IMG/VR virus record: IMGVR_UViG_3300032313_001582
Span: 1-64,000 of that record
DNA: 64,000 nucleotides
Reading direction: 5' to 3' (one strand)
From: a virus
Part shown: positions 1 to 64,000 of the stretch, in pieces
Layout of the letters: each line of letters opens with the position of its first letter
Position numbering within the stretch: position 1 is the first letter of the stretch
Notes under the pieces: model-generated
Told to the model about the DNA's origin: nothing
Database searches by the model: none
The model's input: the letters and a program-made list of their open reading frames with translations, nothing else
Made by a program: the position numbers and the translations under genes

Positions 1-636
1 CAAATCGCCTTCATTACTCCAACTTTTTATCTGGTCTATCGCCAATTGCTCTGGAAAAACGGCTGGGTGATTAATTTTCCCAGTTTTACTACTTCCCACT
101 ATGTATTCAAAAATGTTTCCTCTGATTTTTTCATCCTTCATCACATATTGTTTTATTGCAGTCAACTCACCTTCATTGTTTTTGTATGTGCGTGGCTTAC
201 CCCATGTTTTTTGACCTGCATAAGTACAAGGTATTTTTATGGGATTAAAAGTTTTTGGTCTTCCCTTGCTGAAACAAAACATGTATTCCCATTCTTGTTC
301 ATACCTGTTGTGATTTAACGGCATATAGGTGTGTTTTTTATAAATCATGGTATCGTGTAAATTGAATCCAAGTTCTTTGAAATAAAGTGCTTGTCTAAAA
401 CTCGTTCCACTTTCATTACCATCTTTGGTCTGGTCGCCAATAACCCAAATTATTACGCCTCCATCTTTAACAATTCTCCATAACTCTGTGGCGGTTTTTT
501 CAAAATCAAAACTATACCCCTTATATTTTCGCATGTCATCATAAGGCGGTGATGTGACTATCAAATCAACAAAATTATCTGGCATGCATGCAAGAGTATC
601 TAAGCAAGACTCTTGGTATATTTTGTTCAATTCCAT
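1..636 (-). CDS. Beta-class N4-C/N6-A DNA methyltransferase (partial, runs off the left edge; missing from the ORF track)
   Basis: Manual translation from ATG at 636 gives MELNKIYQESCLDTLACMPDNFVDLIVTSPPYDDMR...; at the window edge it reads HPAVFPEQLAIDQIKSWSNEGDL, which normally precedes DPFxGxG. Confidence 0.9.
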   Translation of the reverse strand, partial: MELNKIYQESCLDTLACMPDNFVDLIVTSPPYDDMRKYKGYSFDFEKTATELWRIVKDGGVIIWVIGDQTKDGNESGTSFRQALYFKELGFNLHDTMIYKKHTYMPLNHNRYEQEWEYMFCFSKGRPKTFNPIKIPCTYAGQKTWGKPRTYKNNEGELTAIKQYVMKDEKIRGNIFEYIVGSSKTGKINHPAVFPEQLAIDQIKSWSNEGDL

Positions 637-641
637 AGCAA

Positions 642-1943
642 TCAAAAAAGTTGTTGTTGCATCAAAAATGGTTCAAGACGCTTGTTGGCTATTTCTACAT
701 ATTTTTCGCTCATTTCAGAACCGATGAATAATCGTTTAGACCTCAAGCAAACTTCAGCAGTACTACCAGTTCCCATGAATGGGTCATACACAACACCACC
801 TTCTGGGCAACCTGCCAGAATAGGTTTGCGAATGAGTTCGTCATTGTACGAAGCATAATGTTCGTTGGTTGATGGCTTGGTAGGAATATCCCAGAAGTCA
901 CTGACGCTTCCTGGGTTTTTACCCCTATCTGCATTTTTATTGATGTCATCTGTTTCAACTACAACAAAACTCATTTTTTCGTCTATCAGAACAAACTCGG
1001 CATCAAGTTCACCCAAGTGAGTTTTGATTGTGTTCCAGTCGTCAACTGACGGGTAGGCAAACCCACCTTCATCATATCTATACCAGTGTGCGACTGTTGT
1101 TTCTATAATTTGGCTTGCTTGAGCCAAACTCTTCATAGAAATTCTTGACCTCATGAAATCAACAAAATCTTTTTGACTGGGGAGGTCTGGTCTTTTTTCA
1201 ATTAAGTTTTTACCCCTTAGTTTATGCATTCCTTGACGATGGTCTTTCTCGTTTTCCAAGTTGTTATACTTAGAAGCACTTTTAACCTCACTCAAATCTA
1301 TTTTTTTCGTTTTTGCGTGTCCGTTATTAGGGTGACTTGAAAATCTTTCTCTTTCGTTACCATAAATTGACTTGTCGCGAATAGAATCCAAATCAAAATA
1401 ATACCTCTCAGATTTTGTCATAAAGAAAAAGTACTCATGCTTTTTTGAAAACCTGTCCGTGCAACTTTCTGGCATCGCGTTTCTTTTTGCCCAAATAACA
1501 TCATTCCTTACAATCCAGCCTCTATCAATACAACCAATAGCAAAACGATGTGGAATCAACAACAAACATTTGTTTGCTATGTCCGTTGCTTTCTGTTGTT
1601 GGAAGCCATTTCCAATAATGTTCTTTTGAGAGATAGACCTTGTGTTACCTTTCTTTTTAGCCCTTTCCAAACCGCGAGTACCGCCAGAAATTGTATTGTA
1701 GGTGTCACCAAGGTTAATCCAACAAGTTCCTGTTGGTTTGAGAACGCGATAAATCTCGTCCATCATAGACCAAAGGTTTTCTAAATATTCATGAAATGTA
1801 GGCTCTAATCCCCATTGCCCATCATAACCATAATCACGAAGTTGCCAGTAGGGAGGCGATGTAATTACGCAATCAAGAAAATTGTCTGGCATTTTTTTGA
1901 GCGTATCCAAACAAGGCTCAACATATATTTGATTGGTTTCCAT
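642..1943 (-). CDS. Beta-class DNA methyltransferase (SPPY, probably m4C) with a long central insertion
   Basis: TSPPYW motif IV near the N-terminus, DPFMGTGST motif I near the C-terminus. Confidence 0.93.
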   Translation of the reverse strand: METNQIYVEPCLDTLKKMPDNFLDCVITSPPYWQLRDYGYDGQWGLEPTFHEYLENLWSMMDEIYRVLKPTGTCWINLGDTYNTISGGTRGLERAKKKGNTRSISQKNIIGNGFQQQKATDIANKCLLLIPHRFAIGCIDRGWIVRNDVIWAKRNAMPESCTDRFSKKHEYFFFMTKSERYYFDLDSIRDKSIYGNERERFSSHPNNGHAKTKKIDLSEVKSASKYNNLENEKDHRQGMHKLRGKNLIEKRPDLPSQKDFVDFMRSRISMKSLAQASQIIETTVAHWYRYDEGGFAYPSVDDWNTIKTHLGELDAEFVLIDEKMSFVVVETDDINKNADRGKNPGSVSDFWDIPTKPSTNEHYASYNDELIRKPILAGCPEGGVVYDPFMGTGSTAEVCLRSKRLFIGSEMSEKYVEIANKRLEPFLMQQQLF

Positions 1944-3262
1944 TAGAATAATTTTTGTTGGGATTGATTCTCCTTAAATTCTTTTTCTGCGTGAGCGATT
2001 CTCGCTTTCGCTATCTCTATATATTCGGGGTCAAGTTCCATACCGATGAAATCAAACCCTTCCAGTATAGCACCTTTGCCCGTTGAACCACTACCCATAA
2101 ATGGGTCTAAAACTATTCCGTTTGGGGGCGTTACCAAACGGCATAAGTAACGCATTAGTTCGGTTGGTTTAACCGTGGGATGAAAATTCAAACTTGTCCT
2201 ATCGTTTGCATTCGTAGATGCAGAATCAAAGTTTCCACCATCAAATTTTTTACTTGATTTTTTATGAAATCCACGAAGACCATCATCCCTATCACTCTTA
2301 CTTGCTTTAGCACAATAAAAGAAACGGGATGCACCACCTTTGTCGCCTTTGAAATTGACATCTCTAATTGGTGGCATTGAACCACTATAACTATTGGTAT
2401 TTCTTTGCTCATAAGGTTTTATGTCACCCGTTTTACTAATTCCACTTTGCTCATCAAGTAGTTTTCCTGCTTCCTCATCGAAAATAATGTTTGCTGGGAA
2501 ACGACCTTGTGGGTCATAATTTTTTGGTTCAATCATTGAATAATCACCATACACATTATTATTGGTCATTGGCTTCGTTCCAAAATCAGCGTGTTGATTT
2601 TTTGCCGTGCTTTCTTTTCTATCCTCTTCATTTTGGAAATTAACCCTACACGCATCAATGTTAATTCCACCCGTTCCGTATTTTAGTACATTTTCGGCTA
2701 TTGATTTTTCCGATAAAGGTTTACGAGCAAGGCATATAGGTTCGTTTGCTGGTTTAAGAGCAGTTCCCCAACCCTCCCATTCACTTTCTCCTTTGGTGAT
2801 GGTTTCCGTGCCATAACCGAATTGCTTGACATTGTTTCTGTTTGCAACATCAGCCAAATAGCCTACCCCTTTTTCTTTGGCTTTTTGAACATCTCCACGC
2901 TTCTTTTCTCCAACAACTTCTCGTTCATTACCTTCTATTTTATCAATCGCTTTACCTATGTTTAGTGACTTAGGAAATCCGCTTCCGTACAACCACATTA
3001 TTTGGTCACGAATTTCAAACCCAGCATCTTCCATGTTTACAACCATGCGGTGATAAGTTCTTGTACCGCCAAAAGACAAAACATGACCTCCATGCTTTAA
3101 TACGCGATATGCCTCTTTCCAAAACTCGACACTGGGAACATCATAATCCCACTTCTTATTCATAAATGATAAGCCGTATGGTGGGTCGGTAACGATACTA
3201 TCTACGCTACTGTCGGGTAGCGTTTTTAACAATTCAAGGTTATTGCCGTGTAATATTTGCAT
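1943..3262 (-). CDS. Beta-class DNA methyltransferase (DPPY, probably m6A)
   Basis: TDPPYG, HPTVKP, DPFMGSGSTG. Confidence 0.93.
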   Translation of the reverse strand: MQILHGNNLELLKTLPDSSVDSIVTDPPYGLSFMNKKWDYDVPSVEFWKEAYRVLKHGGHVLSFGGTRTYHRMVVNMEDAGFEIRDQIMWLYGSGFPKSLNIGKAIDKIEGNEREVVGEKKRGDVQKAKEKGVGYLADVANRNNVKQFGYGTETITKGESEWEGWGTALKPANEPICLARKPLSEKSIAENVLKYGTGGINIDACRVNFQNEEDRKESTAKNQHADFGTKPMTNNNVYGDYSMIEPKNYDPQGRFPANIIFDEEAGKLLDEQSGISKTGDIKPYEQRNTNSYSGSMPPIRDVNFKGDKGGASRFFYCAKASKSDRDDGLRGFHKKSSKKFDGGNFDSASTNANDRTSLNFHPTVKPTELMRYLCRLVTPPNGIVLDPFMGSGSTGKGAILEGFDFIGMELDPEYIEIAKARIAHAEKEFKENQSQQKLF

Positions 3263-3265
3263 TTG

Positions 3266-3817
3266 TTATTTATTGTTATTCTTCTTTTGTAACTTTTCGT
3301 AGTAGTAATTAACCAAAGCGTTTTTTTCGTGGTCGTTTCTCCAGTAATCGTAGGTGAATTCCAGCATGTGTTCAATACCAAAAATTTTACCTGCTTCCAA
3401 AAATTGCGAATGGCTATTTCTGAGTTTCTCATTCATCTCAGACAAGTTTTTATTTTCTGAATCTTTCAGCAATTGACTCATATTCACTATGGATTTCATG
3501 ATTTCTAAGGCTACCATTCCTTCATAGTTGTTGTTTAGGTTTTGTTTTAATTCATCGTAAGACCACGAAACGAAACGTGCCATGTTTTGCATGGGAGTCA
3601 AGTTCCCGTCAAGCATAAAGGCATCTGATTCTTTGTTGAACCCCACACCTTCTGGGAGTTCCATCTCCAAAGAAGACTCTTTAATAACCAAGTCCTTGTC
3701 TACAATCTTTTGAACTTTACGCTTCCATCGTTCTGCTGATTTCAAATCCGCAAAAGAACCGAACATCTCAGATTCGTCTATTGCCCACACATTGTAAAAG
3801 CGTTCGGTTTTTTTCAT
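3266..3817 (-). CDS. Hypothetical protein
   Basis: 183-aa ORF tightly packed in the minus-strand operon. Confidence 0.75.
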   Translation of the reverse strand: MKKTERFYNVWAIDESEMFGSFADLKSAERWKRKVQKIVDKDLVIKESSLEMELPEGVGFNKESDAFMLDGNLTPMQNMARFVSWSYDELKQNLNNNYEGMVALEIMKSIVNMSQLLKDSENKNLSEMNEKLRNSHSQFLEAGKIFGIEHMLEFTYDYWRNDHEKNALVNYYYEKLQKKNNNK

Positions 3818-3820
3818 CGG

Positions 3821-3840
3821 TTGTTATTTTCAAAAATAAT
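3821..3840. promoter_or_regulatory. Palindromic operator-like site containing a minus-strand TAnnTTTG box
   Basis: TTGTTATTTT-CA-AAAATAAT directly upstream of the ATG at 3817. Confidence 0.55.
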
Positions 3841-3873
3841 AAATAATAATTAATAAATTGTAATTGTGCCCTT

Positions 3874-4368
3874 CTATTTTTCAACACAAGCCTGTTGGTA
3901 AATACCAGCGTTTTCAATCAAAGATATTCCGTCTGACAAAGTTTGTCCCAGTTGCAGAATGATTGGGAATTTCTCTTTGTAACGCTCGGTAATCCAGTCA
4001 TACCAGCAATAAGAAACCAAGTAAATCATTTTTTCAGAATCACCCCTATTCTTCATTCTTTCTTGGTATTCCCAGTAACAATCTAATGATGGAATTACGG
4101 TAATGTAAGGCAAATTTCGTTTGAGCAACTCGTCCCTTACAACATAGTGGGTGCTTATTAAAATGTACTTGAACTTACCAATTTGTTCTTCAAGTGCGTC
4201 AATGTAATTTTTTGGGAAGTTAGGGTTTCGCTTTCGCTCGGCATTGTTTTCCGTAATCCAGTTGAACTGACTTGAATCCAAGTCCAACACATCCATCCTT
4301 TGAGTAGAAAAAGTGGTTTTCCCGATAGCAGGAAAACCACAGATAATAAAAGTTTTCATTTGTTCCAA
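3874..4368 (-). CDS. Small P-loop kinase-like protein
   Basis: N-terminal IICGFPAIGKTT Walker A, followed by DLDSS. Confidence 0.75.
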   Translation of the reverse strand: MEQMKTFIICGFPAIGKTTFSTQRMDVLDLDSSQFNWITENNAERKRNPNFPKNYIDALEEQIGKFKYILISTHYVVRDELLKRNLPYITVIPSLDCYWEYQERMKNRGDSEKMIYLVSYCWYDWITERYKEKFPIILQLGQTLSDGISLIENAGIYQQACVEK

Positions 4369-4724
4369 TTCAACACTCCGTTTTCAATGTGATAAATTGT
4401 CATCATTTGCGAACTTACTCTTCTTTGTAGAGAATCAAGAAATTCTTTCAATTCCTCTTCTGTTTCCGCGATGTAATAACCTTTTTGACCAGCACAGATT
4501 CTTGCATCTACATTCAGGCGTAAATACTGAATAATTTGACGAAAATAAGAGTCTTCAAGTTTGAAATATAATTGAGTTTTTACTTTTATCTCTTCACAGG
4601 TTTTTGATTTTGATTTTCCAATTCTTGTCTTTAAGTAAGCATATATTTTCTTAGAGTAAGAAAGATGTGTCACACTTAATTGATTATAGATGTGGAAATC
4701 TATTGGTACATTCATCGTCTGCAT
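4356..4724 (-). CDS. Winged-HTH-like phage DNA-binding protein
   Basis: RQIIQYLR...ICAGQKGYYIAETEEEL pattern typical of small phage wHTH proteins. Confidence 0.55.
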   Translation of the reverse strand: MQTMNVPIDFHIYNQLSVTHLSYSKKIYAYLKTRIGKSKSKTCEEIKVKTQLYFKLEDSYFRQIIQYLRLNVDARICAGQKGYYIAETEEELKEFLDSLQRRVSSQMMTIYHIENGVLNWNK

Positions 4725-4736
4725 AGTGATACAATA

Positions 4737-5006
4737 TTACACTCGGTAAAAAATATTTTTGGCTCGGTTAATCATCTTTGCAGAAACCTCTGGTGACACT
4801 CCTTTTTCGAAGAGTCTTTCAGACCAATTGTCATCCAAGTGGTCTAAAAATATTTGAAGTTCTTTTGACTCTGGCAAAGGGTGATATTCGGTTGCCCAAA
4901 TATCCCATAGTTCAGTCCACCATTTTATGAATGGTGATTCTTCATCATAAATAGTCATGGGTTGTAAATGGTCTTTTGCAAACATCTTAGTAGGTGTCTT
5001 TATCAA
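4737..5006 (-). CDS. Hypothetical protein
   Basis: 89-aa ORF in the operon; start uncertain. Confidence 0.6.
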   Translation of the reverse strand: MIKTPTKMFAKDHLQPMTIYDEESPFIKWWTELWDIWATEYHPLPESKELQIFLDHLDDNWSERLFEKGVSPEVSAKMINRAKNIFYRV

Positions 5007-5565
5007 GTGCTTCTTGTTCTTTTTCTGACTTTTCCATCATCTCGTTGTTTTCATAAACAAGAGCGACTTTACCACTGCTATTTATACGAACTGCAATAGT
5101 TTGGTTTGGATAAGTTTCATCGGGTTGCCAAACGCTCATGTAAAAACATTTGTCCACGGCAACTGCGGTCATTTCATAACCATCACCCAAATCGTATGGG
5201 TCTGAAAAAAACGAATGTGTTTCATCTGGAGTTCCGTACTTCTGAGTAACACGATTTACAACTTCATCATACTTAGCAGAAAGAGAATACCATGATGTTT
5301 CCTCTGGATACAACACAACGATTTTCTTGGTCATTTTGGTTGTAGGAGTTCCTGCAACGAGCAATTTAACAGATTCATTGTTTAGCGTACCTTTCATTAC
5401 GATAAGGGTTGGAGAAGACTCAGAAAGCGAAGTGACAAATCCTTTTGCTTTCATTTGAGTAGAGAAAGAAGTAAGAGTTCCAGATACAGATACTCCCATG
5501 AATGTTTGAGCATGAGCAACAATGCTAATCAGCACTGCGGTCATAATGGTGGTGATTTTTTTCAT
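4987..5565 (-). CDS. Secreted/periplasmic protein with Sec signal peptide
   Basis: MKK, hydrophobic core, then AHA|Q cleavage site. Confidence 0.8.
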   Translation of the reverse strand: MKKITTIMTAVLISIVAHAQTFMGVSVSGTLTSFSTQMKAKGFVTSLSESSPTLIVMKGTLNNESVKLLVAGTPTTKMTKKIVVLYPEETSWYSLSAKYDEVVNRVTQKYGTPDETHSFFSDPYDLGDGYEMTAVAVDKCFYMSVWQPDETYPNQTIAVRINSSGKVALVYENNEMMEKSEKEQEALDKDTY

Positions 5566-5585
5566 ATTTTTTTGTTTTATTTTGT

Positions 5586-6119
5586 TTACAGGAATTGAAT
5601 ATAGTAAGACTTAAAGCCTCCTCCAAAAGTTTTTCCATTTGTCCAGTTTCCGTGATACACGATAAAATCGTCCGTAGTGATTTTGTCAAAATACCAATAT
5701 CCAAAAACTTGACTTCCATCGGCATTGTGTTCCACATAAAGCCTGTCGTAGTTCCTTCCTAAAAACTCTGGATGTCTTTGCGGAACAATCGCGATGGTAA
5801 TCCAGTTAGCATCATTTTCCAAGAATGGTGTCTGGGATTGTTTGTCGTACCATAAAGACTTTGGCAGATAGCAAATCGCACCAGTTTGACCATCTTCATT
5901 TACATAGATGTAACCATAACAAGATGGACTTGATGTAAGCGATTCCTTCAAAACAAACTCTTGGTTTGCTTCTGTGGGAGCAAGCAAGTAACTCATCCAA
6001 TTAGCACCCGATGTTTTTTCAACATAACCGCCTCCAGCAACCGAATCCATGTAATTAATTTGAGCCATCGCGTTAACGCTTAATAGCGCAATACAAACGC
6101 TTAAAAATACCTTTTTCAT
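5586..6119 (-). CDS. Secreted/periplasmic protein with Sec signal peptide
   Basis: MKK, hydrophobic core, then AMA|Q cleavage site. Confidence 0.8.
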   Translation of the reverse strand: MKKVFLSVCIALLSVNAMAQINYMDSVAGGGYVEKTSGANWMSYLLAPTEANQEFVLKESLTSSPSCYGYIYVNEDGQTGAICYLPKSLWYDKQSQTPFLENDANWITIAIVPQRHPEFLGRNYDRLYVEHNADGSQVFGYWYFDKITTDDFIVYHGNWTNGKTFGGGFKSYYIQFL

Positions 6120-6123
6120 AGGA

Positions 6124-6381
6124 TTAACAATCTCCTGCGGATGGAAAAGATGGATTTAAATGTTCGAGTTCATTCAAACAATTCAAATGTTGTTCGTAAA
6201 GCAAAGAGCAATGTTCTGTAATCCAGAACTCATGATAAACCTTTACTTTACAATCTGGAAATTCTTCGCGTTTGCTTTGAATAAATTCGTGCAACATGTG
6301 TTCTTCGGCAAAATTACAACCGCCTTCTTGGACGATGTGAATGTCTTGAATAACTTGCCATAGGGTTTCGTGTTTTTTCAT
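6124..6381 (-). CDS. Hypothetical protein
   Basis: 85-aa ORF immediately downstream of a promoter. Confidence 0.65.
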   Translation of the reverse strand: MKKHETLWQVIQDIHIVQEGGCNFAEEHMLHEFIQSKREEFPDCKVKVYHEFWITEHCSLLYEQHLNCLNELEHLNPSFPSAGDC

Positions 6382-6388
6382 AACAAGG

Positions 6389-6418
6389 CAAATCTAATGT
6401 TATCTCTGAAAATAACAA
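6389..6418 (-). promoter_or_regulatory. Bacteroidota-type sigma70 promoter overlapped by an operator palindrome
   Basis: Minus strand TTG-N19-TAGATTTG; the palindrome TGTTATCTC-TG-AAAATAACAA spans the spacer and -33 box. Confidence 0.6.
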
Positions 6419-6468
6419 CAACAAAAAAATAAAAACTTTGTGAATGAACAAATTCTTTGAGTAAACAA

Positions 6469-7248
6469 TCACTTGTTGCTTCTATTGAGTACATAAGCAC
6501 TTTGCTCCATACCCAAGTTTATGCAATGGCATTTTTTATAGAACCAAGAATCAAAAACCTTGTCGAACCTCAATCCAAACTCCAATTTAAAAGGAACTAC
6601 GATTCCATTCAATCTGGGAATAGCCTCGAAAGTTTTAAGCCTTATAAGTTTTGCGTTATCAAAAATGGCTGGTTTCAAATTGAACGAGGGTTGGTTTTGC
6701 CACATTGTTGGTTTGTTATTAAACAAAATTTCGCTGGCAATCTCATCTATAAACAAGGGTTCAAGCAACAACCTGTTTTCATCGTAATACCATTTCCATG
6801 TTTTCTCGTTATGTTCAATCTGGTCTAAAATGTTTTCTGGGAAGTTTCTAAATGGCTCGGTAAATCCTAACATCGCGGTTATCTTGTTCTTAAAATTGCT
6901 CAAGGCTTCATTGATGTTGATGTCTTCAATGAATTGCCAATCATCCTCTGTATGAAGTACATATCTTGAATTTGAGTGAGCCATATCATATTTCCAGTCT
7001 TGCATGATTCGGCTATGGCGGTATCCGTCTTTAAAATCATTAGCATCGTAAAATCTTGAAACCATCCGTTTAGGTTTAAAGAAGTACCTTAACATGTATT
7101 GCATCTCTGCTCTTTCCTCCTCGCAACTACTATCGTCATAATGATAGATTGTTTTTGGAGTAAAGCCTTGAACTCGCTCTTTTATTGAAGTTACGCTCTG
7201 AACAAACAAGTCCATACGTTGAGATGTAGTGATTGATAAATCTATCAT
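6469..7248 (-). CDS. GT-A fold (GT2-like) glycosyltransferase
   Basis: N-terminal LSITTSQR, YHYDDSS and VLHTEDDW motifs. Confidence 0.75.
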   Translation of the reverse strand: MIDLSITTSQRMDLFVQSVTSIKERVQGFTPKTIYHYDDSSCEEERAEMQYMLRYFFKPKRMVSRFYDANDFKDGYRHSRIMQDWKYDMAHSNSRYVLHTEDDWQFIEDININEALSNFKNKITAMLGFTEPFRNFPENILDQIEHNEKTWKWYYDENRLLLEPLFIDEIASEILFNNKPTMWQNQPSFNLKPAIFDNAKLIRLKTFEAIPRLNGIVVPFKLEFGLRFDKVFDSWFYKKCHCINLGMEQSAYVLNRSNK

Positions 7249-7253
7249 GAGGG

Positions 7254-7289
7254 CAAAAGTAAATCTATTGTTATTATTTTCAAAGATAA
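7254..7289 (-). promoter_or_regulatory. Bacteroidota-type promoter with a degenerate operator copy
   Basis: Minus strand TTTG-N19-TACTTTTG; TTATTTT-CA-AAGATAA at 7274-7289. Confidence 0.55.
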
Positions 7290-7334
7290 GACATAAATTG
7301 ATTTGGGTTGTTTAAAAAGTTTTATATTTGCCTT

Positions 7335-7655
7335 ATGGATAATTCATCCTTCAAGAAATTTATTTTAAAAAGGGTTCTTGCAGAAAATGGTACTGAGTAT
7401 GCTATTTTTGAACCAGAAACAGAAGAGTTGGTTTTTCAGTCATCCGAATTAGCCATGGAAGAAATGCATAGTAATTACAGGCACTATCGTCAAGCGAACG
7501 GAATAGCAACGCCTTACGCCACGGTGTCCAATGAGATGTTAGACTTCATAGTTAATAATGGTGGCGAAGTAGAAATCAAAGGCTTCTATGAAAACGAAAT
7601 ATTTAAACCAGATTTTATAGCAAATAGAGTAATAATCAAATGGAACAGACTTTAG
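7335..7655 (+). CDS. Hypothetical protein
   Basis: ATG at 7335 follows a TATATTTG box (7323-7330); first gene of the divergent plus-strand block. Confidence 0.7.
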   Translation: MDNSSFKKFILKRVLAENGTEYAIFEPETEELVFQSSELAMEEMHSNYRHYRQANGIATPYATVSNEMLDFIVNNGGEVEIKGFYENEIFKPDFIANRVIIKWNRL

Positions 7656-7813
7656 TAGATGATATAGTGGCAATCTTGGATGAGCATGCTATTCAGAATG
7701 AATTTGACGGAACTGTAAGAGTTTCTTTGGAAGAAGTGGCAAAAGCACTTGAAAAAATGATTTTAGTTAAGATGAACTATCAAAAAAGACAATTAATGAA
7801 ATTGAAGCCATGA
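7640..7813 (+). CDS. Small hypothetical protein (57 aa, below the ORF-track cutoff)
   Basis: MEQTLVDDIVAILDEH...; fills the gap and overlaps both neighbours. Confidence 0.6.
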   Translation: MEQTLVDDIVAILDEHAIQNEFDGTVRVSLEEVAKALEKMILVKMNYQKRQLMKLKP

Positions 7814-8160
7814 TACAAATACACCTTTACACTCTTATCGCCTTGTTTTTGTTTTTTCTATCAGGGATAATAATACCAGCACACTTGAAGTTTAAGAATT
7901 TGACCAGACAGAAGTTCAGTGGTAACTACATGGTATTTCATGAAGCAAGTAAAAACCGAAAACGATTAATCATGATTTTTTTGATTAGCGGAACATTGTT
8001 GCTATGGAAATACCCATTAATAGTCAAGCACGACTTTTTAGATAAACAAGTAGAAAATACCTTTATTTTTATGATGGATGTTGCCATTTGTTTCTTTGTT
8101 ATGGTAGTTGGTGGTAGAATTGGGAATTTCTTGTTGAAATATTTTGAAGATAAAAAGTGA
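7810..8160 (+). CDS. Membrane protein (about 3 TM helices)
   Basis: Three hydrophobic segments. Confidence 0.7.
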   Translation: MIQIHLYTLIALFLFFLSGIIIPAHLKFKNLTRQKFSGNYMVFHEASKNRKRLIMIFLISGTLLLWKYPLIVKHDFLDKQVENTFIFMMDVAICFFVMVVGGRIGNFLLKYFEDKK

Positions 8161-8168
8161 GTAGTGTG

Positions 8169-8197
8169 TTGTTATTTTGAAAAATAATCTAATTTTG
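8169..8197 (+). promoter_or_regulatory. Bacteroidota-type promoter with operator palindrome
   Basis: TTG-N18-TAATTTTG; TTGTTATTTT-GA-AAAATAAT at 8169-8188. Confidence 0.6.
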
Positions 8198-8202
8198 CAA
8201 AT

Positions 8203-8349
8203 ATGACACACAAAATTATTGCCACTGACCCTAAAGAGCCGAAAGAAATCTCTCAAGAAGAGGATTTTTTTCCAATGCAAAAAGATGGAATTGACTATCC
8301 CGACCAGTTAGATGAAACATTAGAATTTTTGGAGGAGGAAGAAGTATGA
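8203..8349 (+). CDS. Small acidic protein (48 aa)
   Basis: MTHKIIATDPKEPKEISQEEDFF...EEEEV; lies between the promoter and the next gene with an ATGA overlap. Confidence 0.55.
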   Translation: MTHKIIATDPKEPKEISQEEDFFPMQKDGIDYPDQLDETLEFLEEEEV

Positions 8350-8660
8350 AGTACAATTTTCTAAATATAATCCTATCTGTGTGTGGTGCTTTCTTGGTTT
8401 TGATAATTTATTCAATCACCAAGAGGAAGAAAGAAATTCCAACAAAAGAACATGTCGAAGTTCCAAAAAATCAAGCCAATATTGTCTTAGCACACATTGA
8501 AATGTATGGAAGCATCTGTAAAACAGAAGCACAGGAACTTTACGGGATTAAAAATCTCAAAGCAGTTGTTCATGTAATTAGAACAAAGCACAAGATTGAA
8601 ATAGAAAGTATTTCTCAAAGGGGTGGTGACGAATTCCGTGGGTATGCTTTTAAGAAATAA
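8346..8660 (+). CDS. Membrane-anchored HTH protein
   Basis: N-terminal TM helix; VLAHIEMYGSICKTEAQELYGIKNLKAVVHVIR resembles 25472-25732. Confidence 0.65.
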   Translation: MKYNFLNIILSVCGAFLVLIIYSITKRKKEIPTKEHVEVPKNQANIVLAHIEMYGSICKTEAQELYGIKNLKAVVHVIRTKHKIEIESISQRGGDEFRGYAFKK

Positions 8661-8661
8661 T

Positions 8662-8880
8662 ATGAAAAACACAACTAAACTACAAAGACTGCTTATTCAA
8701 AGAGGGCTTTCGCAAAGCGATTTACAAAAAAAGGTGCATGCTAAGACTGGTATAAAAATTGAGCCTTACAGGGTTTCTAAAATTGTTAATGGTTCTATAA
8801 CTAATTATTTCACAGAAACTGCCAGAGCGATAGCAAGAACATTAGAAGTTCCAATCGAAGAAATCCTTGAAGACAATTGA
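8662..8880 (+). CDS. XRE/Cro-like HTH transcriptional regulator
   Basis: LLIQRGLSQSDL...VSKIVNG...IARTLEVPIEEIL. Confidence 0.8.
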   Translation: MKNTTKLQRLLIQRGLSQSDLQKKVHAKTGIKIEPYRVSKIVNGSITNYFTETARAIARTLEVPIEEILEDN

Positions 8881-9478
8881 GTTTTTGAAGGTGCTTGTTA
8901 CTAAAAGCACTTCGCATCAATTAATTTGGCTGAAAATTTTGGCAGAGGGAGATAATGTACCTCTGGCAGTTTTGGCTAAAATAGGTGGTGTGGGAAAAAC
9001 TCAAGCGTTCAACATAGTCCAATGGGGTAAAGAACTACAAGGTGGTAATTCGCCAAAAATTCTCCAAAAACCAGAGGTAAAAAAACTCCCGATGGTTATC
9101 AATGCCGACAAACAAAAGGATGACGACAAAAGCACTATTCGCCAAAAAGTTGAAGAAATAATAGCATACTTGAATATGGCAACAGGTAAAAAGTTTTCAT
9201 CAACTGGGGTAGACAATACAAAATTTGTGACGAAAAGACTCAGTGAAAACTATTCATTCGAAGACTTCAAGCATGTAATCGATGTTAAAACCGCTAAATG
9301 GAAAGGAACGGACATGGATGAATATTTAAGACCACAAACTCTTTTTGGCAATAAGTTCAATGCATATTTAAATGAAACAATTAACAATGGAAGACAACAA
9401 ACCAGCAGTATCCAACAAACAATTGACACCGCACAAAGAGTCGCAGAGTCTTTCGATTGGGGGGTGGATTCGGAATGA
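8867..9478 (+). CDS. Phage replication initiator-like protein with a conserved phage C-terminal (Phg_2220_C-like) domain
   Basis: IIAYLN..TGKKF...DFKHVID.K...W...YLRPQTLFGNKFNAYLNE. Confidence 0.8.
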   Translation: MKTIEFLKVLVTKSTSHQLIWLKILAEGDNVPLAVLAKIGGVGKTQAFNIVQWGKELQGGNSPKILQKPEVKKLPMVINADKQKDDDKSTIRQKVEEIIAYLNMATGKKFSSTGVDNTKFVTKRLSENYSFEDFKHVIDVKTAKWKGTDMDEYLRPQTLFGNKFNAYLNETINNGRQQTSSIQQTIDTAQRVAESFDWGVDSE

Positions 9479-10256
9479 AGACGAAAAGCAGTTGTATCTG
9501 TCACAATTCGAAAAGAAATTGGGACAATTCAAAAGCAAAGAAGACAAGGTAGAACTCATTAAATCCATTACCAGTTGGCGATTACACTTGGGTATTCGCG
9601 AAAAAATGTCTGATGAAGAACTAATCATCAATATGACTTTTTTAAAAGATAGTTATCCAAACTTGACGCTGGATGATATTCGTCTTGCAATACGTTATTC
9701 ACTGAATGGTACTTTGGGAATCAATCCTGAAGCCTTTGGTTCATTTTCGCCTTTGTACATCAGTAAAATTATCAATGCTTATTTTTCTTACAAGCAGGAG
9801 CAAATAGTAGCGATGAATCAAAGAAAAAAATATCTGGAAGTTATGAATCGTAAAGAACCAGAGTTGACTTACCGAGAAAAAGTAGACGAAAGGAAAAAAC
9901 ACATCAAATGGTTTCATGAAAGAATTACTGAAAGCGATAAATACATTGCCGACTTTCAAAGTGTCATGTGGGATTTATTGAGCCGTAATGAATTCTTATT
10001 GCCCAGCGAAATTGACTGGGATGATGCTGATGAAAAAGCAGAGATTTTAACCAACAGAAACGTCTATTCTACTTTTGCCAAGGTTATGGATAATCTAAAG
10101 CCCTATGAGAAAGAAGAGGAAAAGAAAAAGTTAAAAGAACTATATGGCAGATTTTATTTGATGAAGCAATTTTTTGAAAAAGTTACTGACATTAATATGT
10201 GGATTGATGCATTATCCGATGAAGATATTTTACCTTCGTCATCAATCAAAAAATAA
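9387..10256 (+). CDS. Putative helicase-loader/replication accessory protein
   Basis: Follows the initiator gene; helical protein with YPNLTLDDIRLA; assignment mostly positional. Confidence 0.45.
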   Translation: MEDNKPAVSNKQLTPHKESQSLSIGGWIRNEDEKQLYLSQFEKKLGQFKSKEDKVELIKSITSWRLHLGIREKMSDEELIINMTFLKDSYPNLTLDDIRLAIRYSLNGTLGINPEAFGSFSPLYISKIINAYFSYKQEQIVAMNQRKKYLEVMNRKEPELTYREKVDERKKHIKWFHERITESDKYIADFQSVMWDLLSRNEFLLPSEIDWDDADEKAEILTNRNVYSTFAKVMDNLKPYEKEEEKKKLKELYGRFYLMKQFFEKVTDINMWIDALSDEDILPSSSIKK

Positions 10257-10278
10257 ACCGCATATTATTTTCAAAAAT

Positions 10279-10521
10279 ATGAAAACGCCAATCGTTAAAA
10301 TTGATGAAGAACAAATCTTAGAAATGCACTCTATCATTTGTGAAGAGTTGACACTGATGCTTATAGATAGAGCAAATGAAGAAGACCCAACAGAATGTGC
10401 ATGCTTGAAATGTCTTTCTGGAAGAGCAATGACAAAAACTTTGGAGTATTTGAAAGACAATGATATTGTTGAAGTCAGATTAACGATTAGCCCTTTTCAA
10501 GACAGAACACACATAAATTAA
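10279..10521 (+). CDS. Hypothetical protein with CxCxxC motif
   Basis: MKTPIVKID...CACLKC. Confidence 0.6.
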   Translation: MKTPIVKIDEEQILEMHSIICEELTLMLIDRANEEDPTECACLKCLSGRAMTKTLEYLKDNDIVEVRLTISPFQDRTHIN

Positions 10522-10522
10522 G

Positions 10523-11152
10523 ATGGCACAAGGAATTTATAAAATAACCGAAACTTTCGAGCAAATGCTTTGCGACTATACAGGTTCGCCCTATGCAGTT
10601 GCAGTTGATAACCAAAGTAATGCCCTATTCTTGGCGTTATATTACGAAAAGATAACTGGCATGGAAATCACAATACCATCGCGAACCTATCCAAGTGTCC
10701 CATGCGAAATTATTCATGCAGGTGGTAAAGTAAACTTTGAACCCGTTGAAGGCAAAACCATCAAGGGGTCGTATCAGTTGAAACCAACCAAGGTCTGGGA
10801 TTCCGCTTTGAGTTTTGATGCCGACATGTATAAGGCTGGGACACACATGTGCCTTTCATTTACAGGACCGTACAAGACTTTGAAGTTGTCCAAGGGTGGT
10901 GCTATCTTGACTGATGACAGAGATGCTTATTTCTGGTTCAAGAGAGCAAGATTTTCTGGCAGGAATGAGATGTCTTATCATGAAGACACTTTCGATATGC
11001 TTGGATGGAATTTCTACATGATGCCAGAATTGGCAACAAGGGGTGTTTTGATGATGAATCAATTTTACAATACAGATGGAAGTAAGAAAAGGTTCGAAGA
11101 TGTGGAACTACCTTACCCAGACTTGAGCAAATTCGATATTTACAAGCAATAA
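10523..11152 (+). CDS. DegT/DnrJ/EryC1/StrS-family sugar aminotransferase, unusually short
   Basis: FEQMLCDYTGSPYAVAVDNQSNALFLAL, IPSRTY, DSA, SFTGPYK.L....GGAILTDD, GWNFYM. Confidence 0.85.
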   Translation: MAQGIYKITETFEQMLCDYTGSPYAVAVDNQSNALFLALYYEKITGMEITIPSRTYPSVPCEIIHAGGKVNFEPVEGKTIKGSYQLKPTKVWDSALSFDADMYKAGTHMCLSFTGPYKTLKLSKGGAILTDDRDAYFWFKRARFSGRNEMSYHEDTFDMLGWNFYMMPELATRGVLMMNQFYNTDGSKKRFEDVELPYPDLSKFDIYKQ

Positions 11153-11205
11153 TACTATTAGGCTACAACCTAATATTGACTGATTATTAGTCCACGACCT
11201 TATAC

Positions 11206-11970
11206 ATGAGAATAGACAAAATTATTTTTGCGGTAGATGACAATCCTTTATATGCTGGTTTCTGGAAATTCATTAGTAAGTGGACGAAAGAAAGACTGGG
11301 TGTAACACCAGTGTTGTTTCATATTACCGATGAAGAAACAGATATTTATGAGGATAAATATGGATTAGTCAAGAAGTTTAAAGCACTACCGAATTTCACT
11401 ACTTCGATTCAGTGCAGAATGATTAGAATGTGGGGAACAAGATTCTTCATTGATGAATTTTGTATGATGGGGGATATTGATATGATGATGGTTGATAAAG
11501 AGTATTTCTTCAGAGATTTACAAACCTATCCAGAAGATTCCTTAGTTATTTACACGAGTGATGCTTATGACAGGGATAGACCAGAATGCATAAACGAATA
11601 TGCACAAGACAGGTATCCAATTTGCTACAACTTAGCGAAGGGAAGCGTTTATAATCGGATATTAAACACCAGCAGAAATTTTACAGAATATCTTACAGAA
11701 GCCAGTAATCATGGTTTTTTGATTGACCATTGTGACGAGTTGTACTATGGGCTCAGAGTTAATCAGTTTGAGCATGGCGTAAATGTAATCAAGTTGAAAA
11801 GAGGATATAAAAGTTTCTTTGTTTGTCCAAACAGGTTTGAAAGACCAATTCTTTTGAATCATGAAGAGCAATATCAACTAATAAACAAAAATATTATTGA
11901 CATTCATTTGCCCCGTCCTTTTGAAGATTTTGAATTTTATATCAAATTAATTAAAGAACAAATTTCATGA
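11206..11970 (+). CDS. Putative GT-A glycosyltransferase
   Basis: MGDIDMM DxD motif and a C-terminal DIHLPRP. Confidence 0.6.
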   Translation: MRIDKIIFAVDDNPLYAGFWKFISKWTKERLGVTPVLFHITDEETDIYEDKYGLVKKFKALPNFTTSIQCRMIRMWGTRFFIDEFCMMGDIDMMMVDKEYFFRDLQTYPEDSLVIYTSDAYDRDRPECINEYAQDRYPICYNLAKGSVYNRILNTSRNFTEYLTEASNHGFLIDHCDELYYGLRVNQFEHGVNVIKLKRGYKSFFVCPNRFERPILLNHEEQYQLINKNIIDIHLPRPFEDFEFYIKLIKEQIS

Positions 11971-12911
11971 GCGAAGAAGTTTACCTGATTGGTTGTCATG
12001 TGGCAAATATTGAGCAAGAAAATTTGCTCAGGCGATTAGTGAATCACTTGGATTTTTACAAAAAAGATTTTGTCTTGGTCAGTCACACTATGTTGCCAGA
12101 AGACATTATCGCAAAAAGTGTAGGTTTCGTTTATGATAAATGTAATCCAGTTTTTTGGCGGTGGGAATTAGAGGGTTCACCATCTTATAATTTTTCATGT
12201 CCTAAATTTAACATTTCTTCAAAGTACATTTTGTATGGTGCATCCCCTTATTACCATGTTGGTGTTTTGAGGCTATTACATCATGGAATAAAGTATTTAC
12301 AGACGTTGACTTATGATGTAATACACTGGATTGAATATGACATGTTTCCAGACTTTGACAGAGCAGAAGAAAACACAAAATTGATTAGACAAGGTAATCA
12401 ATTCGTTTTTCATGGGCTTGGTAGTTTTTTTACTTTTGATGCAAATATTCAAGTGAGAAAGCATTTTAGAGAAATCAACAATCTGGAATTGCTCAAACTT
12501 TTGAAAATGCATAGTTATGTGGCTGAGTTGGTGATAATGAATGATTTATTTGAAGCAGAGCCTTTGAAAGTATTTGATGTGTTAACAAGTGCAGGAGATT
12601 ATAGTCAGAACTTCGATAAGATACCAGTTCATTGGTCATTATTTCAACAGAAAGATAATGAAGTTCATATTTTTCTTCTGAATAAACAGGACAAAGAAAT
12701 TCGAGTAAAATACACTTACAACGACCATGTTGGAATGAGAGTTTTATTACCAAATATGTACCATAGAAGCCACTTTGCATGGATAAAAATGGATGGCAAA
12801 ACCAAGGTGAAAATAGAAGTCGATGGTGAAATTTTCTTTGAATTAGAGGATGATAGCCAAACGATTTATGATAAACTAATAAAAGATACCAAAGTCTGGG
12901 AAAATGCATAG
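11967..12911 (+). CDS. Divergent GT-A-like protein, paralogous to the C-terminal half of 13494-15272
   Basis: LVSHT...YD..N and HWIEYD align with LISNT...YDSNN and QRMEAD. Confidence 0.5.
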   Translation: MSEEVYLIGCHVANIEQENLLRRLVNHLDFYKKDFVLVSHTMLPEDIIAKSVGFVYDKCNPVFWRWELEGSPSYNFSCPKFNISSKYILYGASPYYHVGVLRLLHHGIKYLQTLTYDVIHWIEYDMFPDFDRAEENTKLIRQGNQFVFHGLGSFFTFDANIQVRKHFREINNLELLKLLKMHSYVAELVIMNDLFEAEPLKVFDVLTSAGDYSQNFDKIPVHWSLFQQKDNEVHIFLLNKQDKEIRVKYTYNDHVGMRVLLPNMYHRSHFAWIKMDGKTKVKIEVDGEIFFELEDDSQTIYDKLIKDTKVWENA

Positions 12912-13497
12912 AAAACTTGCTTTATATGGTGCTGGCGGTCATGCCAGTGAGGTAATTGCACAACTCAGTTATAAATTCAAATCAATAAAATTATTTGTTG
13001 ATGATAAATATGTAACGAGCGACTTAGAATCAATAGGTAATTTCAACCCAGAAGAATATGCAATCATGATACCCGTCAGTGATTCTGTGGCAAGGGAGAA
13101 AATGGTTAATAAACTTCCTTCAGGAACACATTTCTGGAGTTTCATTCATCCAACTGCATTGCTTATGGACGATGCCACCATAAAGTTGGGGGTAGGATGT
13201 TTTATTGGAGCGTATTCTATTTTAACGACAGACATCGTAATAGGCGACCATGCGATTCTTAATCGCGGTGTTCATATCGGACACGGGTGCAGGATAGGTG
13301 ATTATTTCAGTGCAATGCCGAGTTCTGTGGTGTCAGGAGATGTTGTTATTGGCAATAATGTTTATCTGGGTACAAACGCTTCAGTAAAAGAAAAAATACA
13401 CCTTTGTGATGATGTGACCATCGGGATGAATAGTCCAGTACACCACAATATAAACGAGTCTGGAATTTATGTAGGTGACAATTTGAGAAAGTTATGA
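12904..13497 (+). CDS. NeuD/PglD-type sugar O/N-acetyltransferase (hexapeptide repeat)
   Basis: YGAGGHA, IHPTA, IGHGC, left-handed beta-helix repeats. Confidence 0.9.
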   Translation: MHRKLALYGAGGHASEVIAQLSYKFKSIKLFVDDKYVTSDLESIGNFNPEEYAIMIPVSDSVAREKMVNKLPSGTHFWSFIHPTALLMDDATIKLGVGCFIGAYSILTTDIVIGDHAILNRGVHIGHGCRIGDYFSAMPSSVVSGDVVIGNNVYLGTNASVKEKIHLCDDVTIGMNSPVHHNINESGIYVGDNLRKL

Positions 13498-15272
13498 GTG
13501 ATATAAAATTAAGTGTAATCATACCAGCCTATAAGTTCTGTTATTATATCGACCAAGCGGTTTTGTCTGCTTTGTGGCAAAAAACTGATTTCGAGTTCGA
13601 AGTCTTGGTGAGAGATGATTTTAGTCCAGACAAAACGCACACCGTCTTGGAAAAATTAGCAAACAGAAATCCACGATTGAAATACTTCAAGGCAACAGAG
13701 AATTGGGGTTTCATGAAGAACATTCAGTTCCTTTTGAATAATGCCCAAGGAAAATATATCGCGTATTTGGATGGTGACGATTATTATGTTTTTCAAGACA
13801 AACTTCAGAGAGCCTTTGATTTTTTAGAAGAAAATTCGAACTACTCCATGGTTTCGTTTGGATACTATCGCAAAATGGAAAACGGAGAATGGACACCAGA
13901 TAAACCTTGGGAGTTTTTCGGTCCGTTAGACGATACAATTGATGTGCATCAAATGGTGGAAGTAAACAAAGTTCAGTGGGGTAGAGTGTTTAGAAACTCA
14001 CCAAATCTTGTTAAACCATGGATGTACAACTTGCCAACTTTGGATTGGGCTTTAAATTATGAAGTTGCAAAAACGGGATTAATAAAAAACATCGATGAAC
14101 CATGGGGTGTATACAGACAAAGCGGTGTAGGATTGTTCAGCCCATTAAGTGAAAAGGAAAAAAAGGATTTAGACCTTATCGTGAAAAATGAAATTCAAGA
14201 GAATTATAAAAGCATAAAAATGAAAACCATAACTATTGTAGATTCCTACGTTTACTCAGAGAATGTCAGATTAAAACTTGAAGCGTTTGTAAAAATGTTG
14301 AATGAAGATGGTCATGAAGTGATGCTCATTAGCAACACCATCGTTGGGCAGGAGGTTTTAAAGCATTGCAAATACTATATCTATGATTCAAATAATCGAT
14401 TGTTCCAGAACATATTCGAAGAAGTAAAAGACATCAATCTTTGGAAAATCATGGATGGTTTTAAGGTGAATGAACACACTTCTGGTCTGCAAAAACACGG
14501 CTTGTCAGTTATGGTAAATCTGTTTAATGCTCTGAAGATGGCACAAGCATTAGGATACACTCATTTTCAGAGAATGGAAGCCGATGACTTGTTTGGTGCT
14601 AAAAGTCGCGAGTGGATTTCTGGAGTTCCAAATCGCGTGTTAACAGAAGGCAAAAAAGGGCTTTACTATTACAACTTTACGCCAGATGTAGAACAAGAAG
14701 ATGTTTCATTCCACTACCAGTTTTGTGAAATAGATTTGTTTTTGAAGTCCGTTACCAACATAGAAAGTCAAAGGGATTACTTTGATTATTTGGTGAAGGA
14801 ATTTGGTAGACCAAAATTCATCATTGTAGAGGAGTTTCTTTACCGAGAATTGAAAAGAAATTGTTGGGATTCACTGCTAATCCGCAATACAGAACAACAA
14901 ATTCAGGATTTCCCAGATACGCATTGGAATACTGAAATTAGTATTTCGAATATGAGTGAAAAGTACAGGGGGTGTTCTACAAGGCTTTTTAGACACTGGG
15001 GTACTTCAGAAAACGGAGAGCCTTATGATAGGGGTGGTAGAATAGTATTTACCTACAACTACATGGAAGATACTAAGGAGAGAATTATTGAAGTTGTTGC
15101 TATGGATGACACCATTCATACCTTAAAGCATGTAGTTTACGGAAAAAGGGGTTGGGCTTACAACATCATAACTTGGGATTTTAAATGCATCCGCGTTTAC
15201 GAAAATGATGAATTGTTGTATGAAGAAAGCAACTTGGAAGAATATTGGTCAAGACTCGTTTTTAACAATTAA
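13494..15272 (+). CDS. GT2 glycosyltransferase fused to a second GT-like domain
   Basis: SVIIPAY, DDFSPD, YIAYLDGDD; C-terminal half resembles 11967-12911. Confidence 0.88.
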   Translation: MSDIKLSVIIPAYKFCYYIDQAVLSALWQKTDFEFEVLVRDDFSPDKTHTVLEKLANRNPRLKYFKATENWGFMKNIQFLLNNAQGKYIAYLDGDDYYVFQDKLQRAFDFLEENSNYSMVSFGYYRKMENGEWTPDKPWEFFGPLDDTIDVHQMVEVNKVQWGRVFRNSPNLVKPWMYNLPTLDWALNYEVAKTGLIKNIDEPWGVYRQSGVGLFSPLSEKEKKDLDLIVKNEIQENYKSIKMKTITIVDSYVYSENVRLKLEAFVKMLNEDGHEVMLISNTIVGQEVLKHCKYYIYDSNNRLFQNIFEEVKDINLWKIMDGFKVNEHTSGLQKHGLSVMVNLFNALKMAQALGYTHFQRMEADDLFGAKSREWISGVPNRVLTEGKKGLYYYNFTPDVEQEDVSFHYQFCEIDLFLKSVTNIESQRDYFDYLVKEFGRPKFIIVEEFLYRELKRNCWDSLLIRNTEQQIQDFPDTHWNTEISISNMSEKYRGCSTRLFRHWGTSENGEPYDRGGRIVFTYNYMEDTKERIIEVVAMDDTIHTLKHVVYGKRGWAYNIITWDFKCIRVYENDELLYEESNLEEYWSRLVFNN

Positions 15273-15280
15273 TATATACC

Positions 15281-15499
15281 ATGAGATACATTCATAAATT
15301 TTGCATTTACGCTTACTACATTATTGCTTTTCCTTTGTTGGTTATTGTATTGATGTATATTTGGTTTCCGTATGTAAAAAAGTACCAAAATGTGCCACCA
15401 TTGGAAATGGTACACGAAAGCATAAACAATGTTTTACCCCACTGCTTTTTCATTGATTTGTTATTGTGCGGTTTTTATTGTGTATTTTTTGTAAATTAG
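15281..15499 (+). CDS. Small 2-TM membrane protein
   Basis: Two hydrophobic segments; same layout as 16166-16387. Confidence 0.55.
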   Translation: MRYIHKFCIYAYYIIAFPLLVIVLMYIWFPYVKKYQNVPPLEMVHESINNVLPHCFFIDLLLCGFYCVFFVN

Positions 15500-15507
15500 C
15501 AACATTG

Positions 15508-15527
15508 TATTATTTTTGAAAATAATA
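15508..15527. promoter_or_regulatory. Perfect palindromic operator-like site containing a TATTTTTG -7 box
   Basis: TATTATTTT-TG-AAAATAATA, 3 nt before the ATG at 15531. Confidence 0.55.
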
Positions 15528-15530
15528 ACC

Positions 15531-16166
15531 ATGGCTACAATCGCATTAGGAATACCAACAATCAACCAAGCGGAACTCTTACAACCGAGTTTGGAAAAAT
15601 ATAGTGCTAACTGGTATGGAAGACATACCTATATCATTGATAATGGCAATCAAAAATTAGCCCCAGTTGGTTCTAAGCAAAGGATTGTAAAAATGCCAAA
15701 TAATTTGGGAGTTGCAGGGAGTTGGAATTTATTGTGCCGTACCATTTTTGGGTTTGGTTACACCCACATTGCAATTTTGAATGACGACATTTTCTGGAAC
15801 AAGGAAGCAGATGACATCGAACACTATATTGAACAAAATCCAGCAGATTTTTATGTAGGAATGGGTCAATGGTGTTGCTTTGTTTTGCCTTACGATACTT
15901 ACGCAAAAGTTGGGTTGTTTGATGATAAATTCATCAATGCATATTTCGAAGACAATGACTACGAATACCGAATGAAATTGTTAGGATTGAGCGTTCACAG
16001 GTCAGAATTTTTTAATCCAGATGAGTATAAACAGAGCCAGTCAATTCGTAAAGAACCAGCCTTAAATAACAATTTCGAGAACAACAAAAACCGATATATT
16101 GAAAAATGGGGAGGCTTGCCAAGAGAAGAAAAATTTCAAAATCCCTTCAATAAAGTGTTGGTCTAA
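15531..16166 (+). CDS. GT2-family glycosyltransferase
   Basis: IIDNG, NLGVAGSWN, ILNDD, GLFDDKF..AYFEDND, KWG. Confidence 0.88.
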   Translation: MATIALGIPTINQAELLQPSLEKYSANWYGRHTYIIDNGNQKLAPVGSKQRIVKMPNNLGVAGSWNLLCRTIFGFGYTHIAILNDDIFWNKEADDIEHYIEQNPADFYVGMGQWCCFVLPYDTYAKVGLFDDKFINAYFEDNDYEYRMKLLGLSVHRSEFFNPDEYKQSQSIRKEPALNNNFENNKNRYIEKWGGLPREEKFQNPFNKVLV

Positions 16167-16387
16167 TGAAAAAATTTTGGAAAAACGTGTTTCAAGCCTT
16201 GGTGATATTGGGTGCTTTGCCCATGCTTATGTTTGTTTACGCGATTTTTCTAAAAATTCAAAGTGAAGATGGAGTAGACTATCCAAATAGAGAAACTGAA
16301 AATTATTTCCACAACGTAATTGTAAAAAAATGCATAATTGTATACTATGTGCTAATCGCCATTTGTCTGATTTGGAAAAGCCTTTGA
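16166..16387 (+). CDS. Small 2-TM membrane protein
   Basis: Two hydrophobic segments. Confidence 0.6.
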   Translation: MKKFWKNVFQALVILGALPMLMFVYAIFLKIQSEDGVDYPNRETENYFHNVIVKKCIIVYYVLIAICLIWKSL

Positions 16388-16395
16388 ATCCTGTG

Positions 16396-16656
16396 ATGAG
16401 AAACCCCAAAATATATATCATCAGTGTTTACCGAAAAAAATCGATTTTACAACTGCGTGAGCCCATGGAATTTATTAGTTATGTGGATGTTGATTCTGTT
16501 CTATATCAAGCGAACCTCGATGTCATGGAAGCCCAAAAATTCACTTTGGAAGAAGCATCTTATGTTGTAACTGCATTAAGTAAGATGTTACCTGAATTTT
16601 TTATGATAAATTTGAATCCCAGTTATCATGTACAAAAAGAATTCGGAAAAGTATAA
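16396..16656 (+). CDS. Hypothetical protein
   Basis: Probable start MRNPKI within the 16330-16656 frame. Confidence 0.5.
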   Translation: MRNPKIYIISVYRKKSILQLREPMEFISYVDVDSVLYQANLDVMEAQKFTLEEASYVVTALSKMLPEFFMINLNPSYHVQKEFGKV

Positions 16657-17275
16657 GTTGTATTTCTTGCTGATTGTAATCGGTGTTTTGTTTTTTTTGT
16701 TGTGGCTTAAAAACAATACAATCGATTCGCTGAGAACCATAAATACAGAAATAACTCATGAAGTTACCATGGATGGAAAATACATGGCTACGCAAAGGCA
16801 AAACATCATGAATTTAGAAGAAGCAATAAAATCTGGGTTACTGGAAAAAGAGCGTTATATGAAAAACGTGAAAAGCCAAACCAAGATTGAAACTACAACG
16901 ATTATCAAAGAAAAATTAATCACTTTTCACGACACGGTTGAAGTGATTTTTGACACTTTAGATATGCGGTACTGGGTAAAAACACCAGCACCAATTAGAT
17001 ACCAAGATTCGTTTAATTTATTGGCTGGTAAATTCACAAAAGATGGGTTTGTTTTGGATACTTTGGAAACAAAAAATGAGTTCAGAGTTTCCATATTTGA
17101 CAAGAAGCAGGGCTTTCTTAAAAAGTCTGTTCCCGTAGTTGAAATCAAATCTAACAACCCCAATACCAAAACAACGAATATTAAAAATGTTACCATAGAA
17201 AAGAAAACTCCATTTTTTACAAAATGGTGGTTTGTAGGTTCTGTGGGGATGTTGATTGGTTATTTGGTTCTTTAA
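16628..17275 (+). CDS. Membrane protein with N- and C-terminal TM segments (spanin-like candidate)
   Basis: N-terminal TM, coiled/beta middle region, C-terminal KWWFVGSVGMLIGYLVL. Confidence 0.55.
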   Translation: MYKKNSEKYKLYFLLIVIGVLFFLLWLKNNTIDSLRTINTEITHEVTMDGKYMATQRQNIMNLEEAIKSGLLEKERYMKNVKSQTKIETTTIIKEKLITFHDTVEVIFDTLDMRYWVKTPAPIRYQDSFNLLAGKFTKDGFVLDTLETKNEFRVSIFDKKQGFLKKSVPVVEIKSNNPNTKTTNIKNVTIEKKTPFFTKWWFVGSVGMLIGYLVL

Positions 17276-17292
17276 AAATGTAAATTAAAATA

Positions 17293-17952
17293 ATGACTGC
17301 TACATATTCACAAATCAGCCAGTATGTTTACTCTACTGCTGAAACGCAAAGACAATCTTATGATGTTGGTGATTACTTGAGAAACAACTCTATCGAAGGC
17401 GATGTAGTTGAACTTGGAGTCGCCGCAGGTGGAAATTTCGCAACTATGCTTCTTGGATGCCGAGAGGCTGGTTTGAACAAAAAAGGCTGGGGTTTTGATA
17501 GTTTTCAAGGAATCCAACTTGCTGGTAAAAAAGATACCAGCCAGCCTGGGATTGGTGATATTACCCATGATGTAAATGTTCCAGACGAAGAACTTCTTGT
17601 TTCAAGTGGAATTACGGTGCATCCAAAACAAAATGTAATCGATAATCTGACAAATTGGGGATTATATAACAATGTAGAGTTGGTTGAAGGATGGGTTCAA
17701 CACACCTTACCAGAATACGTTAACAAAATTGATAAAATTGCCGTTTTGCGATTGGATATGGACATTTATTACCCCACCAAAATTGCCTTAGAGTTTTTGT
17801 TTGATAAGGTAGTGGATGGTGGCATCGTAATCATTGATGATTGGGCTTTGGATGGTGCAAGATTAGCATGTGAAGAGTATTTTGAAAGTATCAATTATCA
17901 GCCCAAGTATATTGGAGTTCCTAATTCGACACCAGTTTATTTCTACAAATGA
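17293..17952 (+). CDS. TylF/MycF/NovP-family sugar O-methyltransferase
   Basis: EGDVVELGV, FDSFQG, VEGW...TLP, LRLDMDIY, GGIVIIDDW. Confidence 0.9.
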   Translation: MTATYSQISQYVYSTAETQRQSYDVGDYLRNNSIEGDVVELGVAAGGNFATMLLGCREAGLNKKGWGFDSFQGIQLAGKKDTSQPGIGDITHDVNVPDEELLVSSGITVHPKQNVIDNLTNWGLYNNVELVEGWVQHTLPEYVNKIDKIAVLRLDMDIYYPTKIALEFLFDKVVDGGIVIIDDWALDGARLACEEYFESINYQPKYIGVPNSTPVYFYK

Positions 17953-18659
17953 AATTCACTATAATTCACCCCAGCAGGAATCGTCCGAGCATGGCTATGG
18001 ATACCATTTTAAAATGGACTCAAAGAGCCAGCAAAGATGCAGATTACGAGTATTTGATTTCATTAGATGATGACGACCCTAAATACAATTTATACCATGA
18101 CTGGTTATACAAAATTGAAGGCGGTAAAATAAAGGTTCATGTTAATCAAAATAAGAGTGCTATTGAAGCAATCAACAATGTTGCATATTTTGGTAGGGGT
18201 GAAGTATTTATTGTTGTTTCAGACGATTTTGAGTGTCCTTTTGAGTGGGACAAATTGTTATCAGCGAATCTTTTTGATAAGACGGATTATGTTGCTAAGG
18301 TAAACGATGGAACGCCTTCATGGATAGTGACTTTGCCTATTGTTCATAAAGATTTTTACAATCGTTTTGGATACATTTATAATCCAGAATACAAGCACAT
18401 GTTTTGCGATACGGAAATGACTTGTGTTGCAGGTTTGTTAGGTAAGTTGGTGTACTTAGACCATCTTGGGTTTGTGTTTAATCACAGGCACTATACAACT
18501 GAAAATGGTATGCAGAAAGATGAACAAAATGAGAAAAATGATAGCACTTGGGAACATGGAGAAAAAGTGTTCCGCAGAAGGGTAACAGAAAACTTTGGAT
18601 TAAAAGACGAAGAAGTAGTTTCAAAGAAAATTCTTGAAAAACTGGCTCACTGGTTATGA
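17949..18659 (+). CDS. GT2-like glycosyltransferase
   Basis: IIHPSRNRP, LDDDD, VSDDF, FCDTE. Confidence 0.8.
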   Translation: MKFTIIHPSRNRPSMAMDTILKWTQRASKDADYEYLISLDDDDPKYNLYHDWLYKIEGGKIKVHVNQNKSAIEAINNVAYFGRGEVFIVVSDDFECPFEWDKLLSANLFDKTDYVAKVNDGTPSWIVTLPIVHKDFYNRFGYIYNPEYKHMFCDTEMTCVAGLLGKLVYLDHLGFVFNHRHYTTENGMQKDEQNEKNDSTWEHGEKVFRRRVTENFGLKDEEVVSKKILEKLAHWL

Positions 18660-19207
18660 AATTGAGTATTCTTATTTGCACGATGCCATCTCGTTCAGAG
18701 ATGCTGAAAAAACTGACCCAACAACTCATGTTGTTATTGGTAAAGTATGATGAATCACAATGGGAAGTATTAATTCAACCAGATGAGAATATAAATGTAG
18801 GTCGTAAAAGAAATATTCTCCTTCAGAAAGCATCAGGTGATTTTGTGGTTTTCATAGATGATGATGATGAAATTCATGATAACTACATTGACGCTTTCAT
18901 GAATGCTATTGAATCTAATCCAAATGCAGATTGCATAGGGTACAGAGGTTATATCACCTTTGATGGGACATCGAGAAAAGATTGGGTAATTTCGATAACA
19001 TGTAAAACTTGGCACGAAGAGAACGGGGTTTATTACAGAACTCCTAATCACATTTCGCCAGTAAAAAGAAGCATCGCTATGCAAGTTATGTTCCCACAAA
19101 TTGAGTTTGGTGAAGACTACGAGTATTCTATGGGCATTTTACCTTTATTGAAAGAAGAAGTGTTTATTGATGAGCAGTTGTACCATTATAAATTTATGGC
19201 AAAATGA
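18656..19207 (+). CDS. GT2 glycosyltransferase
   Basis: LSILICT, GRKRN, VFIDDDD, GED. Confidence 0.88.
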   Translation: MKLSILICTMPSRSEMLKKLTQQLMLLLVKYDESQWEVLIQPDENINVGRKRNILLQKASGDFVVFIDDDDEIHDNYIDAFMNAIESNPNADCIGYRGYITFDGTSRKDWVISITCKTWHEENGVYYRTPNHISPVKRSIAMQVMFPQIEFGEDYEYSMGILPLLKEEVFIDEQLYHYKFMAK

Positions 19208-20511
19208 CCCAGTTAAGCATTTTAATACCATCCATCCCTTCTCGATTTGGCAGAGCAAAAGCATTGTATGAAAAATTACTCACAATGGTTGGTGATAGGG
19301 ACATTGAAATTTTAATGCTTACCGATAACAAGAAGAGGACTATTGGTGAAAAAAGAGAAGCCTTAAAAAATGCATCCAACGGCAAGTATTTCATGTTTGT
19401 GGACGATGATGACGACTTGTTGGAATTGAATGATTTATACGAGGCTACTTTTGAAGACGTAGATGTAATCACATTCAAGCAATTGTGTTTGAACGAAGAT
19501 AAAACCACTTTTACAATCACTTTTGGATTGGGTAATGAAGTTGAACACAAAAATATAAGGGGTAGGTATCTTGATTGCAAAAGACCGCCTTTTCATATTT
19601 GTGCGTGGAGCGAAAGATTCCGCGACTACGAATATCCACCAGTCAATTATGCCGAAGACTGGGGATGGTTACAACAGGTTTTGCCTTTAGCAAAAACAGA
19701 AAAGCACATACCAAAAATTGTACATTCCTATAACTTTGACCCCAAGGTTACAGAAGCGTCTACCGAATCAAATATTGTTTGGCAAAATCCAAATACGAAT
19801 TCTCAAATAGCACTACCCCAAAGAAATAAAAAATACAAAATGGTTACAAAGACTGGAAAAACCAGAGCAATAGTCAATCTGGTAAATAATAACGCAAACT
19901 ACATTGATTGTCAAAAAAGGCTTGAGCAGAGTGCTTTAAATAACGAAGATAAATCGTTCGATTTTTTCTGTTTTCAAAATGAAAGTCAAGTACAAGCACC
20001 ACCGCATCATGACAACCCCTATGCGTTCAAAATTTACGCGATAGAAAAGATGCGTGAGATGGGATACAAGCAGATTGTTTGGTTAGATGCGAGTATTGTA
20101 TTGGTAGATGATTTTTCTCCCATCTGGGAATGGATTTTTCAAAAGGGATTCTTTTTTGAAGAAGCAGGACACTATGCTGGTTCATGGTGTAACGAATCTA
20201 CCCTCAGTTATTTTGGTTTGACGAGAGAAAAGGCGATGACAATGCCGATGTTCGCGGCTGGCTATTGTGGTTTTGATTTTACTCACGGGCTTGCTCAGGA
20301 ATTTTTTGCTGAGTGGAAGGAAAGTATGCTTAATGGTTGTTTCAAAGGCTCATGGTCAGACCACAGACATGACATGACATGTGCATCTATCATTGCTAAT
20401 AAGCACGATATGGTGAAAGATTATTCTTCTGGTGGTCAGTACTTCGCCTACATTGGAGAAGTCTATGGAACTCCTTTACCCACGGTTGTAGGTCATTTAA
20501 TTGGCAGATAA
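19204..20511 (+). CDS. Two-domain glycosyltransferase (GT2 plus a second GT-A domain)
   Basis: N-terminal half is a paralog of 18656 (GEKR, FVDDDD, AED); C-terminal half has YAFK, WLDAS and HRHD. Confidence 0.85.
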   Translation: MTQLSILIPSIPSRFGRAKALYEKLLTMVGDRDIEILMLTDNKKRTIGEKREALKNASNGKYFMFVDDDDDLLELNDLYEATFEDVDVITFKQLCLNEDKTTFTITFGLGNEVEHKNIRGRYLDCKRPPFHICAWSERFRDYEYPPVNYAEDWGWLQQVLPLAKTEKHIPKIVHSYNFDPKVTEASTESNIVWQNPNTNSQIALPQRNKKYKMVTKTGKTRAIVNLVNNNANYIDCQKRLEQSALNNEDKSFDFFCFQNESQVQAPPHHDNPYAFKIYAIEKMREMGYKQIVWLDASIVLVDDFSPIWEWIFQKGFFFEEAGHYAGSWCNESTLSYFGLTREKAMTMPMFAAGYCGFDFTHGLAQEFFAEWKESMLNGCFKGSWSDHRHDMTCASIIANKHDMVKDYSSGGQYFAYIGEVYGTPLPTVVGHLIGR

Positions 20512-21110
20512 TGGCAAACGAAGAATTGTTTGATATTAATTTGTATAACGATGAGTTTTTCGAATGGCACTTGAAATACGCCAGAGAATATTCAATCGTA
20601 ACTATGGACTGGCTTTTAAAGTTTATACCATTTAAGTCGGTTGTTGATTTTGGTTGTGGAATCGGTAGTTATCTGGAATCTGCTCACGATAAAAATGTAA
20701 AAATCAAAGGATATGACATTGGTGGAGATTTTGCAAAGAAGTACACGCCTGAACACATTCAGCCTTTCATTGAATATTTGGATTGTACCAAGCCCATGGT
20801 TACTGAAAAATACGATTGTGTTATTTCATTCGAAACGGCAGAACACATTGAACCATTAGGAACAGACCAGTTCTGTGATAATTTGGTCAATGCGTTAGGC
20901 GAACACGGATATTTGTTTTTCACTGGCGCTCCCGAAGGTCAGGATGGTTGTGGTCACATAAATTGTCAAAGTAAAGCATTTTGGATGCTGAAATTTACAG
21001 AAAGGAATTTGGAATTTGATGCGGTTATTACGGCAGTGGTGTTCCAAGAATGGAAAAAACTTGGCGCTCCCAATTATATATGTGAAAACTTGTTAGTTTT
21101 TAAAAGATGA
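20511..21110 (+). CDS. Class I SAM-dependent methyltransferase
   Basis: VVDFGCGIG, FETAEHI, GQDGCGHINCQ. Confidence 0.88.
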   Translation: MANEELFDINLYNDEFFEWHLKYAREYSIVTMDWLLKFIPFKSVVDFGCGIGSYLESAHDKNVKIKGYDIGGDFAKKYTPEHIQPFIEYLDCTKPMVTEKYDCVISFETAEHIEPLGTDQFCDNLVNALGEHGYLFFTGAPEGQDGCGHINCQSKAFWMLKFTERNLEFDAVITAVVFQEWKKLGAPNYICENLLVFKR

Positions 21111-21670
21111 TACAGACATATAAAGATATACAGGGTTGGTTTGATTACGCTAACATTTATGACAAACAAGTGGATTTGTTAAAAAATGGTAGCACGATAG
21201 TTGAAGTTGGTTGCTGGCTTGGGAAGTCGAGTTGTTACTTAGCAGAAAAAATCAAGGAATCGGGCAAAAAAATCAATTTGTTCTGTGTGGATATTTGGGA
21301 ATATACCGATGATGACCCGTACTATTTATCTTTTAGGGAAACCCATCCAGATTTGCTCAAAGCATTTCGGTCAAATGTAAATGCTTTAGGTTTTTCAAAA
21401 ATAATAAAAGCGGTTCAAGGAGAATCTGCCATGGTGAGTCAAACTTTTCATGACGAATCAATAGATTTTATTTTTCTCGATGGCAATCATCATAGTCCTT
21501 TCATTGATGATGATTTGAAATTGTGGTATCCAAAGTTGAAATATGGAGGTTGCATCGCTGGTCACGATTATATTGATGCACCCGATGTACGGAACGCGGT
21601 TAATAAATTCTTCAATAAGAAAGTCAGAGTTGATGGTTCTTGTTGGATTTACTATAAGATGGCAAAATGA
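21107..21670 (+). CDS. Class I SAM-dependent methyltransferase (Methyltransf_24-like)
   Basis: VEVGCWLGKS, VDIW, IFLDGNH, GGCIAGHDY. Confidence 0.88.
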   Translation: MIQTYKDIQGWFDYANIYDKQVDLLKNGSTIVEVGCWLGKSSCYLAEKIKESGKKINLFCVDIWEYTDDDPYYLSFRETHPDLLKAFRSNVNALGFSKIIKAVQGESAMVSQTFHDESIDFIFLDGNHHSPFIDDDLKLWYPKLKYGGCIAGHDYIDAPDVRNAVNKFFNKKVRVDGSCWIYYKMAK

Positions 21671-21861
21671 TAATTTTTGAACCACAAAACAGGGTAGAAG
21701 TAACCACACCAAAAGGTGATGGATTTATTTGGTTAGTTACCGAATTTGGTACTGAAACGGATACAATCTACACTATCATAATAAAAGAATCTGGAGAGAT
21801 GTGGCAGATGACACACAAGGATATAAAAGTAAAACCGAATTGGACATTTAATCATAAATAA
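21667..21861 (+). CDS. Small beta-rich hypothetical protein
   Basis: 64 aa, VTTPKGDG; ATGA coupling to the upstream gene. Confidence 0.65.
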   Translation: MIIFEPQNRVEVTTPKGDGFIWLVTEFGTETDTIYTIIIKESGEMWQMTHKDIKVKPNWTFNHK

Positions 21862-21862
21862 C

Positions 21863-22495
21863 ATGTATACACAAAATGATGAAGAATCAGTAATCAGAGG
21901 ATACTTTGGTTATCAAGACCCGAAATCCTTATTCCTATTAGATATTGGTGCTAATGACGGACAAACTTTCAGTAATTCCAGACAATGTATTTTGGATGGT
22001 TTTAATGCAGTTTTGGTAGAGCCAAGCCCAAAAGCATTTGATAAATTGAAGAAATTGTATGCTCGTAATCCTAAAGTTAAATTGAAGAAATTGGCTATCT
22101 CTCAGACCTCTGGAGAAGTTGTTTTTCATGAATCGGGTTCGTGGAATGAAGATGAAAGCGATGTAGCATTATTGTCTTCGTTAAAAGAATCTGAATTAAA
22201 GCGTTGGGGGGATAGGGTGTCGTTTACGGAAACGAAAGTTCAATCGTTGACTTTCCAAGATTTTTTAAAAAATGAAAACCTTGAAAACATAAAGTTTGAC
22301 TTCATTTCTATTGATGCTGAAGGAGTTGATTGGGAAATTCTGGAGCAAATAGATTTGACCAAAATTGGTTGTCAGTGTTTGTGTGTTGAATGGAATGGTA
22401 TCATAGACCTATACACCAAAATGACAAAATATTGTGAAGGTTATGGTATGAAACTCATCTCCAAGAACCCAGAAAACTTGATTTTTATACGATAA
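21863..22495 (+). CDS. FkbM-family methyltransferase
   Basis: LDIGANDG, VEPSP, ISIDAEG. Confidence 0.9.
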   Translation: MYTQNDEESVIRGYFGYQDPKSLFLLDIGANDGQTFSNSRQCILDGFNAVLVEPSPKAFDKLKKLYARNPKVKLKKLAISQTSGEVVFHESGSWNEDESDVALLSSLKESELKRWGDRVSFTETKVQSLTFQDFLKNENLENIKFDFISIDAEGVDWEILEQIDLTKIGCQCLCVEWNGIIDLYTKMTKYCEGYGMKLISKNPENLIFIR

Positions 22496-22515
22496 TATAC
22501 GAATTAATACGAATT

Positions 22516-23145
22516 ATGTACGCAGACTGGTTATTAGAAGAAAGACTTAATGAATACTTTTCAGGTGAAAACCCTAAGTTCTTGACTGCTTTGGACATCG
22601 GGGCGAATGATGGTGTTTATTTGTCAAACACCAGACAGGTTATTCTGGATGGATGGAATGCAGTTTTGGTTGACCCAGCAGAAAGTGCTTTTAAAAGATT
22701 GAAAGCATTGTATCACAATCACCCTAAAGTTCTATTGTGCAATGTAGGTATTGGTAGTGAATCAAAGAAAGAAACATTTTATGAGAGTGGCAGTTACCAG
22801 CAAGATACCGAAGACACCGCATTATTTTCAAGTATAAGCGAATCAGAAATTCAAAGATTTCCTAATGTTCCTTTTGAAAAGAAAGAAATTGAAATCATGT
22901 CTTGGAGTGATTTTTTAAGTTTTTACGGGCTCAAATACTCCAAGTTTGATTTTATCAGTATAGATGCTGAAGGCTTAGACTGGGAAATACTTCGTCAAAT
23001 TAACTTGAGTTATTACAGATGTCGTTTTTTGTGCATCGAATGGAATAGAAGACCAGAAGATGAAGTCAGATTTACCAATCATGCCAAATTGTTTGGAATG
23101 AAATTATTAGAGAAAAACAATGACAACTTGGTTTTTGTAAAATGA
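22516..23145 (+). CDS. FkbM-family methyltransferase (tandem paralog)
   Basis: LDIGANDG, ISIDAEG; colinear with the previous gene. Confidence 0.9.
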   Translation: MYADWLLEERLNEYFSGENPKFLTALDIGANDGVYLSNTRQVILDGWNAVLVDPAESAFKRLKALYHNHPKVLLCNVGIGSESKKETFYESGSYQQDTEDTALFSSISESEIQRFPNVPFEKKEIEIMSWSDFLSFYGLKYSKFDFISIDAEGLDWEILRQINLSYYRCRFLCIEWNRRPEDEVRFTNHAKLFGMKLLEKNNDNLVFVK

Positions 23146-23909
23146 TAAGCGTAGTCATTTCATATTGCTCAAACGACAAACCTTTTATTCAGCCTTTGCT
23201 GAATGAGTGTAAGAAGTTTTCAAACGATATTATCATTGTATCTACCAACCATTTTTTGGATGGCAGATACGATGAAGAATTGCAGGATTTAACGCAGGAA
23301 GATGTGAAACATATTATTTATCCATGGGAAGTAGATAAAAATCCAAAGTTCTGGCATAATCACAATCGTTTTCTTGGATTACAACAGGCTCAAAAAAGTC
23401 ATGTGCTTTTTTTAGATGCCGATGAAATACCAGATGGAAAAATTATGCTTGATTTTTTAAATAGTGGTCTACATCTTTCCATGCCAATAATCAGTTTTGA
23501 ATGCTATTGGTATTTTAGAGAAGCAACATTCAGAGCATTAACTACTGAGAGATGTGGCGTTTTGTATAATCGAGGTTATCTAACTGAGGAATTAATTTAT
23601 CATCCCATGGAAAGATGGTCTTATGAAATGACTCAGACACCGCGATTGGACAAATACACATTCAGAAATGAAATCATAATGCACCATTTTTCATGGGTTC
23701 GTACAAAAGAGCAAATGTTAAAAAAAGTAAAGTCATGGGCACACCAAGGTGATAAACAATGGGTATCTTTGATTGAAGAAGAATTCAAGTATTCTTTCAA
23801 AGGTCGTGACTTTGTTCACAACTATAAATTTATTGATGTAGAAAACATATTTAAAATTGACATATATGGAAGACAAGAAACCACAGACACCAGTTCAATA
23901 TGTACATAA
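23142..23909 (+). CDS. GT2-like glycosyltransferase
   Basis: LFLDADE, HHFSWVR...KVKSWAH. Confidence 0.8.
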   Translation: MISVVISYCSNDKPFIQPLLNECKKFSNDIIIVSTNHFLDGRYDEELQDLTQEDVKHIIYPWEVDKNPKFWHNHNRFLGLQQAQKSHVLFLDADEIPDGKIMLDFLNSGLHLSMPIISFECYWYFREATFRALTTERCGVLYNRGYLTEELIYHPMERWSYEMTQTPRLDKYTFRNEIIMHHFSWVRTKEQMLKKVKSWAHQGDKQWVSLIEEEFKYSFKGRDFVHNYKFIDVENIFKIDIYGRQETTDTSSICT

Positions 23910-24192
23910 GTACGAACTGGCAGAGTATCCTTTACTAAAAGGCACAAAACAACTCATGAAGGATGGAAATCCTTGCAAATGCCACAGAGCAAATGTGCAA
24001 ATGATTCCAAACATGGCAAATCAATTAGTGCCCGTTTACGAACATTGTACCACTCATTGTAGCCGTGCAATTCTTGGAGTTGAAGGAGAACAATTAGTGT
24101 TTGTTCAAAATTGTGAAGTAATCGCTCAAAAATTCAAAATCGAAAATGCCCAAGCAAAACCAAATCAGTCCAAACTTGAGGTCATCAGGTAA
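23866..24192 (+). CDS. Small Cys/His-rich protein (possible metal binder)
   Basis: CKCH...CTTHC...C. Confidence 0.55.
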   Translation: MEDKKPQTPVQYVHKYELAEYPLLKGTKQLMKDGNPCKCHRANVQMIPNMANQLVPVYEHCTTHCSRAILGVEGEQLVFVQNCEVIAQKFKIENAQAKPNQSKLEVIR

Positions 24193-25432
24193 AAGGATTT
24201 TGGCTTACATGGACTGGAACTCACCTACGGGTTTTGGGAATGTATCAAAAAACATTATTGATAGAATTACCCAGTTTTGTTTAGACAACAAAGTTAAAAT
24301 AGACATTTGTGCCATAAACTATCGAGGAGAATCGAACGTTCAGGTTAACGAATGCGTTAAAATTTTTAACTCAAAGGATTACGCGAAAGACCAGAAAGAC
24401 CCATACTTGAATCGTACAGGTTTTTTAACTCTTTTGTCGCTAAGACCTTATGACATCGTTTGGATGATGTATGATATAAATGTCATCACTCCTTTGATGC
24501 CCATGATTAAGCAACTGAAGGAAAGACAGAAGAGCGTAACTAAAAAAGGCTTCAAGACTATCGTTTACACACCGATTGATAGCCCCCCAGATTTAAGTTG
24601 GTTTGAGGGAATGAATCAATTAGATGAATTGATTACTTATACTAATTATGGATTAGAAGAAATTGAGAAGGTATTCAAATTCAAAAAGAAGATTCAGATT
24701 ATACCACATGGATTAGATACGGAAACCTATAAGCAAGTTCCAAAAACTGGATTGAGAAAGAAGTATGGTATTCCAGAGGATGCTTTTGTTTTTGGAACTG
24801 TAAATAAGAATCAACCAAGAAAAGACATCGGTTGTACATTGATTTCTTTTGCCAAGTTAAAGAAGACGCTTGATTCTTTACCAGATACCTATAAAAACGG
24901 GAATAAGGTTGTTCTGTACTTACATACTTATCACAACGACCCAACAGGAATAAATATCCATCAAGTTGCCAGTCGGTTGGGATTAAAGTTCAATGAGGAT
25001 TATTTTTTACCCATAGAACCCAAGTATAGCAATGCCGAGTTTACACCAGCAGAAATGAATGAGGTTTATAATTGTCTGGATGTTTTCGTTTCTACGAGTT
25101 CTGCTGAGGGTTGGGGTTTGACTATTACGGAAGCCATGTCTGTTGGATTGCCAATAGTTTGTGGAAACCATACGAGTATTAAAGAAATAACAAGGAATGG
25201 AAAAGATGTATTCTCAATTTTTGGGCAACATGAGCATGTTCAGATTCATGACGGTAACGCAATCAGGTATTGTTTGGACTCAAACCAAGTTTCTCATCAA
25301 TTATGGCTACTTTTTATCGAGTACCTCGAAAAAAAAGAACTTGAGTATCACGATTACGACTATCAGAAAAACAAGTATAACTGGGACAACATAGCGTTGA
25401 CTTGGACACAAGTTTTAAACAAGCACTTGTAA
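24146..25432 (+). CDS. GT4-family (GT-B) glycosyltransferase
   Basis: PTGFG, IIPHGLD, NKNQPRK, EGWGLTITEAMSVGLP. Confidence 0.9.
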   Translation: MPKQNQISPNLRSSGKRILAYMDWNSPTGFGNVSKNIIDRITQFCLDNKVKIDICAINYRGESNVQVNECVKIFNSKDYAKDQKDPYLNRTGFLTLLSLRPYDIVWMMYDINVITPLMPMIKQLKERQKSVTKKGFKTIVYTPIDSPPDLSWFEGMNQLDELITYTNYGLEEIEKVFKFKKKIQIIPHGLDTETYKQVPKTGLRKKYGIPEDAFVFGTVNKNQPRKDIGCTLISFAKLKKTLDSLPDTYKNGNKVVLYLHTYHNDPTGINIHQVASRLGLKFNEDYFLPIEPKYSNAEFTPAEMNEVYNCLDVFVSTSSAEGWGLTITEAMSVGLPIVCGNHTSIKEITRNGKDVFSIFGQHEHVQIHDGNAIRYCLDSNQVSHQLWLLFIEYLEKKELEYHDYDYQKNKYNWDNIALTWTQVLNKHL

Positions 25433-25445
25433 ATTTGAGATTCGG

Positions 25446-25467
25446 TTGTTATTTTTGAAAATAACAA
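25446..25467. promoter_or_regulatory. Perfect 10-bp inverted repeat operator containing a -7 box
   Basis: TTGTTATTTT-TG-AAAATAACAA, 4 nt before the ATG at 25472. Confidence 0.65.
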
Positions 25468-25471
25468 TATC

Positions 25472-25732
25472 ATGGCTACAAAAGATAACTTGATTAAGAC
25501 TCATTTGATGGAACACAAGGTGATTACATCTTGGGAGGCAATCGAAAATTATGGTGCAACTCGTTTAGCGGCGATTATATTTAATCTCCGAAAAGAAGGC
25601 TTTCTAATTGATTCCTATGATTACAAAGACCACGATAGACATGGAAATATTTGCATATATTCGAGGTACATTCTGTTGGCAACACCAGAAAAATACGAAC
25701 AATTACAAAAACTTCAACTAAAACTATTCTAA
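25472..25732 (+). CDS. Phage HTH protein (HTH_39-like)
   Basis: HL.....ITSWEAIENYGATRLAAIIFNLRKEG. Confidence 0.8.
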   Translation: MATKDNLIKTHLMEHKVITSWEAIENYGATRLAAIIFNLRKEGFLIDSYDYKDHDRHGNICIYSRYILLATPEKYEQLQKLQLKLF

Positions 25733-25733
25733 A

Positions 25734-25934
25734 ATGGCAAACCTAATCGAATGGAAAGACTATGTGGTTATATACCATCTGGGCAAACATGACAGAGAAT
25801 CTTTTCGGTCATGGTTAAAAAACAACAACCGAACACAACCTGTCTGTTCTTGGGAAAACGAAAACGCGAATGATTGTGCTTATTTGCAAGACTATCGAGA
25901 TTTTTTGGCATGGAGAAGATTACAAACCCCTTAA
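25734..25934 (+). CDS. Hypothetical protein
   Basis: 66-aa ORF ending the operon. Confidence 0.55.
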   Translation: MANLIEWKDYVVIYHLGKHDRESFRSWLKNNNRTQPVCSWENENANDCAYLQDYRDFLAWRRLQTP

Positions 25935-25964
25935 AAAAGAAAGGGTGGAACATTCCGCCCCACC
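25933..25964 (-). terminator. Rho-independent terminator for the minus-strand small gene
   Basis: Minus strand GGTGGGGC-GGAAT-GTTCCACC followed by CTTTCTTTTTT. Confidence 0.7.
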
Positions 25965-26011
25965 GCTTACTTCAAGCCGAGATACCACAGAGTACCCGTA
26001 ACAAGTGCTAA

Positions 26012-26122
26012 TTACTTAGCGGTCTTGTACACGAGGTAAGCGATACCAATCAAAGCCAAGGTGTTGTGTACGTTAGTACCACCCAGCCAGTTGGGGCTTT
26101 TGATGTCGAAAAATCCAGTCAT
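26012..26122 (-). CDS. 36-aa single-TM microprotein (missing from the ORF track)
   Basis: MTGFFDIKSPNWLGGTNVHNTLALIGIAYLVYKTAK; C-ending codons, poly-A leader, own terminator. Confidence 0.75.
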   Translation of the reverse strand: MTGFFDIKSPNWLGGTNVHNTLALIGIAYLVYKTAK

Positions 26123-26332
26123 TTTTTTTTGCGTCAAATTGTTTAGTTTTGACATTACAAATATGGCGAATACGATAATCCAAAAACATAAATTTTCAGA
26201 TAATCAATTCCAGATTTGTAAACATGTTATTATTTGTTTTTAAATAGTTGAAAATCAATAGATTAGAAAATTATATTTGTCTATAAGTTTAATTAAAGTA
26301 AATTATCTTTGCTAAAATCACACTAAAATCCA

Positions 26333-29300
26333 ATGAAAAATATATTTAAAGGCGGTATGTCAGCCGATTTGAGTGCTTTTGATGTTGCTAAAAAATGGAA
26401 GATTAGCCCAATCGAGTTCATGCCTATTCTGGAAAAAGGGACGGAACATGAATTGGAACATACAGACGACAAAGACGTTGCCAGAAGAATTGCCCTTGAC
26501 CACATAGTTGAAAGGTTGGATTATTACGAGCAACTGGATAAGATTGAAATGATGAAAAAGGGTGCAATATTAGAGAAGCCCGAAATTTTCAATGACATTA
26601 CACTTTATTATGAAAAGAAAGGAAATTGGCTTTTCGCTAAAGGAAATTTCTATGCGTGGCTTTATGATGAGAAGGGTGCTGGTGCTAAATTGCAAAATCA
26701 GGAGTATGATTTTATTATGTTTCCACCGATGGGTAAGGGAAATCCATTTAGTGAAAAATATGTACCGCCATTAAGAATGATTTGGGATAAGAGTTATCAA
26801 AAGAAGTTTAAAGGTATTAATCACTTATTGGGCATCGTAAAAGGGTTTTATGATGAAGACAAAAATCAAATCATTATTGATATGATGACGACTAATCCAA
26901 AATTCAGAAGGCAAGGAATCAATGCTCATATAATTAAAAATTTAAGAGAGGAATTTGGAGTTAGTCAAGATGATGTAATTTTTGATAAACCAACAAAAGA
27001 GGGCAAGTTGTTTGAGAGTTCAAAAAAGTACGAAAATGGTGGTTTAATAGCACCGAATGGCGAGCAAAGTAATCTAACTCCAGAACTATATGAGTTGGTT
27101 CGAACTAAAGCGTTCAAAAATTGGTTTGGGGATTGGGAAAACGACCCAGAAAATGCCAGCAAGGTTATAGATAAAAATGGCGAACCAAAAATAGTATATC
27201 ATGGAACGAATAATGATTTTACCATTTTTGATAAAAATAAATTAGGCGAAAAAAACTTTTTCGCGGAATCAGCATCTTTAGGTTTCTTTTTTGCTGGTAA
27301 TATTAAAACTTCCGAAGCATACATCGGAATGAACTCGATGGATTGGGCAGGAGTTCAATTTGGTGCTTATGATGACATCATCAATAAATACAAACCAGAA
27401 CTGGATAGTATTAACAAAGATATTCAACAGATATATGAAAAATATCGAAAACAAGAAAAGGACAATATCAAAAAATTACAAGACGAAATAATTGAAAAGA
27501 TTCGTCAAACGCACAAGGATTTGTCCGAAAATGATTTGAAAGGTATTTTTATCAGAGATATGAATTGGGATGAAATTAACAAATTCGCTCAAGAGGAAAA
27601 CAACTTGAATGGAAATACTCAAAAATTGAAAGAGTTAAACGATAAAATTAAATCAGAGATAGAAGCAAAGTGGAAAGTTAAAACTAATGCAAATCCAAGA
27701 ATCATTTCATTGTTCTTGAATATTAGGAATCCATACATAATTGATTATGCTAATAATAAACAAACTGACCTTTCTCAAGATATAAAAACGGCTATAAAAA
27801 ATACAAATGATGGGGTCATATTCAATAATTTGAAAGATGGAGATGACGTAGACGATATTTTTGTTGTGTTTGATTCAGAGCAAATCAAACTTGCTGATGG
27901 AACAAACACAACTTTTGATATAAACAATCCAGACATTCGGTTTGCCAAGGGTGGCGACACAAACAGAAATTTCAATGATAAAGAATTATTGAAAAGATAC
28001 AATCAAGGAGAAAGCATTGGATTTACTGCAATTGCTCACTTAAAAGCACAAGGATTAATCGAGAGGTCAGATGGTACAAAGAGAAAAAGCATAAACAGTT
28101 TTAAGCAAGGTGGACTAATCGCACCTAATGGTGAACTTAGTAATCTTACGCCTGAACAATACAATTTGGTCAGGACTCCAGAATTTAAAGGTTGGTTTGG
28201 TTTTTGGGATTTATATCCTTCTGGTAAAGCAAATGACTATTATCAGCCAAATGTAAGAACAATCGCAAGAGAGTTGAAGCAAGAAAAATTCTCTGCCATC
28301 CAAGAAGTGGTTGATTTTTTGAGCAAGCAAGTCAATGAAGAAGATGTGTTAATACCCATGCCAAGTAGATATGGTTATGCTACGGACACTCAAAAATTGG
28401 TTGAAAAAATATCGGAGAGAACGGGTGCAAAAGTTTTCGATTGTTTGGTAGGGAAAAAAAGGCAGAGTATTTATGAACTGAAGAAAACAAATCAAGATGT
28501 ATCTGACTTTGAATTCGACTTCCAAATAAATTGTGAAATACCCAAAGCCAGAAATTATTTTATTGTAGATAATGTTATTGGAACTGGTATTACTATGAAA
28601 AATGCGTTAATGAATGTTATAGCAAGGGTAGGCAAGAATGTTAGCCCTTTAGTTTATGCCATAGACCTCAATAATATTTCCAAGGTTGTAGATGAAAATG
28701 ATGAGCCATTGGTAGTTCATCATGGTAGTATTATTGATACCAAATTTGACATATTTGATTACAAAAAAGCCGATTTAGGTTTTCATTTTGGTACGAAAGA
28801 ACAAGCAAAAAAAAGAGTGGAAAGCAAATCCGTTTTACCACCAAGAAAATCAATAGTCAATTCATTTTTCCTGAACATAAGAGTTTTGTTTGAAATGACT
28901 GATGTGGGCGAATGGCAGTACCCACAACGATACATTGATGAGTTGATGTCGGATAATATTATTGAAGAAAAAGTTGCGAAACAAAAAGGGTTTTTATCAT
29001 TGTATAGGCGAGAAGACAATGCCATCATAAGGGACTACTTAAAGTCAAAATATGGCAGTTTTGTGGGGTTTGTGTACAATAACAAATACGAGGGAAATGG
29101 TAAATCATTTATTGCGTTATCTCGAAATGAAATCAAGTTAGCCGATGGTAGTAATAAGACTTTTGATAGTGACAATCCTGATATTCGGTTTGACAAAGGT
29201 GGGGAAATACAAAATTTAATAGACCAAGGCGAAATGGAACTTAAAGTATATCCAACCACACCTGAACATGCAAATCTGTATGGGTTTAAATCCAAAAATC

Positions 29301-29962
29301 CTTTGTACATTCAAAGTATATTTATTTCCGAAAATCAAAGATTAAAAGGTATTGGTAAAAAGGTTTTGAAGTATCTGAATGATTTTGCTATAAAAAATGG
29401 ACACGATGTTATGTTTGGTCATATTACACAAAAAGCATCTTTTTCAAAAGATGATTCAAGACAATCAAATTTGGATGATGTTGCTATGATTAAAAATTGG
29501 CTACAAAGTAACGGATATGAAATATGTGAGGGCAACAATGATTTTTACAAGGTCGTGAACAATCCCGACATTCGGTTTGCCAAAGGTGGTAAAACCATAT
29601 CACAAACTCCTGCACCAGCATCAGACAGAGTTTCTGGAAGCAAGACAAATCCAAAAGGTAGTGCCAGTGATTCTTCGCTGGCAAGGTCAATAAAATTCAA
29701 TGATTCTTTGTTAAAAGCGATTGAAAACAAAGTCAAAGCACATAACGAAGAATATCCATCTAAAAAAGTTACAATACCAACGGCAAAAGCAGTGGTACGA
29801 AGAGGTATGGGGGCTTATAGCAAATCACATAGACCTTTCATTACTGGTGGAGCGCCAAACTCCAGACAAGCATGGGGGTTGGCAAGGTTAAATAAGTTTT
29901 TACTTAAAAAGCGTGGTGTAAAAGTTAAAAGTGCTTATGTACAAGATGATGACTTACTCTAA
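26333..29962 (+). CDS. Polyvalent/polyprotein A: DUF5661-like, GNAT, ART, ART with PRTase insert, GNAT, DUF5824-like modules separated by xxxGG linkers
   Basis: GTEHELEH...IALDH; KFRRQGI; YHGT..GFFFA..FLNIRNP..QIK; IVDNVIGTG; QRLKGIG; VRRGMGAY..SHRP..WGLARL. Confidence 0.8.
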   Translation: MKNIFKGGMSADLSAFDVAKKWKISPIEFMPILEKGTEHELEHTDDKDVARRIALDHIVERLDYYEQLDKIEMMKKGAILEKPEIFNDITLYYEKKGNWLFAKGNFYAWLYDEKGAGAKLQNQEYDFIMFPPMGKGNPFSEKYVPPLRMIWDKSYQKKFKGINHLLGIVKGFYDEDKNQIIIDMMTTNPKFRRQGINAHIIKNLREEFGVSQDDVIFDKPTKEGKLFESSKKYENGGLIAPNGEQSNLTPELYELVRTKAFKNWFGDWENDPENASKVIDKNGEPKIVYHGTNNDFTIFDKNKLGEKNFFAESASLGFFFAGNIKTSEAYIGMNSMDWAGVQFGAYDDIINKYKPELDSINKDIQQIYEKYRKQEKDNIKKLQDEIIEKIRQTHKDLSENDLKGIFIRDMNWDEINKFAQEENNLNGNTQKLKELNDKIKSEIEAKWKVKTNANPRIISLFLNIRNPYIIDYANNKQTDLSQDIKTAIKNTNDGVIFNNLKDGDDVDDIFVVFDSEQIKLADGTNTTFDINNPDIRFAKGGDTNRNFNDKELLKRYNQGESIGFTAIAHLKAQGLIERSDGTKRKSINSFKQGGLIAPNGELSNLTPEQYNLVRTPEFKGWFGFWDLYPSGKANDYYQPNVRTIARELKQEKFSAIQEVVDFLSKQVNEEDVLIPMPSRYGYATDTQKLVEKISERTGAKVFDCLVGKKRQSIYELKKTNQDVSDFEFDFQINCEIPKARNYFIVDNVIGTGITMKNALMNVIARVGKNVSPLVYAIDLNNISKVVDENDEPLVVHHGSIIDTKFDIFDYKKADLGFHFGTKEQAKKRVESKSVLPPRKSIVNSFFLNIRVLFEMTDVGEWQYPQRYIDELMSDNIIEEKVAKQKGFLSLYRREDNAIIRDYLKSKYGSFVGFVYNNKYEGNGKSFIALSRNEIKLADGSNKTFDSDNPDIRFDKGGEIQNLIDQGEMELKVYPTTPEHANLYGFKSKNPLYIQSIFISENQRLKGIGKKVLKYLNDFAIKNGHDVMFGHITQKASFSKDDSRQSNLDDVAMIKNWLQSNGYEICEGNNDFYKVVNNPDIRFAKGGKTISQTPAPASDRVSGSKTNPKGSASDSSLARSIKFNDSLLKAIENKVKAHNEEYPSKKVTIPTAKAVVRRGMGAYSKSHRPFITGGAPNSRQAWGLARLNKFLLKKRGVKVKSAYVQDDDLL

Positions 29963-30330
29963 TGACTAAAAAACAAAAACTGGGCGATTGCTACGAAGTT
30001 GCTGGAAGGATGGCAATTTTAGGGCTTTCAAAAGCACCGAACGGAGAAAAGTTCTTAGGGAATCCTATGGTAGTCCATGGTGAAGTCGAAGGTCAGGGTA
30101 AAATCAAAGGAATACGATATGGGCATGCATGGATTGAAGATGATGTTTATGTTTATGATTTTTCAAATGGTAGAAATTTGATGTTATTAAAAGAAGTTTA
30201 TTATTATTTAGGAAAAATCATCCAAGACAAGCCAAAACTCTATAAATATACGTTCATACAAGCCAGAGAAAAGATGATTGAAACTGGTGAATACGGTCCT
30301 TGGGATTTAATAACGGAATCAGGTCTTTAA
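29962..30330 (+). CDS. Minimal transglutaminase-like (Cys-His-Asp) peptidase
   Basis: GDCYE...GHAWIE...VYDFS; TAATG coupling to polyprotein A. Confidence 0.7.
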   Translation: MTKKQKLGDCYEVAGRMAILGLSKAPNGEKFLGNPMVVHGEVEGQGKIKGIRYGHAWIEDDVYVYDFSNGRNLMLLKEVYYYLGKIIQDKPKLYKYTFIQAREKMIETGEYGPWDLITESGL

Positions 30331-30356
30331 TTTATATCTTTGTTAAGTATTACATT

Positions 30357-32912
30357 ATGAATCAAGTATCTTTTACAAATACAGACGAAATAGGGACACC
30401 AAACAAGCCTTTAGACTCTTTTAAAGAAGGGGGCGAGATTAAACACATTTCGGGTGAAGCAGGTGGTTATTTGGTTGGTAAACGACACTCTGAGGGTGGA
30501 ATAAAAGCCATCAACAAAAGCACTGGTCAACCCTTGGAAATGGAGGGAGGTGAAGTCGTTATCACTCGTAATGCAGTGAGTGACACACAGAAATACGAAT
30601 TTGAAGGAGAGATGCTTACAAATCGCGAGATTTTAAGCAAGATTAATGAAGGAGGCGGTGGGGTGGCTTTTGCTGATGGTGGCGAAGTTTGTCATGTCTG
30701 TGATGCCGAGTATAATTACAAGGGTAAAAAGATGAAAGATTCAGAAATCTTCCGTGAAATGGCACTTGGTGGAGAGGTTGATGATATTTTAGATGCAGTG
30801 GATGATTTGACTTTTGAAGATTTGGATTCAAAATTTGATGACGAAACAGATGCGACTTTAGAAGCAATAAATACTATCGTTAATCAAAATAGTGGGAAAG
30901 ATTATTGTTTTAAAGGCAAAAAAAATACACCTTATGATGGCAAATATTTCTTTACCAAAGTAATAGATGCAGATATTGATGAGGCATATTTTGAGGAAGT
31001 TTTTGTAGAAAACCCAGAATATTTTACAATTAAAAGTAAAGACATAGTAGATAATTTTACTATCTTACCTAAAGGTTTTGAAATTTATGTGAACTGGTTT
31101 GAACACATCGCATATAAACAGATAGGCAATTTTCAAAGTTTTACTTATGGTAGCCCAACAGGATTAAACGCGACCTTCGATAACCCAAAAGGTTTATTTA
31201 ATGTTGATACCAATGAGTGTATTGTAATAACAGAGGAAAACAGGCAATTTTTAACTACAAATAATCCAGAAGTCAGTCCTGAAACTACAAATCAAGAAAT
31301 TTTGAACTATGTAGAATATTGGAAAACTTTGTTGCCAAGCACTTTTAATGCTTTTGATAAATTCGAGAATCGTTTTAAGGATGCAAAATTTTTCAGAGCC
31401 TACGCAGTAATTCATAGACAAAGTATTTCCAGTCCAATACAATTAAAGTATTTCATGGTTTATGGAAAAATGACAGTAAAAGGTAGTGCGTTGGTAAAGA
31501 TTTACACCTTTAATTTGAGAGATGATGAAAAAAGAGTATGGATGGTTGATACTAATACCCCTTTTGACGATTTCTTAAAAAGGTCTGACAATTTTTCTAA
31601 TTTATACAATTTAGATATTGTTATTGGATATAAAGATTGCTACAACAATATTAAACTTAGTTATATCCTAAATTCTGAAATACCCATCAAAATTAAAAAT
31701 TCAGACTTTAGTAATTCACAATCTTTTTTGAGTTATCTAAGTACAGGAGATAATGAATTTGCATATAAATTTGTGAATAAAGGAAGTGAAAAGACTATTG
31801 TTATTGATGGGTTAGAAGACCCCAAAATGGACGATTTAATTATCGATTTTAATCAAGTAAATACAGAGCAAGAAAGAAAATACATTGAGAGTAGGATACG
31901 AGAATTAGGATTAAAGATAAAATTGTTTCGTGCATCGATGAGTTTAGAAGAGTTTGGTGCAGTTCAAAGAGAGTTAAGAAAGTATGTAACATATCTTCAA
32001 GATTCATATTTAAGAGAAAAAAATTCAAATCCCCTTAGTTTTTTTGAACGTATAAAAGATGCTATCAAGGTTGATTTTGGAAATATTGATGCTAAGTATC
32101 CACTGACAAAAAATCTTTCTATCAATGGTTTATCCAGTCAACTAACCGAGCAAGAATGGTTGACAGTTCGAAGTGAAGATTTCAAAATTTGGTTTGGAGA
32201 TTGGGAAACTGCATACTACGACCAAAATTACTCTGGAGTTAGTGTAATCATTGACGATGCAACCAAAGAACCTATGCCCGTTTATCATGGTACAAATGTC
32301 AAATTTGTAGACTGGAAAACATACGAAAGTAATAACCTTCATTATTTCGCCAAGAAACGAGAAATGAGCGAATGGTTTGCCAAAGCATGGAAGATGGGTC
32401 GTGATGACAAGGCAGGTATAGAGAGTGCCCAAATTAAGCAAGGCAATCCATTTCAAGGAGAGTATTTGTATCGGGTATTTTTAAATATCAAGAACCCGAT
32501 TGATTTCAGTCCTTTTGGAGTCGATAAAGTAAAATTAGCCGATTTAGTTGCCTACCTAAAAATTAAGTATGGTGTGGGGGATTACGATTTATGGTCTAAC
32601 AACGATTACTTTAAGAAAGGAACTGTAACCATGGAATCCAAAGTATTTACATGGCAAATTATTCGTTTGTGGCAGAATTTTAATACCTACATAAGAGAAT
32701 TTACACCTTACGATGGGTTCATTTTTTATGAGTATATTCCAAGTAAAGCGAATTCTGGAAACATTGAAGATGCATCTTTGTCTTTCTGTGCTTTCAGAAC
32801 CGAGCAAATTAAGTTTCATGATGCCGTATCGTTTTCACCTGAAGTAAGTGATAGTCGATTTGCTTTGGGTGGTAAGGTAATTACTAAAAAGAAGAGAAGA
32901 AAAACCAAATAA
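30357..32912 (+). CDS. Polyvalent/polyprotein B with a C-terminal ART-like module
   Basis: Probable start MNQVSF after a TATCTTTG box; FKEGG, FADGG, MALGG and FALGG linkers; FKIWFGDW..YHGT..FLNIKNP..YDG..EQIK. Confidence 0.78.
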   Translation: MNQVSFTNTDEIGTPNKPLDSFKEGGEIKHISGEAGGYLVGKRHSEGGIKAINKSTGQPLEMEGGEVVITRNAVSDTQKYEFEGEMLTNREILSKINEGGGGVAFADGGEVCHVCDAEYNYKGKKMKDSEIFREMALGGEVDDILDAVDDLTFEDLDSKFDDETDATLEAINTIVNQNSGKDYCFKGKKNTPYDGKYFFTKVIDADIDEAYFEEVFVENPEYFTIKSKDIVDNFTILPKGFEIYVNWFEHIAYKQIGNFQSFTYGSPTGLNATFDNPKGLFNVDTNECIVITEENRQFLTTNNPEVSPETTNQEILNYVEYWKTLLPSTFNAFDKFENRFKDAKFFRAYAVIHRQSISSPIQLKYFMVYGKMTVKGSALVKIYTFNLRDDEKRVWMVDTNTPFDDFLKRSDNFSNLYNLDIVIGYKDCYNNIKLSYILNSEIPIKIKNSDFSNSQSFLSYLSTGDNEFAYKFVNKGSEKTIVIDGLEDPKMDDLIIDFNQVNTEQERKYIESRIRELGLKIKLFRASMSLEEFGAVQRELRKYVTYLQDSYLREKNSNPLSFFERIKDAIKVDFGNIDAKYPLTKNLSINGLSSQLTEQEWLTVRSEDFKIWFGDWETAYYDQNYSGVSVIIDDATKEPMPVYHGTNVKFVDWKTYESNNLHYFAKKREMSEWFAKAWKMGRDDKAGIESAQIKQGNPFQGEYLYRVFLNIKNPIDFSPFGVDKVKLADLVAYLKIKYGVGDYDLWSNNDYFKKGTVTMESKVFTWQIIRLWQNFNTYIREFTPYDGFIFYEYIPSKANSGNIEDASLSFCAFRTEQIKFHDAVSFSPEVSDSRFALGGKVITKKKRRKTK

Positions 32913-32928
32913 TTATATTTGCATATTA

Positions 32929-34560
32929 ATGAAACCACGACCAAAAAATAAAAGAAGTAAGATGAATTTTATCGGTGACTCTGTAAGTAAAGCGGAGTTC
33001 CAGAAAATCGCACAATCTCTTCAGGGAATGGAAGGGGACATTTTTGATAAAGTACAAGAATTTATCAAACAAACCAGTCCTGCAAAAGAATCGTTATTAG
33101 AAAAAATTCAATCAAAAATGGAAACTGCTGGTTTTGTACCAGCATTTTTAGATGGTAATTTTAAATCTGAGTATGTAGATTTTCAAGTTGAAATTCTAAA
33201 TCCAGCATCATCAGGAATCATCATCAGTGCTAAAAACTTAAAATACAATTTGAGTTTTGTAATTGGACTGACTGGAGATATTCAAATGGATAGTAGTAAT
33301 CAGGACAATCTAACTTTACGCAGTATTGATTGTACGATTGTTTATACGTTCCAGAGTGATAATGAAAATGTTAATGATTCTGAAGTACTTATTAATTTAA
33401 ATAAATTAGAATTATCAAGAGCAATGAATCAGTTAGAGTCGATTTATGAGAAGATGGCAAAATTGTATAATGATTCTTTGTTAAAAGAAATACAAAAAGA
33501 AATCAAAGAAGAGAAAGAGCAAGAAAAACAAAAAGATAAGCCGAAACAAGAAGAGCAAGAAGCAGATGACCAGCGTGATGAAGAGGAAGAAGATGGTAAT
33601 GACGAAGACGGAGAGGATGGCGAGGACGGGGAAGATGGAGAAGATGGTGATGGTGAAGACGGAGAAGATGGTGAAGACGGAGAAGATGGTGAGGGCGGAG
33701 AAGATGGTGAAGACGGGGAAGATGGAGAAGACGGAGAAGATGGTGAAGACGGGGAAGATGGAGAAGACGGAGAAGATGGTGAGGACGGAGAAGATGGTGA
33801 AGATGGCGATGGTGAAGATGGTGAAGATGGCGATGGTGAAGATGGAGAAGATGGAGATGGTGATGGCGAAGATGGAGAAGATGGTGATGGCGAAGACGGA
33901 GAAGATGGTGAAGACGGAGATGATGGAGATGGTGATGGCGAAGACGGAGAAGATGGTGAAGATGGCGATGGTGAAGATGGAGAAGATGGAGATGGTGATG
34001 GCGAAGACGGAGAAGATGGTGATGGCGAAGACGGAGAAGATGGTGATGGCGATGGCGATGGCGAAGATGGAGATGGGGATGGTGATGGTGATGACCTAAC
34101 CGATGAAGAAATTGACCGACTAATCAAAAGTCTAACTCAAAGCGAAGGTCAAAGTCAAACTGAAGGCGGAGATTTTGAAGACTTTTTGGACAAGGTGAAC
34201 AAAGGTGAACTTGAAAACGATTTTACTGAAAATTACAACGACCCAAGTTTGACAAGCCCACAGACAGAAACCGATGATGAAGAGAATCAAGAAGATGAAG
34301 ATGATTCTGGTGATGAAATGCCTAAAGAAATTACTGGTACACTACAAGCCCTTGCCATGTTCAGTAAATTTGATAGTCAAGAAAATTTCTTAGAATCGCT
34401 TCAAGGAAGTAAAACAACATTGAATGCATTAATAAATGGATTAACAAACGAAGAGGTCAGAGCGATTAAAACGCTTTTAGGTAAGCCAGAAATGACTAAA
34501 TTCGACTTAAAATTTCAAGCAAATCAAGATTTTGATATTATAACAACCAATCAGCCATGA
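32929..34560 (+). CDS. Protein with a long acidic (GED)n tract
   Basis: 543-aa ORF after a TATATTTG box; ATGA overlap with the AAA gene. Confidence 0.8.
   Translation: MKPRPKNKRSKMNFIGDSVSKAEFQKIAQSLQGMEGDIFDKVQEFIKQTSPAKESLLEKIQSKMETAGFVPAFLDGNFKSEYVDFQVEILNPASSGIIISAKNLKYNLSFVIGLTGDIQMDSSNQDNLTLRSIDCTIVYTFQSDNENVNDSEVLINLNKLELSRAMNQLESIYEKMAKLYNDSLLKEIQKEIKEEKEQEKQKDKPKQEEQEADDQRDEEEEDGNDEDGEDGEDGEDGEDGDGEDGEDGEDGEDGEGGEDGEDGEDGEDGEDGEDGEDGEDGEDGEDGEDGEDGDGEDGEDGDGEDGEDGDGDGEDGEDGDGEDGEDGEDGDDGDGDGEDGEDGEDGDGEDGEDGDGDGEDGEDGDGEDGEDGDGDGDGEDGDGDGDGDDLTDEEIDRLIKSLTQSEGQSQTEGGDFEDFLDKVNKGELENDFTENYNDPSLTSPQTETDDEENQEDEDDSGDEMPKEITGTLQALAMFSKFDSQENFLESLQGSKTTLNALINGLTNEEVRAIKTLLGKPEMTKFDLKFQANQDFDIITTNQP
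33601..34095 (+). repeat. Imperfect 9-bp tandem repeat GGN-GAR-GAY encoding (Gly-Glu-Asp)n with GD interruptions
   Basis: About 165 codons almost exclusively G, E or D. Confidence 0.95.
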
Positions 34561-35924
34561 GCAGAAAAACAGATTTATTAGACATCATTAACGACCCAGC
34601 AGTGTCTGAGGTTATCAAAGATGATGCTCGTCAACAAATTAAAGAATTAGAAATCGCAGAAGCAGGTCAAAACCCAAGCGTTGATGCCGATATTAACTTT
34701 GCTATTACGGAATTGAAAAAAGCCTTAGAGCAAAGTAGAACTGGAGGCGAAGTTGACAAATCAGAAGTAGAAGACATTGTTAACCAAGAATTAAAACGAT
34801 TCAAGGTAGGGATTAAAAACCTCGATACATCTGTAAAAGACTTGATTTCAACTACTCAAACCATTCAAGTGGTAAACTGGCAGGATGTCAAAGTTATGCT
34901 TGATGGGAAAGGCAAGCCGAGGAGAATTTTTGATGTTATATTGTCGGACTTTGAAGCAGGTAACAACGTATACCTTTACGGAGGTGCTGGTACTGGTAAA
35001 ACATTTATCGTAGGAGAAATCGCTGATTCTATCAACTATAAACTCATTACAATCAACTGTAACCAATTTACCAGTCCTTTGGATATTTTGGGTGGTCAAA
35101 CCATTGAAGGGTATCAAGAAGGTCGACTATCTGAAGCATGGGGTAACTTGTTCATGCCTGAAATCAATCCGAAAAATGGTCAACCATATTCTGGAGCATT
35201 GTTGCTTTTGGATGAGTTGCCAAAAATTGACCCAAATACGGCTGGTTTGCTGAATGATGGTTTGTCTAAAGTAAAAGACCCATTAAAAGAAAAAGATGGT
35301 AAGATTTTCGGTCCTACCATTACTAATGGTCGCGGTAAAGCAATTAGCAAAAAAAACATCTTTATCGTTGCTACTGGTAATAGTAAATTGAATGAAGCAG
35401 ACAAAGACTACGAAGCCAACTTCAAGCAGGATTTGTCTTTGCAAGACCGATTTGCAGGTTCGACTTATGAATTGATTATTGACCCAGCATACGAGTTAAA
35501 AAACATCATGAGTGGAATTAATGTTCAAGGTCAAGTGGCTGATTTTGTTTTTATTTTTAATTTCCTTTTCAAATTAAGAACTGCCATTCAAGAGAATAAC
35601 TATTCTTCCAGAGCGTTTGTTTCAACTCGTTCTATGGTGTCTTTTAGAGATACATATATTGCTTTTCGTTTGAATGAAACGATGGGTGAAAAGCAGATTC
35701 CAAGACCAAAAACTTTGCAAATCGCGGTGACATCATTTATGGACTTGTTTACCGAAGACCAAAGAGTTGTTTTGTCCCAAGCAGTTGATTTGCCCCAATT
35801 TATGACTTTAATTGATGTCAAAAATAAAATGCCCTTGACAGAGTTGACAACAGACATAGATAAACAAGAAGCACAAGCCTTAATTCAAGCGTTTGATTTG
35901 AAAAATGCGAATAAGATTCGTTAA
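34557..35924 (+). CDS. MoxR/CbbQ-type (AAA_5-like) AAA+ ATPase
   Basis: GGAGTGKT, LLLLDE, ATGNS, DRF, STR sensor-2. Confidence 0.9.
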   Translation: MSRKTDLLDIINDPAVSEVIKDDARQQIKELEIAEAGQNPSVDADINFAITELKKALEQSRTGGEVDKSEVEDIVNQELKRFKVGIKNLDTSVKDLISTTQTIQVVNWQDVKVMLDGKGKPRRIFDVILSDFEAGNNVYLYGGAGTGKTFIVGEIADSINYKLITINCNQFTSPLDILGGQTIEGYQEGRLSEAWGNLFMPEINPKNGQPYSGALLLLDELPKIDPNTAGLLNDGLSKVKDPLKEKDGKIFGPTITNGRGKAISKKNIFIVATGNSKLNEADKDYEANFKQDLSLQDRFAGSTYELIIDPAYELKNIMSGINVQGQVADFVFIFNFLFKLRTAIQENNYSSRAFVSTRSMVSFRDTYIAFRLNETMGEKQIPRPKTLQIAVTSFMDLFTEDQRVVLSQAVDLPQFMTLIDVKNKMPLTELTTDIDKQEAQALIQAFDLKNANKIR

Positions 35925-37420
35925 TGAGCAAGAAGTACATCATAAGTTATGGTCTTGATGCAAATAAATTCATCAAAGAAGGCACTGAAATAGCCCGAAG
36001 GGAAGGGGTATTTCAAGCAGGTGATGAAGGACAAGCAAGAAGTGATAGTGATTTAGATGATGTAGGTGCAAACTGGTGGGGTTACAAGCCAAATGATGCA
36101 AAAAGTTTTGACGACCAAATGTCTTTGGACAATGTTCTGGTTTCTTTTTTAAACCAAGGTTTACTTACCAGAGCAGATGAACTTTATGACCAACTTTTAA
36201 GCACTATTGATTTAGGTGGTGATTTGAAACAACAAAGAATCATTTTCACCAGCCAACCCATAGGAATATTTTCATTTGCTCAAGCCAGTAAAGGATTAAT
36301 AAGGTCTTTAGAGTTTTATTGCCCATCTGAAAATAGAATTATACCTCCAGATTTAGTTTTTCAAGGTGATTTAGGCGGTAAAAATTACTATTATTTTGAA
36401 GGTAAAGAAGCAGAAGAAATTTTGGTTGAAAGAAGACAAGAAGGAACAACTGCAATTTTAGCCAAATGTCCTTATGCCAAGGCACAACTTAATTATGATT
36501 CTGGGATGGTGTTGCCATACGACACAGAAGGTAATATCATAAACTTCTATCAAGATTTGAAATTGAGGTATTCATCTACGACCAAAAAAGTTTATCAAAT
36601 TAGGGAAAAGAAAGGCGGTGGTTATGCACCTTATGTTGATTTGTACACGCCTTTGGGGGCTGACAATCGTTTTGGTACTGAAGCGATGTTGGTTCAAGCA
36701 CTTCCAATGATTTTATTGGCTCGCGTTCTGGAAAGAGCAGGGGTAAGAACACGGGTGTTTGCTACAAGTTTTATGAAAAGCAGAACAGATAATTTTATGG
36801 TTTCGCCTATTTTAGTAAAAGAGTATGGTTCTCCATTGGATTTAAATAAGTTAGCCATTTTTACATCCGATAAACGTCTTTTTAGATTTCATATATTTAA
36901 TTCGTTATTAGGATGGTTTGTTGAAAATGGTGATTTAAGAACTACGCATTATCAAACATACGGAGTATATAATAACGATATATATGCATTAATGCCTCGT
37001 GTGAAAAATTATTACCAATATCAAATGGAAAAAGGTACTATGCCTAAAACAAACATTGATAAAGGGCTTATGATTTTTGGTGGAACTCCAGCCAATCCCA
37101 GCGACAAATTAAGTAGTCCAGCAGTTCAGGAAAAAATCATCAATGAATTTTATCGAATTAGTGATTATGTTTCTTTAATGATGAGTAAAAAACCAGATGG
37201 GGTTATAAAAAAAATATTTGAGAGAGAAGCAGAACGTAAAATTCCCAAATCCGAAGTAATTCAAACTCTCAGAAATACAATTACCCAAATTTTAGCCCCA
37301 GTAAGAAGACCTGCAAATCCAACGGAAGACGATTTGATGCTGACTGACTCGGATAAAGATTTTAAACAACAAGACGAAAAAAGAGCAGAACTCTTGGAAT
37401 TAATTAACAGATACTCATAG
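35924..37420 (+). CDS. Putative degenerate VWA-like partner of the AAA ATPase
   Basis: Position after a MoxR gene; LERAGVRTRV...VKEYGSPLDLNKLA....FR; no clear MIDAS motif. Confidence 0.5.
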   Translation: MSKKYIISYGLDANKFIKEGTEIARREGVFQAGDEGQARSDSDLDDVGANWWGYKPNDAKSFDDQMSLDNVLVSFLNQGLLTRADELYDQLLSTIDLGGDLKQQRIIFTSQPIGIFSFAQASKGLIRSLEFYCPSENRIIPPDLVFQGDLGGKNYYYFEGKEAEEILVERRQEGTTAILAKCPYAKAQLNYDSGMVLPYDTEGNIINFYQDLKLRYSSTTKKVYQIREKKGGGYAPYVDLYTPLGADNRFGTEAMLVQALPMILLARVLERAGVRTRVFATSFMKSRTDNFMVSPILVKEYGSPLDLNKLAIFTSDKRLFRFHIFNSLLGWFVENGDLRTTHYQTYGVYNNDIYALMPRVKNYYQYQMEKGTMPKTNIDKGLMIFGGTPANPSDKLSSPAVQEKIINEFYRISDYVSLMMSKKPDGVIKKIFEREAERKIPKSEVIQTLRNTITQILAPVRRPANPTEDDLMLTDSDKDFKQQDEKRAELLELINRYS

Positions 37421-37422
37421 AC

Positions 37423-39807
37423 ATGGATTTAACCAGATATATCAATAAACTGAACGGCAAAATAGAAATCGTATTAGGAAAAATATCAGATATTTCAAAT
37501 CAATATTTGGTGTTGTCATACCGATATTCAGAAAAAAAATCCGCTTCTGGAAAATACTATGATGTTTACGACATGACATCCTCAAACCGCTTTTTTTCAG
37601 ATTCCGATTTGAAAATTATGGGCAGTAGTGAAATCATCGAAACATTTAAAGGTATCTATCAAGGGGATTTAATAGGAAGCATAGTTCGATATGAGTACGA
37701 CAAGTATTTGTGTGTGGGAATATGGTTGAATACCTATGCTCAATTAAATATTCCCAGTCCAATTTTCTACAATGTAGAAAACATCATGAACGACATCCGC
37801 ATGATGTATTTTGGGAAGCAATCGGAAGATGAAATTATTGGTTCTATTCGAAAAAATTGGTATGATTCCAAATACCAAAATGACCTTAAAATACCATTGA
37901 TTGACATTTCAAAAAAATTTACTGATGACTTTGTAATAATTCAAGAGGCAAAAGACATCGATAAATTCAGAGATTTAATTATTGGTGCTAAGGAGGAAAA
38001 GAAGGCTGAAGCCCCAGTTGGTGATTTCAGCAATAATTTTACTTCAGTTAAATTTTCTCGTAATGCCAAAGAAGATTTTTCTCCGAAACCTTATAACTTG
38101 TTTCTATGGAAGAGAGAAGCCTATGTATACTATGATTATAAAAATAATTGTGAAACCATAAACGATTCGGATTACCATCTTGTAATGGTTAATGAAGGAG
38201 ATTATATGAAAGGTGCTTTAAAATTCTCACTTCCTTTAATCACAAAAAAAGAAGAATTGATTTACCAGAATTATGAGTTAGAAGCATCGGCAGAATATAA
38301 AACATTGTTTGCTGGATATTTTTTTAAGGCAGGTGATTTCATAAGAGAAGATTTAAAATTTAGTACAAATGAAAAATATGAGTATGGAACTATAATTGAG
38401 TTTAAAGCGAAATATGTAATAATTGGTAAATATTATGACGCGGAGAATGATAAATTAGTTTACATGAGCGTAAACATAAATTTGTTCGATAAGGATAAAG
38501 TCACTAATAATGCATTTCAAAAACTTATTAAAAAATGGTCTGAATCAGAAATTGATGATTTGGCTAAAAAGAAAAAAGTATTCATTAAAGAGCCTTTGAA
38601 ATCTTCATATAGTCCAAAAGAATATTTATCGGGTGACATTTCTTTAGCAAGTCCGTTTCAGCAACAAACCATGGCTAAATTGACCAGTGACTTGGATTTA
38701 ATCAGAGATAAAAATGTTGTTTTGTATGATGCTTTTATAAATGTCATAAATGCAATAAATAAAAAAATTGAGTCAAAAGTTGTCAAACCTAAACAATCAA
38801 AACAAACGGATTTGTATGGTATACGTCTACGAAGCAGTACTTCTTTTATGGAATATCAACAAAATATTTTAGACGAAGCCCTTAGTTTAGGAGAGATAGA
38901 TAACTTCATTTACAACAGAATTAGCAACTCTAAAGATGTGGGCAGGATAGAAACCAAATATTTTACAAATACTGATGATTTGATGAAATATTCTGCTAAA
39001 ATACTCAATGTATTTACTTCTCTTTTTGTAAAATATTATAAAGACCTACAAAGAGAAACTCGGATGCAATATTTGACAATAACTTTTGACAATTTACCAT
39101 TATTTAATCAAGAATTAAAATTCTCTTACAGACCTTCAACTAATAGTTTTGTTCTTCTTTTGGATGGTTATAATCAAATTTCTTTTAGTAGTTATTCTGA
39201 TTTTGAAAAAATAAATTTTTTGAACGAACGCAAAGAAGATTTTTTCCTAAATATTATTCGATTAAGATTAAACGTATCTTATATTCAAAGATTAAAGTTC
39301 GAATCAGTATTAGTCTTCAAAGAAACAGATGCATGGAAAAAATCATTACTAATGTTGAATCCATACTTCACGTTTGATAGTGAGTTATTGAAAACAATCA
39401 GTTGTTCAGCAATCAGATATGGGTTATCAGGGTTAGAATCTTATAAGTATTCACCATTTTATTGGATAAATGATTTGAAATATAAAAGCATTTGGGACAT
39501 GCCAGAAGATACACGAAATGCTATTGTTGAAAGAAATCAGTATTTTGATATATGGAGATTAAATGGGGGTGGTAATGAAAATGCATTCAAAGATTTTATC
39601 AAAAAATATGACCAAGTGAGTCTGGATGTTTATGAAGGAGCGCCATTACCAAAATTACAAGTAGAAACAACCCCAGTGGAAACAGAAACAGAAGATTTCT
39701 TACAAGAATTAGATTCCATGGACTTCTCAGATGAAAGTCTGTTTGTAGATGCTATCTTGGATGAAGTCGACAATTTGGATTTTGATGACCCAGACCTGTT
39801 TAATTAA
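37423..39807 (+). CDS. Large hypothetical protein with a duplicated acidic C-terminal motif
   Basis: 794-aa ORF ending DFLQELDSMDFSDESLF-VDAILDEVDNLDFDDPDLFN. Confidence 0.8.
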   Translation: MDLTRYINKLNGKIEIVLGKISDISNQYLVLSYRYSEKKSASGKYYDVYDMTSSNRFFSDSDLKIMGSSEIIETFKGIYQGDLIGSIVRYEYDKYLCVGIWLNTYAQLNIPSPIFYNVENIMNDIRMMYFGKQSEDEIIGSIRKNWYDSKYQNDLKIPLIDISKKFTDDFVIIQEAKDIDKFRDLIIGAKEEKKAEAPVGDFSNNFTSVKFSRNAKEDFSPKPYNLFLWKREAYVYYDYKNNCETINDSDYHLVMVNEGDYMKGALKFSLPLITKKEELIYQNYELEASAEYKTLFAGYFFKAGDFIREDLKFSTNEKYEYGTIIEFKAKYVIIGKYYDAENDKLVYMSVNINLFDKDKVTNNAFQKLIKKWSESEIDDLAKKKKVFIKEPLKSSYSPKEYLSGDISLASPFQQQTMAKLTSDLDLIRDKNVVLYDAFINVINAINKKIESKVVKPKQSKQTDLYGIRLRSSTSFMEYQQNILDEALSLGEIDNFIYNRISNSKDVGRIETKYFTNTDDLMKYSAKILNVFTSLFVKYYKDLQRETRMQYLTITFDNLPLFNQELKFSYRPSTNSFVLLLDGYNQISFSSYSDFEKINFLNERKEDFFLNIIRLRLNVSYIQRLKFESVLVFKETDAWKKSLLMLNPYFTFDSELLKTISCSAIRYGLSGLESYKYSPFYWINDLKYKSIWDMPEDTRNAIVERNQYFDIWRLNGGGNENAFKDFIKKYDQVSLDVYEGAPLPKLQVETTPVETETEDFLQELDSMDFSDESLFVDAILDEVDNLDFDDPDLFN

Positions 39808-39846
39808 TTAAAAAAGAAATATATTAACTTCGCAAAAACTAACACA

Positions 39847-42800
39847 ATGACTACCAAAGAAAAATATGAATTGATTGATAAAACCAAAGTGAGTGCAAAG
39901 GTTTTGGAAATCCTTGAAAAGATGGAAAAAGCCAGTAGCAATTTTACTAACGCGGAAGTCAATTCGAGAGTAGACACTGCATTGGATAAAATTATAGAAG
40001 GCTTAAAGGTTAGTAAACCAGAGGCTTTGCTTTCAGTTTCTGATGCTAAAAAAGAAGTGAAAAAGGAAAAGAAAGAAGCGGAAGAGAAAAACAAGGGAAA
40101 AGACCTTTCTAAGAAAAAAGACACTGACGATAAAACTGGTTTGCCGAAAAAGGACACGGTAGAAGAGCGTAAGGACATCATTAAAAAAGAGTCTGAGAGC
40201 GAAAAGGAAGCCAGAGAAAGAGCCAAAAAAGAGTTAGAGAAAGAAAATGAAAAAGCCAAGGATGTAATTGAAAGTCAGATAGAAAAATTGAATCGAATCA
40301 TTCTGGAAGACCCAGCCTTGAGAGGTTTTAACACAGGAACGTCTGCAACAGGGGGTGGTAAAAGCACGCCTTTAATTGATGCCGAGCGTAAAGCAATTCC
40401 TCGTGGAAGAAGAGTGAGTCAAAAAGGACGTAAAAACCAGTATGGGGCTTCAGCAGGTGGTCGTGTGTATTGGGAAAACCGAGAGAATCGTTCAGATAGA
40501 AAAAGTCCAGATTATCCAACTGGTAAGCCTTACTTGGAAAAAGGAGGAAATGTGTACGCATCTGATGATTTATATGAGGTGAAAATGGTTCAAGATGGGA
40601 TAGAGTTAGATTCTAAACTTATTCGTGCCAGAAACAAGGGTGAAGCAAGGATGATTTTTGAAGACATGTATCAAGAAAAATATCAAGATGAATTTGGTGC
40701 ATTTGACTTAGAAATTGATATAGCGAAAGACAGAATGGCTGATGGTGGCGGTATTCCTTATAAACCTTATGGAAAAACTAAGGGTCGTTTTACTTTGAAG
40801 TATGAAGACGATGGCGTGCAACAAAGTGAAATCTGGTCGTCTTTAGAAGAAGCGACAAATAGTGCAAGAAGATATGTAAATCCGAAATTGGGATACACTA
40901 ATGTGCAAATTTATGATGAAAGTGGCAAAGAGTATTTTTTTGCTGATGGTGGCTCTATGCTTAAAAGTGGCTATGTTGCCTATCCGAGTGGAGATGAAGG
41001 CGATGAACTTGGTGTTTTCAACGACAAGGAAAGCATGATAAATTTTGCGTTTGCGAACAAGGATAAATATGGGAAATTGATTTTTGAAGGGATAGAAAAT
41101 GATGACATTCTTGAGGTTAAAAAGGGTGATAGCAAGGATGTTATTACTTGGGAGTTTTCACGCATAGGAATGGATAGAAAAGAGGCAAATAAAAAAATAA
41201 AAATGTGGTTCATTAGTAATTATCCTGCTGATGAAGAAGAGGCAAAGCAAATTGATGAAAGTGTTACTTTTGATGATATATGGTTTGATTTGAAAGACCA
41301 GAGAAATATTTATGATAGGTTAAGAAATCATTATGTAGTAAGAGAAGTGTTTGAAAAAATAGCATCAATTTACGGGGTAGAATATGATTTTGTTGAGAAA
41401 ATGTATAAAAGAGAAAGTTACGCCAAAGGTGGCTACATGGCTGATGGTGGTAAAACTGAGCAGTTGTACAGTTCTATAAAGAGAGATAGATTGAGGGCGT
41501 TGGAAGATGAAATTTCAACTTTGAATTTAATGTTGAAAAAATTAGAAAATGAAAACAATGAAGAATCATACCAAGAGTCCCAAAATTTAAGAGAGTATAA
41601 GACAATTTTAGAAGTGAAAAAATTGAATCTTGAAGATATTGGATATGATAAAGGTGGAATGATGGCTGATGGTGGTAAAGTGGATAAAAGAATTTTAGAA
41701 AAGGTATACGAATATTATGATATTTATAAAGATGGTACTAATCGAGAACATTATTACGACTTTGACAATATAGAAAAAGTAAAAGAACATATTGAGAAAA
41801 GAACTGGGATGGAAGTACTTAAAATTAAAGAAATAGAAATAGGTCGAAACTACCCAGACAACATGTCACACCCCTACTATCATGATGATTATGAATTTGA
41901 GTTAGTGAAAGGGCAACCTTTGAGAGTTGAAAGAATGTATGGTAGACCAAATTATAGTGGTAATGTTGCTTACACTAATACGATAGAAGTTAAAAACTTG
42001 TGGCAAATGGCTGATGGTGGGATGCTTGATGATGAAGGCAACTTAATTGATATTAAAATTGGGGATGAGGTAGTGGAATATAAAAAACGCACTCCTAATG
42101 CAACCGAGAAAACACCAATAGGTCCGAAAGGTCGTGTGATAAAAATAATGGACAATTTTGCTAAAGTATCTTTTCCAAATGATTACGAAGAAAATATTTT
42201 ATTAAGGGATTTAAAAAAAATGTCCAAAGGTGGCATGATGGCTGATGGTGGTTATATAGAAAGCGGTGAAAAACTTTATGAAATTGCCAACAACATGTCT
42301 GATAAAGAATTTCAAGAGGCTTATCGCAATTTATCTGAAAAAGAAAAAGATTTATATGACACACTATTGCGGTTAGGTGATGAGGACAAAATTGCTCTTG
42401 TAACTGTACTAAACGAATCAAAAAAACCGAAATATGATAAATCGACTTGGGATTTACATAGATATGCGAAAGGTGGTTTGGTCGAGGAAATAAAAATGTT
42501 TGATAAATACAATTATCCAATCCCAAAAACCAAAGGAGATAAAGTCAGAGCCATTTTTGAACACTTCAAGAAAAAAGGATATTCCACAGAAGAAATAAAC
42601 ACTGCACTTAGCGAAATTAATTACGCCAAAGGTGGTGAAATGGCTGATGGTGGTGAAACTGAATCCGAACCTTCGGGTATAAACGAATCTGTTTATTTTG
42701 AGGTTTATGATGGTAATCGGAATAATGGAATAATCAAATTCCACAAAAGTGGTTCAAGGATTTTTGAAACACTTTTAATTGGAAATGTAAAAGCAGGCAA

Positions 42801-43668
42801 CCGAAAATACATGTCGTATTTTACAAAAAATGATTTAAAATCATCTTTATATAGAGATTTTGATGTGGTAAATGAGGTAGATGAAGATTATGTGCAGGAC
42901 CGTTTAATATCATACGAAAAAAGTAAGCCTGCTGATATTCTCGTTGTCAAATATCCCTATCCCGAATTAGCGAAAACTGCCGATACCTTGACAATAATTA
43001 AAGGTGGAGAACAAGTTTTTGATTATGACTCAATTACAAAAGATTTCAGTCTGGTTTCAATAGGTTTAAGTTACCCTGACCAAATAGAACTGGATGATTT
43101 TTTAGAAGATTCTAAAGGTGTTTCTGAAAGCCAATATACACCTGAATTAATTAAAGTGATTGAAGTAATTAAAGAAAATGAAGACATCAACGAAATTGTT
43201 GATGGATTGAAAAGTAAAGGTCTTATCAAAAATTACATGATGGCTGAAGGCGGTGAAGTTGATTTCAGTGAGAGAATGGCAAAAATGCGGAGTGCCTATG
43301 AAAATTTGCAAATGTCCGTTAAAGGAAAAATTGCAAGTGCCATTGGGATAGATGAAGCAGTTGCAATTATGGACACAGACTATTCAATACACCCATTTAA
43401 TTTAATATTCGGTGCAGTTCGTGGGGGTTTATTAGAACTTGATGAAATCAATAAGGATTTGGTGAATGAAGCAGTTGATGAAGCAGAAAGAGTAACTGAC
43501 GATTATAGAGATTCTGGACAAGGTATTGGCGGTAGTGACATGACTTATTTTACCCAAAACGTGTTGAATAGCGCAGGTTACAAAACTGGATTCATCAATA
43601 ACACCTTAAAACGAGTTGATGCTGATGGTAATGAATTAGTAATTGATAAATACGAAATGAAATTCTGA
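39847..43668 (+). CDS. Polyprotein C (about 14 xxxGG linkers, many small modules)
   Basis: Repeated MADGG/YAKGG motifs; K/E-rich and Arg-rich N-terminal module. Confidence 0.85.
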   Translation: MTTKEKYELIDKTKVSAKVLEILEKMEKASSNFTNAEVNSRVDTALDKIIEGLKVSKPEALLSVSDAKKEVKKEKKEAEEKNKGKDLSKKKDTDDKTGLPKKDTVEERKDIIKKESESEKEARERAKKELEKENEKAKDVIESQIEKLNRIILEDPALRGFNTGTSATGGGKSTPLIDAERKAIPRGRRVSQKGRKNQYGASAGGRVYWENRENRSDRKSPDYPTGKPYLEKGGNVYASDDLYEVKMVQDGIELDSKLIRARNKGEARMIFEDMYQEKYQDEFGAFDLEIDIAKDRMADGGGIPYKPYGKTKGRFTLKYEDDGVQQSEIWSSLEEATNSARRYVNPKLGYTNVQIYDESGKEYFFADGGSMLKSGYVAYPSGDEGDELGVFNDKESMINFAFANKDKYGKLIFEGIENDDILEVKKGDSKDVITWEFSRIGMDRKEANKKIKMWFISNYPADEEEAKQIDESVTFDDIWFDLKDQRNIYDRLRNHYVVREVFEKIASIYGVEYDFVEKMYKRESYAKGGYMADGGKTEQLYSSIKRDRLRALEDEISTLNLMLKKLENENNEESYQESQNLREYKTILEVKKLNLEDIGYDKGGMMADGGKVDKRILEKVYEYYDIYKDGTNREHYYDFDNIEKVKEHIEKRTGMEVLKIKEIEIGRNYPDNMSHPYYHDDYEFELVKGQPLRVERMYGRPNYSGNVAYTNTIEVKNLWQMADGGMLDDEGNLIDIKIGDEVVEYKKRTPNATEKTPIGPKGRVIKIMDNFAKVSFPNDYEENILLRDLKKMSKGGMMADGGYIESGEKLYEIANNMSDKEFQEAYRNLSEKEKDLYDTLLRLGDEDKIALVTVLNESKKPKYDKSTWDLHRYAKGGLVEEIKMFDKYNYPIPKTKGDKVRAIFEHFKKKGYSTEEINTALSEINYAKGGEMADGGETESEPSGINESVYFEVYDGNRNNGIIKFHKSGSRIFETLLIGNVKAGNRKYMSYFTKNDLKSSLYRDFDVVNEVDEDYVQDRLISYEKSKPADILVVKYPYPELAKTADTLTIIKGGEQVFDYDSITKDFSLVSIGLSYPDQIELDDFLEDSKGVSESQYTPELIKVIEVIKENEDINEIVDGLKSKGLIKNYMMAEGGEVDFSERMAKMRSAYENLQMSVKGKIASAIGIDEAVAIMDTDYSIHPFNLIFGAVRGGLLELDEINKDLVNEAVDEAERVTDDYRDSGQGIGGSDMTYFTQNVLNSAGYKTGFINNTLKRVDADGNELVIDKYEMKF

Positions 43669-46571
43669 TGAACAAGAATATTAGATTTCTAAGCAAAGAC
43701 CAAGCGTATCGTTATATGCCAAATACATCTATTGAAAATGATGTGTTAGATAAAGTTCGTTACACCATTGATAATCTCAAGTTTGCTGGTAATTTTTATT
43801 CAAGTTCATGGCAAGGTGGTGGAGATGGATATTTGTACGATTTGGATACTTATGACGAATATTTGGTTGGTGGCAGAAAACTGAAAGAAGGAGAAAAAAT
43901 ATATCGGTATTTCACCAGAATGAGTGCCATCAGTGGTTCAACCCCATTTATTAAGATTAACATTGATAAGGGATTGTTGTATTTCTTAAAGCCAGATGAT
44001 GAAGGATTGGATTTAATTGAATTCGAAACCAAAGGAATCCCTGTTAGATATTTGAATTTGATTGAAAGTGACAATGAATATTTGGCAGAGAGTGGTATTA
44101 CTGATGATGAGGGTAATTTAATTGACATCAAAGTTGGGGATGAGGTTGTTCAATATAAAAAAAGGTACACTCATGAAGAAAAAGAAGCAGTAGGAGGTAA
44201 GGGTCGTGTAATTTTAATAAATGGTGCTATGGCAAAAGTGTCTTATGGCAATGATTATGAACAATGGCTGGGATTAAATGAACTGAAAAAAATGGCAGAG
44301 GGTGGTGAATTAAAAAGTTACCTCAGTTCTCGTTCTGACATGTTTGATGAGAACGCTAAAACTATTGATAAAAAAGACATTCTTGAGGTAATTAGTTTGA
44401 GCAAAAACTCGGATAAAAAATATTGGGTCAAAGACTTAAATACAAAATATTCCTATTACATCTACAAAGGAAATTTAAGAGCGAATGATGGAACTGGAGG
44501 GATATTTAGTACCACTATACTTAATCCAATGTGGTACTACCTCAAAGATGAACATAGATTTAAGGTACAAGAAGAAGCATTATACGATTGGGAAAAAGAA
44601 AAAGACCCAAGTATTGTTAAAGTTGGATGGGATGCCATAAAGGAAAAATTTGACAATATTTTTTACATGGAGGAAGATGGCGAAGATGAAATATTTGCCA
44701 ACGAAGTAAAATTGGAGGAATCAACATACAATTGGGACGGAAGACCAAGCCCATACAAAAAAAGAGTAAGTTTTTCGGATGCCAAATCTATGTTTCTGCA
44801 AAGTCTTACTGATGAAGAAAAAGCGATGATTGACCTTGAATACGATTATCAAGATGTTCATGAACTTTTTGGTTTAATGTCTGAAAAAAGATTCATCGTT
44901 AAGCGGAAAAAAGATGAATCAAAAGACTTTTTAGATGAATTGGAAAATATGAATTTCGAAGATAGCAGTTTGTATTTGAAAAATGGAGGCAAATTAGCAT
45001 GGCAAAGCGTAGAGGTTGGTGACAATGCTTTGGTAAAATCAGAAAATAAAATGGGTGTTGTTGTCGTGACCTATGGTCGCAGATTCCATTTGCGTTTTCC
45101 AGATGGTAGTGAAAAGACATATTCGGCTGAGGATTTAGAATTTTTACCAAGTGATTCTTACGCGAATGGTGGTAAGATAGACGATTTGGTAGGGCGTACT
45201 ATCACCATGTACGATATGGGCGTTCCTGAGCCAAAATATTATACTATTTCAAGAGTAGAGATGTCGCCTCCATATTTTTCTCGTAAAACGCTTCGTGTCT
45301 ACAACAAATACGGAAATTCCGAACTTGTAGATGTCATAGAAGATGAGCAAATTGACAAATTCTTAAATGGTGAACAAGTAGAACTCAGAACAAGTGGGGG
45401 AGATTATTATGCAATTAAATTAATGAAAGAAATGAAAAAAGGTGGAACTTTAGAAGGCGGTGTTAAAAAGAACATGATTTTCGATGAAAACGGGGAAAGA
45501 AGAACAGACCCAGAAGCGTTGGCTTACATTGAAAACACTGTTGAAATGTTGCCTCAAACCAAATTCGAGCATTCCAATGCCGAAGGCAAATACACGGCAA
45601 AAAGGAAAAAATTGCACGAAGAAATCATTTCTCATTTTAGGGAGGATAAACCTTGTGTGAACAAAAGACCAGCCGTAGCAATTTTGACTGGTGGAGCGCC
45701 AGCATCTGGTAAAACTACATTCATCAAGAAATATGTGGATTTAGACCCAGATAAAGTGTACCATGTGGATGCAGATGAAGTCCGTGCAATGCTTCCAGAA
45801 TACAAAGGATGGAATGCAACTCAGACCCATTTGGAAACTGCTGATATTGTTAATCGTTTGATTGACGAAATTGGTAATCCGTGTGAGCATGATTTGATTT
45901 ACGATGGCACTATGAACAAAGCAACGAAGTATGAAAAAATCGTTGACAAACTTCATAAACTTGGCTACAAAGTGTTCGTGGTTTACATCTCTATTCCAGA
46001 GCAGGTCAGCAAAGAGCGTGTGATTTCTCGTTACAAAAAAGCAGGTCGTTATGTACCCATGAAAGTAATCGAAGAGGTTTACGATAATGGTTTGACTGCT
46101 TTTGAAAAAGTCGCTCGTGAAATGGCTGATGGCTATGTTCGTATTGATGGCATGACTGGAGAAATCATCGAAAAAGGTGGTATGGAAATGCCTAAAAACA
46201 TTGAATACGCTGAAGGTGGAGAAGTAGAAAAATCATATTTGAAAAATGCCGATTCGTTGGTTCGTTCAGCAGAAAGGTATGCTCAAGCAACTTACGAAAA
46301 ACCAGTAAGTAAAGGAAAGGGTATGGCTCGTGCTTCCAAGCAGAATGGACAAATGAAATACACCGAAGTTATCGTATTTTTCCAAGATGGTGAGAAGATT
46401 ACTTTCGATGAAAGCGAGTTCCCTAAATTTTTTATGAAAGATGGCGGTGAACTTGGTCAAGATTATTACGATGGATTCCAAATGCAGGTGATAACCAAAA
46501 AAGGCAATCCAGATAAAGAAGTACAAAAACAAGACACAACATTCAAATACCGTAAAGGTGGAAAATTATAA
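43668..46571 (+). CDS. Polyprotein D including a zeta-toxin-like P-loop kinase module
   Basis: Seven to eight linkers; GGAPASGKT, VDADEVR, YDGTM, GRYVP. Confidence 0.85.
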   Translation: MNKNIRFLSKDQAYRYMPNTSIENDVLDKVRYTIDNLKFAGNFYSSSWQGGGDGYLYDLDTYDEYLVGGRKLKEGEKIYRYFTRMSAISGSTPFIKINIDKGLLYFLKPDDEGLDLIEFETKGIPVRYLNLIESDNEYLAESGITDDEGNLIDIKVGDEVVQYKKRYTHEEKEAVGGKGRVILINGAMAKVSYGNDYEQWLGLNELKKMAEGGELKSYLSSRSDMFDENAKTIDKKDILEVISLSKNSDKKYWVKDLNTKYSYYIYKGNLRANDGTGGIFSTTILNPMWYYLKDEHRFKVQEEALYDWEKEKDPSIVKVGWDAIKEKFDNIFYMEEDGEDEIFANEVKLEESTYNWDGRPSPYKKRVSFSDAKSMFLQSLTDEEKAMIDLEYDYQDVHELFGLMSEKRFIVKRKKDESKDFLDELENMNFEDSSLYLKNGGKLAWQSVEVGDNALVKSENKMGVVVVTYGRRFHLRFPDGSEKTYSAEDLEFLPSDSYANGGKIDDLVGRTITMYDMGVPEPKYYTISRVEMSPPYFSRKTLRVYNKYGNSELVDVIEDEQIDKFLNGEQVELRTSGGDYYAIKLMKEMKKGGTLEGGVKKNMIFDENGERRTDPEALAYIENTVEMLPQTKFEHSNAEGKYTAKRKKLHEEIISHFREDKPCVNKRPAVAILTGGAPASGKTTFIKKYVDLDPDKVYHVDADEVRAMLPEYKGWNATQTHLETADIVNRLIDEIGNPCEHDLIYDGTMNKATKYEKIVDKLHKLGYKVFVVYISIPEQVSKERVISRYKKAGRYVPMKVIEEVYDNGLTAFEKVAREMADGYVRIDGMTGEIIEKGGMEMPKNIEYAEGGEVEKSYLKNADSLVRSAERYAQATYEKPVSKGKGMARASKQNGQMKYTEVIVFFQDGEKITFDESEFPKFFMKDGGELGQDYYDGFQMQVITKKGNPDKEVQKQDTTFKYRKGGKL

Positions 46572-46574
46572 ATC

Positions 46575-47162
46575 ATGGAAAAAGATAAAGTTGAAATAAA
46601 GAACTTTCACAAAAACATCATGGGAACACTCTCATTCGATATGAAATTGTCCAAGATGAGAAAGCCACAGGAGTTCATAGTTTATCCTGTATCGTCTGCT
46701 GATGCCGATAAACCCATAACCATCCAGAGCGATACGAGAATTGGTGTTATTGATTTGGAAACAGGTAAAGGATTGATGAGTCAGTCGCACACTGGAGGTG
46801 CTTATTTTGTGCATTTGAGCGTTGACGAAAAGATTCGATTCAAATTGGATGATACCCAGTTAGAATTGTTCCGTGAAAAGATGCGTAGTACCTCTAAAAC
46901 TGGAGATAGTGTTATCAAAATTGATAATGAAGGTGCAAGCAAATTTAAAAAAGGTGGTAGCCTTGAAGATTATACCATCGATATGGTGAAAAGCGATTTA
47001 AAAGTGATGGAAGAATATGCATCAAAAATCGCATCTTTGTTGGACAAATTAGGCTATGTAGAACCTTGGATTGCAAGCAAGATTTACATCGCTGGTGAAA
47101 ATATAGAAAACATTAAACATTATCTTGAATACGAAGTTGAAGGCTTCCCTACAAAAAAATAA
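46575..47162 (+). CDS. Two-module protein with one FKKGG linker
   Basis: Beta-rich N-terminal module, FKKGG, helical C-terminal module (EPWIASKI). Confidence 0.75.
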   Translation: MEKDKVEIKNFHKNIMGTLSFDMKLSKMRKPQEFIVYPVSSADADKPITIQSDTRIGVIDLETGKGLMSQSHTGGAYFVHLSVDEKIRFKLDDTQLELFREKMRSTSKTGDSVIKIDNEGASKFKKGGSLEDYTIDMVKSDLKVMEEYASKIASLLDKLGYVEPWIASKIYIAGENIENIKHYLEYEVEGFPTKK

Positions 47163-47168
47163 AATCTG

Positions 47169-50100
47169 ATGAATTACGATAACTATTACAAAAATGGCGG
47201 TATGACTAAAGAAGAGTCTATTTCTGCTATCGCTCTTAGAATTGGTGCAAGAAAAGAAGCAGTCGCCAAATTCGTAGAAGAAAACGACATTGATACTAAA
47301 AAAATGAACTCTGACTTGAAGTCGGGAAAAGTTTATTTCATGGACATTATCACTGCCATCGTTGGAAAACCGAACAATAAATACCAAAAGGAAATCATCA
47401 AAAAATATGGTTCTAAAATGGCTATGGGTGGTAAAACTCAGGGTTATGATGACCGAGAAGATGAGAGAGTAGGCATGGACTATGGTAAAATTGCAGGTAA
47501 AGATTTTGTAGGTAGTCATAGTCGTATGGAGCATTCTCGTAGAGATGATGCCAGATTTGAAGAAAGAATGGCAAAGGGTGGAGAACTTACCGATGATGAT
47601 TTCATAGTTGGTGATTTTTATTCGAACTCTTCTGAAGGTGGCAAATTTAAATTTGTAGGAAAAGATGAATCAGGTCGGTTGCGGTTTGAAGATTCAAAAG
47701 GAATTAATAGAATTTTTAGTCCAAAAAGAATGAATAAATATGCTGATGGTGGCATGATGGCAAGAGGTGGATATGTGAGCAAAGGAGAGTTGGTTTGGAA
47801 AAAATTAAGGAAAAGTGAAAGGATGAAGTTTTTACACGAAAATTTCACACCACAAATAACACCAAGAAGTCAAGAAACATTAGTGGATAAAGATTATAAT
47901 TTTCTTCCCAAAAATGTCAAAATTGTTATGGAAAGTAAATACGCGAATGTAGAAGACTATGCTGATGGTGGCATGATGGCAGAGGGAGGTGAAGTGTATT
48001 ATGTACGCGATTTTTACCCAAACTATGATGAGGACAAAATTGTATCAATTTTGAAGTCTAATGGTCTTAGAAAAGTTCGGAAAGCCAAGTTGTATGGAAT
48101 GTCAAATCTACCACAAGTAGCAGTTTTTGAGGGTGATAAAAACAAAGCCCAAGAGATTTTGGAAAAAGAATTTCCAGATAACTACATTTCGATTTATGAA
48201 AAAGATTGGGGTAGAAAAATGGCTGATGGTGGCGAAACTGAGCGTGATACAAATGGTATGTTGTACGCTCTTCAGGAGCATGTTTCAAGCGGTGAAATCG
48301 CCAGTAAGACAAATGCTTCAAAATATTCAGACATCGATGAAATCAGAAGCAAAGCGATTCAGTACTACATGGAAAATGGTGATAAACCATATTCGTATGC
48401 AGAATTGGAATCTGTGTTGAAGAAATTTGACCATACCAAATATGCTAAAGGTGGTCGTGTTTACAAAGATTGGACTGGAAGCAATTCAAAAGAAAATTGG
48501 GGTCAAGAAAATTTATATCCAAAATATAACAACTCTTTAGATTTAATTGCTGATGTATCGGATTATTATAAAGAACTTTCAAAGGATGTTAGTCAAAATT
48601 TTTCTGACGAACAGAAAAACGATATGATTGAAGTTCTAAAAACTGGCAAAAAAACATTTAATGATGGTGCAACATTGAAATTTGCTAATGGTGGTCGCAT
48701 TCAAGAAGAAGATGATTATTTATTAGGATATGAACCTTATTTTGAAAAAAATGTGCCCATCGCATCTATTGATAGAGAGAATAAAATAGTAAGACCAACA
48801 TCGGGGTATTTTCCTAAGCATCCAATGTCAAAAAAAGCAATCAACTGGGCAAAAAAACACGGTTATGATTACATCGCTGACGGCAAAAAATATGATGATG
48901 GAGGCGAAACCGAGCGTAAAGCAGAGGCACTCAAGACCGCAGTTGAAATTGCAACCATGGCTTACAATAATGGAGTTCGAGCGTCTGACATGTCGTTCGA
49001 AGATTTTTCAGATAGAATTTTTGGTTTGTCAAATACCAGTTATCCCATCGTTGATTTGAGATTGGCGTATCAGTCGATGAAGAATGCAAACTACGCTGAA
49101 GGTGGATATATTGATGAAGATGGACTTCATGAATTGGCACGATTGGTCATGGATAGTATTGACTATACCGTGAACATCTCTTTAGATGAATTCATCAAAG
49201 AAGTTAGCATGACTGGTTATCAAAGAGAACTTTGTATGTATGTCTTAAACATGTTCAATGAATATGAAAATCCAAAACCTCGTCTTGGTGAAGTTGAAGA
49301 GTTTCGTCTTGTAAGAGAAGGTATGTTTGAGTATATAAAAAATTATTATCTCAATGAATATCCAACTGATGATTTGGGTGCAGATATAAATCCAAAAGCA
49401 GATTTTGATGGTTTGCTTATGGTTTTAAATGAAGGAGATGATGTTTACGAATATCTTGGTGTTACCGATAGTTTGGTGAGAGAAAGGGTTTTTGAAAAAT
49501 TGGCTAATATCATGGGTGTAGAGTACAATGTAATTTATGATATGTGGTTGTCATCCGATGATAAATTTAAGCAAGGTGGCATAATGGCTAATGGAGGGAA
49601 GATTGCCAAGGATGACGTAAAGGATAAAATTTACTTCATGTACCAAAAATTTAAACTTGGAATGGGAGATGTTTTTGCAACAATTTTGCCTGAAAATCCA
49701 AATGGAGGAAAAATAAAATATGGTCTTCATATTCGTGACGTAGTTAATAACCCTTCAAGAACTCAAAAATATAATACACAAATTTTTGAATTGGATGCAC
49801 CTTATTATCCAGACTCAAATGGAGGTATAAGATATGCTCAGAATCATCCTTATGATGTATATAAATTCAAAGCGATAGGTATGGGTAATCACCTTTTGGT
49901 TGTGGAATTACCAAGCAAAGGTCGCAGAGGATTGAGCGATTTAATTTATGATATTCTCTATAAACAAAAGAATTATGATATTAATAATATCAATAATCAA
50001 GATAAAAATATTTTGCCGAAAGACTATCCTAATTTTTTCTTGAATGACTTATTTGTTTTCAAGGGAGATATGTTCAATTTGATGCGATTAATGGATAGAA

Positions 50101-52655
50101 TAGAATCGGAATTTAAGTATAAAGGAAATAAATTGTATAAAGATAAAACCCCTTATAAAATGACGATTATCTGGAACATTCCAGAATTAAGGGATTATAA
50201 TAACAAAATAACAACTCCTGCCACATACATACCAATAGTAGAAATCGAAAATGAATTAGAAGGCAATTCAAAAAAATTCGAAGTTGGTGGTGCTATCGAA
50301 AACCAATACGAAGGTAGAACCCCCGAAGACATTTGGGATAGCCTTGACCGTGACCAGAGATACCACTTCATTGACGACCATGCACTTCAAATAGAAATGT
50401 TGCAAGATAAAAATTATGATTTTAATTCGGACAAATTTCCAGAGTCAATAAGCAATGATTTAGTCAAGAAATCCATGCGCTCTGACTGGAAAGACTTGGA
50501 TGAAACGATACAAAATAGATTTGCAAATCATGTTAGAACGGGTGAATACGCCAAGGGTGGTGAAATTCGTTCTCAAAAAGAATTTAATAATCTTGTAGAG
50601 GAAAAACGAAGGCTTGTAAAAAATCTTTCTCCAAAAGAAGTTGCAGAAATGTGGAATCGAAATACTATTGGTAGCCCAAATAGAATGACCGAAGAAGAGG
50701 CTAAAATGTCCAAGGCAAAAATTTATTTGTCAGATTTATTAGTCGAAAAAGAATTAACAGAAGCAGAATATAATCAATATTTTGCAAAAGGTGGCATGAT
50801 GGCTGATGGTGGTGCTATCGAAAACCAATATGAAGGTAGAACTGCTAAGGACATTTGGGAATCTTGGAATCATGAGCAAAAAATTCATTTTTTTATAGAC
50901 CATAAAGAACATACATACTATAACATGGGGGGTAAAGAATTTGTCGTATCTAAAAATGATAGAGAAAAGTATGTAGGTATGAGTTATGATGATTTACCAA
51001 AAACTGTAAGACTTATGATTTCCGACCATGTTGAAGAAGGTCAATACGCAAATGGTGGTGAAATTGGTTCTATGATAACCTATAAAGGCAGAAAAACAAA
51101 AATTTTAGATGCTTACAAGGATAAAGCATTTGGTGATAGGATGGTTTACAAGGTAAATACACCTTTGTATGAAAATATAAAAAATTCTCCCATGACTAAA
51201 ACTATAATTACGCAAGATGAAAATGGTGAATATAGAAAAATAGAAAGAAGTGATTATGTTGATAAAATGGCTAAAGGTGGTGAAATATCTGAACAAAATA
51301 AAATTAACAAAAAGGTTCTTGCATTAGTTCAGAAAGCAAATATTGATTCAAAATTAGAATTCGGTCAACTTGTTGTGTCTGCTCTCACTGATGCTAATGC
51401 TCATTCTGAAGTTAGGAAGTTCATTTCTATCATTGAGAAAAAACCAGAATGGGCAGAAAAGCCAAAAGAGATTGACATGAAATTGCCTCGTGAAGAATAT
51501 GAAAAACAAAGGGCAAAAACAGTTTATAGTTCTAAATATTATGATGCAAATGAAGAAATAAATGATTTGGGAATAAAAATCGCCAACATGTTTGGATGGG
51601 ATTTCGAAGGCATTTTGGATTCATTAATTTTTGCTTCAAAAATGTCAGGTCGTAATGATGTTGCAGAAGTTTTAGAAAAACTGAACACTGATGATGATAA
51701 ACAAGATGCAACAAAAAACAAATGGGATTACACCGATGTGGATGACATTGAATATGTTGTTGTTAAAGACAAAAGCGGAAAAGAACTCAGGTTTGCTGGA
51801 AAGCACGTTTTAAGTGGTGTTCATGACCTTCTGGAAAAAGGCGGTAAACTATCTGAAAAAGGTAAATACTATTCAAAAGACAATGTAGTGTCAGTAGTAG
51901 TTGGAGGCAAAAACATCATCGATAAAAACACTGTTTCTGGTGTTTGGATTATGAAAGATGCAAAACCCATCGCGGATGATGTTGCCGACATGAAAATTGG
52001 AAAAACTACCATTAGAAAAGGTTTTAATGGATGGGTTGGTAAAACCATGGTTGACAACTTCAAAGGTTTTGATTGGGATATAACCACAATTAAAACCTCA
52101 AGGGGCGATTTGGTGACTACTGCTCAAGGTGGTAAATCCCAAGATAATAATGGATATAAGTCATTCTCTTTTATGTTGTTCCAAGACCCTAACATTCGTT
52201 TGAAAGTTTCCCGTCCAGCCCGTGTGACTGATAAAGTTGTGTCTGCACAACATGAAGAGGCTTTGAAAGAATTCAAAGAAAGACAGGAAGAAATTGCCGA
52301 AATGGTAGACCAGATTCAAGCCAAGAAAAAAATGGCTGATGGCGGTGCAATCGGATTTGATGCATTGGCAAAAAAGGTTGCCAAAAACTATGAGGGCGAT
52401 AAAGTAAAGAAGCAATACCAAGATGAGTATGGTAAAACATACGACAAGAAAGAAGCCGAAGAAGTTGGTAAAAAAGTAGCCGCGAAAGTGTATCGTCAGC
52501 AAAAAGCAAAAGGCAAAATGGCAAAAGGTGGTGAAACATCCAATTACCGAACTAATAGTAAATTAGCAAGAATTTCCGCAAAAGCCAAAGAGATTCGTAA
52601 GGCAAACGAACCATGGAGAGATGCTTTCAAAAGAGCGAAAGCAATGATTGGCTAA
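47169..52655 (+). CDS. Polyprotein E (about 23 xxxGG linkers)
   Basis: 1828 aa; internally duplicated modules; basic C-terminal module. Confidence 0.88.
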   Translation: MNYDNYYKNGGMTKEESISAIALRIGARKEAVAKFVEENDIDTKKMNSDLKSGKVYFMDIITAIVGKPNNKYQKEIIKKYGSKMAMGGKTQGYDDREDERVGMDYGKIAGKDFVGSHSRMEHSRRDDARFEERMAKGGELTDDDFIVGDFYSNSSEGGKFKFVGKDESGRLRFEDSKGINRIFSPKRMNKYADGGMMARGGYVSKGELVWKKLRKSERMKFLHENFTPQITPRSQETLVDKDYNFLPKNVKIVMESKYANVEDYADGGMMAEGGEVYYVRDFYPNYDEDKIVSILKSNGLRKVRKAKLYGMSNLPQVAVFEGDKNKAQEILEKEFPDNYISIYEKDWGRKMADGGETERDTNGMLYALQEHVSSGEIASKTNASKYSDIDEIRSKAIQYYMENGDKPYSYAELESVLKKFDHTKYAKGGRVYKDWTGSNSKENWGQENLYPKYNNSLDLIADVSDYYKELSKDVSQNFSDEQKNDMIEVLKTGKKTFNDGATLKFANGGRIQEEDDYLLGYEPYFEKNVPIASIDRENKIVRPTSGYFPKHPMSKKAINWAKKHGYDYIADGKKYDDGGETERKAEALKTAVEIATMAYNNGVRASDMSFEDFSDRIFGLSNTSYPIVDLRLAYQSMKNANYAEGGYIDEDGLHELARLVMDSIDYTVNISLDEFIKEVSMTGYQRELCMYVLNMFNEYENPKPRLGEVEEFRLVREGMFEYIKNYYLNEYPTDDLGADINPKADFDGLLMVLNEGDDVYEYLGVTDSLVRERVFEKLANIMGVEYNVIYDMWLSSDDKFKQGGIMANGGKIAKDDVKDKIYFMYQKFKLGMGDVFATILPENPNGGKIKYGLHIRDVVNNPSRTQKYNTQIFELDAPYYPDSNGGIRYAQNHPYDVYKFKAIGMGNHLLVVELPSKGRRGLSDLIYDILYKQKNYDINNINNQDKNILPKDYPNFFLNDLFVFKGDMFNLMRLMDRIESEFKYKGNKLYKDKTPYKMTIIWNIPELRDYNNKITTPATYIPIVEIENELEGNSKKFEVGGAIENQYEGRTPEDIWDSLDRDQRYHFIDDHALQIEMLQDKNYDFNSDKFPESISNDLVKKSMRSDWKDLDETIQNRFANHVRTGEYAKGGEIRSQKEFNNLVEEKRRLVKNLSPKEVAEMWNRNTIGSPNRMTEEEAKMSKAKIYLSDLLVEKELTEAEYNQYFAKGGMMADGGAIENQYEGRTAKDIWESWNHEQKIHFFIDHKEHTYYNMGGKEFVVSKNDREKYVGMSYDDLPKTVRLMISDHVEEGQYANGGEIGSMITYKGRKTKILDAYKDKAFGDRMVYKVNTPLYENIKNSPMTKTIITQDENGEYRKIERSDYVDKMAKGGEISEQNKINKKVLALVQKANIDSKLEFGQLVVSALTDANAHSEVRKFISIIEKKPEWAEKPKEIDMKLPREEYEKQRAKTVYSSKYYDANEEINDLGIKIANMFGWDFEGILDSLIFASKMSGRNDVAEVLEKLNTDDDKQDATKNKWDYTDVDDIEYVVVKDKSGKELRFAGKHVLSGVHDLLEKGGKLSEKGKYYSKDNVVSVVVGGKNIIDKNTVSGVWIMKDAKPIADDVADMKIGKTTIRKGFNGWVGKTMVDNFKGFDWDITTIKTSRGDLVTTAQGGKSQDNNGYKSFSFMLFQDPNIRLKVSRPARVTDKVVSAQHEEALKEFKERQEEIAEMVDQIQAKKKMADGGAIGFDALAKKVAKNYEGDKVKKQYQDEYGKTYDKKEAEEVGKKVAAKVYRQQKAKGKMAKGGETSNYRTNSKLARISAKAKEIRKANEPWRDAFKRAKAMIG

Positions 52656-52693
52656 AAAAAAATAAGTAAATTGCAAACTCAAAAATAGACAAC

Positions 52694-53308
52694 ATGAAAA
52701 AAATTCAAGATGTATTGGACGAAGTGGACTTGGACTTGGAAGCACTTCCAGCCCCCACACAAAAACGGGTTCAGACCTACGCACTTTTAGAGAAGCAGTT
52801 GATTTCTGCTAAACTCGAATTAGAAGCATTGGAAGAACCAGACGTTGAAAAACATGAGCAGTATGAAGATTCTGTAAATTATTTCAATGATTACGAAGAA
52901 GATGTAATTCAATCAATTCGGGCTTATGCAGTGCGTTTAGAACAAGAATTGCAAGCAAAAGCAATGAAGGAAAGACGCGATGCTGAATTGAAAGAAAAAC
53001 AAAATCAAGAAAAAATCAGAGCCAGAAGAGAACAAGAGGAAAAAGAAAGAAACGCACAGAACAAAGCCAAGGCTGAAGCAGAGGAAAGAGCAAGAAAATC
53101 AAAGGCTCAAATGGAATCGGCTCAAGCCAAAGCAGACGAAGAAGCAAGAAAAGCCAAAGAGGAAGCGGAAGAAAATGCCAGAAAAGAAGCAGAAGAACAA
53201 GAAAAATTAAATCAACCGAAGAAAAAATCGGGTGGATTAGGTTGGCTTCTCGCTGGACTCGGCATTGTAGCCGCGGTTGTAACCTTGGGAGCGACTAAAG
53301 ACAAGTAA
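52694..53308 (+). CDS. Coiled-coil protein with a C-terminal TM anchor
   Basis: E/K/A-rich helix followed by GLGWLLAGLGIVAAVVTLG. Confidence 0.8.
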   Translation: MKKIQDVLDEVDLDLEALPAPTQKRVQTYALLEKQLISAKLELEALEEPDVEKHEQYEDSVNYFNDYEEDVIQSIRAYAVRLEQELQAKAMKERRDAELKEKQNQEKIRARREQEEKERNAQNKAKAEAEERARKSKAQMESAQAKADEEARKAKEEAEENARKEAEEQEKLNQPKKKSGGLGWLLAGLGIVAAVVTLGATKDK

Positions 53309-53311
53309 ACT

Positions 53312-53503
53312 ATGAAGGTGCAGGAACAGAAATTTTTGATAGACCCACAACCAGTGAGATTATTGGATGTTTTTGTTGTTGCACCTTTTTTATTTTACAC
53401 TGCTTACAAATTTGACTTACCAAAGCCCGTTAAAATGGGTCTTTATGTATTGTCAGTATCAACACTGGTGTATAATGGATACAATTATTTGAAGAACTCA
53501 TGA
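53312..53503 (+). CDS. Small 2-TM membrane protein
   Basis: QPVRLLDVFVVAP...TLVYNGYNYL. Confidence 0.7.
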   Translation: MKVQEQKFLIDPQPVRLLDVFVVAPFLFYTAYKFDLPKPVKMGLYVLSVSTLVYNGYNYLKNS

Positions 53504-53805
53504 GTTACAAAATAACCCCATATACACTTGCTCAAGCAGACAAACTTGGAGTTGTAGTAAAGCCATCAAAGGTTAACGGCAAAAAAATAGATGTTTTTAA
53601 AAATGTAAAAGGTCAAATGGTCAAAGTAGCAAGTGTTGGTGCTTTGGGATATAATGACTATCCTACTTTTATGGAACTGGAAAAAAAGGGAAAATTCCCA
53701 ACTGGTACTGCTGAAAAAAGAAGGAGAGCATATAAAAATAGACATCAAAAAGATAGAACCATTCGTGGTAGCAATGGATGGTACGCTGATAAACTTTTAT
53801 GGTAA
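53500..53805 (+). CDS. Basic viral protein, DUF5754-like
   Basis: KKIDV...GALGYNDY...RRRAYKNRH...YADKLLW. Confidence 0.7.
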   Translation: MSYKITPYTLAQADKLGVVVKPSKVNGKKIDVFKNVKGQMVKVASVGALGYNDYPTFMELEKKGKFPTGTAEKRRRAYKNRHQKDRTIRGSNGWYADKLLW

Positions 53806-53810
53806 ATACT

Positions 53811-54389
53811 ATGAATATAACAAGACAAAACATCGAAAAAGCAATGAAGGCAAAAGGTTTTGCCTACTTTGAAAACGGAGAATTTAATGTTAACATTATA
53901 GGTATCCGAAATGGCTCAACTGGAAAAAGAGTAACCAATCAATTTGATGATTGGATGACGCTTTCTTATAAAGTAAATGGTGAATGGAAATTTGCTATTT
54001 GGAATTGTACCGTCGATAACGGAGATGGCTCTGCAAGACTTGTAGAAGGTCAATATAGAGGTAGTTTCACTATTGGTAAACATCAGGGTAAATATGATGC
54101 TTTAAAGCAATGTAAACCATTGAAAGTATATCGTGACTGGAACTTAAAAGATGGTACTTACGATGAGAGTAAGATTTACAACGATGTCGCTGGATTAAAC
54201 ATTCACAAGGCAGGTGCGGATAGCATAAATGTAAATAACTGGTCAGAAGGGTGTCAAGTATTCAAAAGAGAAAAAGAATTTTTGGCATTTATGGAAATCA
54301 TTTTCAAAGCGGAAAAAATCCATGGGAAATTTTTTACCTATACTTTGATTAACTCGAACGATTTAGACCAAACTTCTAAATTAGATTAA
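53811..54389 (+). CDS. Putative endolysin, L,D-transpeptidase (YkuD)-like fold
   Basis: NIIGIR, FDD, and GLNIHKAG...WSEGCQV (His...SxGC). Confidence 0.7.
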   Translation: MNITRQNIEKAMKAKGFAYFENGEFNVNIIGIRNGSTGKRVTNQFDDWMTLSYKVNGEWKFAIWNCTVDNGDGSARLVEGQYRGSFTIGKHQGKYDALKQCKPLKVYRDWNLKDGTYDESKIYNDVAGLNIHKAGADSINVNNWSEGCQVFKREKEFLAFMEIIFKAEKIHGKFFTYTLINSNDLDQTSKLD

Positions 54390-54390
54390 T

Positions 54391-54669
54391 ATGGCAACTG
54401 TTAAAAAACCAACGGCACTACCAGTTTCGTTTGAACAATTCAAAAAGAACCCCGTAGCCGCGGTTGCATTTTGCATGTTAGCCGCGGTGAGTTATTTGTA
54501 TTTAGACTTAAAATCTGGATATAAAGACCAAATAGAAAACCTTAACAAAAAATTAGATTTGTACGATGCAAAAGTTGACAAAATGAACTACGCTCTTAAA
54601 AGGAGTGATTCAACTCTCGCTTCTGCAATTACTGAATTACGAATCATAACCACAGTGAAAAAATTATGA
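54391..54669 (+). CDS. TM plus coiled-coil protein (holin/spanin-like)
   Basis: TM followed by a heptad coil; follows the lysin gene. Confidence 0.55.
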   Translation: MATVKKPTALPVSFEQFKKNPVAAVAFCMLAAVSYLYLDLKSGYKDQIENLNKKLDLYDAKVDKMNYALKRSDSTLASAITELRIITTVKKL

Positions 54670-55088
54670 AAAAAGAACTTATTATTTTAATGTTGGCAAT
54701 TATCGCATTAGATAATATCATGCCACTCCAAGCGATACAACAAAAGCCAATAGACGATGTAGAAGCGATGCTAAAAAACATTGAAAACAATTTGAAAATG
54801 GCATCACAAGTTACTTCAGTTGCAAAATCTGCTGGTGAAAAATTAGTAACTGCTAAAGTTCAAGAAAAAGCAGATTTAAAACAGGCAGTTGAAGATGCAA
54901 AAGCAGAGGTTTCTAATTTGAAAAAGCAAAACGATGTATTTGCTAATAAAATGTTAGAAGCAGGAATTGATACTTCGCAAAAAGTAGACAATTTTCAGTT
55001 TTACGGTCCTTTGTGGGACGAGTACCAATTGTACATCAAGGATGGCGGAACATCCGATTTTGAATATTATAGACTTTATAAAAAATAA
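54666..55088 (+). CDS. Signal/TM plus coiled-coil protein (lysis accessory candidate)
   Basis: N-terminal hydrophobic segment and coiled coil. Confidence 0.55.
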   Translation: MKKELIILMLAIIALDNIMPLQAIQQKPIDDVEAMLKNIENNLKMASQVTSVAKSAGEKLVTAKVQEKADLKQAVEDAKAEVSNLKKQNDVFANKMLEAGIDTSQKVDNFQFYGPLWDEYQLYIKDGGTSDFEYYRLYKK

Positions 55089-55091
55089 AAT

Positions 55092-55331
55092 ATGAATTTA
55101 GACTCTTTTTCAAGAAATAGTCGCTCATTGGTAGCGTTTTTCATCATCATTTGTGGATTTGGAATTCTATTCTCAATCATTTTTTGGGACTTTCCATCAG
55201 ACCAAAAAGACATTTATTACTCAATTGCAGGCGTAGTCGGTACTTTACTTGGATTAGTAGTTTCGTATTATTTTGGAGCAAGTAAAACAGAAACAAATCA
55301 TGAATCAAATAATTCAAATACTAATAAATAA
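55092..55331 (+). CDS. 2-TM holin-like protein
   Basis: Two TM helices ending VVSYYFGAS. Confidence 0.6.
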   Translation: MNLDSFSRNSRSLVAFFIIICGFGILFSIIFWDFPSDQKDIYYSIAGVVGTLLGLVVSYYFGASKTETNHESNNSNTNK

Positions 55332-55402
55332 GATACGACCTTTGTGTAATCCATCTAATTTGAAAAAATTTATTAATTTTGTTTTAAGTAAAAAAAAGAA
55401 TC

Positions 55403-55516
55403 ATGAATAACAAAATGAATTTCGGAACTGCAATCATTGGTTTAGCAATCACTTTGGGCACTATCTATGTAGTTGCTTACGTTGCTGGCAAAGGATGGGA
55501 AAAAGGAAGTAAATAA
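55403..55516 (+). CDS. 37-aa single-TM microprotein (missing from the ORF track)
   Basis: MNNKMNFGTAIIGLAITLGTIYVVAYVAGKGWEKGSK; after a TAATTTTG box; TAATG coupling to the next gene. Confidence 0.7.
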   Translation: MNNKMNFGTAIIGLAITLGTIYVVAYVAGKGWEKGSK

Positions 55517-56022
55517 TGAAGAAAGTTTTTGAGGAAATATTGAATGCCTCAAAAGGGGAATATGGTGCTGGTGTTTTGTACGCTGGTGCGGTAGGACTTA
55601 TACTTTCGGATATAATTCCGACACCTGCGAATGCTATTTACTATTACACCGAAAAAAGACTTCGCGAGAAATGGAAAAATGGCGAAATAACTCCAGAAAA
55701 GTATTGGAAGAAAACTGCAATGGCACATTATCTTTATAGTCCAATGTGGTGGATTTTGGTACTTGCAGTCATTTACAATGTCGAAGGAGATTTGGTTAAA
55801 AAAGCCAAAATAGGTTTAGCAGTGACTGGTGCTGGTGCATTAGTTGGAATAATTTATAAAACACGTTCTCAGGACATTAATCAAATAAGGGAAGAGGTTT
55901 TAGCAACTCAAGAGCCAAAAGTAGAGTTTGCTGGAACTGAAAAGCCAAATTTAAAAGACCACATGAAATCGGGTCAATATAGACAAGTGATTAGAAGGGG
56001 TCAACACATAAAATTCGTATAG
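55516..56022 (+). CDS. Multi-TM membrane protein
   Basis: Three hydrophobic segments. Confidence 0.75.
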   Translation: MKKVFEEILNASKGEYGAGVLYAGAVGLILSDIIPTPANAIYYYTEKRLREKWKNGEITPEKYWKKTAMAHYLYSPMWWILVLAVIYNVEGDLVKKAKIGLAVTGAGALVGIIYKTRSQDINQIREEVLATQEPKVEFAGTEKPNLKDHMKSGQYRQVIRRGQHIKFV

Positions 56023-56023
56023 T

Positions 56024-56383
56024 ATGGAAAACACACAAAATACAGGAGCGCCATCCACACCAAATTTATCGGCATCCGTAAATGCTACAAAATTATCAAA
56101 CTCAGCGACTGTTGGAGATGCACTTGAATCTCCCCCGAACATGGAAAGCGGAGAATCTGCATCTACCCAATCAAGTTCAAATGGTATTGATTTGGCTCAA
56201 TGGATAACAATAGGACTTGTAGCCTTGACAGTTGTTTCTTTAATTACTCAGATAGTGGTGAATAGAAGAACTTTAGTCAAATTAAATGAAGAGGATAAGC
56301 AACTGAGAGAGGACGTGACCGAGTTAAAGTTAGAATTTAAAAACTTTAAAGAAAGTCAAACACCAACTCGCCGCGCCGCCTAA
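56024..56383 (+). CDS. Single-TM protein with an S/T-rich N-terminus and C-terminal coil
   Basis: Composition and one TM helix. Confidence 0.75.
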   Translation: MENTQNTGAPSTPNLSASVNATKLSNSATVGDALESPPNMESGESASTQSSSNGIDLAQWITIGLVALTVVSLITQIVVNRRTLVKLNEEDKQLREDVTELKLEFKNFKESQTPTRRAA

Positions 56384-56393
56384 TTAAAAACAA

Positions 56394-57041
56394 ATGGAAA
56401 AGTGGTTAGATAATGTCACCTACGGGAATCCAGTAGACAAACTATTGCCTTTTATGAGAGCAGGGGTTTATGACTTCCTGTTGCCAGAATTGAAGCAATA
56501 TCCTTTTCCAAGCAATTCTTGTGAAATGACACAAGACGAACTACGCATGCTTATTGAGTTACAAAACTCTGAAGAGCAAAAAAATACAACGATTACCAGT
56601 AGATATTTGGACTATGACAATGACATCGCAACCATATTCAAGTCATTTTGTAAAAAAAGATTAAACCAAGACTATGATGAAGAAATTGATGAGTTGATAC
56701 AAGATTTAGCGGTGTTAATTACCAAGTTAAAATTTGCTTATCAGCGACCAAGACCTTTTCAAATAGCACAATATTATAAAGCAAGATTATTCCCAGTATT
56801 ATCACTGGTTGCAATATCTCCTTCCTATCCCAGTGGTCACACCATTGAGGCAAAAGTAATGGCAGAACTTATAGGAAGTAGACATCCAGACCAGTACGAG
56901 TTTTTATCTCGATTAGCAGACGACATCGCCCAAAGTAGATTGTTTTTAGGACTCCATTTCCCAAGTGATAATGACTTTGGATTAATGGTAGCAAAAGCAG
57001 TTTATACATCCAAACAATTTACAACGAAATATGGACTATGA
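56394..57041 (+). CDS. PAP2/haloperoxidase-superfamily phosphatase
   Basis: KFAYQRPRP, PSYPSGH and SRLFLGLHFPSD motifs C1-C3. Confidence 0.9.
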   Translation: MEKWLDNVTYGNPVDKLLPFMRAGVYDFLLPELKQYPFPSNSCEMTQDELRMLIELQNSEEQKNTTITSRYLDYDNDIATIFKSFCKKRLNQDYDEEIDELIQDLAVLITKLKFAYQRPRPFQIAQYYKARLFPVLSLVAISPSYPSGHTIEAKVMAELIGSRHPDQYEFLSRLADDIAQSRLFLGLHFPSDNDFGLMVAKAVYTSKQFTTKYGL

Positions 57042-57447
57042 ATTCAATCTAATACCAATAGGTAAGCCCAGAATGACGCAACGGGATAAGTGGTTAAATC
57101 CACCACGTCCCGAAATATTAAAATATCGTCTTTCTCGACACGCGATTCAGGATTATGCAATGATGGAAGGTTTCGTTTTAGGCGAAATTTTAGAAGGTAC
57201 TTTTATATTGCCTATGCCCAAATCATGGAGCAAAAAGAAACAAAAATTAATGGATGGTAAACCGCATTTAAATAAACCAGATTTGGATAATATTATTAAA
57301 TTCGTACAAGATTCATTAAAACCAGAAGGCGACCAAATGATTCACACCATAGTGGCAAACAAAATATGGGGTGAAGAAGGTAAAATCATACTTAGACAAC
57401 ATGAAAAAACAACAACAGACTCATCGACAAATACAGGCTCTATTTAG
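57031..57447 (+). CDS. rusA: RusA-family Holliday junction resolvase
   Basis: GKPRMT, PKSWSKKK, KPDLDNIIKFVQDSL...D. Confidence 0.88.
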   Translation: MDYEFNLIPIGKPRMTQRDKWLNPPRPEILKYRLSRHAIQDYAMMEGFVLGEILEGTFILPMPKSWSKKKQKLMDGKPHLNKPDLDNIIKFVQDSLKPEGDQMIHTIVANKIWGEEGKIILRQHEKTTTDSSTNTGSI

Positions 57448-57844
57448 TGTTTTATCGGATTCACTCAATGACATAGGTGTAATTCAAACCATAAACATTA
57501 TTAATAAAGGCAGAAAATCAACTCTTATGCAAAGCGATATTCATTTGACTGCTCAGGCGGTTTCTGAATGTTTTGCTATTCCAATAACAGTCCTATTTGG
57601 TAAAAGTAGAAAGTATCCCAGAAAATATGCTTTTGCAATTTGGGTTTACATTTGCTATTCGGATTGTAATTATAGTTTAAAAGACTTGAGTGACTATTTA
57701 CATTGTAGTATGTCAACAATTTCAAAAGCAAAGATTTTCATGGAAAACTATCCTGAAGACTCGGCATTTAATCAAAAAATACACGAAAAACTGGCTCAAA
57801 CCAGAGAACGACTTAAACAAATCACCACAACTAACACCTTATAA
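57401..57844 (+). CDS. DnaA C-terminal-like HTH DNA-binding protein
   Basis: VSECFAI....LFGKSR...SLKDLSDYL...STI. Confidence 0.65.
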   Translation: MKKQQQTHRQIQALFSVLSDSLNDIGVIQTINIINKGRKSTLMQSDIHLTAQAVSECFAIPITVLFGKSRKYPRKYAFAIWVYICYSDCNYSLKDLSDYLHCSMSTISKAKIFMENYPEDSAFNQKIHEKLAQTRERLKQITTTNTL

Positions 57845-57855
57845 ATATTTCACAA

Positions 57856-58911
57856 ATGGCAGACAATAATCCACCAGTAGGATTCGGAATTGAATCTCAA
57901 AACAACGAATCTTTCTCTCCTTTAATGGAGAGCGTTAACCAAAAATCATACACTCGTCCGAACGTAGAGGTTTCGGATGCAACTCCTATTGAAGAACCTG
58001 TAATTGTTCCACCATCATTTGAGCAATTAGAAAGTGGTTTTCAAGCGAGTATGAATGAAAATGAAGTACCTGCTGACGATAGGAAAGTTTGGGGAGGAGA
58101 TTCTGAACCATCGAGTGCAAATCCTTATGTAGAAAATTTGGATAAGAAAGACCAAAGAGTTGCAAGTTCAGCCATGGCTGATGCATTTATTGATGGTTAT
58201 AGTCAACTAATGTCTTTTGCAAATAAAATGATTCAGTTCAATATTTCAAAAGTTCAAAAAATGATTAGGGATGGTGAAATCGACCCTAATTTATTAATAC
58301 CCGTTTCTGGAACTCCAATGACCATATTGGAGTACATGCAGGAATTTAACAACCAGACAAAAGATGTAATTACGGTTACTGACGAGTTTAAGGATAAAGT
58401 AAGACCTGTGATGATTCGCGTGTTCATGAAGCGTAATATCGGCATGACTGACGAACAATTGCTTGGTTACTATTTTATAGTTGATATTGTTACGAAGGCG
58501 AGCATAGTATTTAGTATCAAGAGCCAGAATGCAGAGTTAATAAGGAGCATGAAGGAAATGAGTGCAGGTTATACCCAACCTCCTCAAGCGGTCAATACTC
58601 AAATAGAAAATCCAGCACCTGCTTCACAAACCCAAGAAAGAGTTTATGAAGAACCCAAGAAAGAACCTGAGCCCGTAGTGAATACACCCAAAAGGGAGTT
58701 TGTTGAACCAGAAGAAATTAAAATGACGGAGGAATTCCAAGATGCAACTGTTGTAAATTCAGTAGTGAGCGAAGAACCAATAGTTCGTTCAAAAGCATCA
58801 GCAAAAATGCCAAAATTTGGAAACGCATCTATTTTAAATCAAATGGAAGAAATTGCATCTAAAACCAATAATACTAAATCAACCCGTGGACGTAAGCGTA
58901 AAACATCATGA
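57856..58911 (+). CDS. Hypothetical protein coupled to the ATPase (possible packaging accessory)
   Basis: 351 aa, ordered core with disordered flanks; ATGA overlap. Confidence 0.7.
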   Translation: MADNNPPVGFGIESQNNESFSPLMESVNQKSYTRPNVEVSDATPIEEPVIVPPSFEQLESGFQASMNENEVPADDRKVWGGDSEPSSANPYVENLDKKDQRVASSAMADAFIDGYSQLMSFANKMIQFNISKVQKMIRDGEIDPNLLIPVSGTPMTILEYMQEFNNQTKDVITVTDEFKDKVRPVMIRVFMKRNIGMTDEQLLGYYFIVDIVTKASIVFSIKSQNAELIRSMKEMSAGYTQPPQAVNTQIENPAPASQTQERVYEEPKKEPEPVVNTPKREFVEPEEIKMTEEFQDATVVNSVVSEEPIVRSKASAKMPKFGNASILNQMEEIASKTNNTKSTRGRKRKTS

Positions 58912-59720
58912 GAGAACCATTATTAGGTGTTGCCGTAGGGCGAAAAGGAGTTGGAAAATCATTTACAACCAATAAATTAATCGAGCAATACGTTGTTGGT
59001 AATTTGGCTTCTGGCATATTGCCAAGAAAAGCCTTGATTCTTGATGTAAACGATGAATACGAACACATCAAGGGAATTGCAGTAAAAGATTTGATTCGAT
59101 TTTCTGTTCATCCCCATGTAGAAGCAAGAAGAATAAGACCTTTTCATCCAGATGGTAAGAAAATGCGATTGGATGATTTGGCTTCAACATTGAATCTTGT
59201 TCTTGAAACTTTTACTGGTGGATTATTACTTATCGAAGATATTAATCGATTTGTTTCAGATATGATGCCACAAGATTTAATGGGGGCGATTGCTACGAAT
59301 CGCCACAGGGATTTGGACATCATACTGCATTACCAAGGTATTGGGCGTATAGGACCGAAAGTATGGCAGAATATTAACTGGCTTCGTTTTCATAAAATTA
59401 CCGAAAGTGCCCAAAGACACCAACGTAAATATGAAGATAAATACGAACTAATTAGGATTACTGAATTAATGGTTAATAAAGAATTTTTTCAAGGGAATGA
59501 TAGATTCTATCAGTATGTTGATTGTGAGAACATGCGTTTAATGGGGCATGTAGATTTGGACAAGTTTGAGGAGGCGTGTAAGCAATATTTAGAAGAAAAT
59601 TATCGCAAAACAATTACTCCATTATTACAAATTCGTTCAGAAGGTAATAAAAAGAAGTGGACACACGAATCTGCTATGAAGCATGAATTGGAAAGATTGA
59701 AAAAAATGTATTTAAAGTAA
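58908..59720 (+). CDS. FtsK-HerA superfamily (A32/P9-like) ATPase, probable genome-packaging motor
   Basis: GRKGVGKS, ILDVNDEY, LLLIED, and NRH.DLDIILHYQ (Arg-finger and Gln motif); stand-alone 270 aa. Confidence 0.78.
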   Translation: MREPLLGVAVGRKGVGKSFTTNKLIEQYVVGNLASGILPRKALILDVNDEYEHIKGIAVKDLIRFSVHPHVEARRIRPFHPDGKKMRLDDLASTLNLVLETFTGGLLLIEDINRFVSDMMPQDLMGAIATNRHRDLDIILHYQGIGRIGPKVWQNINWLRFHKITESAQRHQRKYEDKYELIRITELMVNKEFFQGNDRFYQYVDCENMRLMGHVDLDKFEEACKQYLEENYRKTITPLLQIRSEGNKKKWTHESAMKHELERLKKMYLK

Positions 59721-59891
59721 ATACATCACAAAGCCAGTAAATACCATTACTGCACTAAGTAATTTCAAGTAAATTACTAATTTCCATTTTCATTTAAAAA
59801 TTTAGGTGTAATTAATTAACTATTAATGCAAGGTATTTTTGAATCACTTGCAAATCTGTATTTGTAAGGAACAGAAAAACACACCAAAAAA

Positions 59892-60014
59892 ATGGAACAA
59901 CTAACTCCTATCGTTAAACAAATTGGAATTTTTGTAGTCGCTTTTTTGATTGCCAATCAAATTCAAAAGGCAATCGACAAAGCCAGAACTTCAGCACCAG
60001 AAATTAAACCTTAA
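59892..60014 (+). CDS. 40-aa single-TM microprotein (missing from the ORF track)
   Basis: MEQLTPIVKQIGIFVVAFLIANQIQKAIDKARTSAPEIKP. Confidence 0.65.
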   Translation: MEQLTPIVKQIGIFVVAFLIANQIQKAIDKARTSAPEIKP

Positions 60015-60042
60015 ACCTTAAAAAACTTAAAAACTTAATACT

Positions 60043-60735
60043 ATGAGTATTCGTAAATATCTAATGGATGCACAAGCGAACGCAAACGAAGGCTTCCTTG
60101 GTGCTGATGGCTTCTTTGACGATGGATACAATTTCACCGCCAATGATGATTTCATGGGAGCAGATGGCGACACTATGCCCGCCGCTGCGCCTACCTCTCA
60201 ACCTTACATCATCCAAGTGGCTAACACTGGCTCTGCCGTAAGTTCTTTCCAAATCTTGAACTCGTTCACGTTCATCAACAATGCTGGTTTCTCTAACGGA
60301 AGTTTGTCAATTGGTGACGTAACTATTTCAAGTGCTATTCCAAACGTAACTTACCAACAGATGTTGTATCAGTTCATGAACAACCCTTATAGCGTAGGTT
60401 TGACGTACATCCAATCGGCTTCTCAGAACCAGTTATTGCAAACCATCAGCGTTTCTACGCAAGATGCGAATGGTAACTTGGCTCAAAAGCCGTTAGTGCC
60501 GACTATCGACCCATACCAGTTGCAGACTACCGTGTTAGCGATGCGTTATGGATACAAAATCGACGGTTTCACTGGTTTGATTCTTAATCAAATCTTGGCA
60601 TCTACCACCGTAACCATCTACTTGTACCCAAGTGATAACATCAACTTGGCTCGTGGATTGGCAGGTCGTCCTGTTTCTCGTGAATACGGAAGCCCAGGAA
60701 TCGTGCGTAGTCAACCCGTTAAGTTGGTAGGTTAA
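60043..60735 (+). CDS. Putative major capsid protein (beta-rich, possibly jelly-roll) with an acidic N-terminal extension
   Basis: High-expression codon bias (TTC/AAC/ATC/TAC/CGT), dedicated terminator, beta-strand pattern, next to the ATPase. Confidence 0.55.
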   Translation: MSIRKYLMDAQANANEGFLGADGFFDDGYNFTANDDFMGADGDTMPAAAPTSQPYIIQVANTGSAVSSFQILNSFTFINNAGFSNGSLSIGDVTISSAIPNVTYQQMLYQFMNNPYSVGLTYIQSASQNQLLQTISVSTQDANGNLAQKPLVPTIDPYQLQTTVLAMRYGYKIDGFTGLILNQILASTTVTIYLYPSDNINLARGLAGRPVSREYGSPGIVRSQPVKLVG

Positions 60736-60754
60736 TCCAATCCAATCAAACACG

Positions 60755-60791
60755 AAAAAGGGCGAGGCGAGTTTCGTCTTGCCCTTTTTTT
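60755..60791 (+). terminator. Rho-independent terminator
   Basis: AAAAAGGGCGAGGCGA-GTT-TCGTCTTGCCCTTTTTTT. Confidence 0.9.
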
Positions 60792-60808
60792 ATTAAAACA
60801 AAAAATTA

Positions 60809-61219
60809 ATGAACATCTACGAATATATCGCACGCTCCAATCCTCAAGGGGCACGAATGGTAATTCAGCAATTCGGTTACAGAATTACTGACAATAAAAA
60901 AATGGGCGATAACCTTCGTATGTTGGTCGCACAGGAAGGTGAACCAGCATTAAGAGAAATTGCCAAATTACATCCAGATAGGGATTTGATTCTTGAAGTT
61001 TTTAACGAACCTAAAGAAGAAAAACCATGTACTTGCAAGGATAAAAAGAAGGAAGAAAATTTCTATGGTGCTGATGCAACACTTTCAAGTGCAGTTTTAG
61101 CGAACAACCAACAACAAAATCAAGCATCAGATAGTACAAAACTCGCGATGCAAACAAATTCAATGCTATTTTTAGCAACAACTTTAATTGTAGTAGCATT
61201 AATCGTAAACAAAAAATAA
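60809..61219 (+). CDS. Putative virion membrane protein (C-terminal TM)
   Basis: HPD motif, CTC, FYGADA, C-terminal TM plus KK. Confidence 0.75.
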   Translation: MNIYEYIARSNPQGARMVIQQFGYRITDNKKMGDNLRMLVAQEGEPALREIAKLHPDRDLILEVFNEPKEEKPCTCKDKKKEENFYGADATLSSAVLANNQQQNQASDSTKLAMQTNSMLFLATTLIVVALIVNKK

Positions 61220-62202
61220 TGGCACAAATACAATCCTCAAGTTTATACGCCATCACTGCGAAGACCATTGACACTCGTCCTAATGAAGTAATCGCTTTGA
61301 TTCGTAAAAATGGTGTTATGATTCCCGATGGGGCTTCGTCACAGACCATTGACAAAGCATTTGCAACTTTAATCACTAAAAGCAAACCATTTCAACAACA
61401 ATTTGCTCAATTGGCAACTAAAACCGTAATTGAAGGAAACGCAACAATTTCTTTTGATGGTTCAGTTGGTCAAGATGGGGCATTTAAAAAATCAAATTTG
61501 ATGTTTGATGGCTCAGTTGGTAAAGATGGGGCATTTAGAAATTCAAACCTCATGTTTGATGGTTCAGTTGGTCAAGATGGAGCATTTAAAAATTCAAGTT
61601 TGATGTTCGATGGTTCAGTTGCCAGAGATGGTGCATTTAAGAATTCAAATTTGTCATTTGATTCTTCGGTGGCTCAAGATGGTGCTTTCGATAATTCTAA
61701 CTTGTCATTTCACGGTTCTTTGGCAAAAGATGGTGCGATGCCCATGAGTAATTTCAAGGACGTTTCAAACGAAGTAAACTTTGAAGGTTCATTCCCTATG
61801 AGTAGGTTTGATGACGTTTCAACTGAAGTTAATTTCTCTGGTGCAGGTATTGGAACTACAAGTTCTGCTCCAAAAGCACCAGCACCAATTACCTCTCCTT
61901 CAAAAAGTACTCCAACTTCAAGTGGTTCATCAAAAAAATCTGGTGCTGGATTCGGTTCATATTTTACCCCAGAGTTTGTTCAAAGTCTTTTAACAACAGG
62001 ACTTGGAGTTTGGGCTTATAGCAAGACTGGTCAGACACCACAACAAGTTCAAAACAACTTGGAAGAAGGTAGAAATGACCCTGCATATAACCAGAACAAT
62101 CCCCCACCAGCAAAGGGTTTAAGCACTACTGGTGTAGTTTTAATTTCTTTGGGAGTTATTACTGCAATTGGTGTTGCCGTTTACTTCATGCGTAAAAAAT
62201 AA
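61219..62202 (+). CDS. Putative virion membrane protein with 17-aa repeats and a C-terminal TM
   Basis: FDGSVGQDGAFKNSNLM repeats, S/T/P-rich linker, TM plus RKK. Confidence 0.8.
   Translation: MAQIQSSSLYAITAKTIDTRPNEVIALIRKNGVMIPDGASSQTIDKAFATLITKSKPFQQQFAQLATKTVIEGNATISFDGSVGQDGAFKKSNLMFDGSVGKDGAFRNSNLMFDGSVGQDGAFKNSSLMFDGSVARDGAFKNSNLSFDSSVAQDGAFDNSNLSFHGSLAKDGAMPMSNFKDVSNEVNFEGSFPMSRFDDVSTEVNFSGAGIGTTSSAPKAPAPITSPSKSTPTSSGSSKKSGAGFGSYFTPEFVQSLLTTGLGVWAYSKTGQTPQQVQNNLEEGRNDPAYNQNNPPPAKGLSTTGVVLISLGVITAIGVAVYFMRKK
61453..61758 (+). repeat. 51-bp coding tandem repeat, six units (last one degenerate)
   Basis: Units start at 61453, 61504, 61555, 61606, 61657 and 61708. Confidence 0.9.
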
Positions 62203-62205
62203 ACC

Positions 62206-62433
62206 ATGGAGAACCAGTTTCAAGAAGCCTTGGACAACATAAAGAAATTGAGCAATCAAGATGCTCACGATACTTTTGTTGAAAAATTTCGCACTTCGAT
62301 TAAAGGAAGTGCGGTAGGCTTAGTTACTGGCTTACTTTATGGATGGTATTCCAAAAGGAATTTATATGTTACTGGTATTCTGGGTGCAATAGCAGGTGGA
62401 GCAATCAATTATTTCGTATTTCAAAGAGATTAA
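62206..62433 (+). CDS. Small 2-TM glycine-zipper membrane protein
   Basis: GSAVGLVTGLLYG and GILGAIAGG. Confidence 0.75.
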   Translation: MENQFQEALDNIKKLSNQDAHDTFVEKFRTSIKGSAVGLVTGLLYGWYSKRNLYVTGILGAIAGGAINYFVFQRD

Positions 62434-62434
62434 G

Positions 62435-62743
62435 ATGAAAGTAGTAGCATTAAAAGATTTAAACTTAGGTGGTATTGGAATCGTTGCAGTAACCAAAAAA
62501 AAGGGTGATGTATTTGAATTGTCAGATACACAACCCGTTGGTGGTAAAATACTATTTTACGATGAGTTCGGTACTGGTAAAAAACTTCCTTTAGTTTTAG
62601 GTACAGACATTAGTATCGTTGAAGAAAATAAAGATTCTGTTATGGATGAAGACTCGAAGCGTAAGAAACAGGGCAAATTAATTTTTTTAGGGGGTGCTTT
62701 ATTATTAACCTATCTCGTATATAAAATCATAAAATCAAAATGA
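62435..62743 (+). CDS. Small protein with a C-terminal TM
   Basis: Start MKVVAL; LIFLGGALLLTYLVYKIIK. Confidence 0.7.
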   Translation: MKVVALKDLNLGGIGIVAVTKKKGDVFELSDTQPVGGKILFYDEFGTGKKLPLVLGTDISIVEENKDSVMDEDSKRKKQGKLIFLGGALLLTYLVYKIIKSK

Positions 62744-63030
62744 AAATCTCAGCAGAATTTTGGATGGCAGGTATAGTTTTTTTGGTTGTGGGTTTAAAAC
62801 TCGCAAACCATGAAGACAAAAAGCAGACGATTGTGGCTCAGAAAATGGGCGATGACTTGGATTTTATGGGTCGTGATGACTATTTTGCTGACATGGCAGG
62901 AGGGATAAACGTATTTAAGAAAGGCTCTAATATTACAAATGAAGATTTTGTTATTGGCAGAAATACACCACCACCCTCAATTACTTTACCACGAAAAGTT
63001 AGAATTACAAATAGAACTGAAGCCATTTAA
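62740..63030 (+). CDS. Small protein with an N-terminal TM
   Basis: N-terminal TM, then FMGRDDYFADMAGG. Confidence 0.7.
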   Translation: MKISAEFWMAGIVFLVVGLKLANHEDKKQTIVAQKMGDDLDFMGRDDYFADMAGGINVFKKGSNITNEDFVIGRNTPPPSITLPRKVRITNRTEAI

Positions 63031-63041
63031 TCGATACAAAA

Positions 63042-63131
63042 ATGACAAAAACTCAAAAAGCACTGGCAACAATTTTTTTAGTTAGTGGCATTTTGTACTT
63101 TATGTTCAAAACGCCAAAAGATGACAAATAA
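63042..63131 (+). CDS. 29-aa single-TM microprotein (missing from the ORF track)
   Basis: MTKTQKALATIFLVSGILYFMFKTPKDDK; TAATG coupling to the next gene. Confidence 0.6.
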   Translation: MTKTQKALATIFLVSGILYFMFKTPKDDK

Positions 63132-63637
63132 TGGAAAAAAACACTAAAACCATATTAATAGTGGGTGGGGCGGTAGCCGTTCTCTATTTGCTATTACGCA
63201 ACAGGAAAGATACCACTCTCATTATTGAAAAACAGGGAGAAACTGTGTTTGTGCCGACACCATCTGTGTCTACACAACCTGCAAGCACTTCTGTGACTAC
63301 TTCTGGTAGTACTACTGGTTCTGGTACTGGTGCTTCTGTTAGTCAGAATTCTGGTGGATTAACAACAGATAATTTAATAAAAAATACAACAACCAATACT
63401 GGTGCTGGTGCTTCTACTGGTGTTTCAGTTGGTGCTGGAAAACAAGACCAATCGAGTGCAAGCATTCCATCTGGTGGAATCACTGGTGTAGATACGCCTA
63501 CTGGTGGAGGTCAAGTTCAAGACTATGCTCGTCCTATGACTGGAACTGCTGGTGGAAATGTAGTTGTTGCATTTGATGGGTTTATGTACTCATCCAATGG
63601 AAAAAAATTAACCTTGAATGATTTAATAAGAAACTGA
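63131..63637 (+). CDS. N-terminal TM protein with an S/T/G-rich low-complexity domain
   Basis: TM followed by a Thr/Ser/Gly-rich region. Confidence 0.8.
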   Translation: MEKNTKTILIVGGAVAVLYLLLRNRKDTTLIIEKQGETVFVPTPSVSTQPASTSVTTSGSTTGSGTGASVSQNSGGLTTDNLIKNTTTNTGAGASTGVSVGAGKQDQSSASIPSGGITGVDTPTGGGQVQDYARPMTGTAGGNVVVAFDGFMYSSNGKKLTLNDLIRN

Positions 63638-64000
63638 TGGAAAAGAAATATATCATAGGTGCTGGTCTTGTAGCATTAGGCTTGTTCGCGTATAGCAGAT
63701 ACGCTAAGAAAGACGAATCTGGGCAACAAGAAGAACAAGGTGGTGGCGGTGGCGGTATTGGTGGTGGCGGTTTTGGAGGTGCTTTTGTAAATCCAATTAC
63801 AAATCAACCAACAACACCTTCAGCCCCTTCAACTCCTGCAAAAGTTGGTATTACTCCAGTGACGATTAAAAATCCAACGATTCTGAAGAATTTAGGTGCT
63901 GGTACACCAACCGCGGCTACGACATCATCAACTGGTGCTGGGGCACAATCTGGCGTTACGATGCCAACTGGTGGTATTAAACCAGTTGTTAGAACTGGAA
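63637..64000 (+). CDS. N-terminal TM protein with a G/T/P-rich domain (partial, runs off the right edge)
   Basis: MEKKYIIGAGLVALGLFAYSRYAKK...GGGGGG...PTTPSAPSTP; open to the window end. Confidence 0.75.
   Translation, partial: MEKKYIIGAGLVALGLFAYSRYAKKDESGQQEEQGGGGGGIGGGGFGGAFVNPITNQPTTPSAPSTPAKVGITPVTIKNPTILKNLGAGTPTAATTSSTGAGAQSGVTMPTGGIKPVVRTG

Follow-up and report, generated by a model that had tools for sequence, protein, structure and literature searches.

Why do six proteins of one uncultured virus repeat the same short di-glycine peptide dozens of times, and what reads it? The complete virus record is 79.7 kb long and estimated to be 94% complete; the window, by which we mean the whole stretch of DNA that was analysed, covers 64,000 nt of it. 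The initial annotation had counted about 54 copies of [FYML]xxGG in the products of the following genes and placed them at module boundaries.

26333..29962, plus strand: A, polyvalent protein of 1209 aa, with five junction motifs and one in-domain match
30300..32912, plus strand: B, polyvalent protein of 870 aa when read from the TTG at 30300; the ATG at 30357 is the likelier start
39847..43668, plus strand: D, polyprotein of 1273 aa, with 14 motifs including 4 doublets
43668..46571, plus strand: E, polyprotein of 967 aa, with 8 motifs and the C-terminus YRKGG-KL-stop
46575..47162, plus strand: F, 195 aa, with two modules and one motif
47169..52655, plus strand: G, polyprotein of 1828 aa, with 24 motifs (one of them in-domain) and a junction at residues 7-11

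A recount gave 57 loose matches to [FYML]xxGG (A 6, B 4, D 14, E 8, F 1 and G 24, where 5, 4, 14, 7-8, 1 and 23 had been counted before), compared to 6.7±2.6 in residue shuffles of the same proteins, with a maximum of 15 among 1000. For the strict form [FYM]AxGG, 37 sites were observed and 0.24 expected, and for the 7-mer [FYML][AE]xGGx[VLIMT] 41 were observed and 0.23 expected. The comparison set, made up of the remaining 80 ORFs of the 79.7-kb genome (19,059 aa), contained 26 loose matches where 18.8±4.2 were expected, which is chance level, and not a single [FYM]AxGG or 7-mer. The strict motif is absent from every structural protein of this virus. The motif is thus, as had been claimed, rare in the other ORFs, and against both shuffled sequences and these ORFs its enrichment is strong and confined to the six proteins.

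The motif pervades a large clade of uncultured viruses, to which it is restricted: 150 representative proteins contain 1,383 loose matches, and the junction of seven residues is kept across hundreds of proteins, down to 33% identity of the core genes. The relatives, all of them metagenomic, have genomes of 70-102 kb, with inverted terminal repeats in three of them. The contigs come from freshwater samples, and a hint at hosts among the Bacteroidota (Sediminibacterium, Lishizhenia and Saprospiraceae) comes from MAG bins. The consensus of the junction peptide is [FYML]-[AE]-[KDN]-G-G-x-[VLIMT]. At 1364 sites of the 150 representative proteins, position +1 is Ala in 59% and Glu in 20% (1.86 bits) and position +6 is V, L, I, M or T in 88% (1.53 bits); moreover, 69% of all GG dipeptides in these proteins fall within the motif. 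Conservation beyond the search pattern, together with the concentration of GG in the motif, suggests that the site is read by another protein and is not a generic flexible linker. Across the family, 94 doublets have a spacing of exactly 6, and in 89 of these 94 the second motif begins with M. The doublets are overlapping hexads, in which the +6 residue of the first motif is residue 0 of the second. Junctions are also found 2-12 aa from protein ends.

We then asked whether the motifs lie at the borders of modules. None fell inside the seven Pfam matches that were checked, namely DUF5661, one ART-PolyVal each in A and B, three GNAT-family matches in A and Zeta_toxin in E. Internal HSP ends lay within 5 aa of a motif in 88 of 235 cases, where 22±4.4 would be expected at random. 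Among the 150 family proteins, module G 1042-1131 has 32 homologues, each of which begins and ends no more than 8 aa from a motif, and for two further modules 19 of 20 and 11 of 12 homologues were bounded by motifs on both sides. The modules of the arrays have a median length of about 70 aa, and their order and host gene vary among the relatives. A search for a stand-alone database homologue of module G 1042-1126, limited by the word index, found none. At least two matches are in-domain: FITGG at A 1169, inside the weak DUF5824 match, and YNMGG at G 1251, inside a paralogue of module G 1042-1131. With the checked Pfam matches free of motifs and breakpoints clustering on them, the proposal that the motif falls at domain edges is well founded. 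The features needed to follow individual cases are these:

27170..27916, plus strand: ART-PolyVal domain, A 280-528 within module 238-541 (PF18760, E=1.8e-19)
27941..27955, plus strand: example junction FAKGG, A 537-541, with NPDIRF upstream
40264..40548, plus strand: basic conserved N-terminal module, D 140-234, closing with the first junction LEKGG
41419..41451, plus strand: example doublet YAKGG-Y-MADGG, D 525-535
45636..46130, plus strand: zeta-toxin-like kinase domain, E 657-821 (PF06414, E=1.8e-27)
52347..52652, plus strand: constant tail of the family, formed by the conserved C-terminal modules (G 1727-1828)

In A, the domains follow the order DUF5661, GNAT-like, ART-PolyVal, short module, ART-PolyVal, GNAT-like and DUF5824-like, and the junctions lie at nt 27029, 27941, 28100, 29189 and 29576. 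Here the initial annotation was exact in its positions and essentially right in its domain order, with the reservation that GNAT, PRTase and DUF5824 are weak, sub-threshold Pfam matches. PF18760 matched A at E=6e-23 and B, where the domain lies at 657-838, at E=3e-8; B carries 4 motifs, the last one 12 aa before the stop. When A was scanned module by module, both ART-PolyVal matches covered the full profile (1-140 of 140) and ended 9 residues before the next motif. The ending NPDIRF-x-K-GG is common to three modules of A. The zeta-toxin-like kinase, which belongs to E under the present labels, is bracketed as had been described, by MKKGG at E 589 (nt 45432-45446) and YAEGG at E 847 (nt 46206-46220).

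Cassettes have been exchanged at the motif. Compared to its 250-aa orthologue in the close relative G005, A contains two insertions of ~470 aa (aa 79-541 and 595-1086), both of which start and end exactly on motifs, and the nucleotide homology between G000 and G005 breaks off at motif codons. Furthermore, the setting of the DUF5824-like module varies: G001 has it inside a protein, G000 at the end of one, and G003 and G004 as a stand-alone gene of 128 aa, which begins at the junction position. The single polyprotein of G001, G003 and G004 corresponds to four genes here. The modules are therefore autonomous, as indicated by the motif-to-motif insertions, the stand-alone DUF5824-like gene and the polyprotein split into four genes. 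In another family member, the first module of F lies in the interior of the protein, with motifs at its borders. F shares its reading frame with E and G and is separated from each by one TAA; we set aside stop-codon read-through linking the three, since these stops are ordinary TAA, the commonest stop of this genome.

D has no Pfam match. Its module 140-234 is the constant head of the polyprotein family: at E<=1e-3 a profile of it matched 297 representative proteins of up to 2311 aa, with the match almost invariably falling at residues ~80-240. Neither this head nor the conserved tail is present in E and F, which keep their motifs. Sequence comparison of D, G and the N-terminal module with the PDB was uninformative, and the N-terminal module had no match. 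The AF2 model of G 1000-1828 has a mean pLDDT of 46 and is usable for the last ~100 residues only, in which the helices of the C-terminal module reach pLDDT 70-84. The junctions at 1722-1726 and 1784-1788 lie between helical modules as coil with pLDDT under 50, so that the structural check of module borders agreed with the motif positions at these two junctions, which are the ones it covers.

Is the motif a property of the domains themselves? In crAss-like, Bacteroides and Pseudoalteromonas phages, the homologous ART modules have DIR[FY] as their ending and lack the GG, and the giant proteins of these tailed phages contain 0, 8 and 3 motif matches in 2237, 3634 and 3243 aa, which is no enrichment. 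The motif is therefore not intrinsic to the domains. Among GenBank phages, tblastn gave zero matches for G or for the 262-aa metallopeptidase-like protein described below, and a literature search on the motif strings returned nothing relevant.

We consider the junction peptide most likely to be a protease cutting signal. On this reading the six proteins are effector polyproteins, arrays of autonomous modules that include some recognisable enzymes (ADP-ribosyltransferase, zeta-type kinase and acetyltransferase), encoded by an uncultured virus whose genome is linear with inverted terminal repeats. A virus-encoded protease would recognise the junction and cut the arrays into separate small proteins, and as a second effect the near-constant junction DNA would provide in-frame microhomology for the insertion, loss and swapping of cassettes. 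We put the chances of this explanation, with a 262-aa HExxH protein as the best candidate for the cutting enzyme, at about even. We infer that the arrays are cleaved, and that the products would be packaged into virions and delivered; E and F, without head and tail modules, are awkward for packaging before cutting. More tentatively, and with the balance tilted against it, the whole clade of large viruses with inverted terminal repeats may carry in-frame cassette arrays of anti-host effectors whose junction is both the cutting code of a dedicated viral zinc protease, releasing dozens of small effectors, and a DNA microhomology that allows cassettes to be exchanged with the frame intact, integron-like inside ORFs.

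To identify a protease, the genome was searched with profiles, and three further genes have to be considered.

29962..30330, plus strand: ORF of 122 aa between A and B, without a Pfam match
34557..35924, plus strand: MoxR-like AAA+ ATPase (AAA_5, bpMoxR), a context gene
64876-65664, just outside the window: conserved HExxH protein of 262 aa, the candidate protease

No match at E<=10 was obtained in the genome with the profiles Peptidase_C5, C48 and C39, a search that very remote homologues could escape, and the profiles of Peptidase S78 (prohead protease) and M48 (PF01435) were likewise without a match. On the enzyme side, the analogy with adenovirus and ASFV that had been drawn for this locus therefore failed: these three profiles revealed no Gly-Gly-specific cysteine protease. 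The 122-aa ORF, earlier suggested as the protease, was rejected as the core enzyme, since it is found only in G000 and G005 and is missing from G001, G003 and G004, three relatives that carry the motif.

The 262-aa HExxH protein is the best protease candidate. No variation was seen at H189, E190 and H193 (the HExxH), E203, E205 and D207 among 35 aligned homologues. Its AF2 model (pLDDT 90) shows an extra N-terminal beta-sandwich, and the catalytic half was most similar to BepA (Z 8.8 over 118 residues, rmsd 4.2), followed by further M48 or minigluzincin matches (3c37, Ste24, ZMPSTE24 and abylysin, Z 6.1-6.7); all of these Z scores are middling. Foldseek gave no clear match for the model. At the sequence level, the protein matched no Pfam peptidase above threshold and not M48, its best Pfam match being a weak one to PF18894 PhageMetallopep (E=0.12). 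It resembles the M48 and minigluzincin enzymes (BepA, HtpX, Ste24, abylysin) in having HExxH followed by acidic residues, and its predicted catalytic half, which superposes best on theirs, may have a similar fold; it differs from them in lacking a Peptidase_M48 profile match and in carrying the extra beta-sandwich. To our knowledge, no M48 enzyme has Gly-Gly specificity. About 1,270 clusters carry the gene. It co-occurs with the motif in every sufficiently long relative with motif-rich ORFs, down to 33-39% identity; it is a core gene, however, and its co-occurrence is therefore not discriminating. No fusion of metallopeptidase and polyprotein was found, which is weak evidence given a search limited by the word index. 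A complex prediction of the protein with Zn and G 1699-1828 scored 0.00 and carries no weight either way.

The hydrophobic-GG-hydrophobic spacing would be just as compatible with a small structural turn. The junction would in that case be an uncut hinge, with the chains acting intact as beads on a string, perhaps for threading through a narrow conduit. Hydrophobic residues at 0 and +6 around the GG suit a tight turn, the doublets are overlapping hexads and junctions are predicted as coil; in addition, long chains are considered the form in which many tailed-phage polyvalent proteins act or are transferred (PMC5512222). Ordinary linkers, however, are not fixed to one 7-residue sequence over hundreds of proteins whose core genes have diverged to 33% identity, and tailed phages have homologous multi-domain proteins without the motif. 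Moreover, the same modules occur as stand-alone genes, the chain readily occurs as several separate genes, and a hinge would be needless at junctions 2-12 aa from protein ends. We therefore regard the hinge as unlikely.

Position-specific conservation implies a reader protein, and this reader could be something other than a protease. The junction might, as the initial annotation also allowed, be a repeated loading or binding tag, read by a virion component or by the MoxR-like AAA+ ATPase, which would use it to load, unfold or anchor the cargo, whether or not cutting follows. The ATPase and its partner gene span 34557-37420; both are kept in all relatives, at a place between the two polyprotein blocks, with 39-88% identity for the ATPase in G001, G003, G004 and G005. 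E and F keep their motifs in spite of lacking head and tail modules, and motifs are retained at extreme N and C termini, both of which would suit a tag. On the other hand, one tag per covalent chain would suffice, yet there is one per module, and no receptor candidate was identified. The T4 capsid-targeting sequence, a known signal of this kind, is single and terminal and is itself removed by a protease. A tag thus appears rather improbable.

Selection could also act on the DNA, with the near-constant 15-nt junction (commonly ATG GCT GAT GGT GGT) serving as in-frame microhomology and the peptide as a tolerated by-product. The junction Ala codon is GCT in 20 of 32 sites (background 0.24) and the first Gly codon GGT in 28 of 32 (background 0.49), with a similar codon bias in G005, G008 and G009; the homology between G000 and G005 that ends at motif codons and the modules in varied orders and genes point the same way. 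No bias is seen, however, at the second Gly codon or at the variable third residue, the GGT bias of the first Gly may reflect avoidance of GGAGG or GGGGG runs, and the peptide motif including its +6 aliphatic residue is kept across lineages whose synonymous sites should be saturated. As the sole explanation DNA-level selection is very unlikely, and it can stand beside the protease reading as a secondary effect. Finally, we rejected the idea that translation starts internally at the Met of MADGG, since only about a quarter to 40% of the sites begin with Met.

If the junctions are cut by a protease, one could read off from the motif precisely where hundreds of small, rapidly evolving effector modules begin and end; most of these have no known family, and they could be cloned directly for anti-defence or host-takeover screens. 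A new protease and its substrate, linked by a simple code, would also emerge, as would a mechanism for the fast reshuffling of viral arsenals. Even if the junction is uncut, a peptide kept across hundreds of proteins implies a protein that reads it.

How do these arrays compare with known systems? The six proteins are polyvalent proteins, a known class of giants of phages and conjugative elements that mix unrelated effector domains (Iyer, Burroughs, Anand, de Souza, Aravind 2017, PMC5512222). The domains combined in the class include GNAT besides its signature families ART-PolyVal, zeta toxin, RelA/SpoT and LPD; the genes adjoin late genes and reshuffle fast, and the proteins are predicted to be delivered together with DNA and cut by a zincin-like peptidase (PMC5512222). 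The arrays described here share with them a viral origin (the 79.7-kb record), several unrelated effector domains per chain (DUF5661, two ART-PolyVal and GNAT-like in A; Zeta_toxin and unassigned modules in E) and the domains themselves, with PF18760 in A and B and LPD11, RelA_SpoT and Zeta_toxin in family members. They differ in having one 7-residue code at every module border and no peptidase domain within the six proteins, in which the sole HExxH lies in the 65-aa DUF5661; the candidate peptidase is a separate gene. No common junction is described for the class in PMC5512222, the text of which contains neither 'linker' nor 'glycine'. The earlier view that the locus is without precedent therefore has to be narrowed, since the class and its predicted packaging and processing were already known, while the regular junction code does look undescribed for polyvalent proteins.

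The site itself recalls the processing of eukaryotic virus precursors. The adenovirus protease cuts virion precursors at (M/I/L)XGG-X and ASFV pS273R cuts pp220 and pp62 at GG-X; both are clan CE cysteine proteases, and the ASFV polyproteins give several virion components. As in these viruses, a hydrophobic residue stands a few positions before Gly-Gly, and a short consensus lies at borders, here those of evolutionary modules. Unlike in these viruses, the hydrophobic residue is one position further from the GG and is followed by Ala, the +6 aliphatic residue is conserved, and this genome has no Peptidase_C5 or C48 match. In contrast to adenovirus, ASFV and phiKZ maturation, the structural proteins lack the strict motif.

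Among phages, gp175 of the giant phage phiKZ cuts at S/A/G-X-E in the processing of head and inner-body proteins, and T4 gp21 processes internal proteins. There a phage protease recognises a short consensus in packaged non-structural proteins and cuts some of them more than once. The proposed protease-cut arrays would be alike in having a short consensus in non-structural proteins and several sites per protein. The consensus and the protease family are different, without an S78 match in this genome, and the sites are far more numerous per protein here and lie at the borders of exchangeable modules.

The Gly-Gly motif is concentrated in six plus-strand ORFs, A, B, D, E, F and G (starting at 26333, 30300, 39847, 43668, 46575 and 47169, respectively). 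In its loose form, [FYML]xxGG, it was counted 6, 4, 14, 8, 1 and 24 times in the translated ORFs, giving 57 sites in 6342 aa, close to the approximately 54 of the initial annotation, whose nucleotide positions for A were exact. Shuffling the residues of the six proteins yielded 6.7±2.6 matches (maximum 15 in 1000 shuffles) and the genome's remaining 80 ORFs (19,059 aa) contained 26 versus 18.8±4.2 expected, which is chance level. The expected enrichment over both controls was thus observed. A sharper 7-mer, [FYML][AE]xGGx[VLIMT], was found 41 times in the six proteins versus 0.23 expected and in none of the other 80 ORFs. At least two loose matches are chance occurrences within domains, namely FITGG of A, which a weak DUF5824 match covers, and YNMGG of G, which lies within a module paralogous to another one. 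For B, two start codons are conceivable: TTG 30300, overlapping a 122-aa ORF, and the likelier ATG 30357 chosen initially.

A search with a profile of D residues 140-234, its conserved basic N-terminal module, retrieved 297 representative proteins (E<=1e-3; 50% identity clusters) of up to 2311 aa; those looked up were without exception metagenomic. The best 150 of them contain 1383 loose motifs in 120,625 aa (11.5 per 1000), harbour 69% of their GG dipeptides within the motif and are diverse in Pfam content (RelA_SpoT, LPD11, Zeta_toxin, DUF5661). The logo of 1364 sites reads F/Y/M/L, A (59%) or E (20%), K/D/N, G, G, any residue and V/L/I/M/T (88%), with 1.86 bits at position +1 and 1.53 bits at +6, neither imposed by the search. 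The doublets noticed earlier are overlapping hexads: 94 lie exactly 6 residues apart, and in 89 of these the second motif begins with Met, a residue accepted at +6 as well as at the first position.

Pfam searches matched A to DUF5661, GNAT and ART-PolyVal (PF18760, E=6e-23), B to ART-PolyVal and E to Zeta_toxin (E=2e-27); D, F and G had no match. A module-by-module scan confirmed the domain order proposed for A, with GNAT, PRTase and DUF5824 only as weak, sub-threshold matches. The seven Pfam matches checked were all free of motifs. In A, each of the two ART matches covered the full profile and ended 9 residues short of the next junction, and the zeta kinase is flanked by junctions at E 589 and E 847. 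The motifs lie at domain edges and bracket the kinase, as was claimed. The DUF5661 module (A 17-72, window 26381-26548) has its own HExxH (HELEH) and is below the size for a standard zincin fold; in relatives it forms a motif-bounded first module of ~70 aa, and it also matches a Synechococcus phage protein. At 36% identity, tblastn aligns the DUF5824-like module (A 1087-1209, window 29591-29959) with the C-terminal region of genes that several 30-kb Roseobacter phages carry under the annotation 'major capsid protein'.

We compared four related metagenomic virus genomes, G001 (72.6 kb), G003 (84.4 kb), G004 (74.7 kb) and G005 (42 kb, partial), and motif-rich polyproteins were present in all four. 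When the proteins were split at the motif, modules of equal length recurred across genes and in different orders, and 88 of 235 internal BLAST alignment ends were located within 5 aa of a motif versus 22±4.4 for random positions. The clearest case is A, which differs from its 250-aa G005 orthologue by carrying two insertions, at aa 79-541 and 595-1086. Of the three modules in common, two are 82-96% identical and the short middle one 54%; both insertions start and end exactly at junctions, and nucleotide homology ends at the motif codons. The DUF5824-like module, terminal in our genome, lies inside a protein and between motifs in G001; in G003 and G004 it forms a gene of its own (128 aa), with its start codon at the would-be junction position. 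Because the N-terminal module of D and the C-terminal module of G occur on a single polyprotein in G001, G003 and G004, D, E, F and G represent a split, expanded version of it. E, F and G (43668-52655) are in frame with one another, with a single TAA stop and 1-2 codons between neighbours, and the stop of D overlaps the start of E (ATGA); the arrangement resembles an originally continuous ORF that has split into genes. The single polyproteins (G003 24395-27679, G004 18156-21923, G001 30485-33487) carry an extra well-conserved ~90-aa module preceding the C-terminal helix, which our genome and G005 lack.

The junction is best explained as a recognition site for a protein acting in trans, since its code is position-specific, spans seven residues, is kept in hundreds of proteins, separates modules that can also function as genes of their own, and is missing from homologous proteins elsewhere. 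An uncut hinge is an unlikely alternative. The AF2 model of G 1000-1828 was poor (mean pLDDT 46), with the in-domain YNMGG predicted as a hairpin; in its only fair part, helical modules (pLDDT 70-84) are joined by coil (below 50) exactly at junctions 1722-1726 and 1784-1788, and the suggested structural check of module borders thus covers these two junctions. A loading or binding tag, which would also be read in trans, is somewhat less probable still. A role mainly at the DNA level is the least probable. Junction codons are biased: Ala is encoded by GCT at 20 of 32 junctions (background 0.24) and the first Gly by GGT at 28 of 32 (background 0.49), with the second Gly unbiased and a similar bias in G005, G008 and G009. 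This bias fits microhomology that helps cassette exchange and may be due in part to GGAGG or GGGGG runs being avoided; such a role is compatible, as a secondary effect, with reading by a protease.

A protease would be the most economical reader and would release the modules. To this reading, with the following gene product as candidate, we give about even chances; cleavage, scissile bond, enzyme and virion packaging are all things that we infer.

64876-65664, 876 bases past the window end: conserved 262-aa HExxH gene with M48-like predicted fold

Genome profile searches gave no match to S78 prohead protease, to M48 or to the cysteine proteases of clan CE and C39, and the proposed parallel with adenovirus and ASFV is thus not supported on the side of the enzyme. 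The 122-aa ORF between A and B was rejected as the core protease, being found only in our genome and G005. The 262-aa protein shares 66-71% identity with its copies in G001, G003 and G004; at E<=0.001 it has 1270 homologues, none of them named, with a precomputed Pfam domain or in GenBank phages. H189, E190 and H193 and nearby acidic residues are invariant among 35 aligned homologues. In its AF2 model (pLDDT 90), a beta-sandwich at the N terminus precedes a helical catalytic half; neither Foldseek nor sequence searches gave a clear match, and the nearest solved structures are M48/minigluzincin peptidases (BepA, Z 8.8; 3c37, Ste24, ZMPSTE24 and abylysin, Z 6.1-6.7). The gene was found in every sufficiently long relative examined. 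In G008, G009 and G010 the copy is only 39-52% identical, yet motif-rich ORFs are present; in G007 (33%) the enrichment is weaker and the motif slightly looser, e.g. KYADGG. Co-occurrence is necessary for a link but not discriminating, because this is a core gene of the clade.

Between the A/B and D-G blocks, every relative has a MoxR-like AAA+ ATPase and a 498-aa partner with a weak DUF7192 match (34557-37420 in the window), which may be part of a cargo-handling system. The lineage comprises 70-102 kb viruses with inverted terminal repeats (ends of G003, ~133 bp, G006 and G007), many small membrane proteins, a PAP2 phosphatase, many glycosyl- and methyltransferases and, in our window, an FtsK/HerA-like ATPase (58908-59720). 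No terminase, portal or HK97 capsid was among the Pfam/PHROG matches listed (top 25 families per scan). A 230-aa 'capsid candidate' (60043-60735) is nearest to T6SS Hcp-like clusters by language-model features (score 0.87, a lead only); this match, if real, would suggest that the protein belongs to a tube and not to a capsid. MAG bins with such contigs are mostly Bacteroidota. The contig ends (genome 76422-79724; 16422-19724 of L001, the locus running past the window) inside a collagen-like Gly-X-Y repeat gene, where the assembly probably broke; the G003 homologue (51961-67977) encodes 5338 aa, and both strands of its repeat have several open frames.

The paper that defined the ADP-ribosyltransferase ART-PolyVal for 'polyvalent proteins' (Iyer et al. 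2017, PMC5512222) nowhere mentions a linker or glycine motif. The motif is not general to this class. The ART module of A also occurs in giant proteins of crAss-like, Bacteroides and Pseudoalteromonas phages, where loose matches are at chance level (0 in 2237 aa, 8 in 3634 and 3 in 3243, respectively); unlike A, the Bacteroides and Pseudoalteromonas phage proteins have the D-I-R-[FY] ending without a following GG. Polyvalent proteins are predicted to travel with DNA and to be cut into units by a zincin-like peptidase (PMC5512222).

Follow-up and report, generated by a model that had tools for sequence, protein, structure and literature searches.

The question at this locus is whether a 122-residue Cys-His-Asp protein, encoded between two giant genes rich in Gly-Gly (GG) linkers, cuts these linkers or is itself one of the modules that such linkers join. 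The DNA analysed here (the window, 64,000 nucleotides) is positions 1 to 64,000 of an IMG/VR virus record that is 79.7 kb long and estimated to be 94% complete. The features on which the argument depends are the following:

26333..29962, + strand: gene of polyvalent protein A (1209 aa), with DUF5661, GNAT-like, ART-PolyVal and GNAT domains and a C-terminal DUF5824-like module
29960..29964, + strand: TAATG stop/start overlap of the Cys-His-Asp gene with the upstream gene A, seen in the sequence
29962..30330, + strand: stand-alone Cys-His-Asp domain gene (P0001, 122 aa), characterised by its ORF, homologues, triad, structural model and pN/pS
30357..32912, + strand: gene of polyvalent protein B (851 aa), GG-rich in its N-terminal module and with ART-PolyVal at its C-terminus
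39847..52655, + strand: further giant proteins rich in GG linkers (1273, 967, 195 and 1828 aa, with 19, 15, 2 and 29 GG sites, respectively), listed as background to the proposed set of substrates

A conserved gene between two polyvalent protein genes

The original prediction had described a 122-aa ORF coupled to gene A by TAATG and carrying the motifs GDC, HAW.E and a downstream YD, and this description was borne out in its coordinates, in the shared base and in all three motifs (residues 8–10, 55–59 and 65–66). The last A of the gene A stop codon TAA (29960–29962) is the first base of the P0001 start codon ATG (29962), and 26 bases lie between the P0001 stop and the start of gene B. The putative catalytic residues are Cys10 (codon TGC, 29989–29991) within G8-D9-C10, His55 (codon CAT, 30124–30126) within H55-A56-W57-I58-E59 and Asp66 (codon GAT, 30157–30159) within Y65-D66, and the protein ends in a conserved tail, GPWDLITESGL. 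Homologues of near-equal length numbered 36 (43–98% identity), and a search of 1.8 billion library proteins gave at least 1596 representative clusters of the family (50% identity, E ≤ 1e-3). Of 255 copies of the domain, all have His55 and 254 have Cys10, and Asp66 is found in 249 and replaced by Glu in five; G8, H39, Q45, E59, S68, N69, Y80, Y81, Y96, G112 and W114 were also near-invariant. Comparison of P0001 with an 89%-identical copy in another locus (L002) gave a pN/pS of about 0.07. The near-length homologues, the number of clusters, the kept triad and the low pN/pS together place P0001 well beyond chance; it is a real gene and is under purifying selection.

The flanking proteins A and B, which had been noted as polyproteins, are likewise real: both contain an ART-PolyVal domain (PF18760), the GG motif is enriched, and they fit the description of polyvalent proteins given by Iyer et al. 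2017 (PMC5512222). Protein A has seven GG sites, which lie at domain edges, such as the NPDIRFAKGG found after each ART-type module. In three of the further giants the GG sites (15–29 each) mostly read [FYM]-A-x-G-G, and the 967-aa protein contains a Zeta-toxin domain. The density of hydrophobic-x-x-GG sites was 4.35 per 1000 aa in the window, compared with about 1–2 in unrelated phage loci. A literature search on the linker peptides returned unrelated papers only.

Several other parts of the window were recorded. The C-terminal module of A (29588–29959) is DUF5824-like and reads ..RRGMGAYSKSHRP..GG..NSRQAWGLARLNKFL..AYVQDDDL; in fused relatives it often adjoins the Cys-His-Asp module, in either order, and it is also found in relatives that lack the Cys-His-Asp module. 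The N-terminus of protein B (30420–30690) is a Gly-Gly-dense module (GEAGGYLVGKRHSEGGIKAINKSTGQPLEMEGGEVVITRNA) that recurs in relatives (L119 and the proteins P0063 and P0069) and showed no family match. Two adjoining DNA methyltransferase genes (433 and 439 aa, phrog_67) are located at 642–3262 on the − strand.

Predicted fold and sequence family

A single-sequence AlphaFold model of P0001 was unusable (pLDDT 41) and was replaced by a model from a 48-sequence alignment, which was confident (pLDDT 91.9, pTM 0.85). In this model Cys10 opens helix 10–20, His55 lies in strand 52–59 and Asp66 ends the next strand (63–66), and thus Cys is at the N-terminus of a helix with His and Asp on adjacent strands, as in the papain/transglutaminase-like fold. 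Structure prediction had been proposed as a check on the assignment of P0001 to the transglutaminase-like papain fold with Cys-His-Asp order. The model, the triad and the structural neighbours uphold this assignment at the superfamily level; the role of processing protease that had been attached to it did not fare as well (see below).

A Foldseek search of the PDB with the model gave no match at E ≤ 1e-3. Its list of weak matches included a C39-like peptidase, staphopain, NTAQ1, protein-glutaminase, PeiR/PeiP, a papain-like CdiA toxin, USP14 and vasohibin, and most of the top 50 rows were papain-like enzymes, all of them weak. With a Foldseek-independent aligner, which counts a Z of about 8 as clearly meaningful, every match scored lower: the best was human NTAQ1 (Z 5.3–5.9, 102–104 of 122 residues, rmsd 3.6–3.7), followed by LapG, protein-glutaminase, SseI and SpvD (Z 4.1–4.6) and by NlpC/P60 enzymes and the C39 domains of ComA and PCAT1 (Z 3.5–3.8). 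The NTAQ1 alignment (model residues 6–118 to chain residues 24–181) puts Cys10 on the catalytic Cys28. The predicted fold class is supported by the consistency of these neighbours, with no single strong match among them.

Searches of P0001 against Pfam (E ≤ 0.1) and PHROG models gave no match, a profile search of PDB sequences found nothing at E ≤ 10, and cluster look-ups returned no informative names. The only Pfam family that recurred was Transglut_core3 (PF13471), with weak matches in 8 of 48 relatives (best E 0.0055) covering profile positions 88–112 of 117. Two of these matches, inspected singly, stayed at 11.6 and 13 bits, below the cut-off of 26, and spanned the His-Asp segment only, and the profile was not detected in the virus's own genome, P0001 included. 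Membership of P0001 in Transglut_core3 was rejected, as the gathering score of 26 bits was not reached. The nearest ESM-Atlas clusters (score 0.95, 83–100% viral) carry the automatic name 'McjB C-terminal domain', which we take to be the same Pfam family. P0001 stands as a transglutaminase-like Cys-His-Asp protein at the superfamily level and as a member of no named family.

The domain in fused polyvalent proteins

The closest homologues of P0001 are mostly long proteins (up to 1732 aa) in which the domain is found at the C-terminus, at the N-terminus or internally. All eight long homologues that were scanned contained ART-PolyVal, together with Zeta toxin, NUDIX, GNAT or DUF5661. In such fusions the domain is preceded by ..FAKGG(K) and, where it is not terminal, followed by ..EYxxGG, while terminal or solo copies end in a conserved WDLxTESGL. 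Some relatives have the sequence ...AYVQDDDL[MF]-ANGG-IAKGGDCYEAAG in one chain, with the ANGG linker where the window has TAATG; at the equivalent place the window reads ...AYVQDDDLL-stop/Met-TKKQKLGDCYEVAG. Because relatives carry this ANGG-joined chain at the position of the window's stop/Met, the solo P0001 is a product of gene fission at the linker.

The domain is therefore both fused to effector domains in variable order and found solo, which is the pattern of a polyvalent module. Iyer, Burroughs, Anand, de Souza and Aravind (2017) reported that many LPD domains occur solo or fused, proposed a zincin MPTase as the processing hub of polyvalent proteins and counted wall-attacking domains among these proteins (PMC5512222). 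The text of that paper never mentions papain, transglutaminase, cysteine, linker or glycine.

Presence and absence in related viruses

To retrieve viral records rich in GG linkers, the C-terminal DUF5824-like module of A was used as bait, which performed better than ART-PolyVal. A profile of the Cys-His-Asp domain was searched in 20 whole records of this kind, and the full sequences of the near-complete ones were examined. The domain was present in 4 of the 20 records and in three of six near-complete related viruses, all six of which share a core gene set and GG-rich proteins. In G001, G005 and G017 (86%, 90% and 100% complete, respectively) an unfiltered hmmsearch found no homologue (best E > 1), and these viruses encode 3, 3 and 8 ORFs, respectively, with 5–29 GG linkers each. 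Like G008 and G010, in which the domain was found, they have at least 10 core genes in common with the window's virus. The original prediction had proposed co-occurrence with GG polyproteins in relatives as a check and had named absence from relatives with such polyproteins as a refutation; exactly this absence was observed in the three viruses that keep GG-rich ORFs and core genes without the domain.

The arrangement of the modules also differed between relatives. In G001 (L119:8795–13468) the A-like and B-like parts form a single 1558-aa ORF with no Cys-His-Asp module between them; the junction, ...AYIQDDDLLK-YANGG-EVVAKNED..., is in frame and lies exactly where the window has a stop, the 122-aa gene and a new start. 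G010 has the reverse order, with the domain preceding the DUF5824-like module, and the G008 copy follows an ART module in a fused protein. Since relatives differ in both module arrangement and presence, the domain behaves as a cassette that can be present or absent while the GG junctions are retained.

The core region (53500–64000 of the window and L163:1–7100) contains at least 10 core genes common to the six related viruses, which are 72–102 kb in size. A LEA_2 protein is among their products, and a scan of ten core genes gave no terminase, portal or peptidase match. Core genes placed in the window include:

56394–57041: PAP2 phosphatase
58908–59720: HerA/FtsK-like ATPase, with a weak DUF87 match
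60043–60735: 230-aa protein

The wider family

Homologues were present in 34 IMG/VR loci, of which only L002, a close relative of the window, and L003 were GG-rich; the remaining 31 were at background density. In about two thirds of these 31 loci the homologue is a solo protein of 109–170 aa, and in the rest the domain is part of proteins of 271–2306 aa. None of 80 loci retrieved with the ART-PolyVal bait contained the domain, although what it yielded was mainly giant proteins without GG enrichment, which made for a poor control set. A degenerate DNA pattern for KGGMMADGG gave three matches only and was too specific. In 50,697 deposited phage genomes the sole homologue was gp61 of Mycobacterium phage Barnyard (NP_818599.1), whose neighbours are small non-structural genes (HNH endonuclease, helicase, exonuclease).

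In several records of T4-like or jumbo phages, the homologue is located within arrays of genes or modules that each start with a LREYIRELLxE-type peptide; the homologues in L010, L011 and L013 themselves carry this tag, and two of the records with tagged arrays encode a gp21-like Peptidase_S77. Tag arrays with the consensus [LIV]RE[YL][IV]RE[LM]L.E were seen in L008, L010–L013 and L020–L022 (e.g. L022:6310–9998 and L012:9169–16850). In phage T4, gp21 cuts after (L/I)-x-E and thereby removes capsid-targeting peptides from internal proteins. The consensus peptide, with L-x-E at its end, resembles a tag for capsid targeting or cleavage and would be a second module delimiter besides GG. Given the GG-linked fusions, the LREYIRELLxE-tagged copies and the gp21-like peptidase in two records, the domain would thus be carried as cargo by two tagging systems that are unrelated to each other, and at least one of these includes its own protease.

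Cargo enzyme or linker protease

On balance we lean slightly towards P0001 being an optional, mobile, effector-type thiol amidohydrolase module of the polyvalent toolkit. P0001 would be a free-standing copy of a mobile and dispensable enzyme module from the phage polyvalent-protein (cargo/effector) toolkit. Cys10, at the helix start, would act as the nucleophile with His55 and Asp66 on the adjacent strands, making P0001 a minimal papain/transglutaminase-like thiol enzyme. We infer that this enzyme would hydrolyse an amide bond, whether peptide, isopeptide or side-chain amide, in a target from the host or one delivered together with it, possibly alongside the ART, GNAT, Zeta-kinase and NUDIX modules that are strung with the domain in relatives. 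The domain is probably horizontally mobile and may be delivered with the virion, as cargo. Three observations count against this reading: all structural matches are below a Z of about 8, the sequence family that comes closest, albeit weakly, is that of a leader-peptide protease (Transglut_core3/McjB), and no other protease was recognised in the virus or its relatives by the search for MPTase-PolyVal or in the core-gene scans.

This last observation is shared by the proposal that P0001 is a trans- or cis-acting papain-like protease that cuts polyvalent proteins after hydrophobic-x-x-Gly-Gly, analogous to C39 double-glycine peptidases, deubiquitinases and viral papain-like proteases. MPTase-PolyVal was absent from the window's virus and from five relatives, and neither it nor any other recognisable protease was available there for the task. 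Moreover, the P0001 gene sits between two genes with GG linkers, in fusions the domain itself has a ..FAKGG linker on one side and a ..EYxxGG linker on the other, cutting after Gly-Gly is frequent in papain-like enzymes, and the list of fold neighbours contains the GG-specific C39 domains of ComA and PCAT1 (Z 3.5–3.6, below the aligner's meaningful range) as well as USP- and Josephin-type enzymes. Nevertheless, we regard this proposal as unlikely. The 3–8 GG-rich ORFs that each of three of the six near-complete relatives keeps in the absence of a homologue, and the fusion of A and B across the P0001 site in G001, are difficult to reconcile with it, as are the absence of the domain from all 80 ART-PolyVal loci and the fact that most homologues belong to phages without GG linkers (31 of 34 loci, and Barnyard). 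The variable position of the domain also resembles that of other effector modules rather than that of a hub peptidase. P0001 cannot be the general or necessary GG-processing enzyme, and the claim that it is the best candidate in the window for cleaving xxxGG sites found no support in view of the three relatives that lack the domain and the 31 of 34 homologue loci without GG enrichment. Because close relatives keep their GG giants without the domain, P0001 is more likely an optional cargo enzyme than a GG protease. If the GG linkers are cut, the enzyme could contribute where it is present. A virion protease of clan CE with GG-X specificity (adenain, ASFV pS273R, Ulp1-like) was also considered and rejected: the catalytic order in that clan is His-Asp/Glu-Cys, and in P0001 it is Cys10-His55-Asp66.

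A combination of the two ideas, which we consider rather improbable, is that the domain, where present, is a Gly-Gly-directed thiol protease carried as cargo, either as an optional trimmer of the GG junctions of the virus itself or as a deubiquitinase-like enzyme that strips off host ubiquitin-like or other Gly-terminated conjugates produced by bacterial defence systems. If true, this would explain both the patchy, accessory distribution of the domain and its home among strings of GG-linked effectors.

It is quite improbable that P0001 aids entry or lysis as a peptidase or amidase of peptidoglycan, of the NlpC/P60 or CHAP type. Polyvalent proteins do include wall-attacking domains (PMC5512222), and NlpC/P60 enzymes, the endolysin Lys2972, the Andhra tail-tip CHAP domain and pseudomurein endoisopeptidases are among the fold neighbours (Z 3.0–3.8), but these neighbours rank below cytoplasmic amidases (NTAQ1, Z 5.9), all these values being under the Z of about 8. 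At E ≤ 0.1 no NlpC/P60 or CHAP HMM matched P0001, no cell-wall-binding domain was detected, and the Barnyard gene lies outside the lysis and tail modules. The fusion partners ART, Zeta, NUDIX and GNAT, whose site of action is inside the cell, are also of intracellular kinds.

That P0001 is a transglutaminase or transpeptidase, joining GG-terminated modules to lysines, as the original prediction had suggested as an alternative, or cross-linking proteins, is highly improbable: the triad order and HAWxE motif are transglutaminase-like, and the fold neighbours include TglA and further proteins with a transglutaminase fold, but the closest structures are hydrolases and deamidases rather than cross-linking transglutaminases, no acceptor-site feature was identified, and the distribution of the domain is as independent of GG linkers here as under the protease model.

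Significance

Polyvalent proteins and papain-like effectors are both already known. What is new is a large, mostly viral and un-named Cys-His-Asp family that no Pfam or PHROG model covers, and with it the addition of a predicted thiol-hydrolase module to the polyvalent-protein toolkit. The negative result is informative too, in that the enzyme that seemed best placed to cut the Gly-Gly junctions proved dispensable; if these junctions are cut at all, attention shifts to an enzyme of the host or to a viral one that has escaped recognition. The clean presence and absence of the module at one junction (A-YANGG-B in one chain versus A, module and B as separate genes, with stops after A and after the module) provides a useful natural experiment on module function.

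Comparison with known systems

The best structural neighbour of P0001 is NTAQ1, the N-terminal glutamine amidohydrolase (PDB 6kgj, 3c9q), with a Z below the confidence range of the tool; NTAQ1 differs from P0001 in being about 80 residues longer, shares only 7–9% sequence identity with it and has no HMM relation to it. Peptidase C39 domains (ComA, PCAT1), which cut after Gly-Gly, have a papain-like Cys-His-Asp fold in common with P0001, although the match is weak (Z 3.5–3.6) and there is no C39 Pfam match (E ≤ 0.1); unlike these domains, which occur in an ABC-transporter/bacteriocin context, P0001 has no ABC-transporter fusion, lies among phage polyvalent genes and belongs to a family distributed independently of GG linkers. 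With Transglut_core3 (PF13471), the family of McjB-type lasso-peptide leader proteases, P0001 shares the Cys...His...Asp order and the HAWxE...D motif; it differs in having no HMM match itself, in relatives that reach 11–13 bits instead of 26, and in the absence of a lasso-peptide context.

Barnyard gp61, annotated only as gp61, is 42% identical to P0001 over 114 residues and is likewise a solo protein of similar size, but it is encoded by a siphovirus of Actinobacteria that has no polyvalent or GG-linker proteins nearby. Compared with the polyvalent systems described by Iyer et al. (PMC5512222), the window's virus lacks the MPTase hub, and the domain matches no Pfam LPD or other model. In its behaviour, however, the domain is like the modules of polyvalent proteins: it is fused in variable arrangements with ART-PolyVal, Zeta toxin, NUDIX, GNAT and DUF5661, and it also stands alone beside such proteins, as it does in the window.
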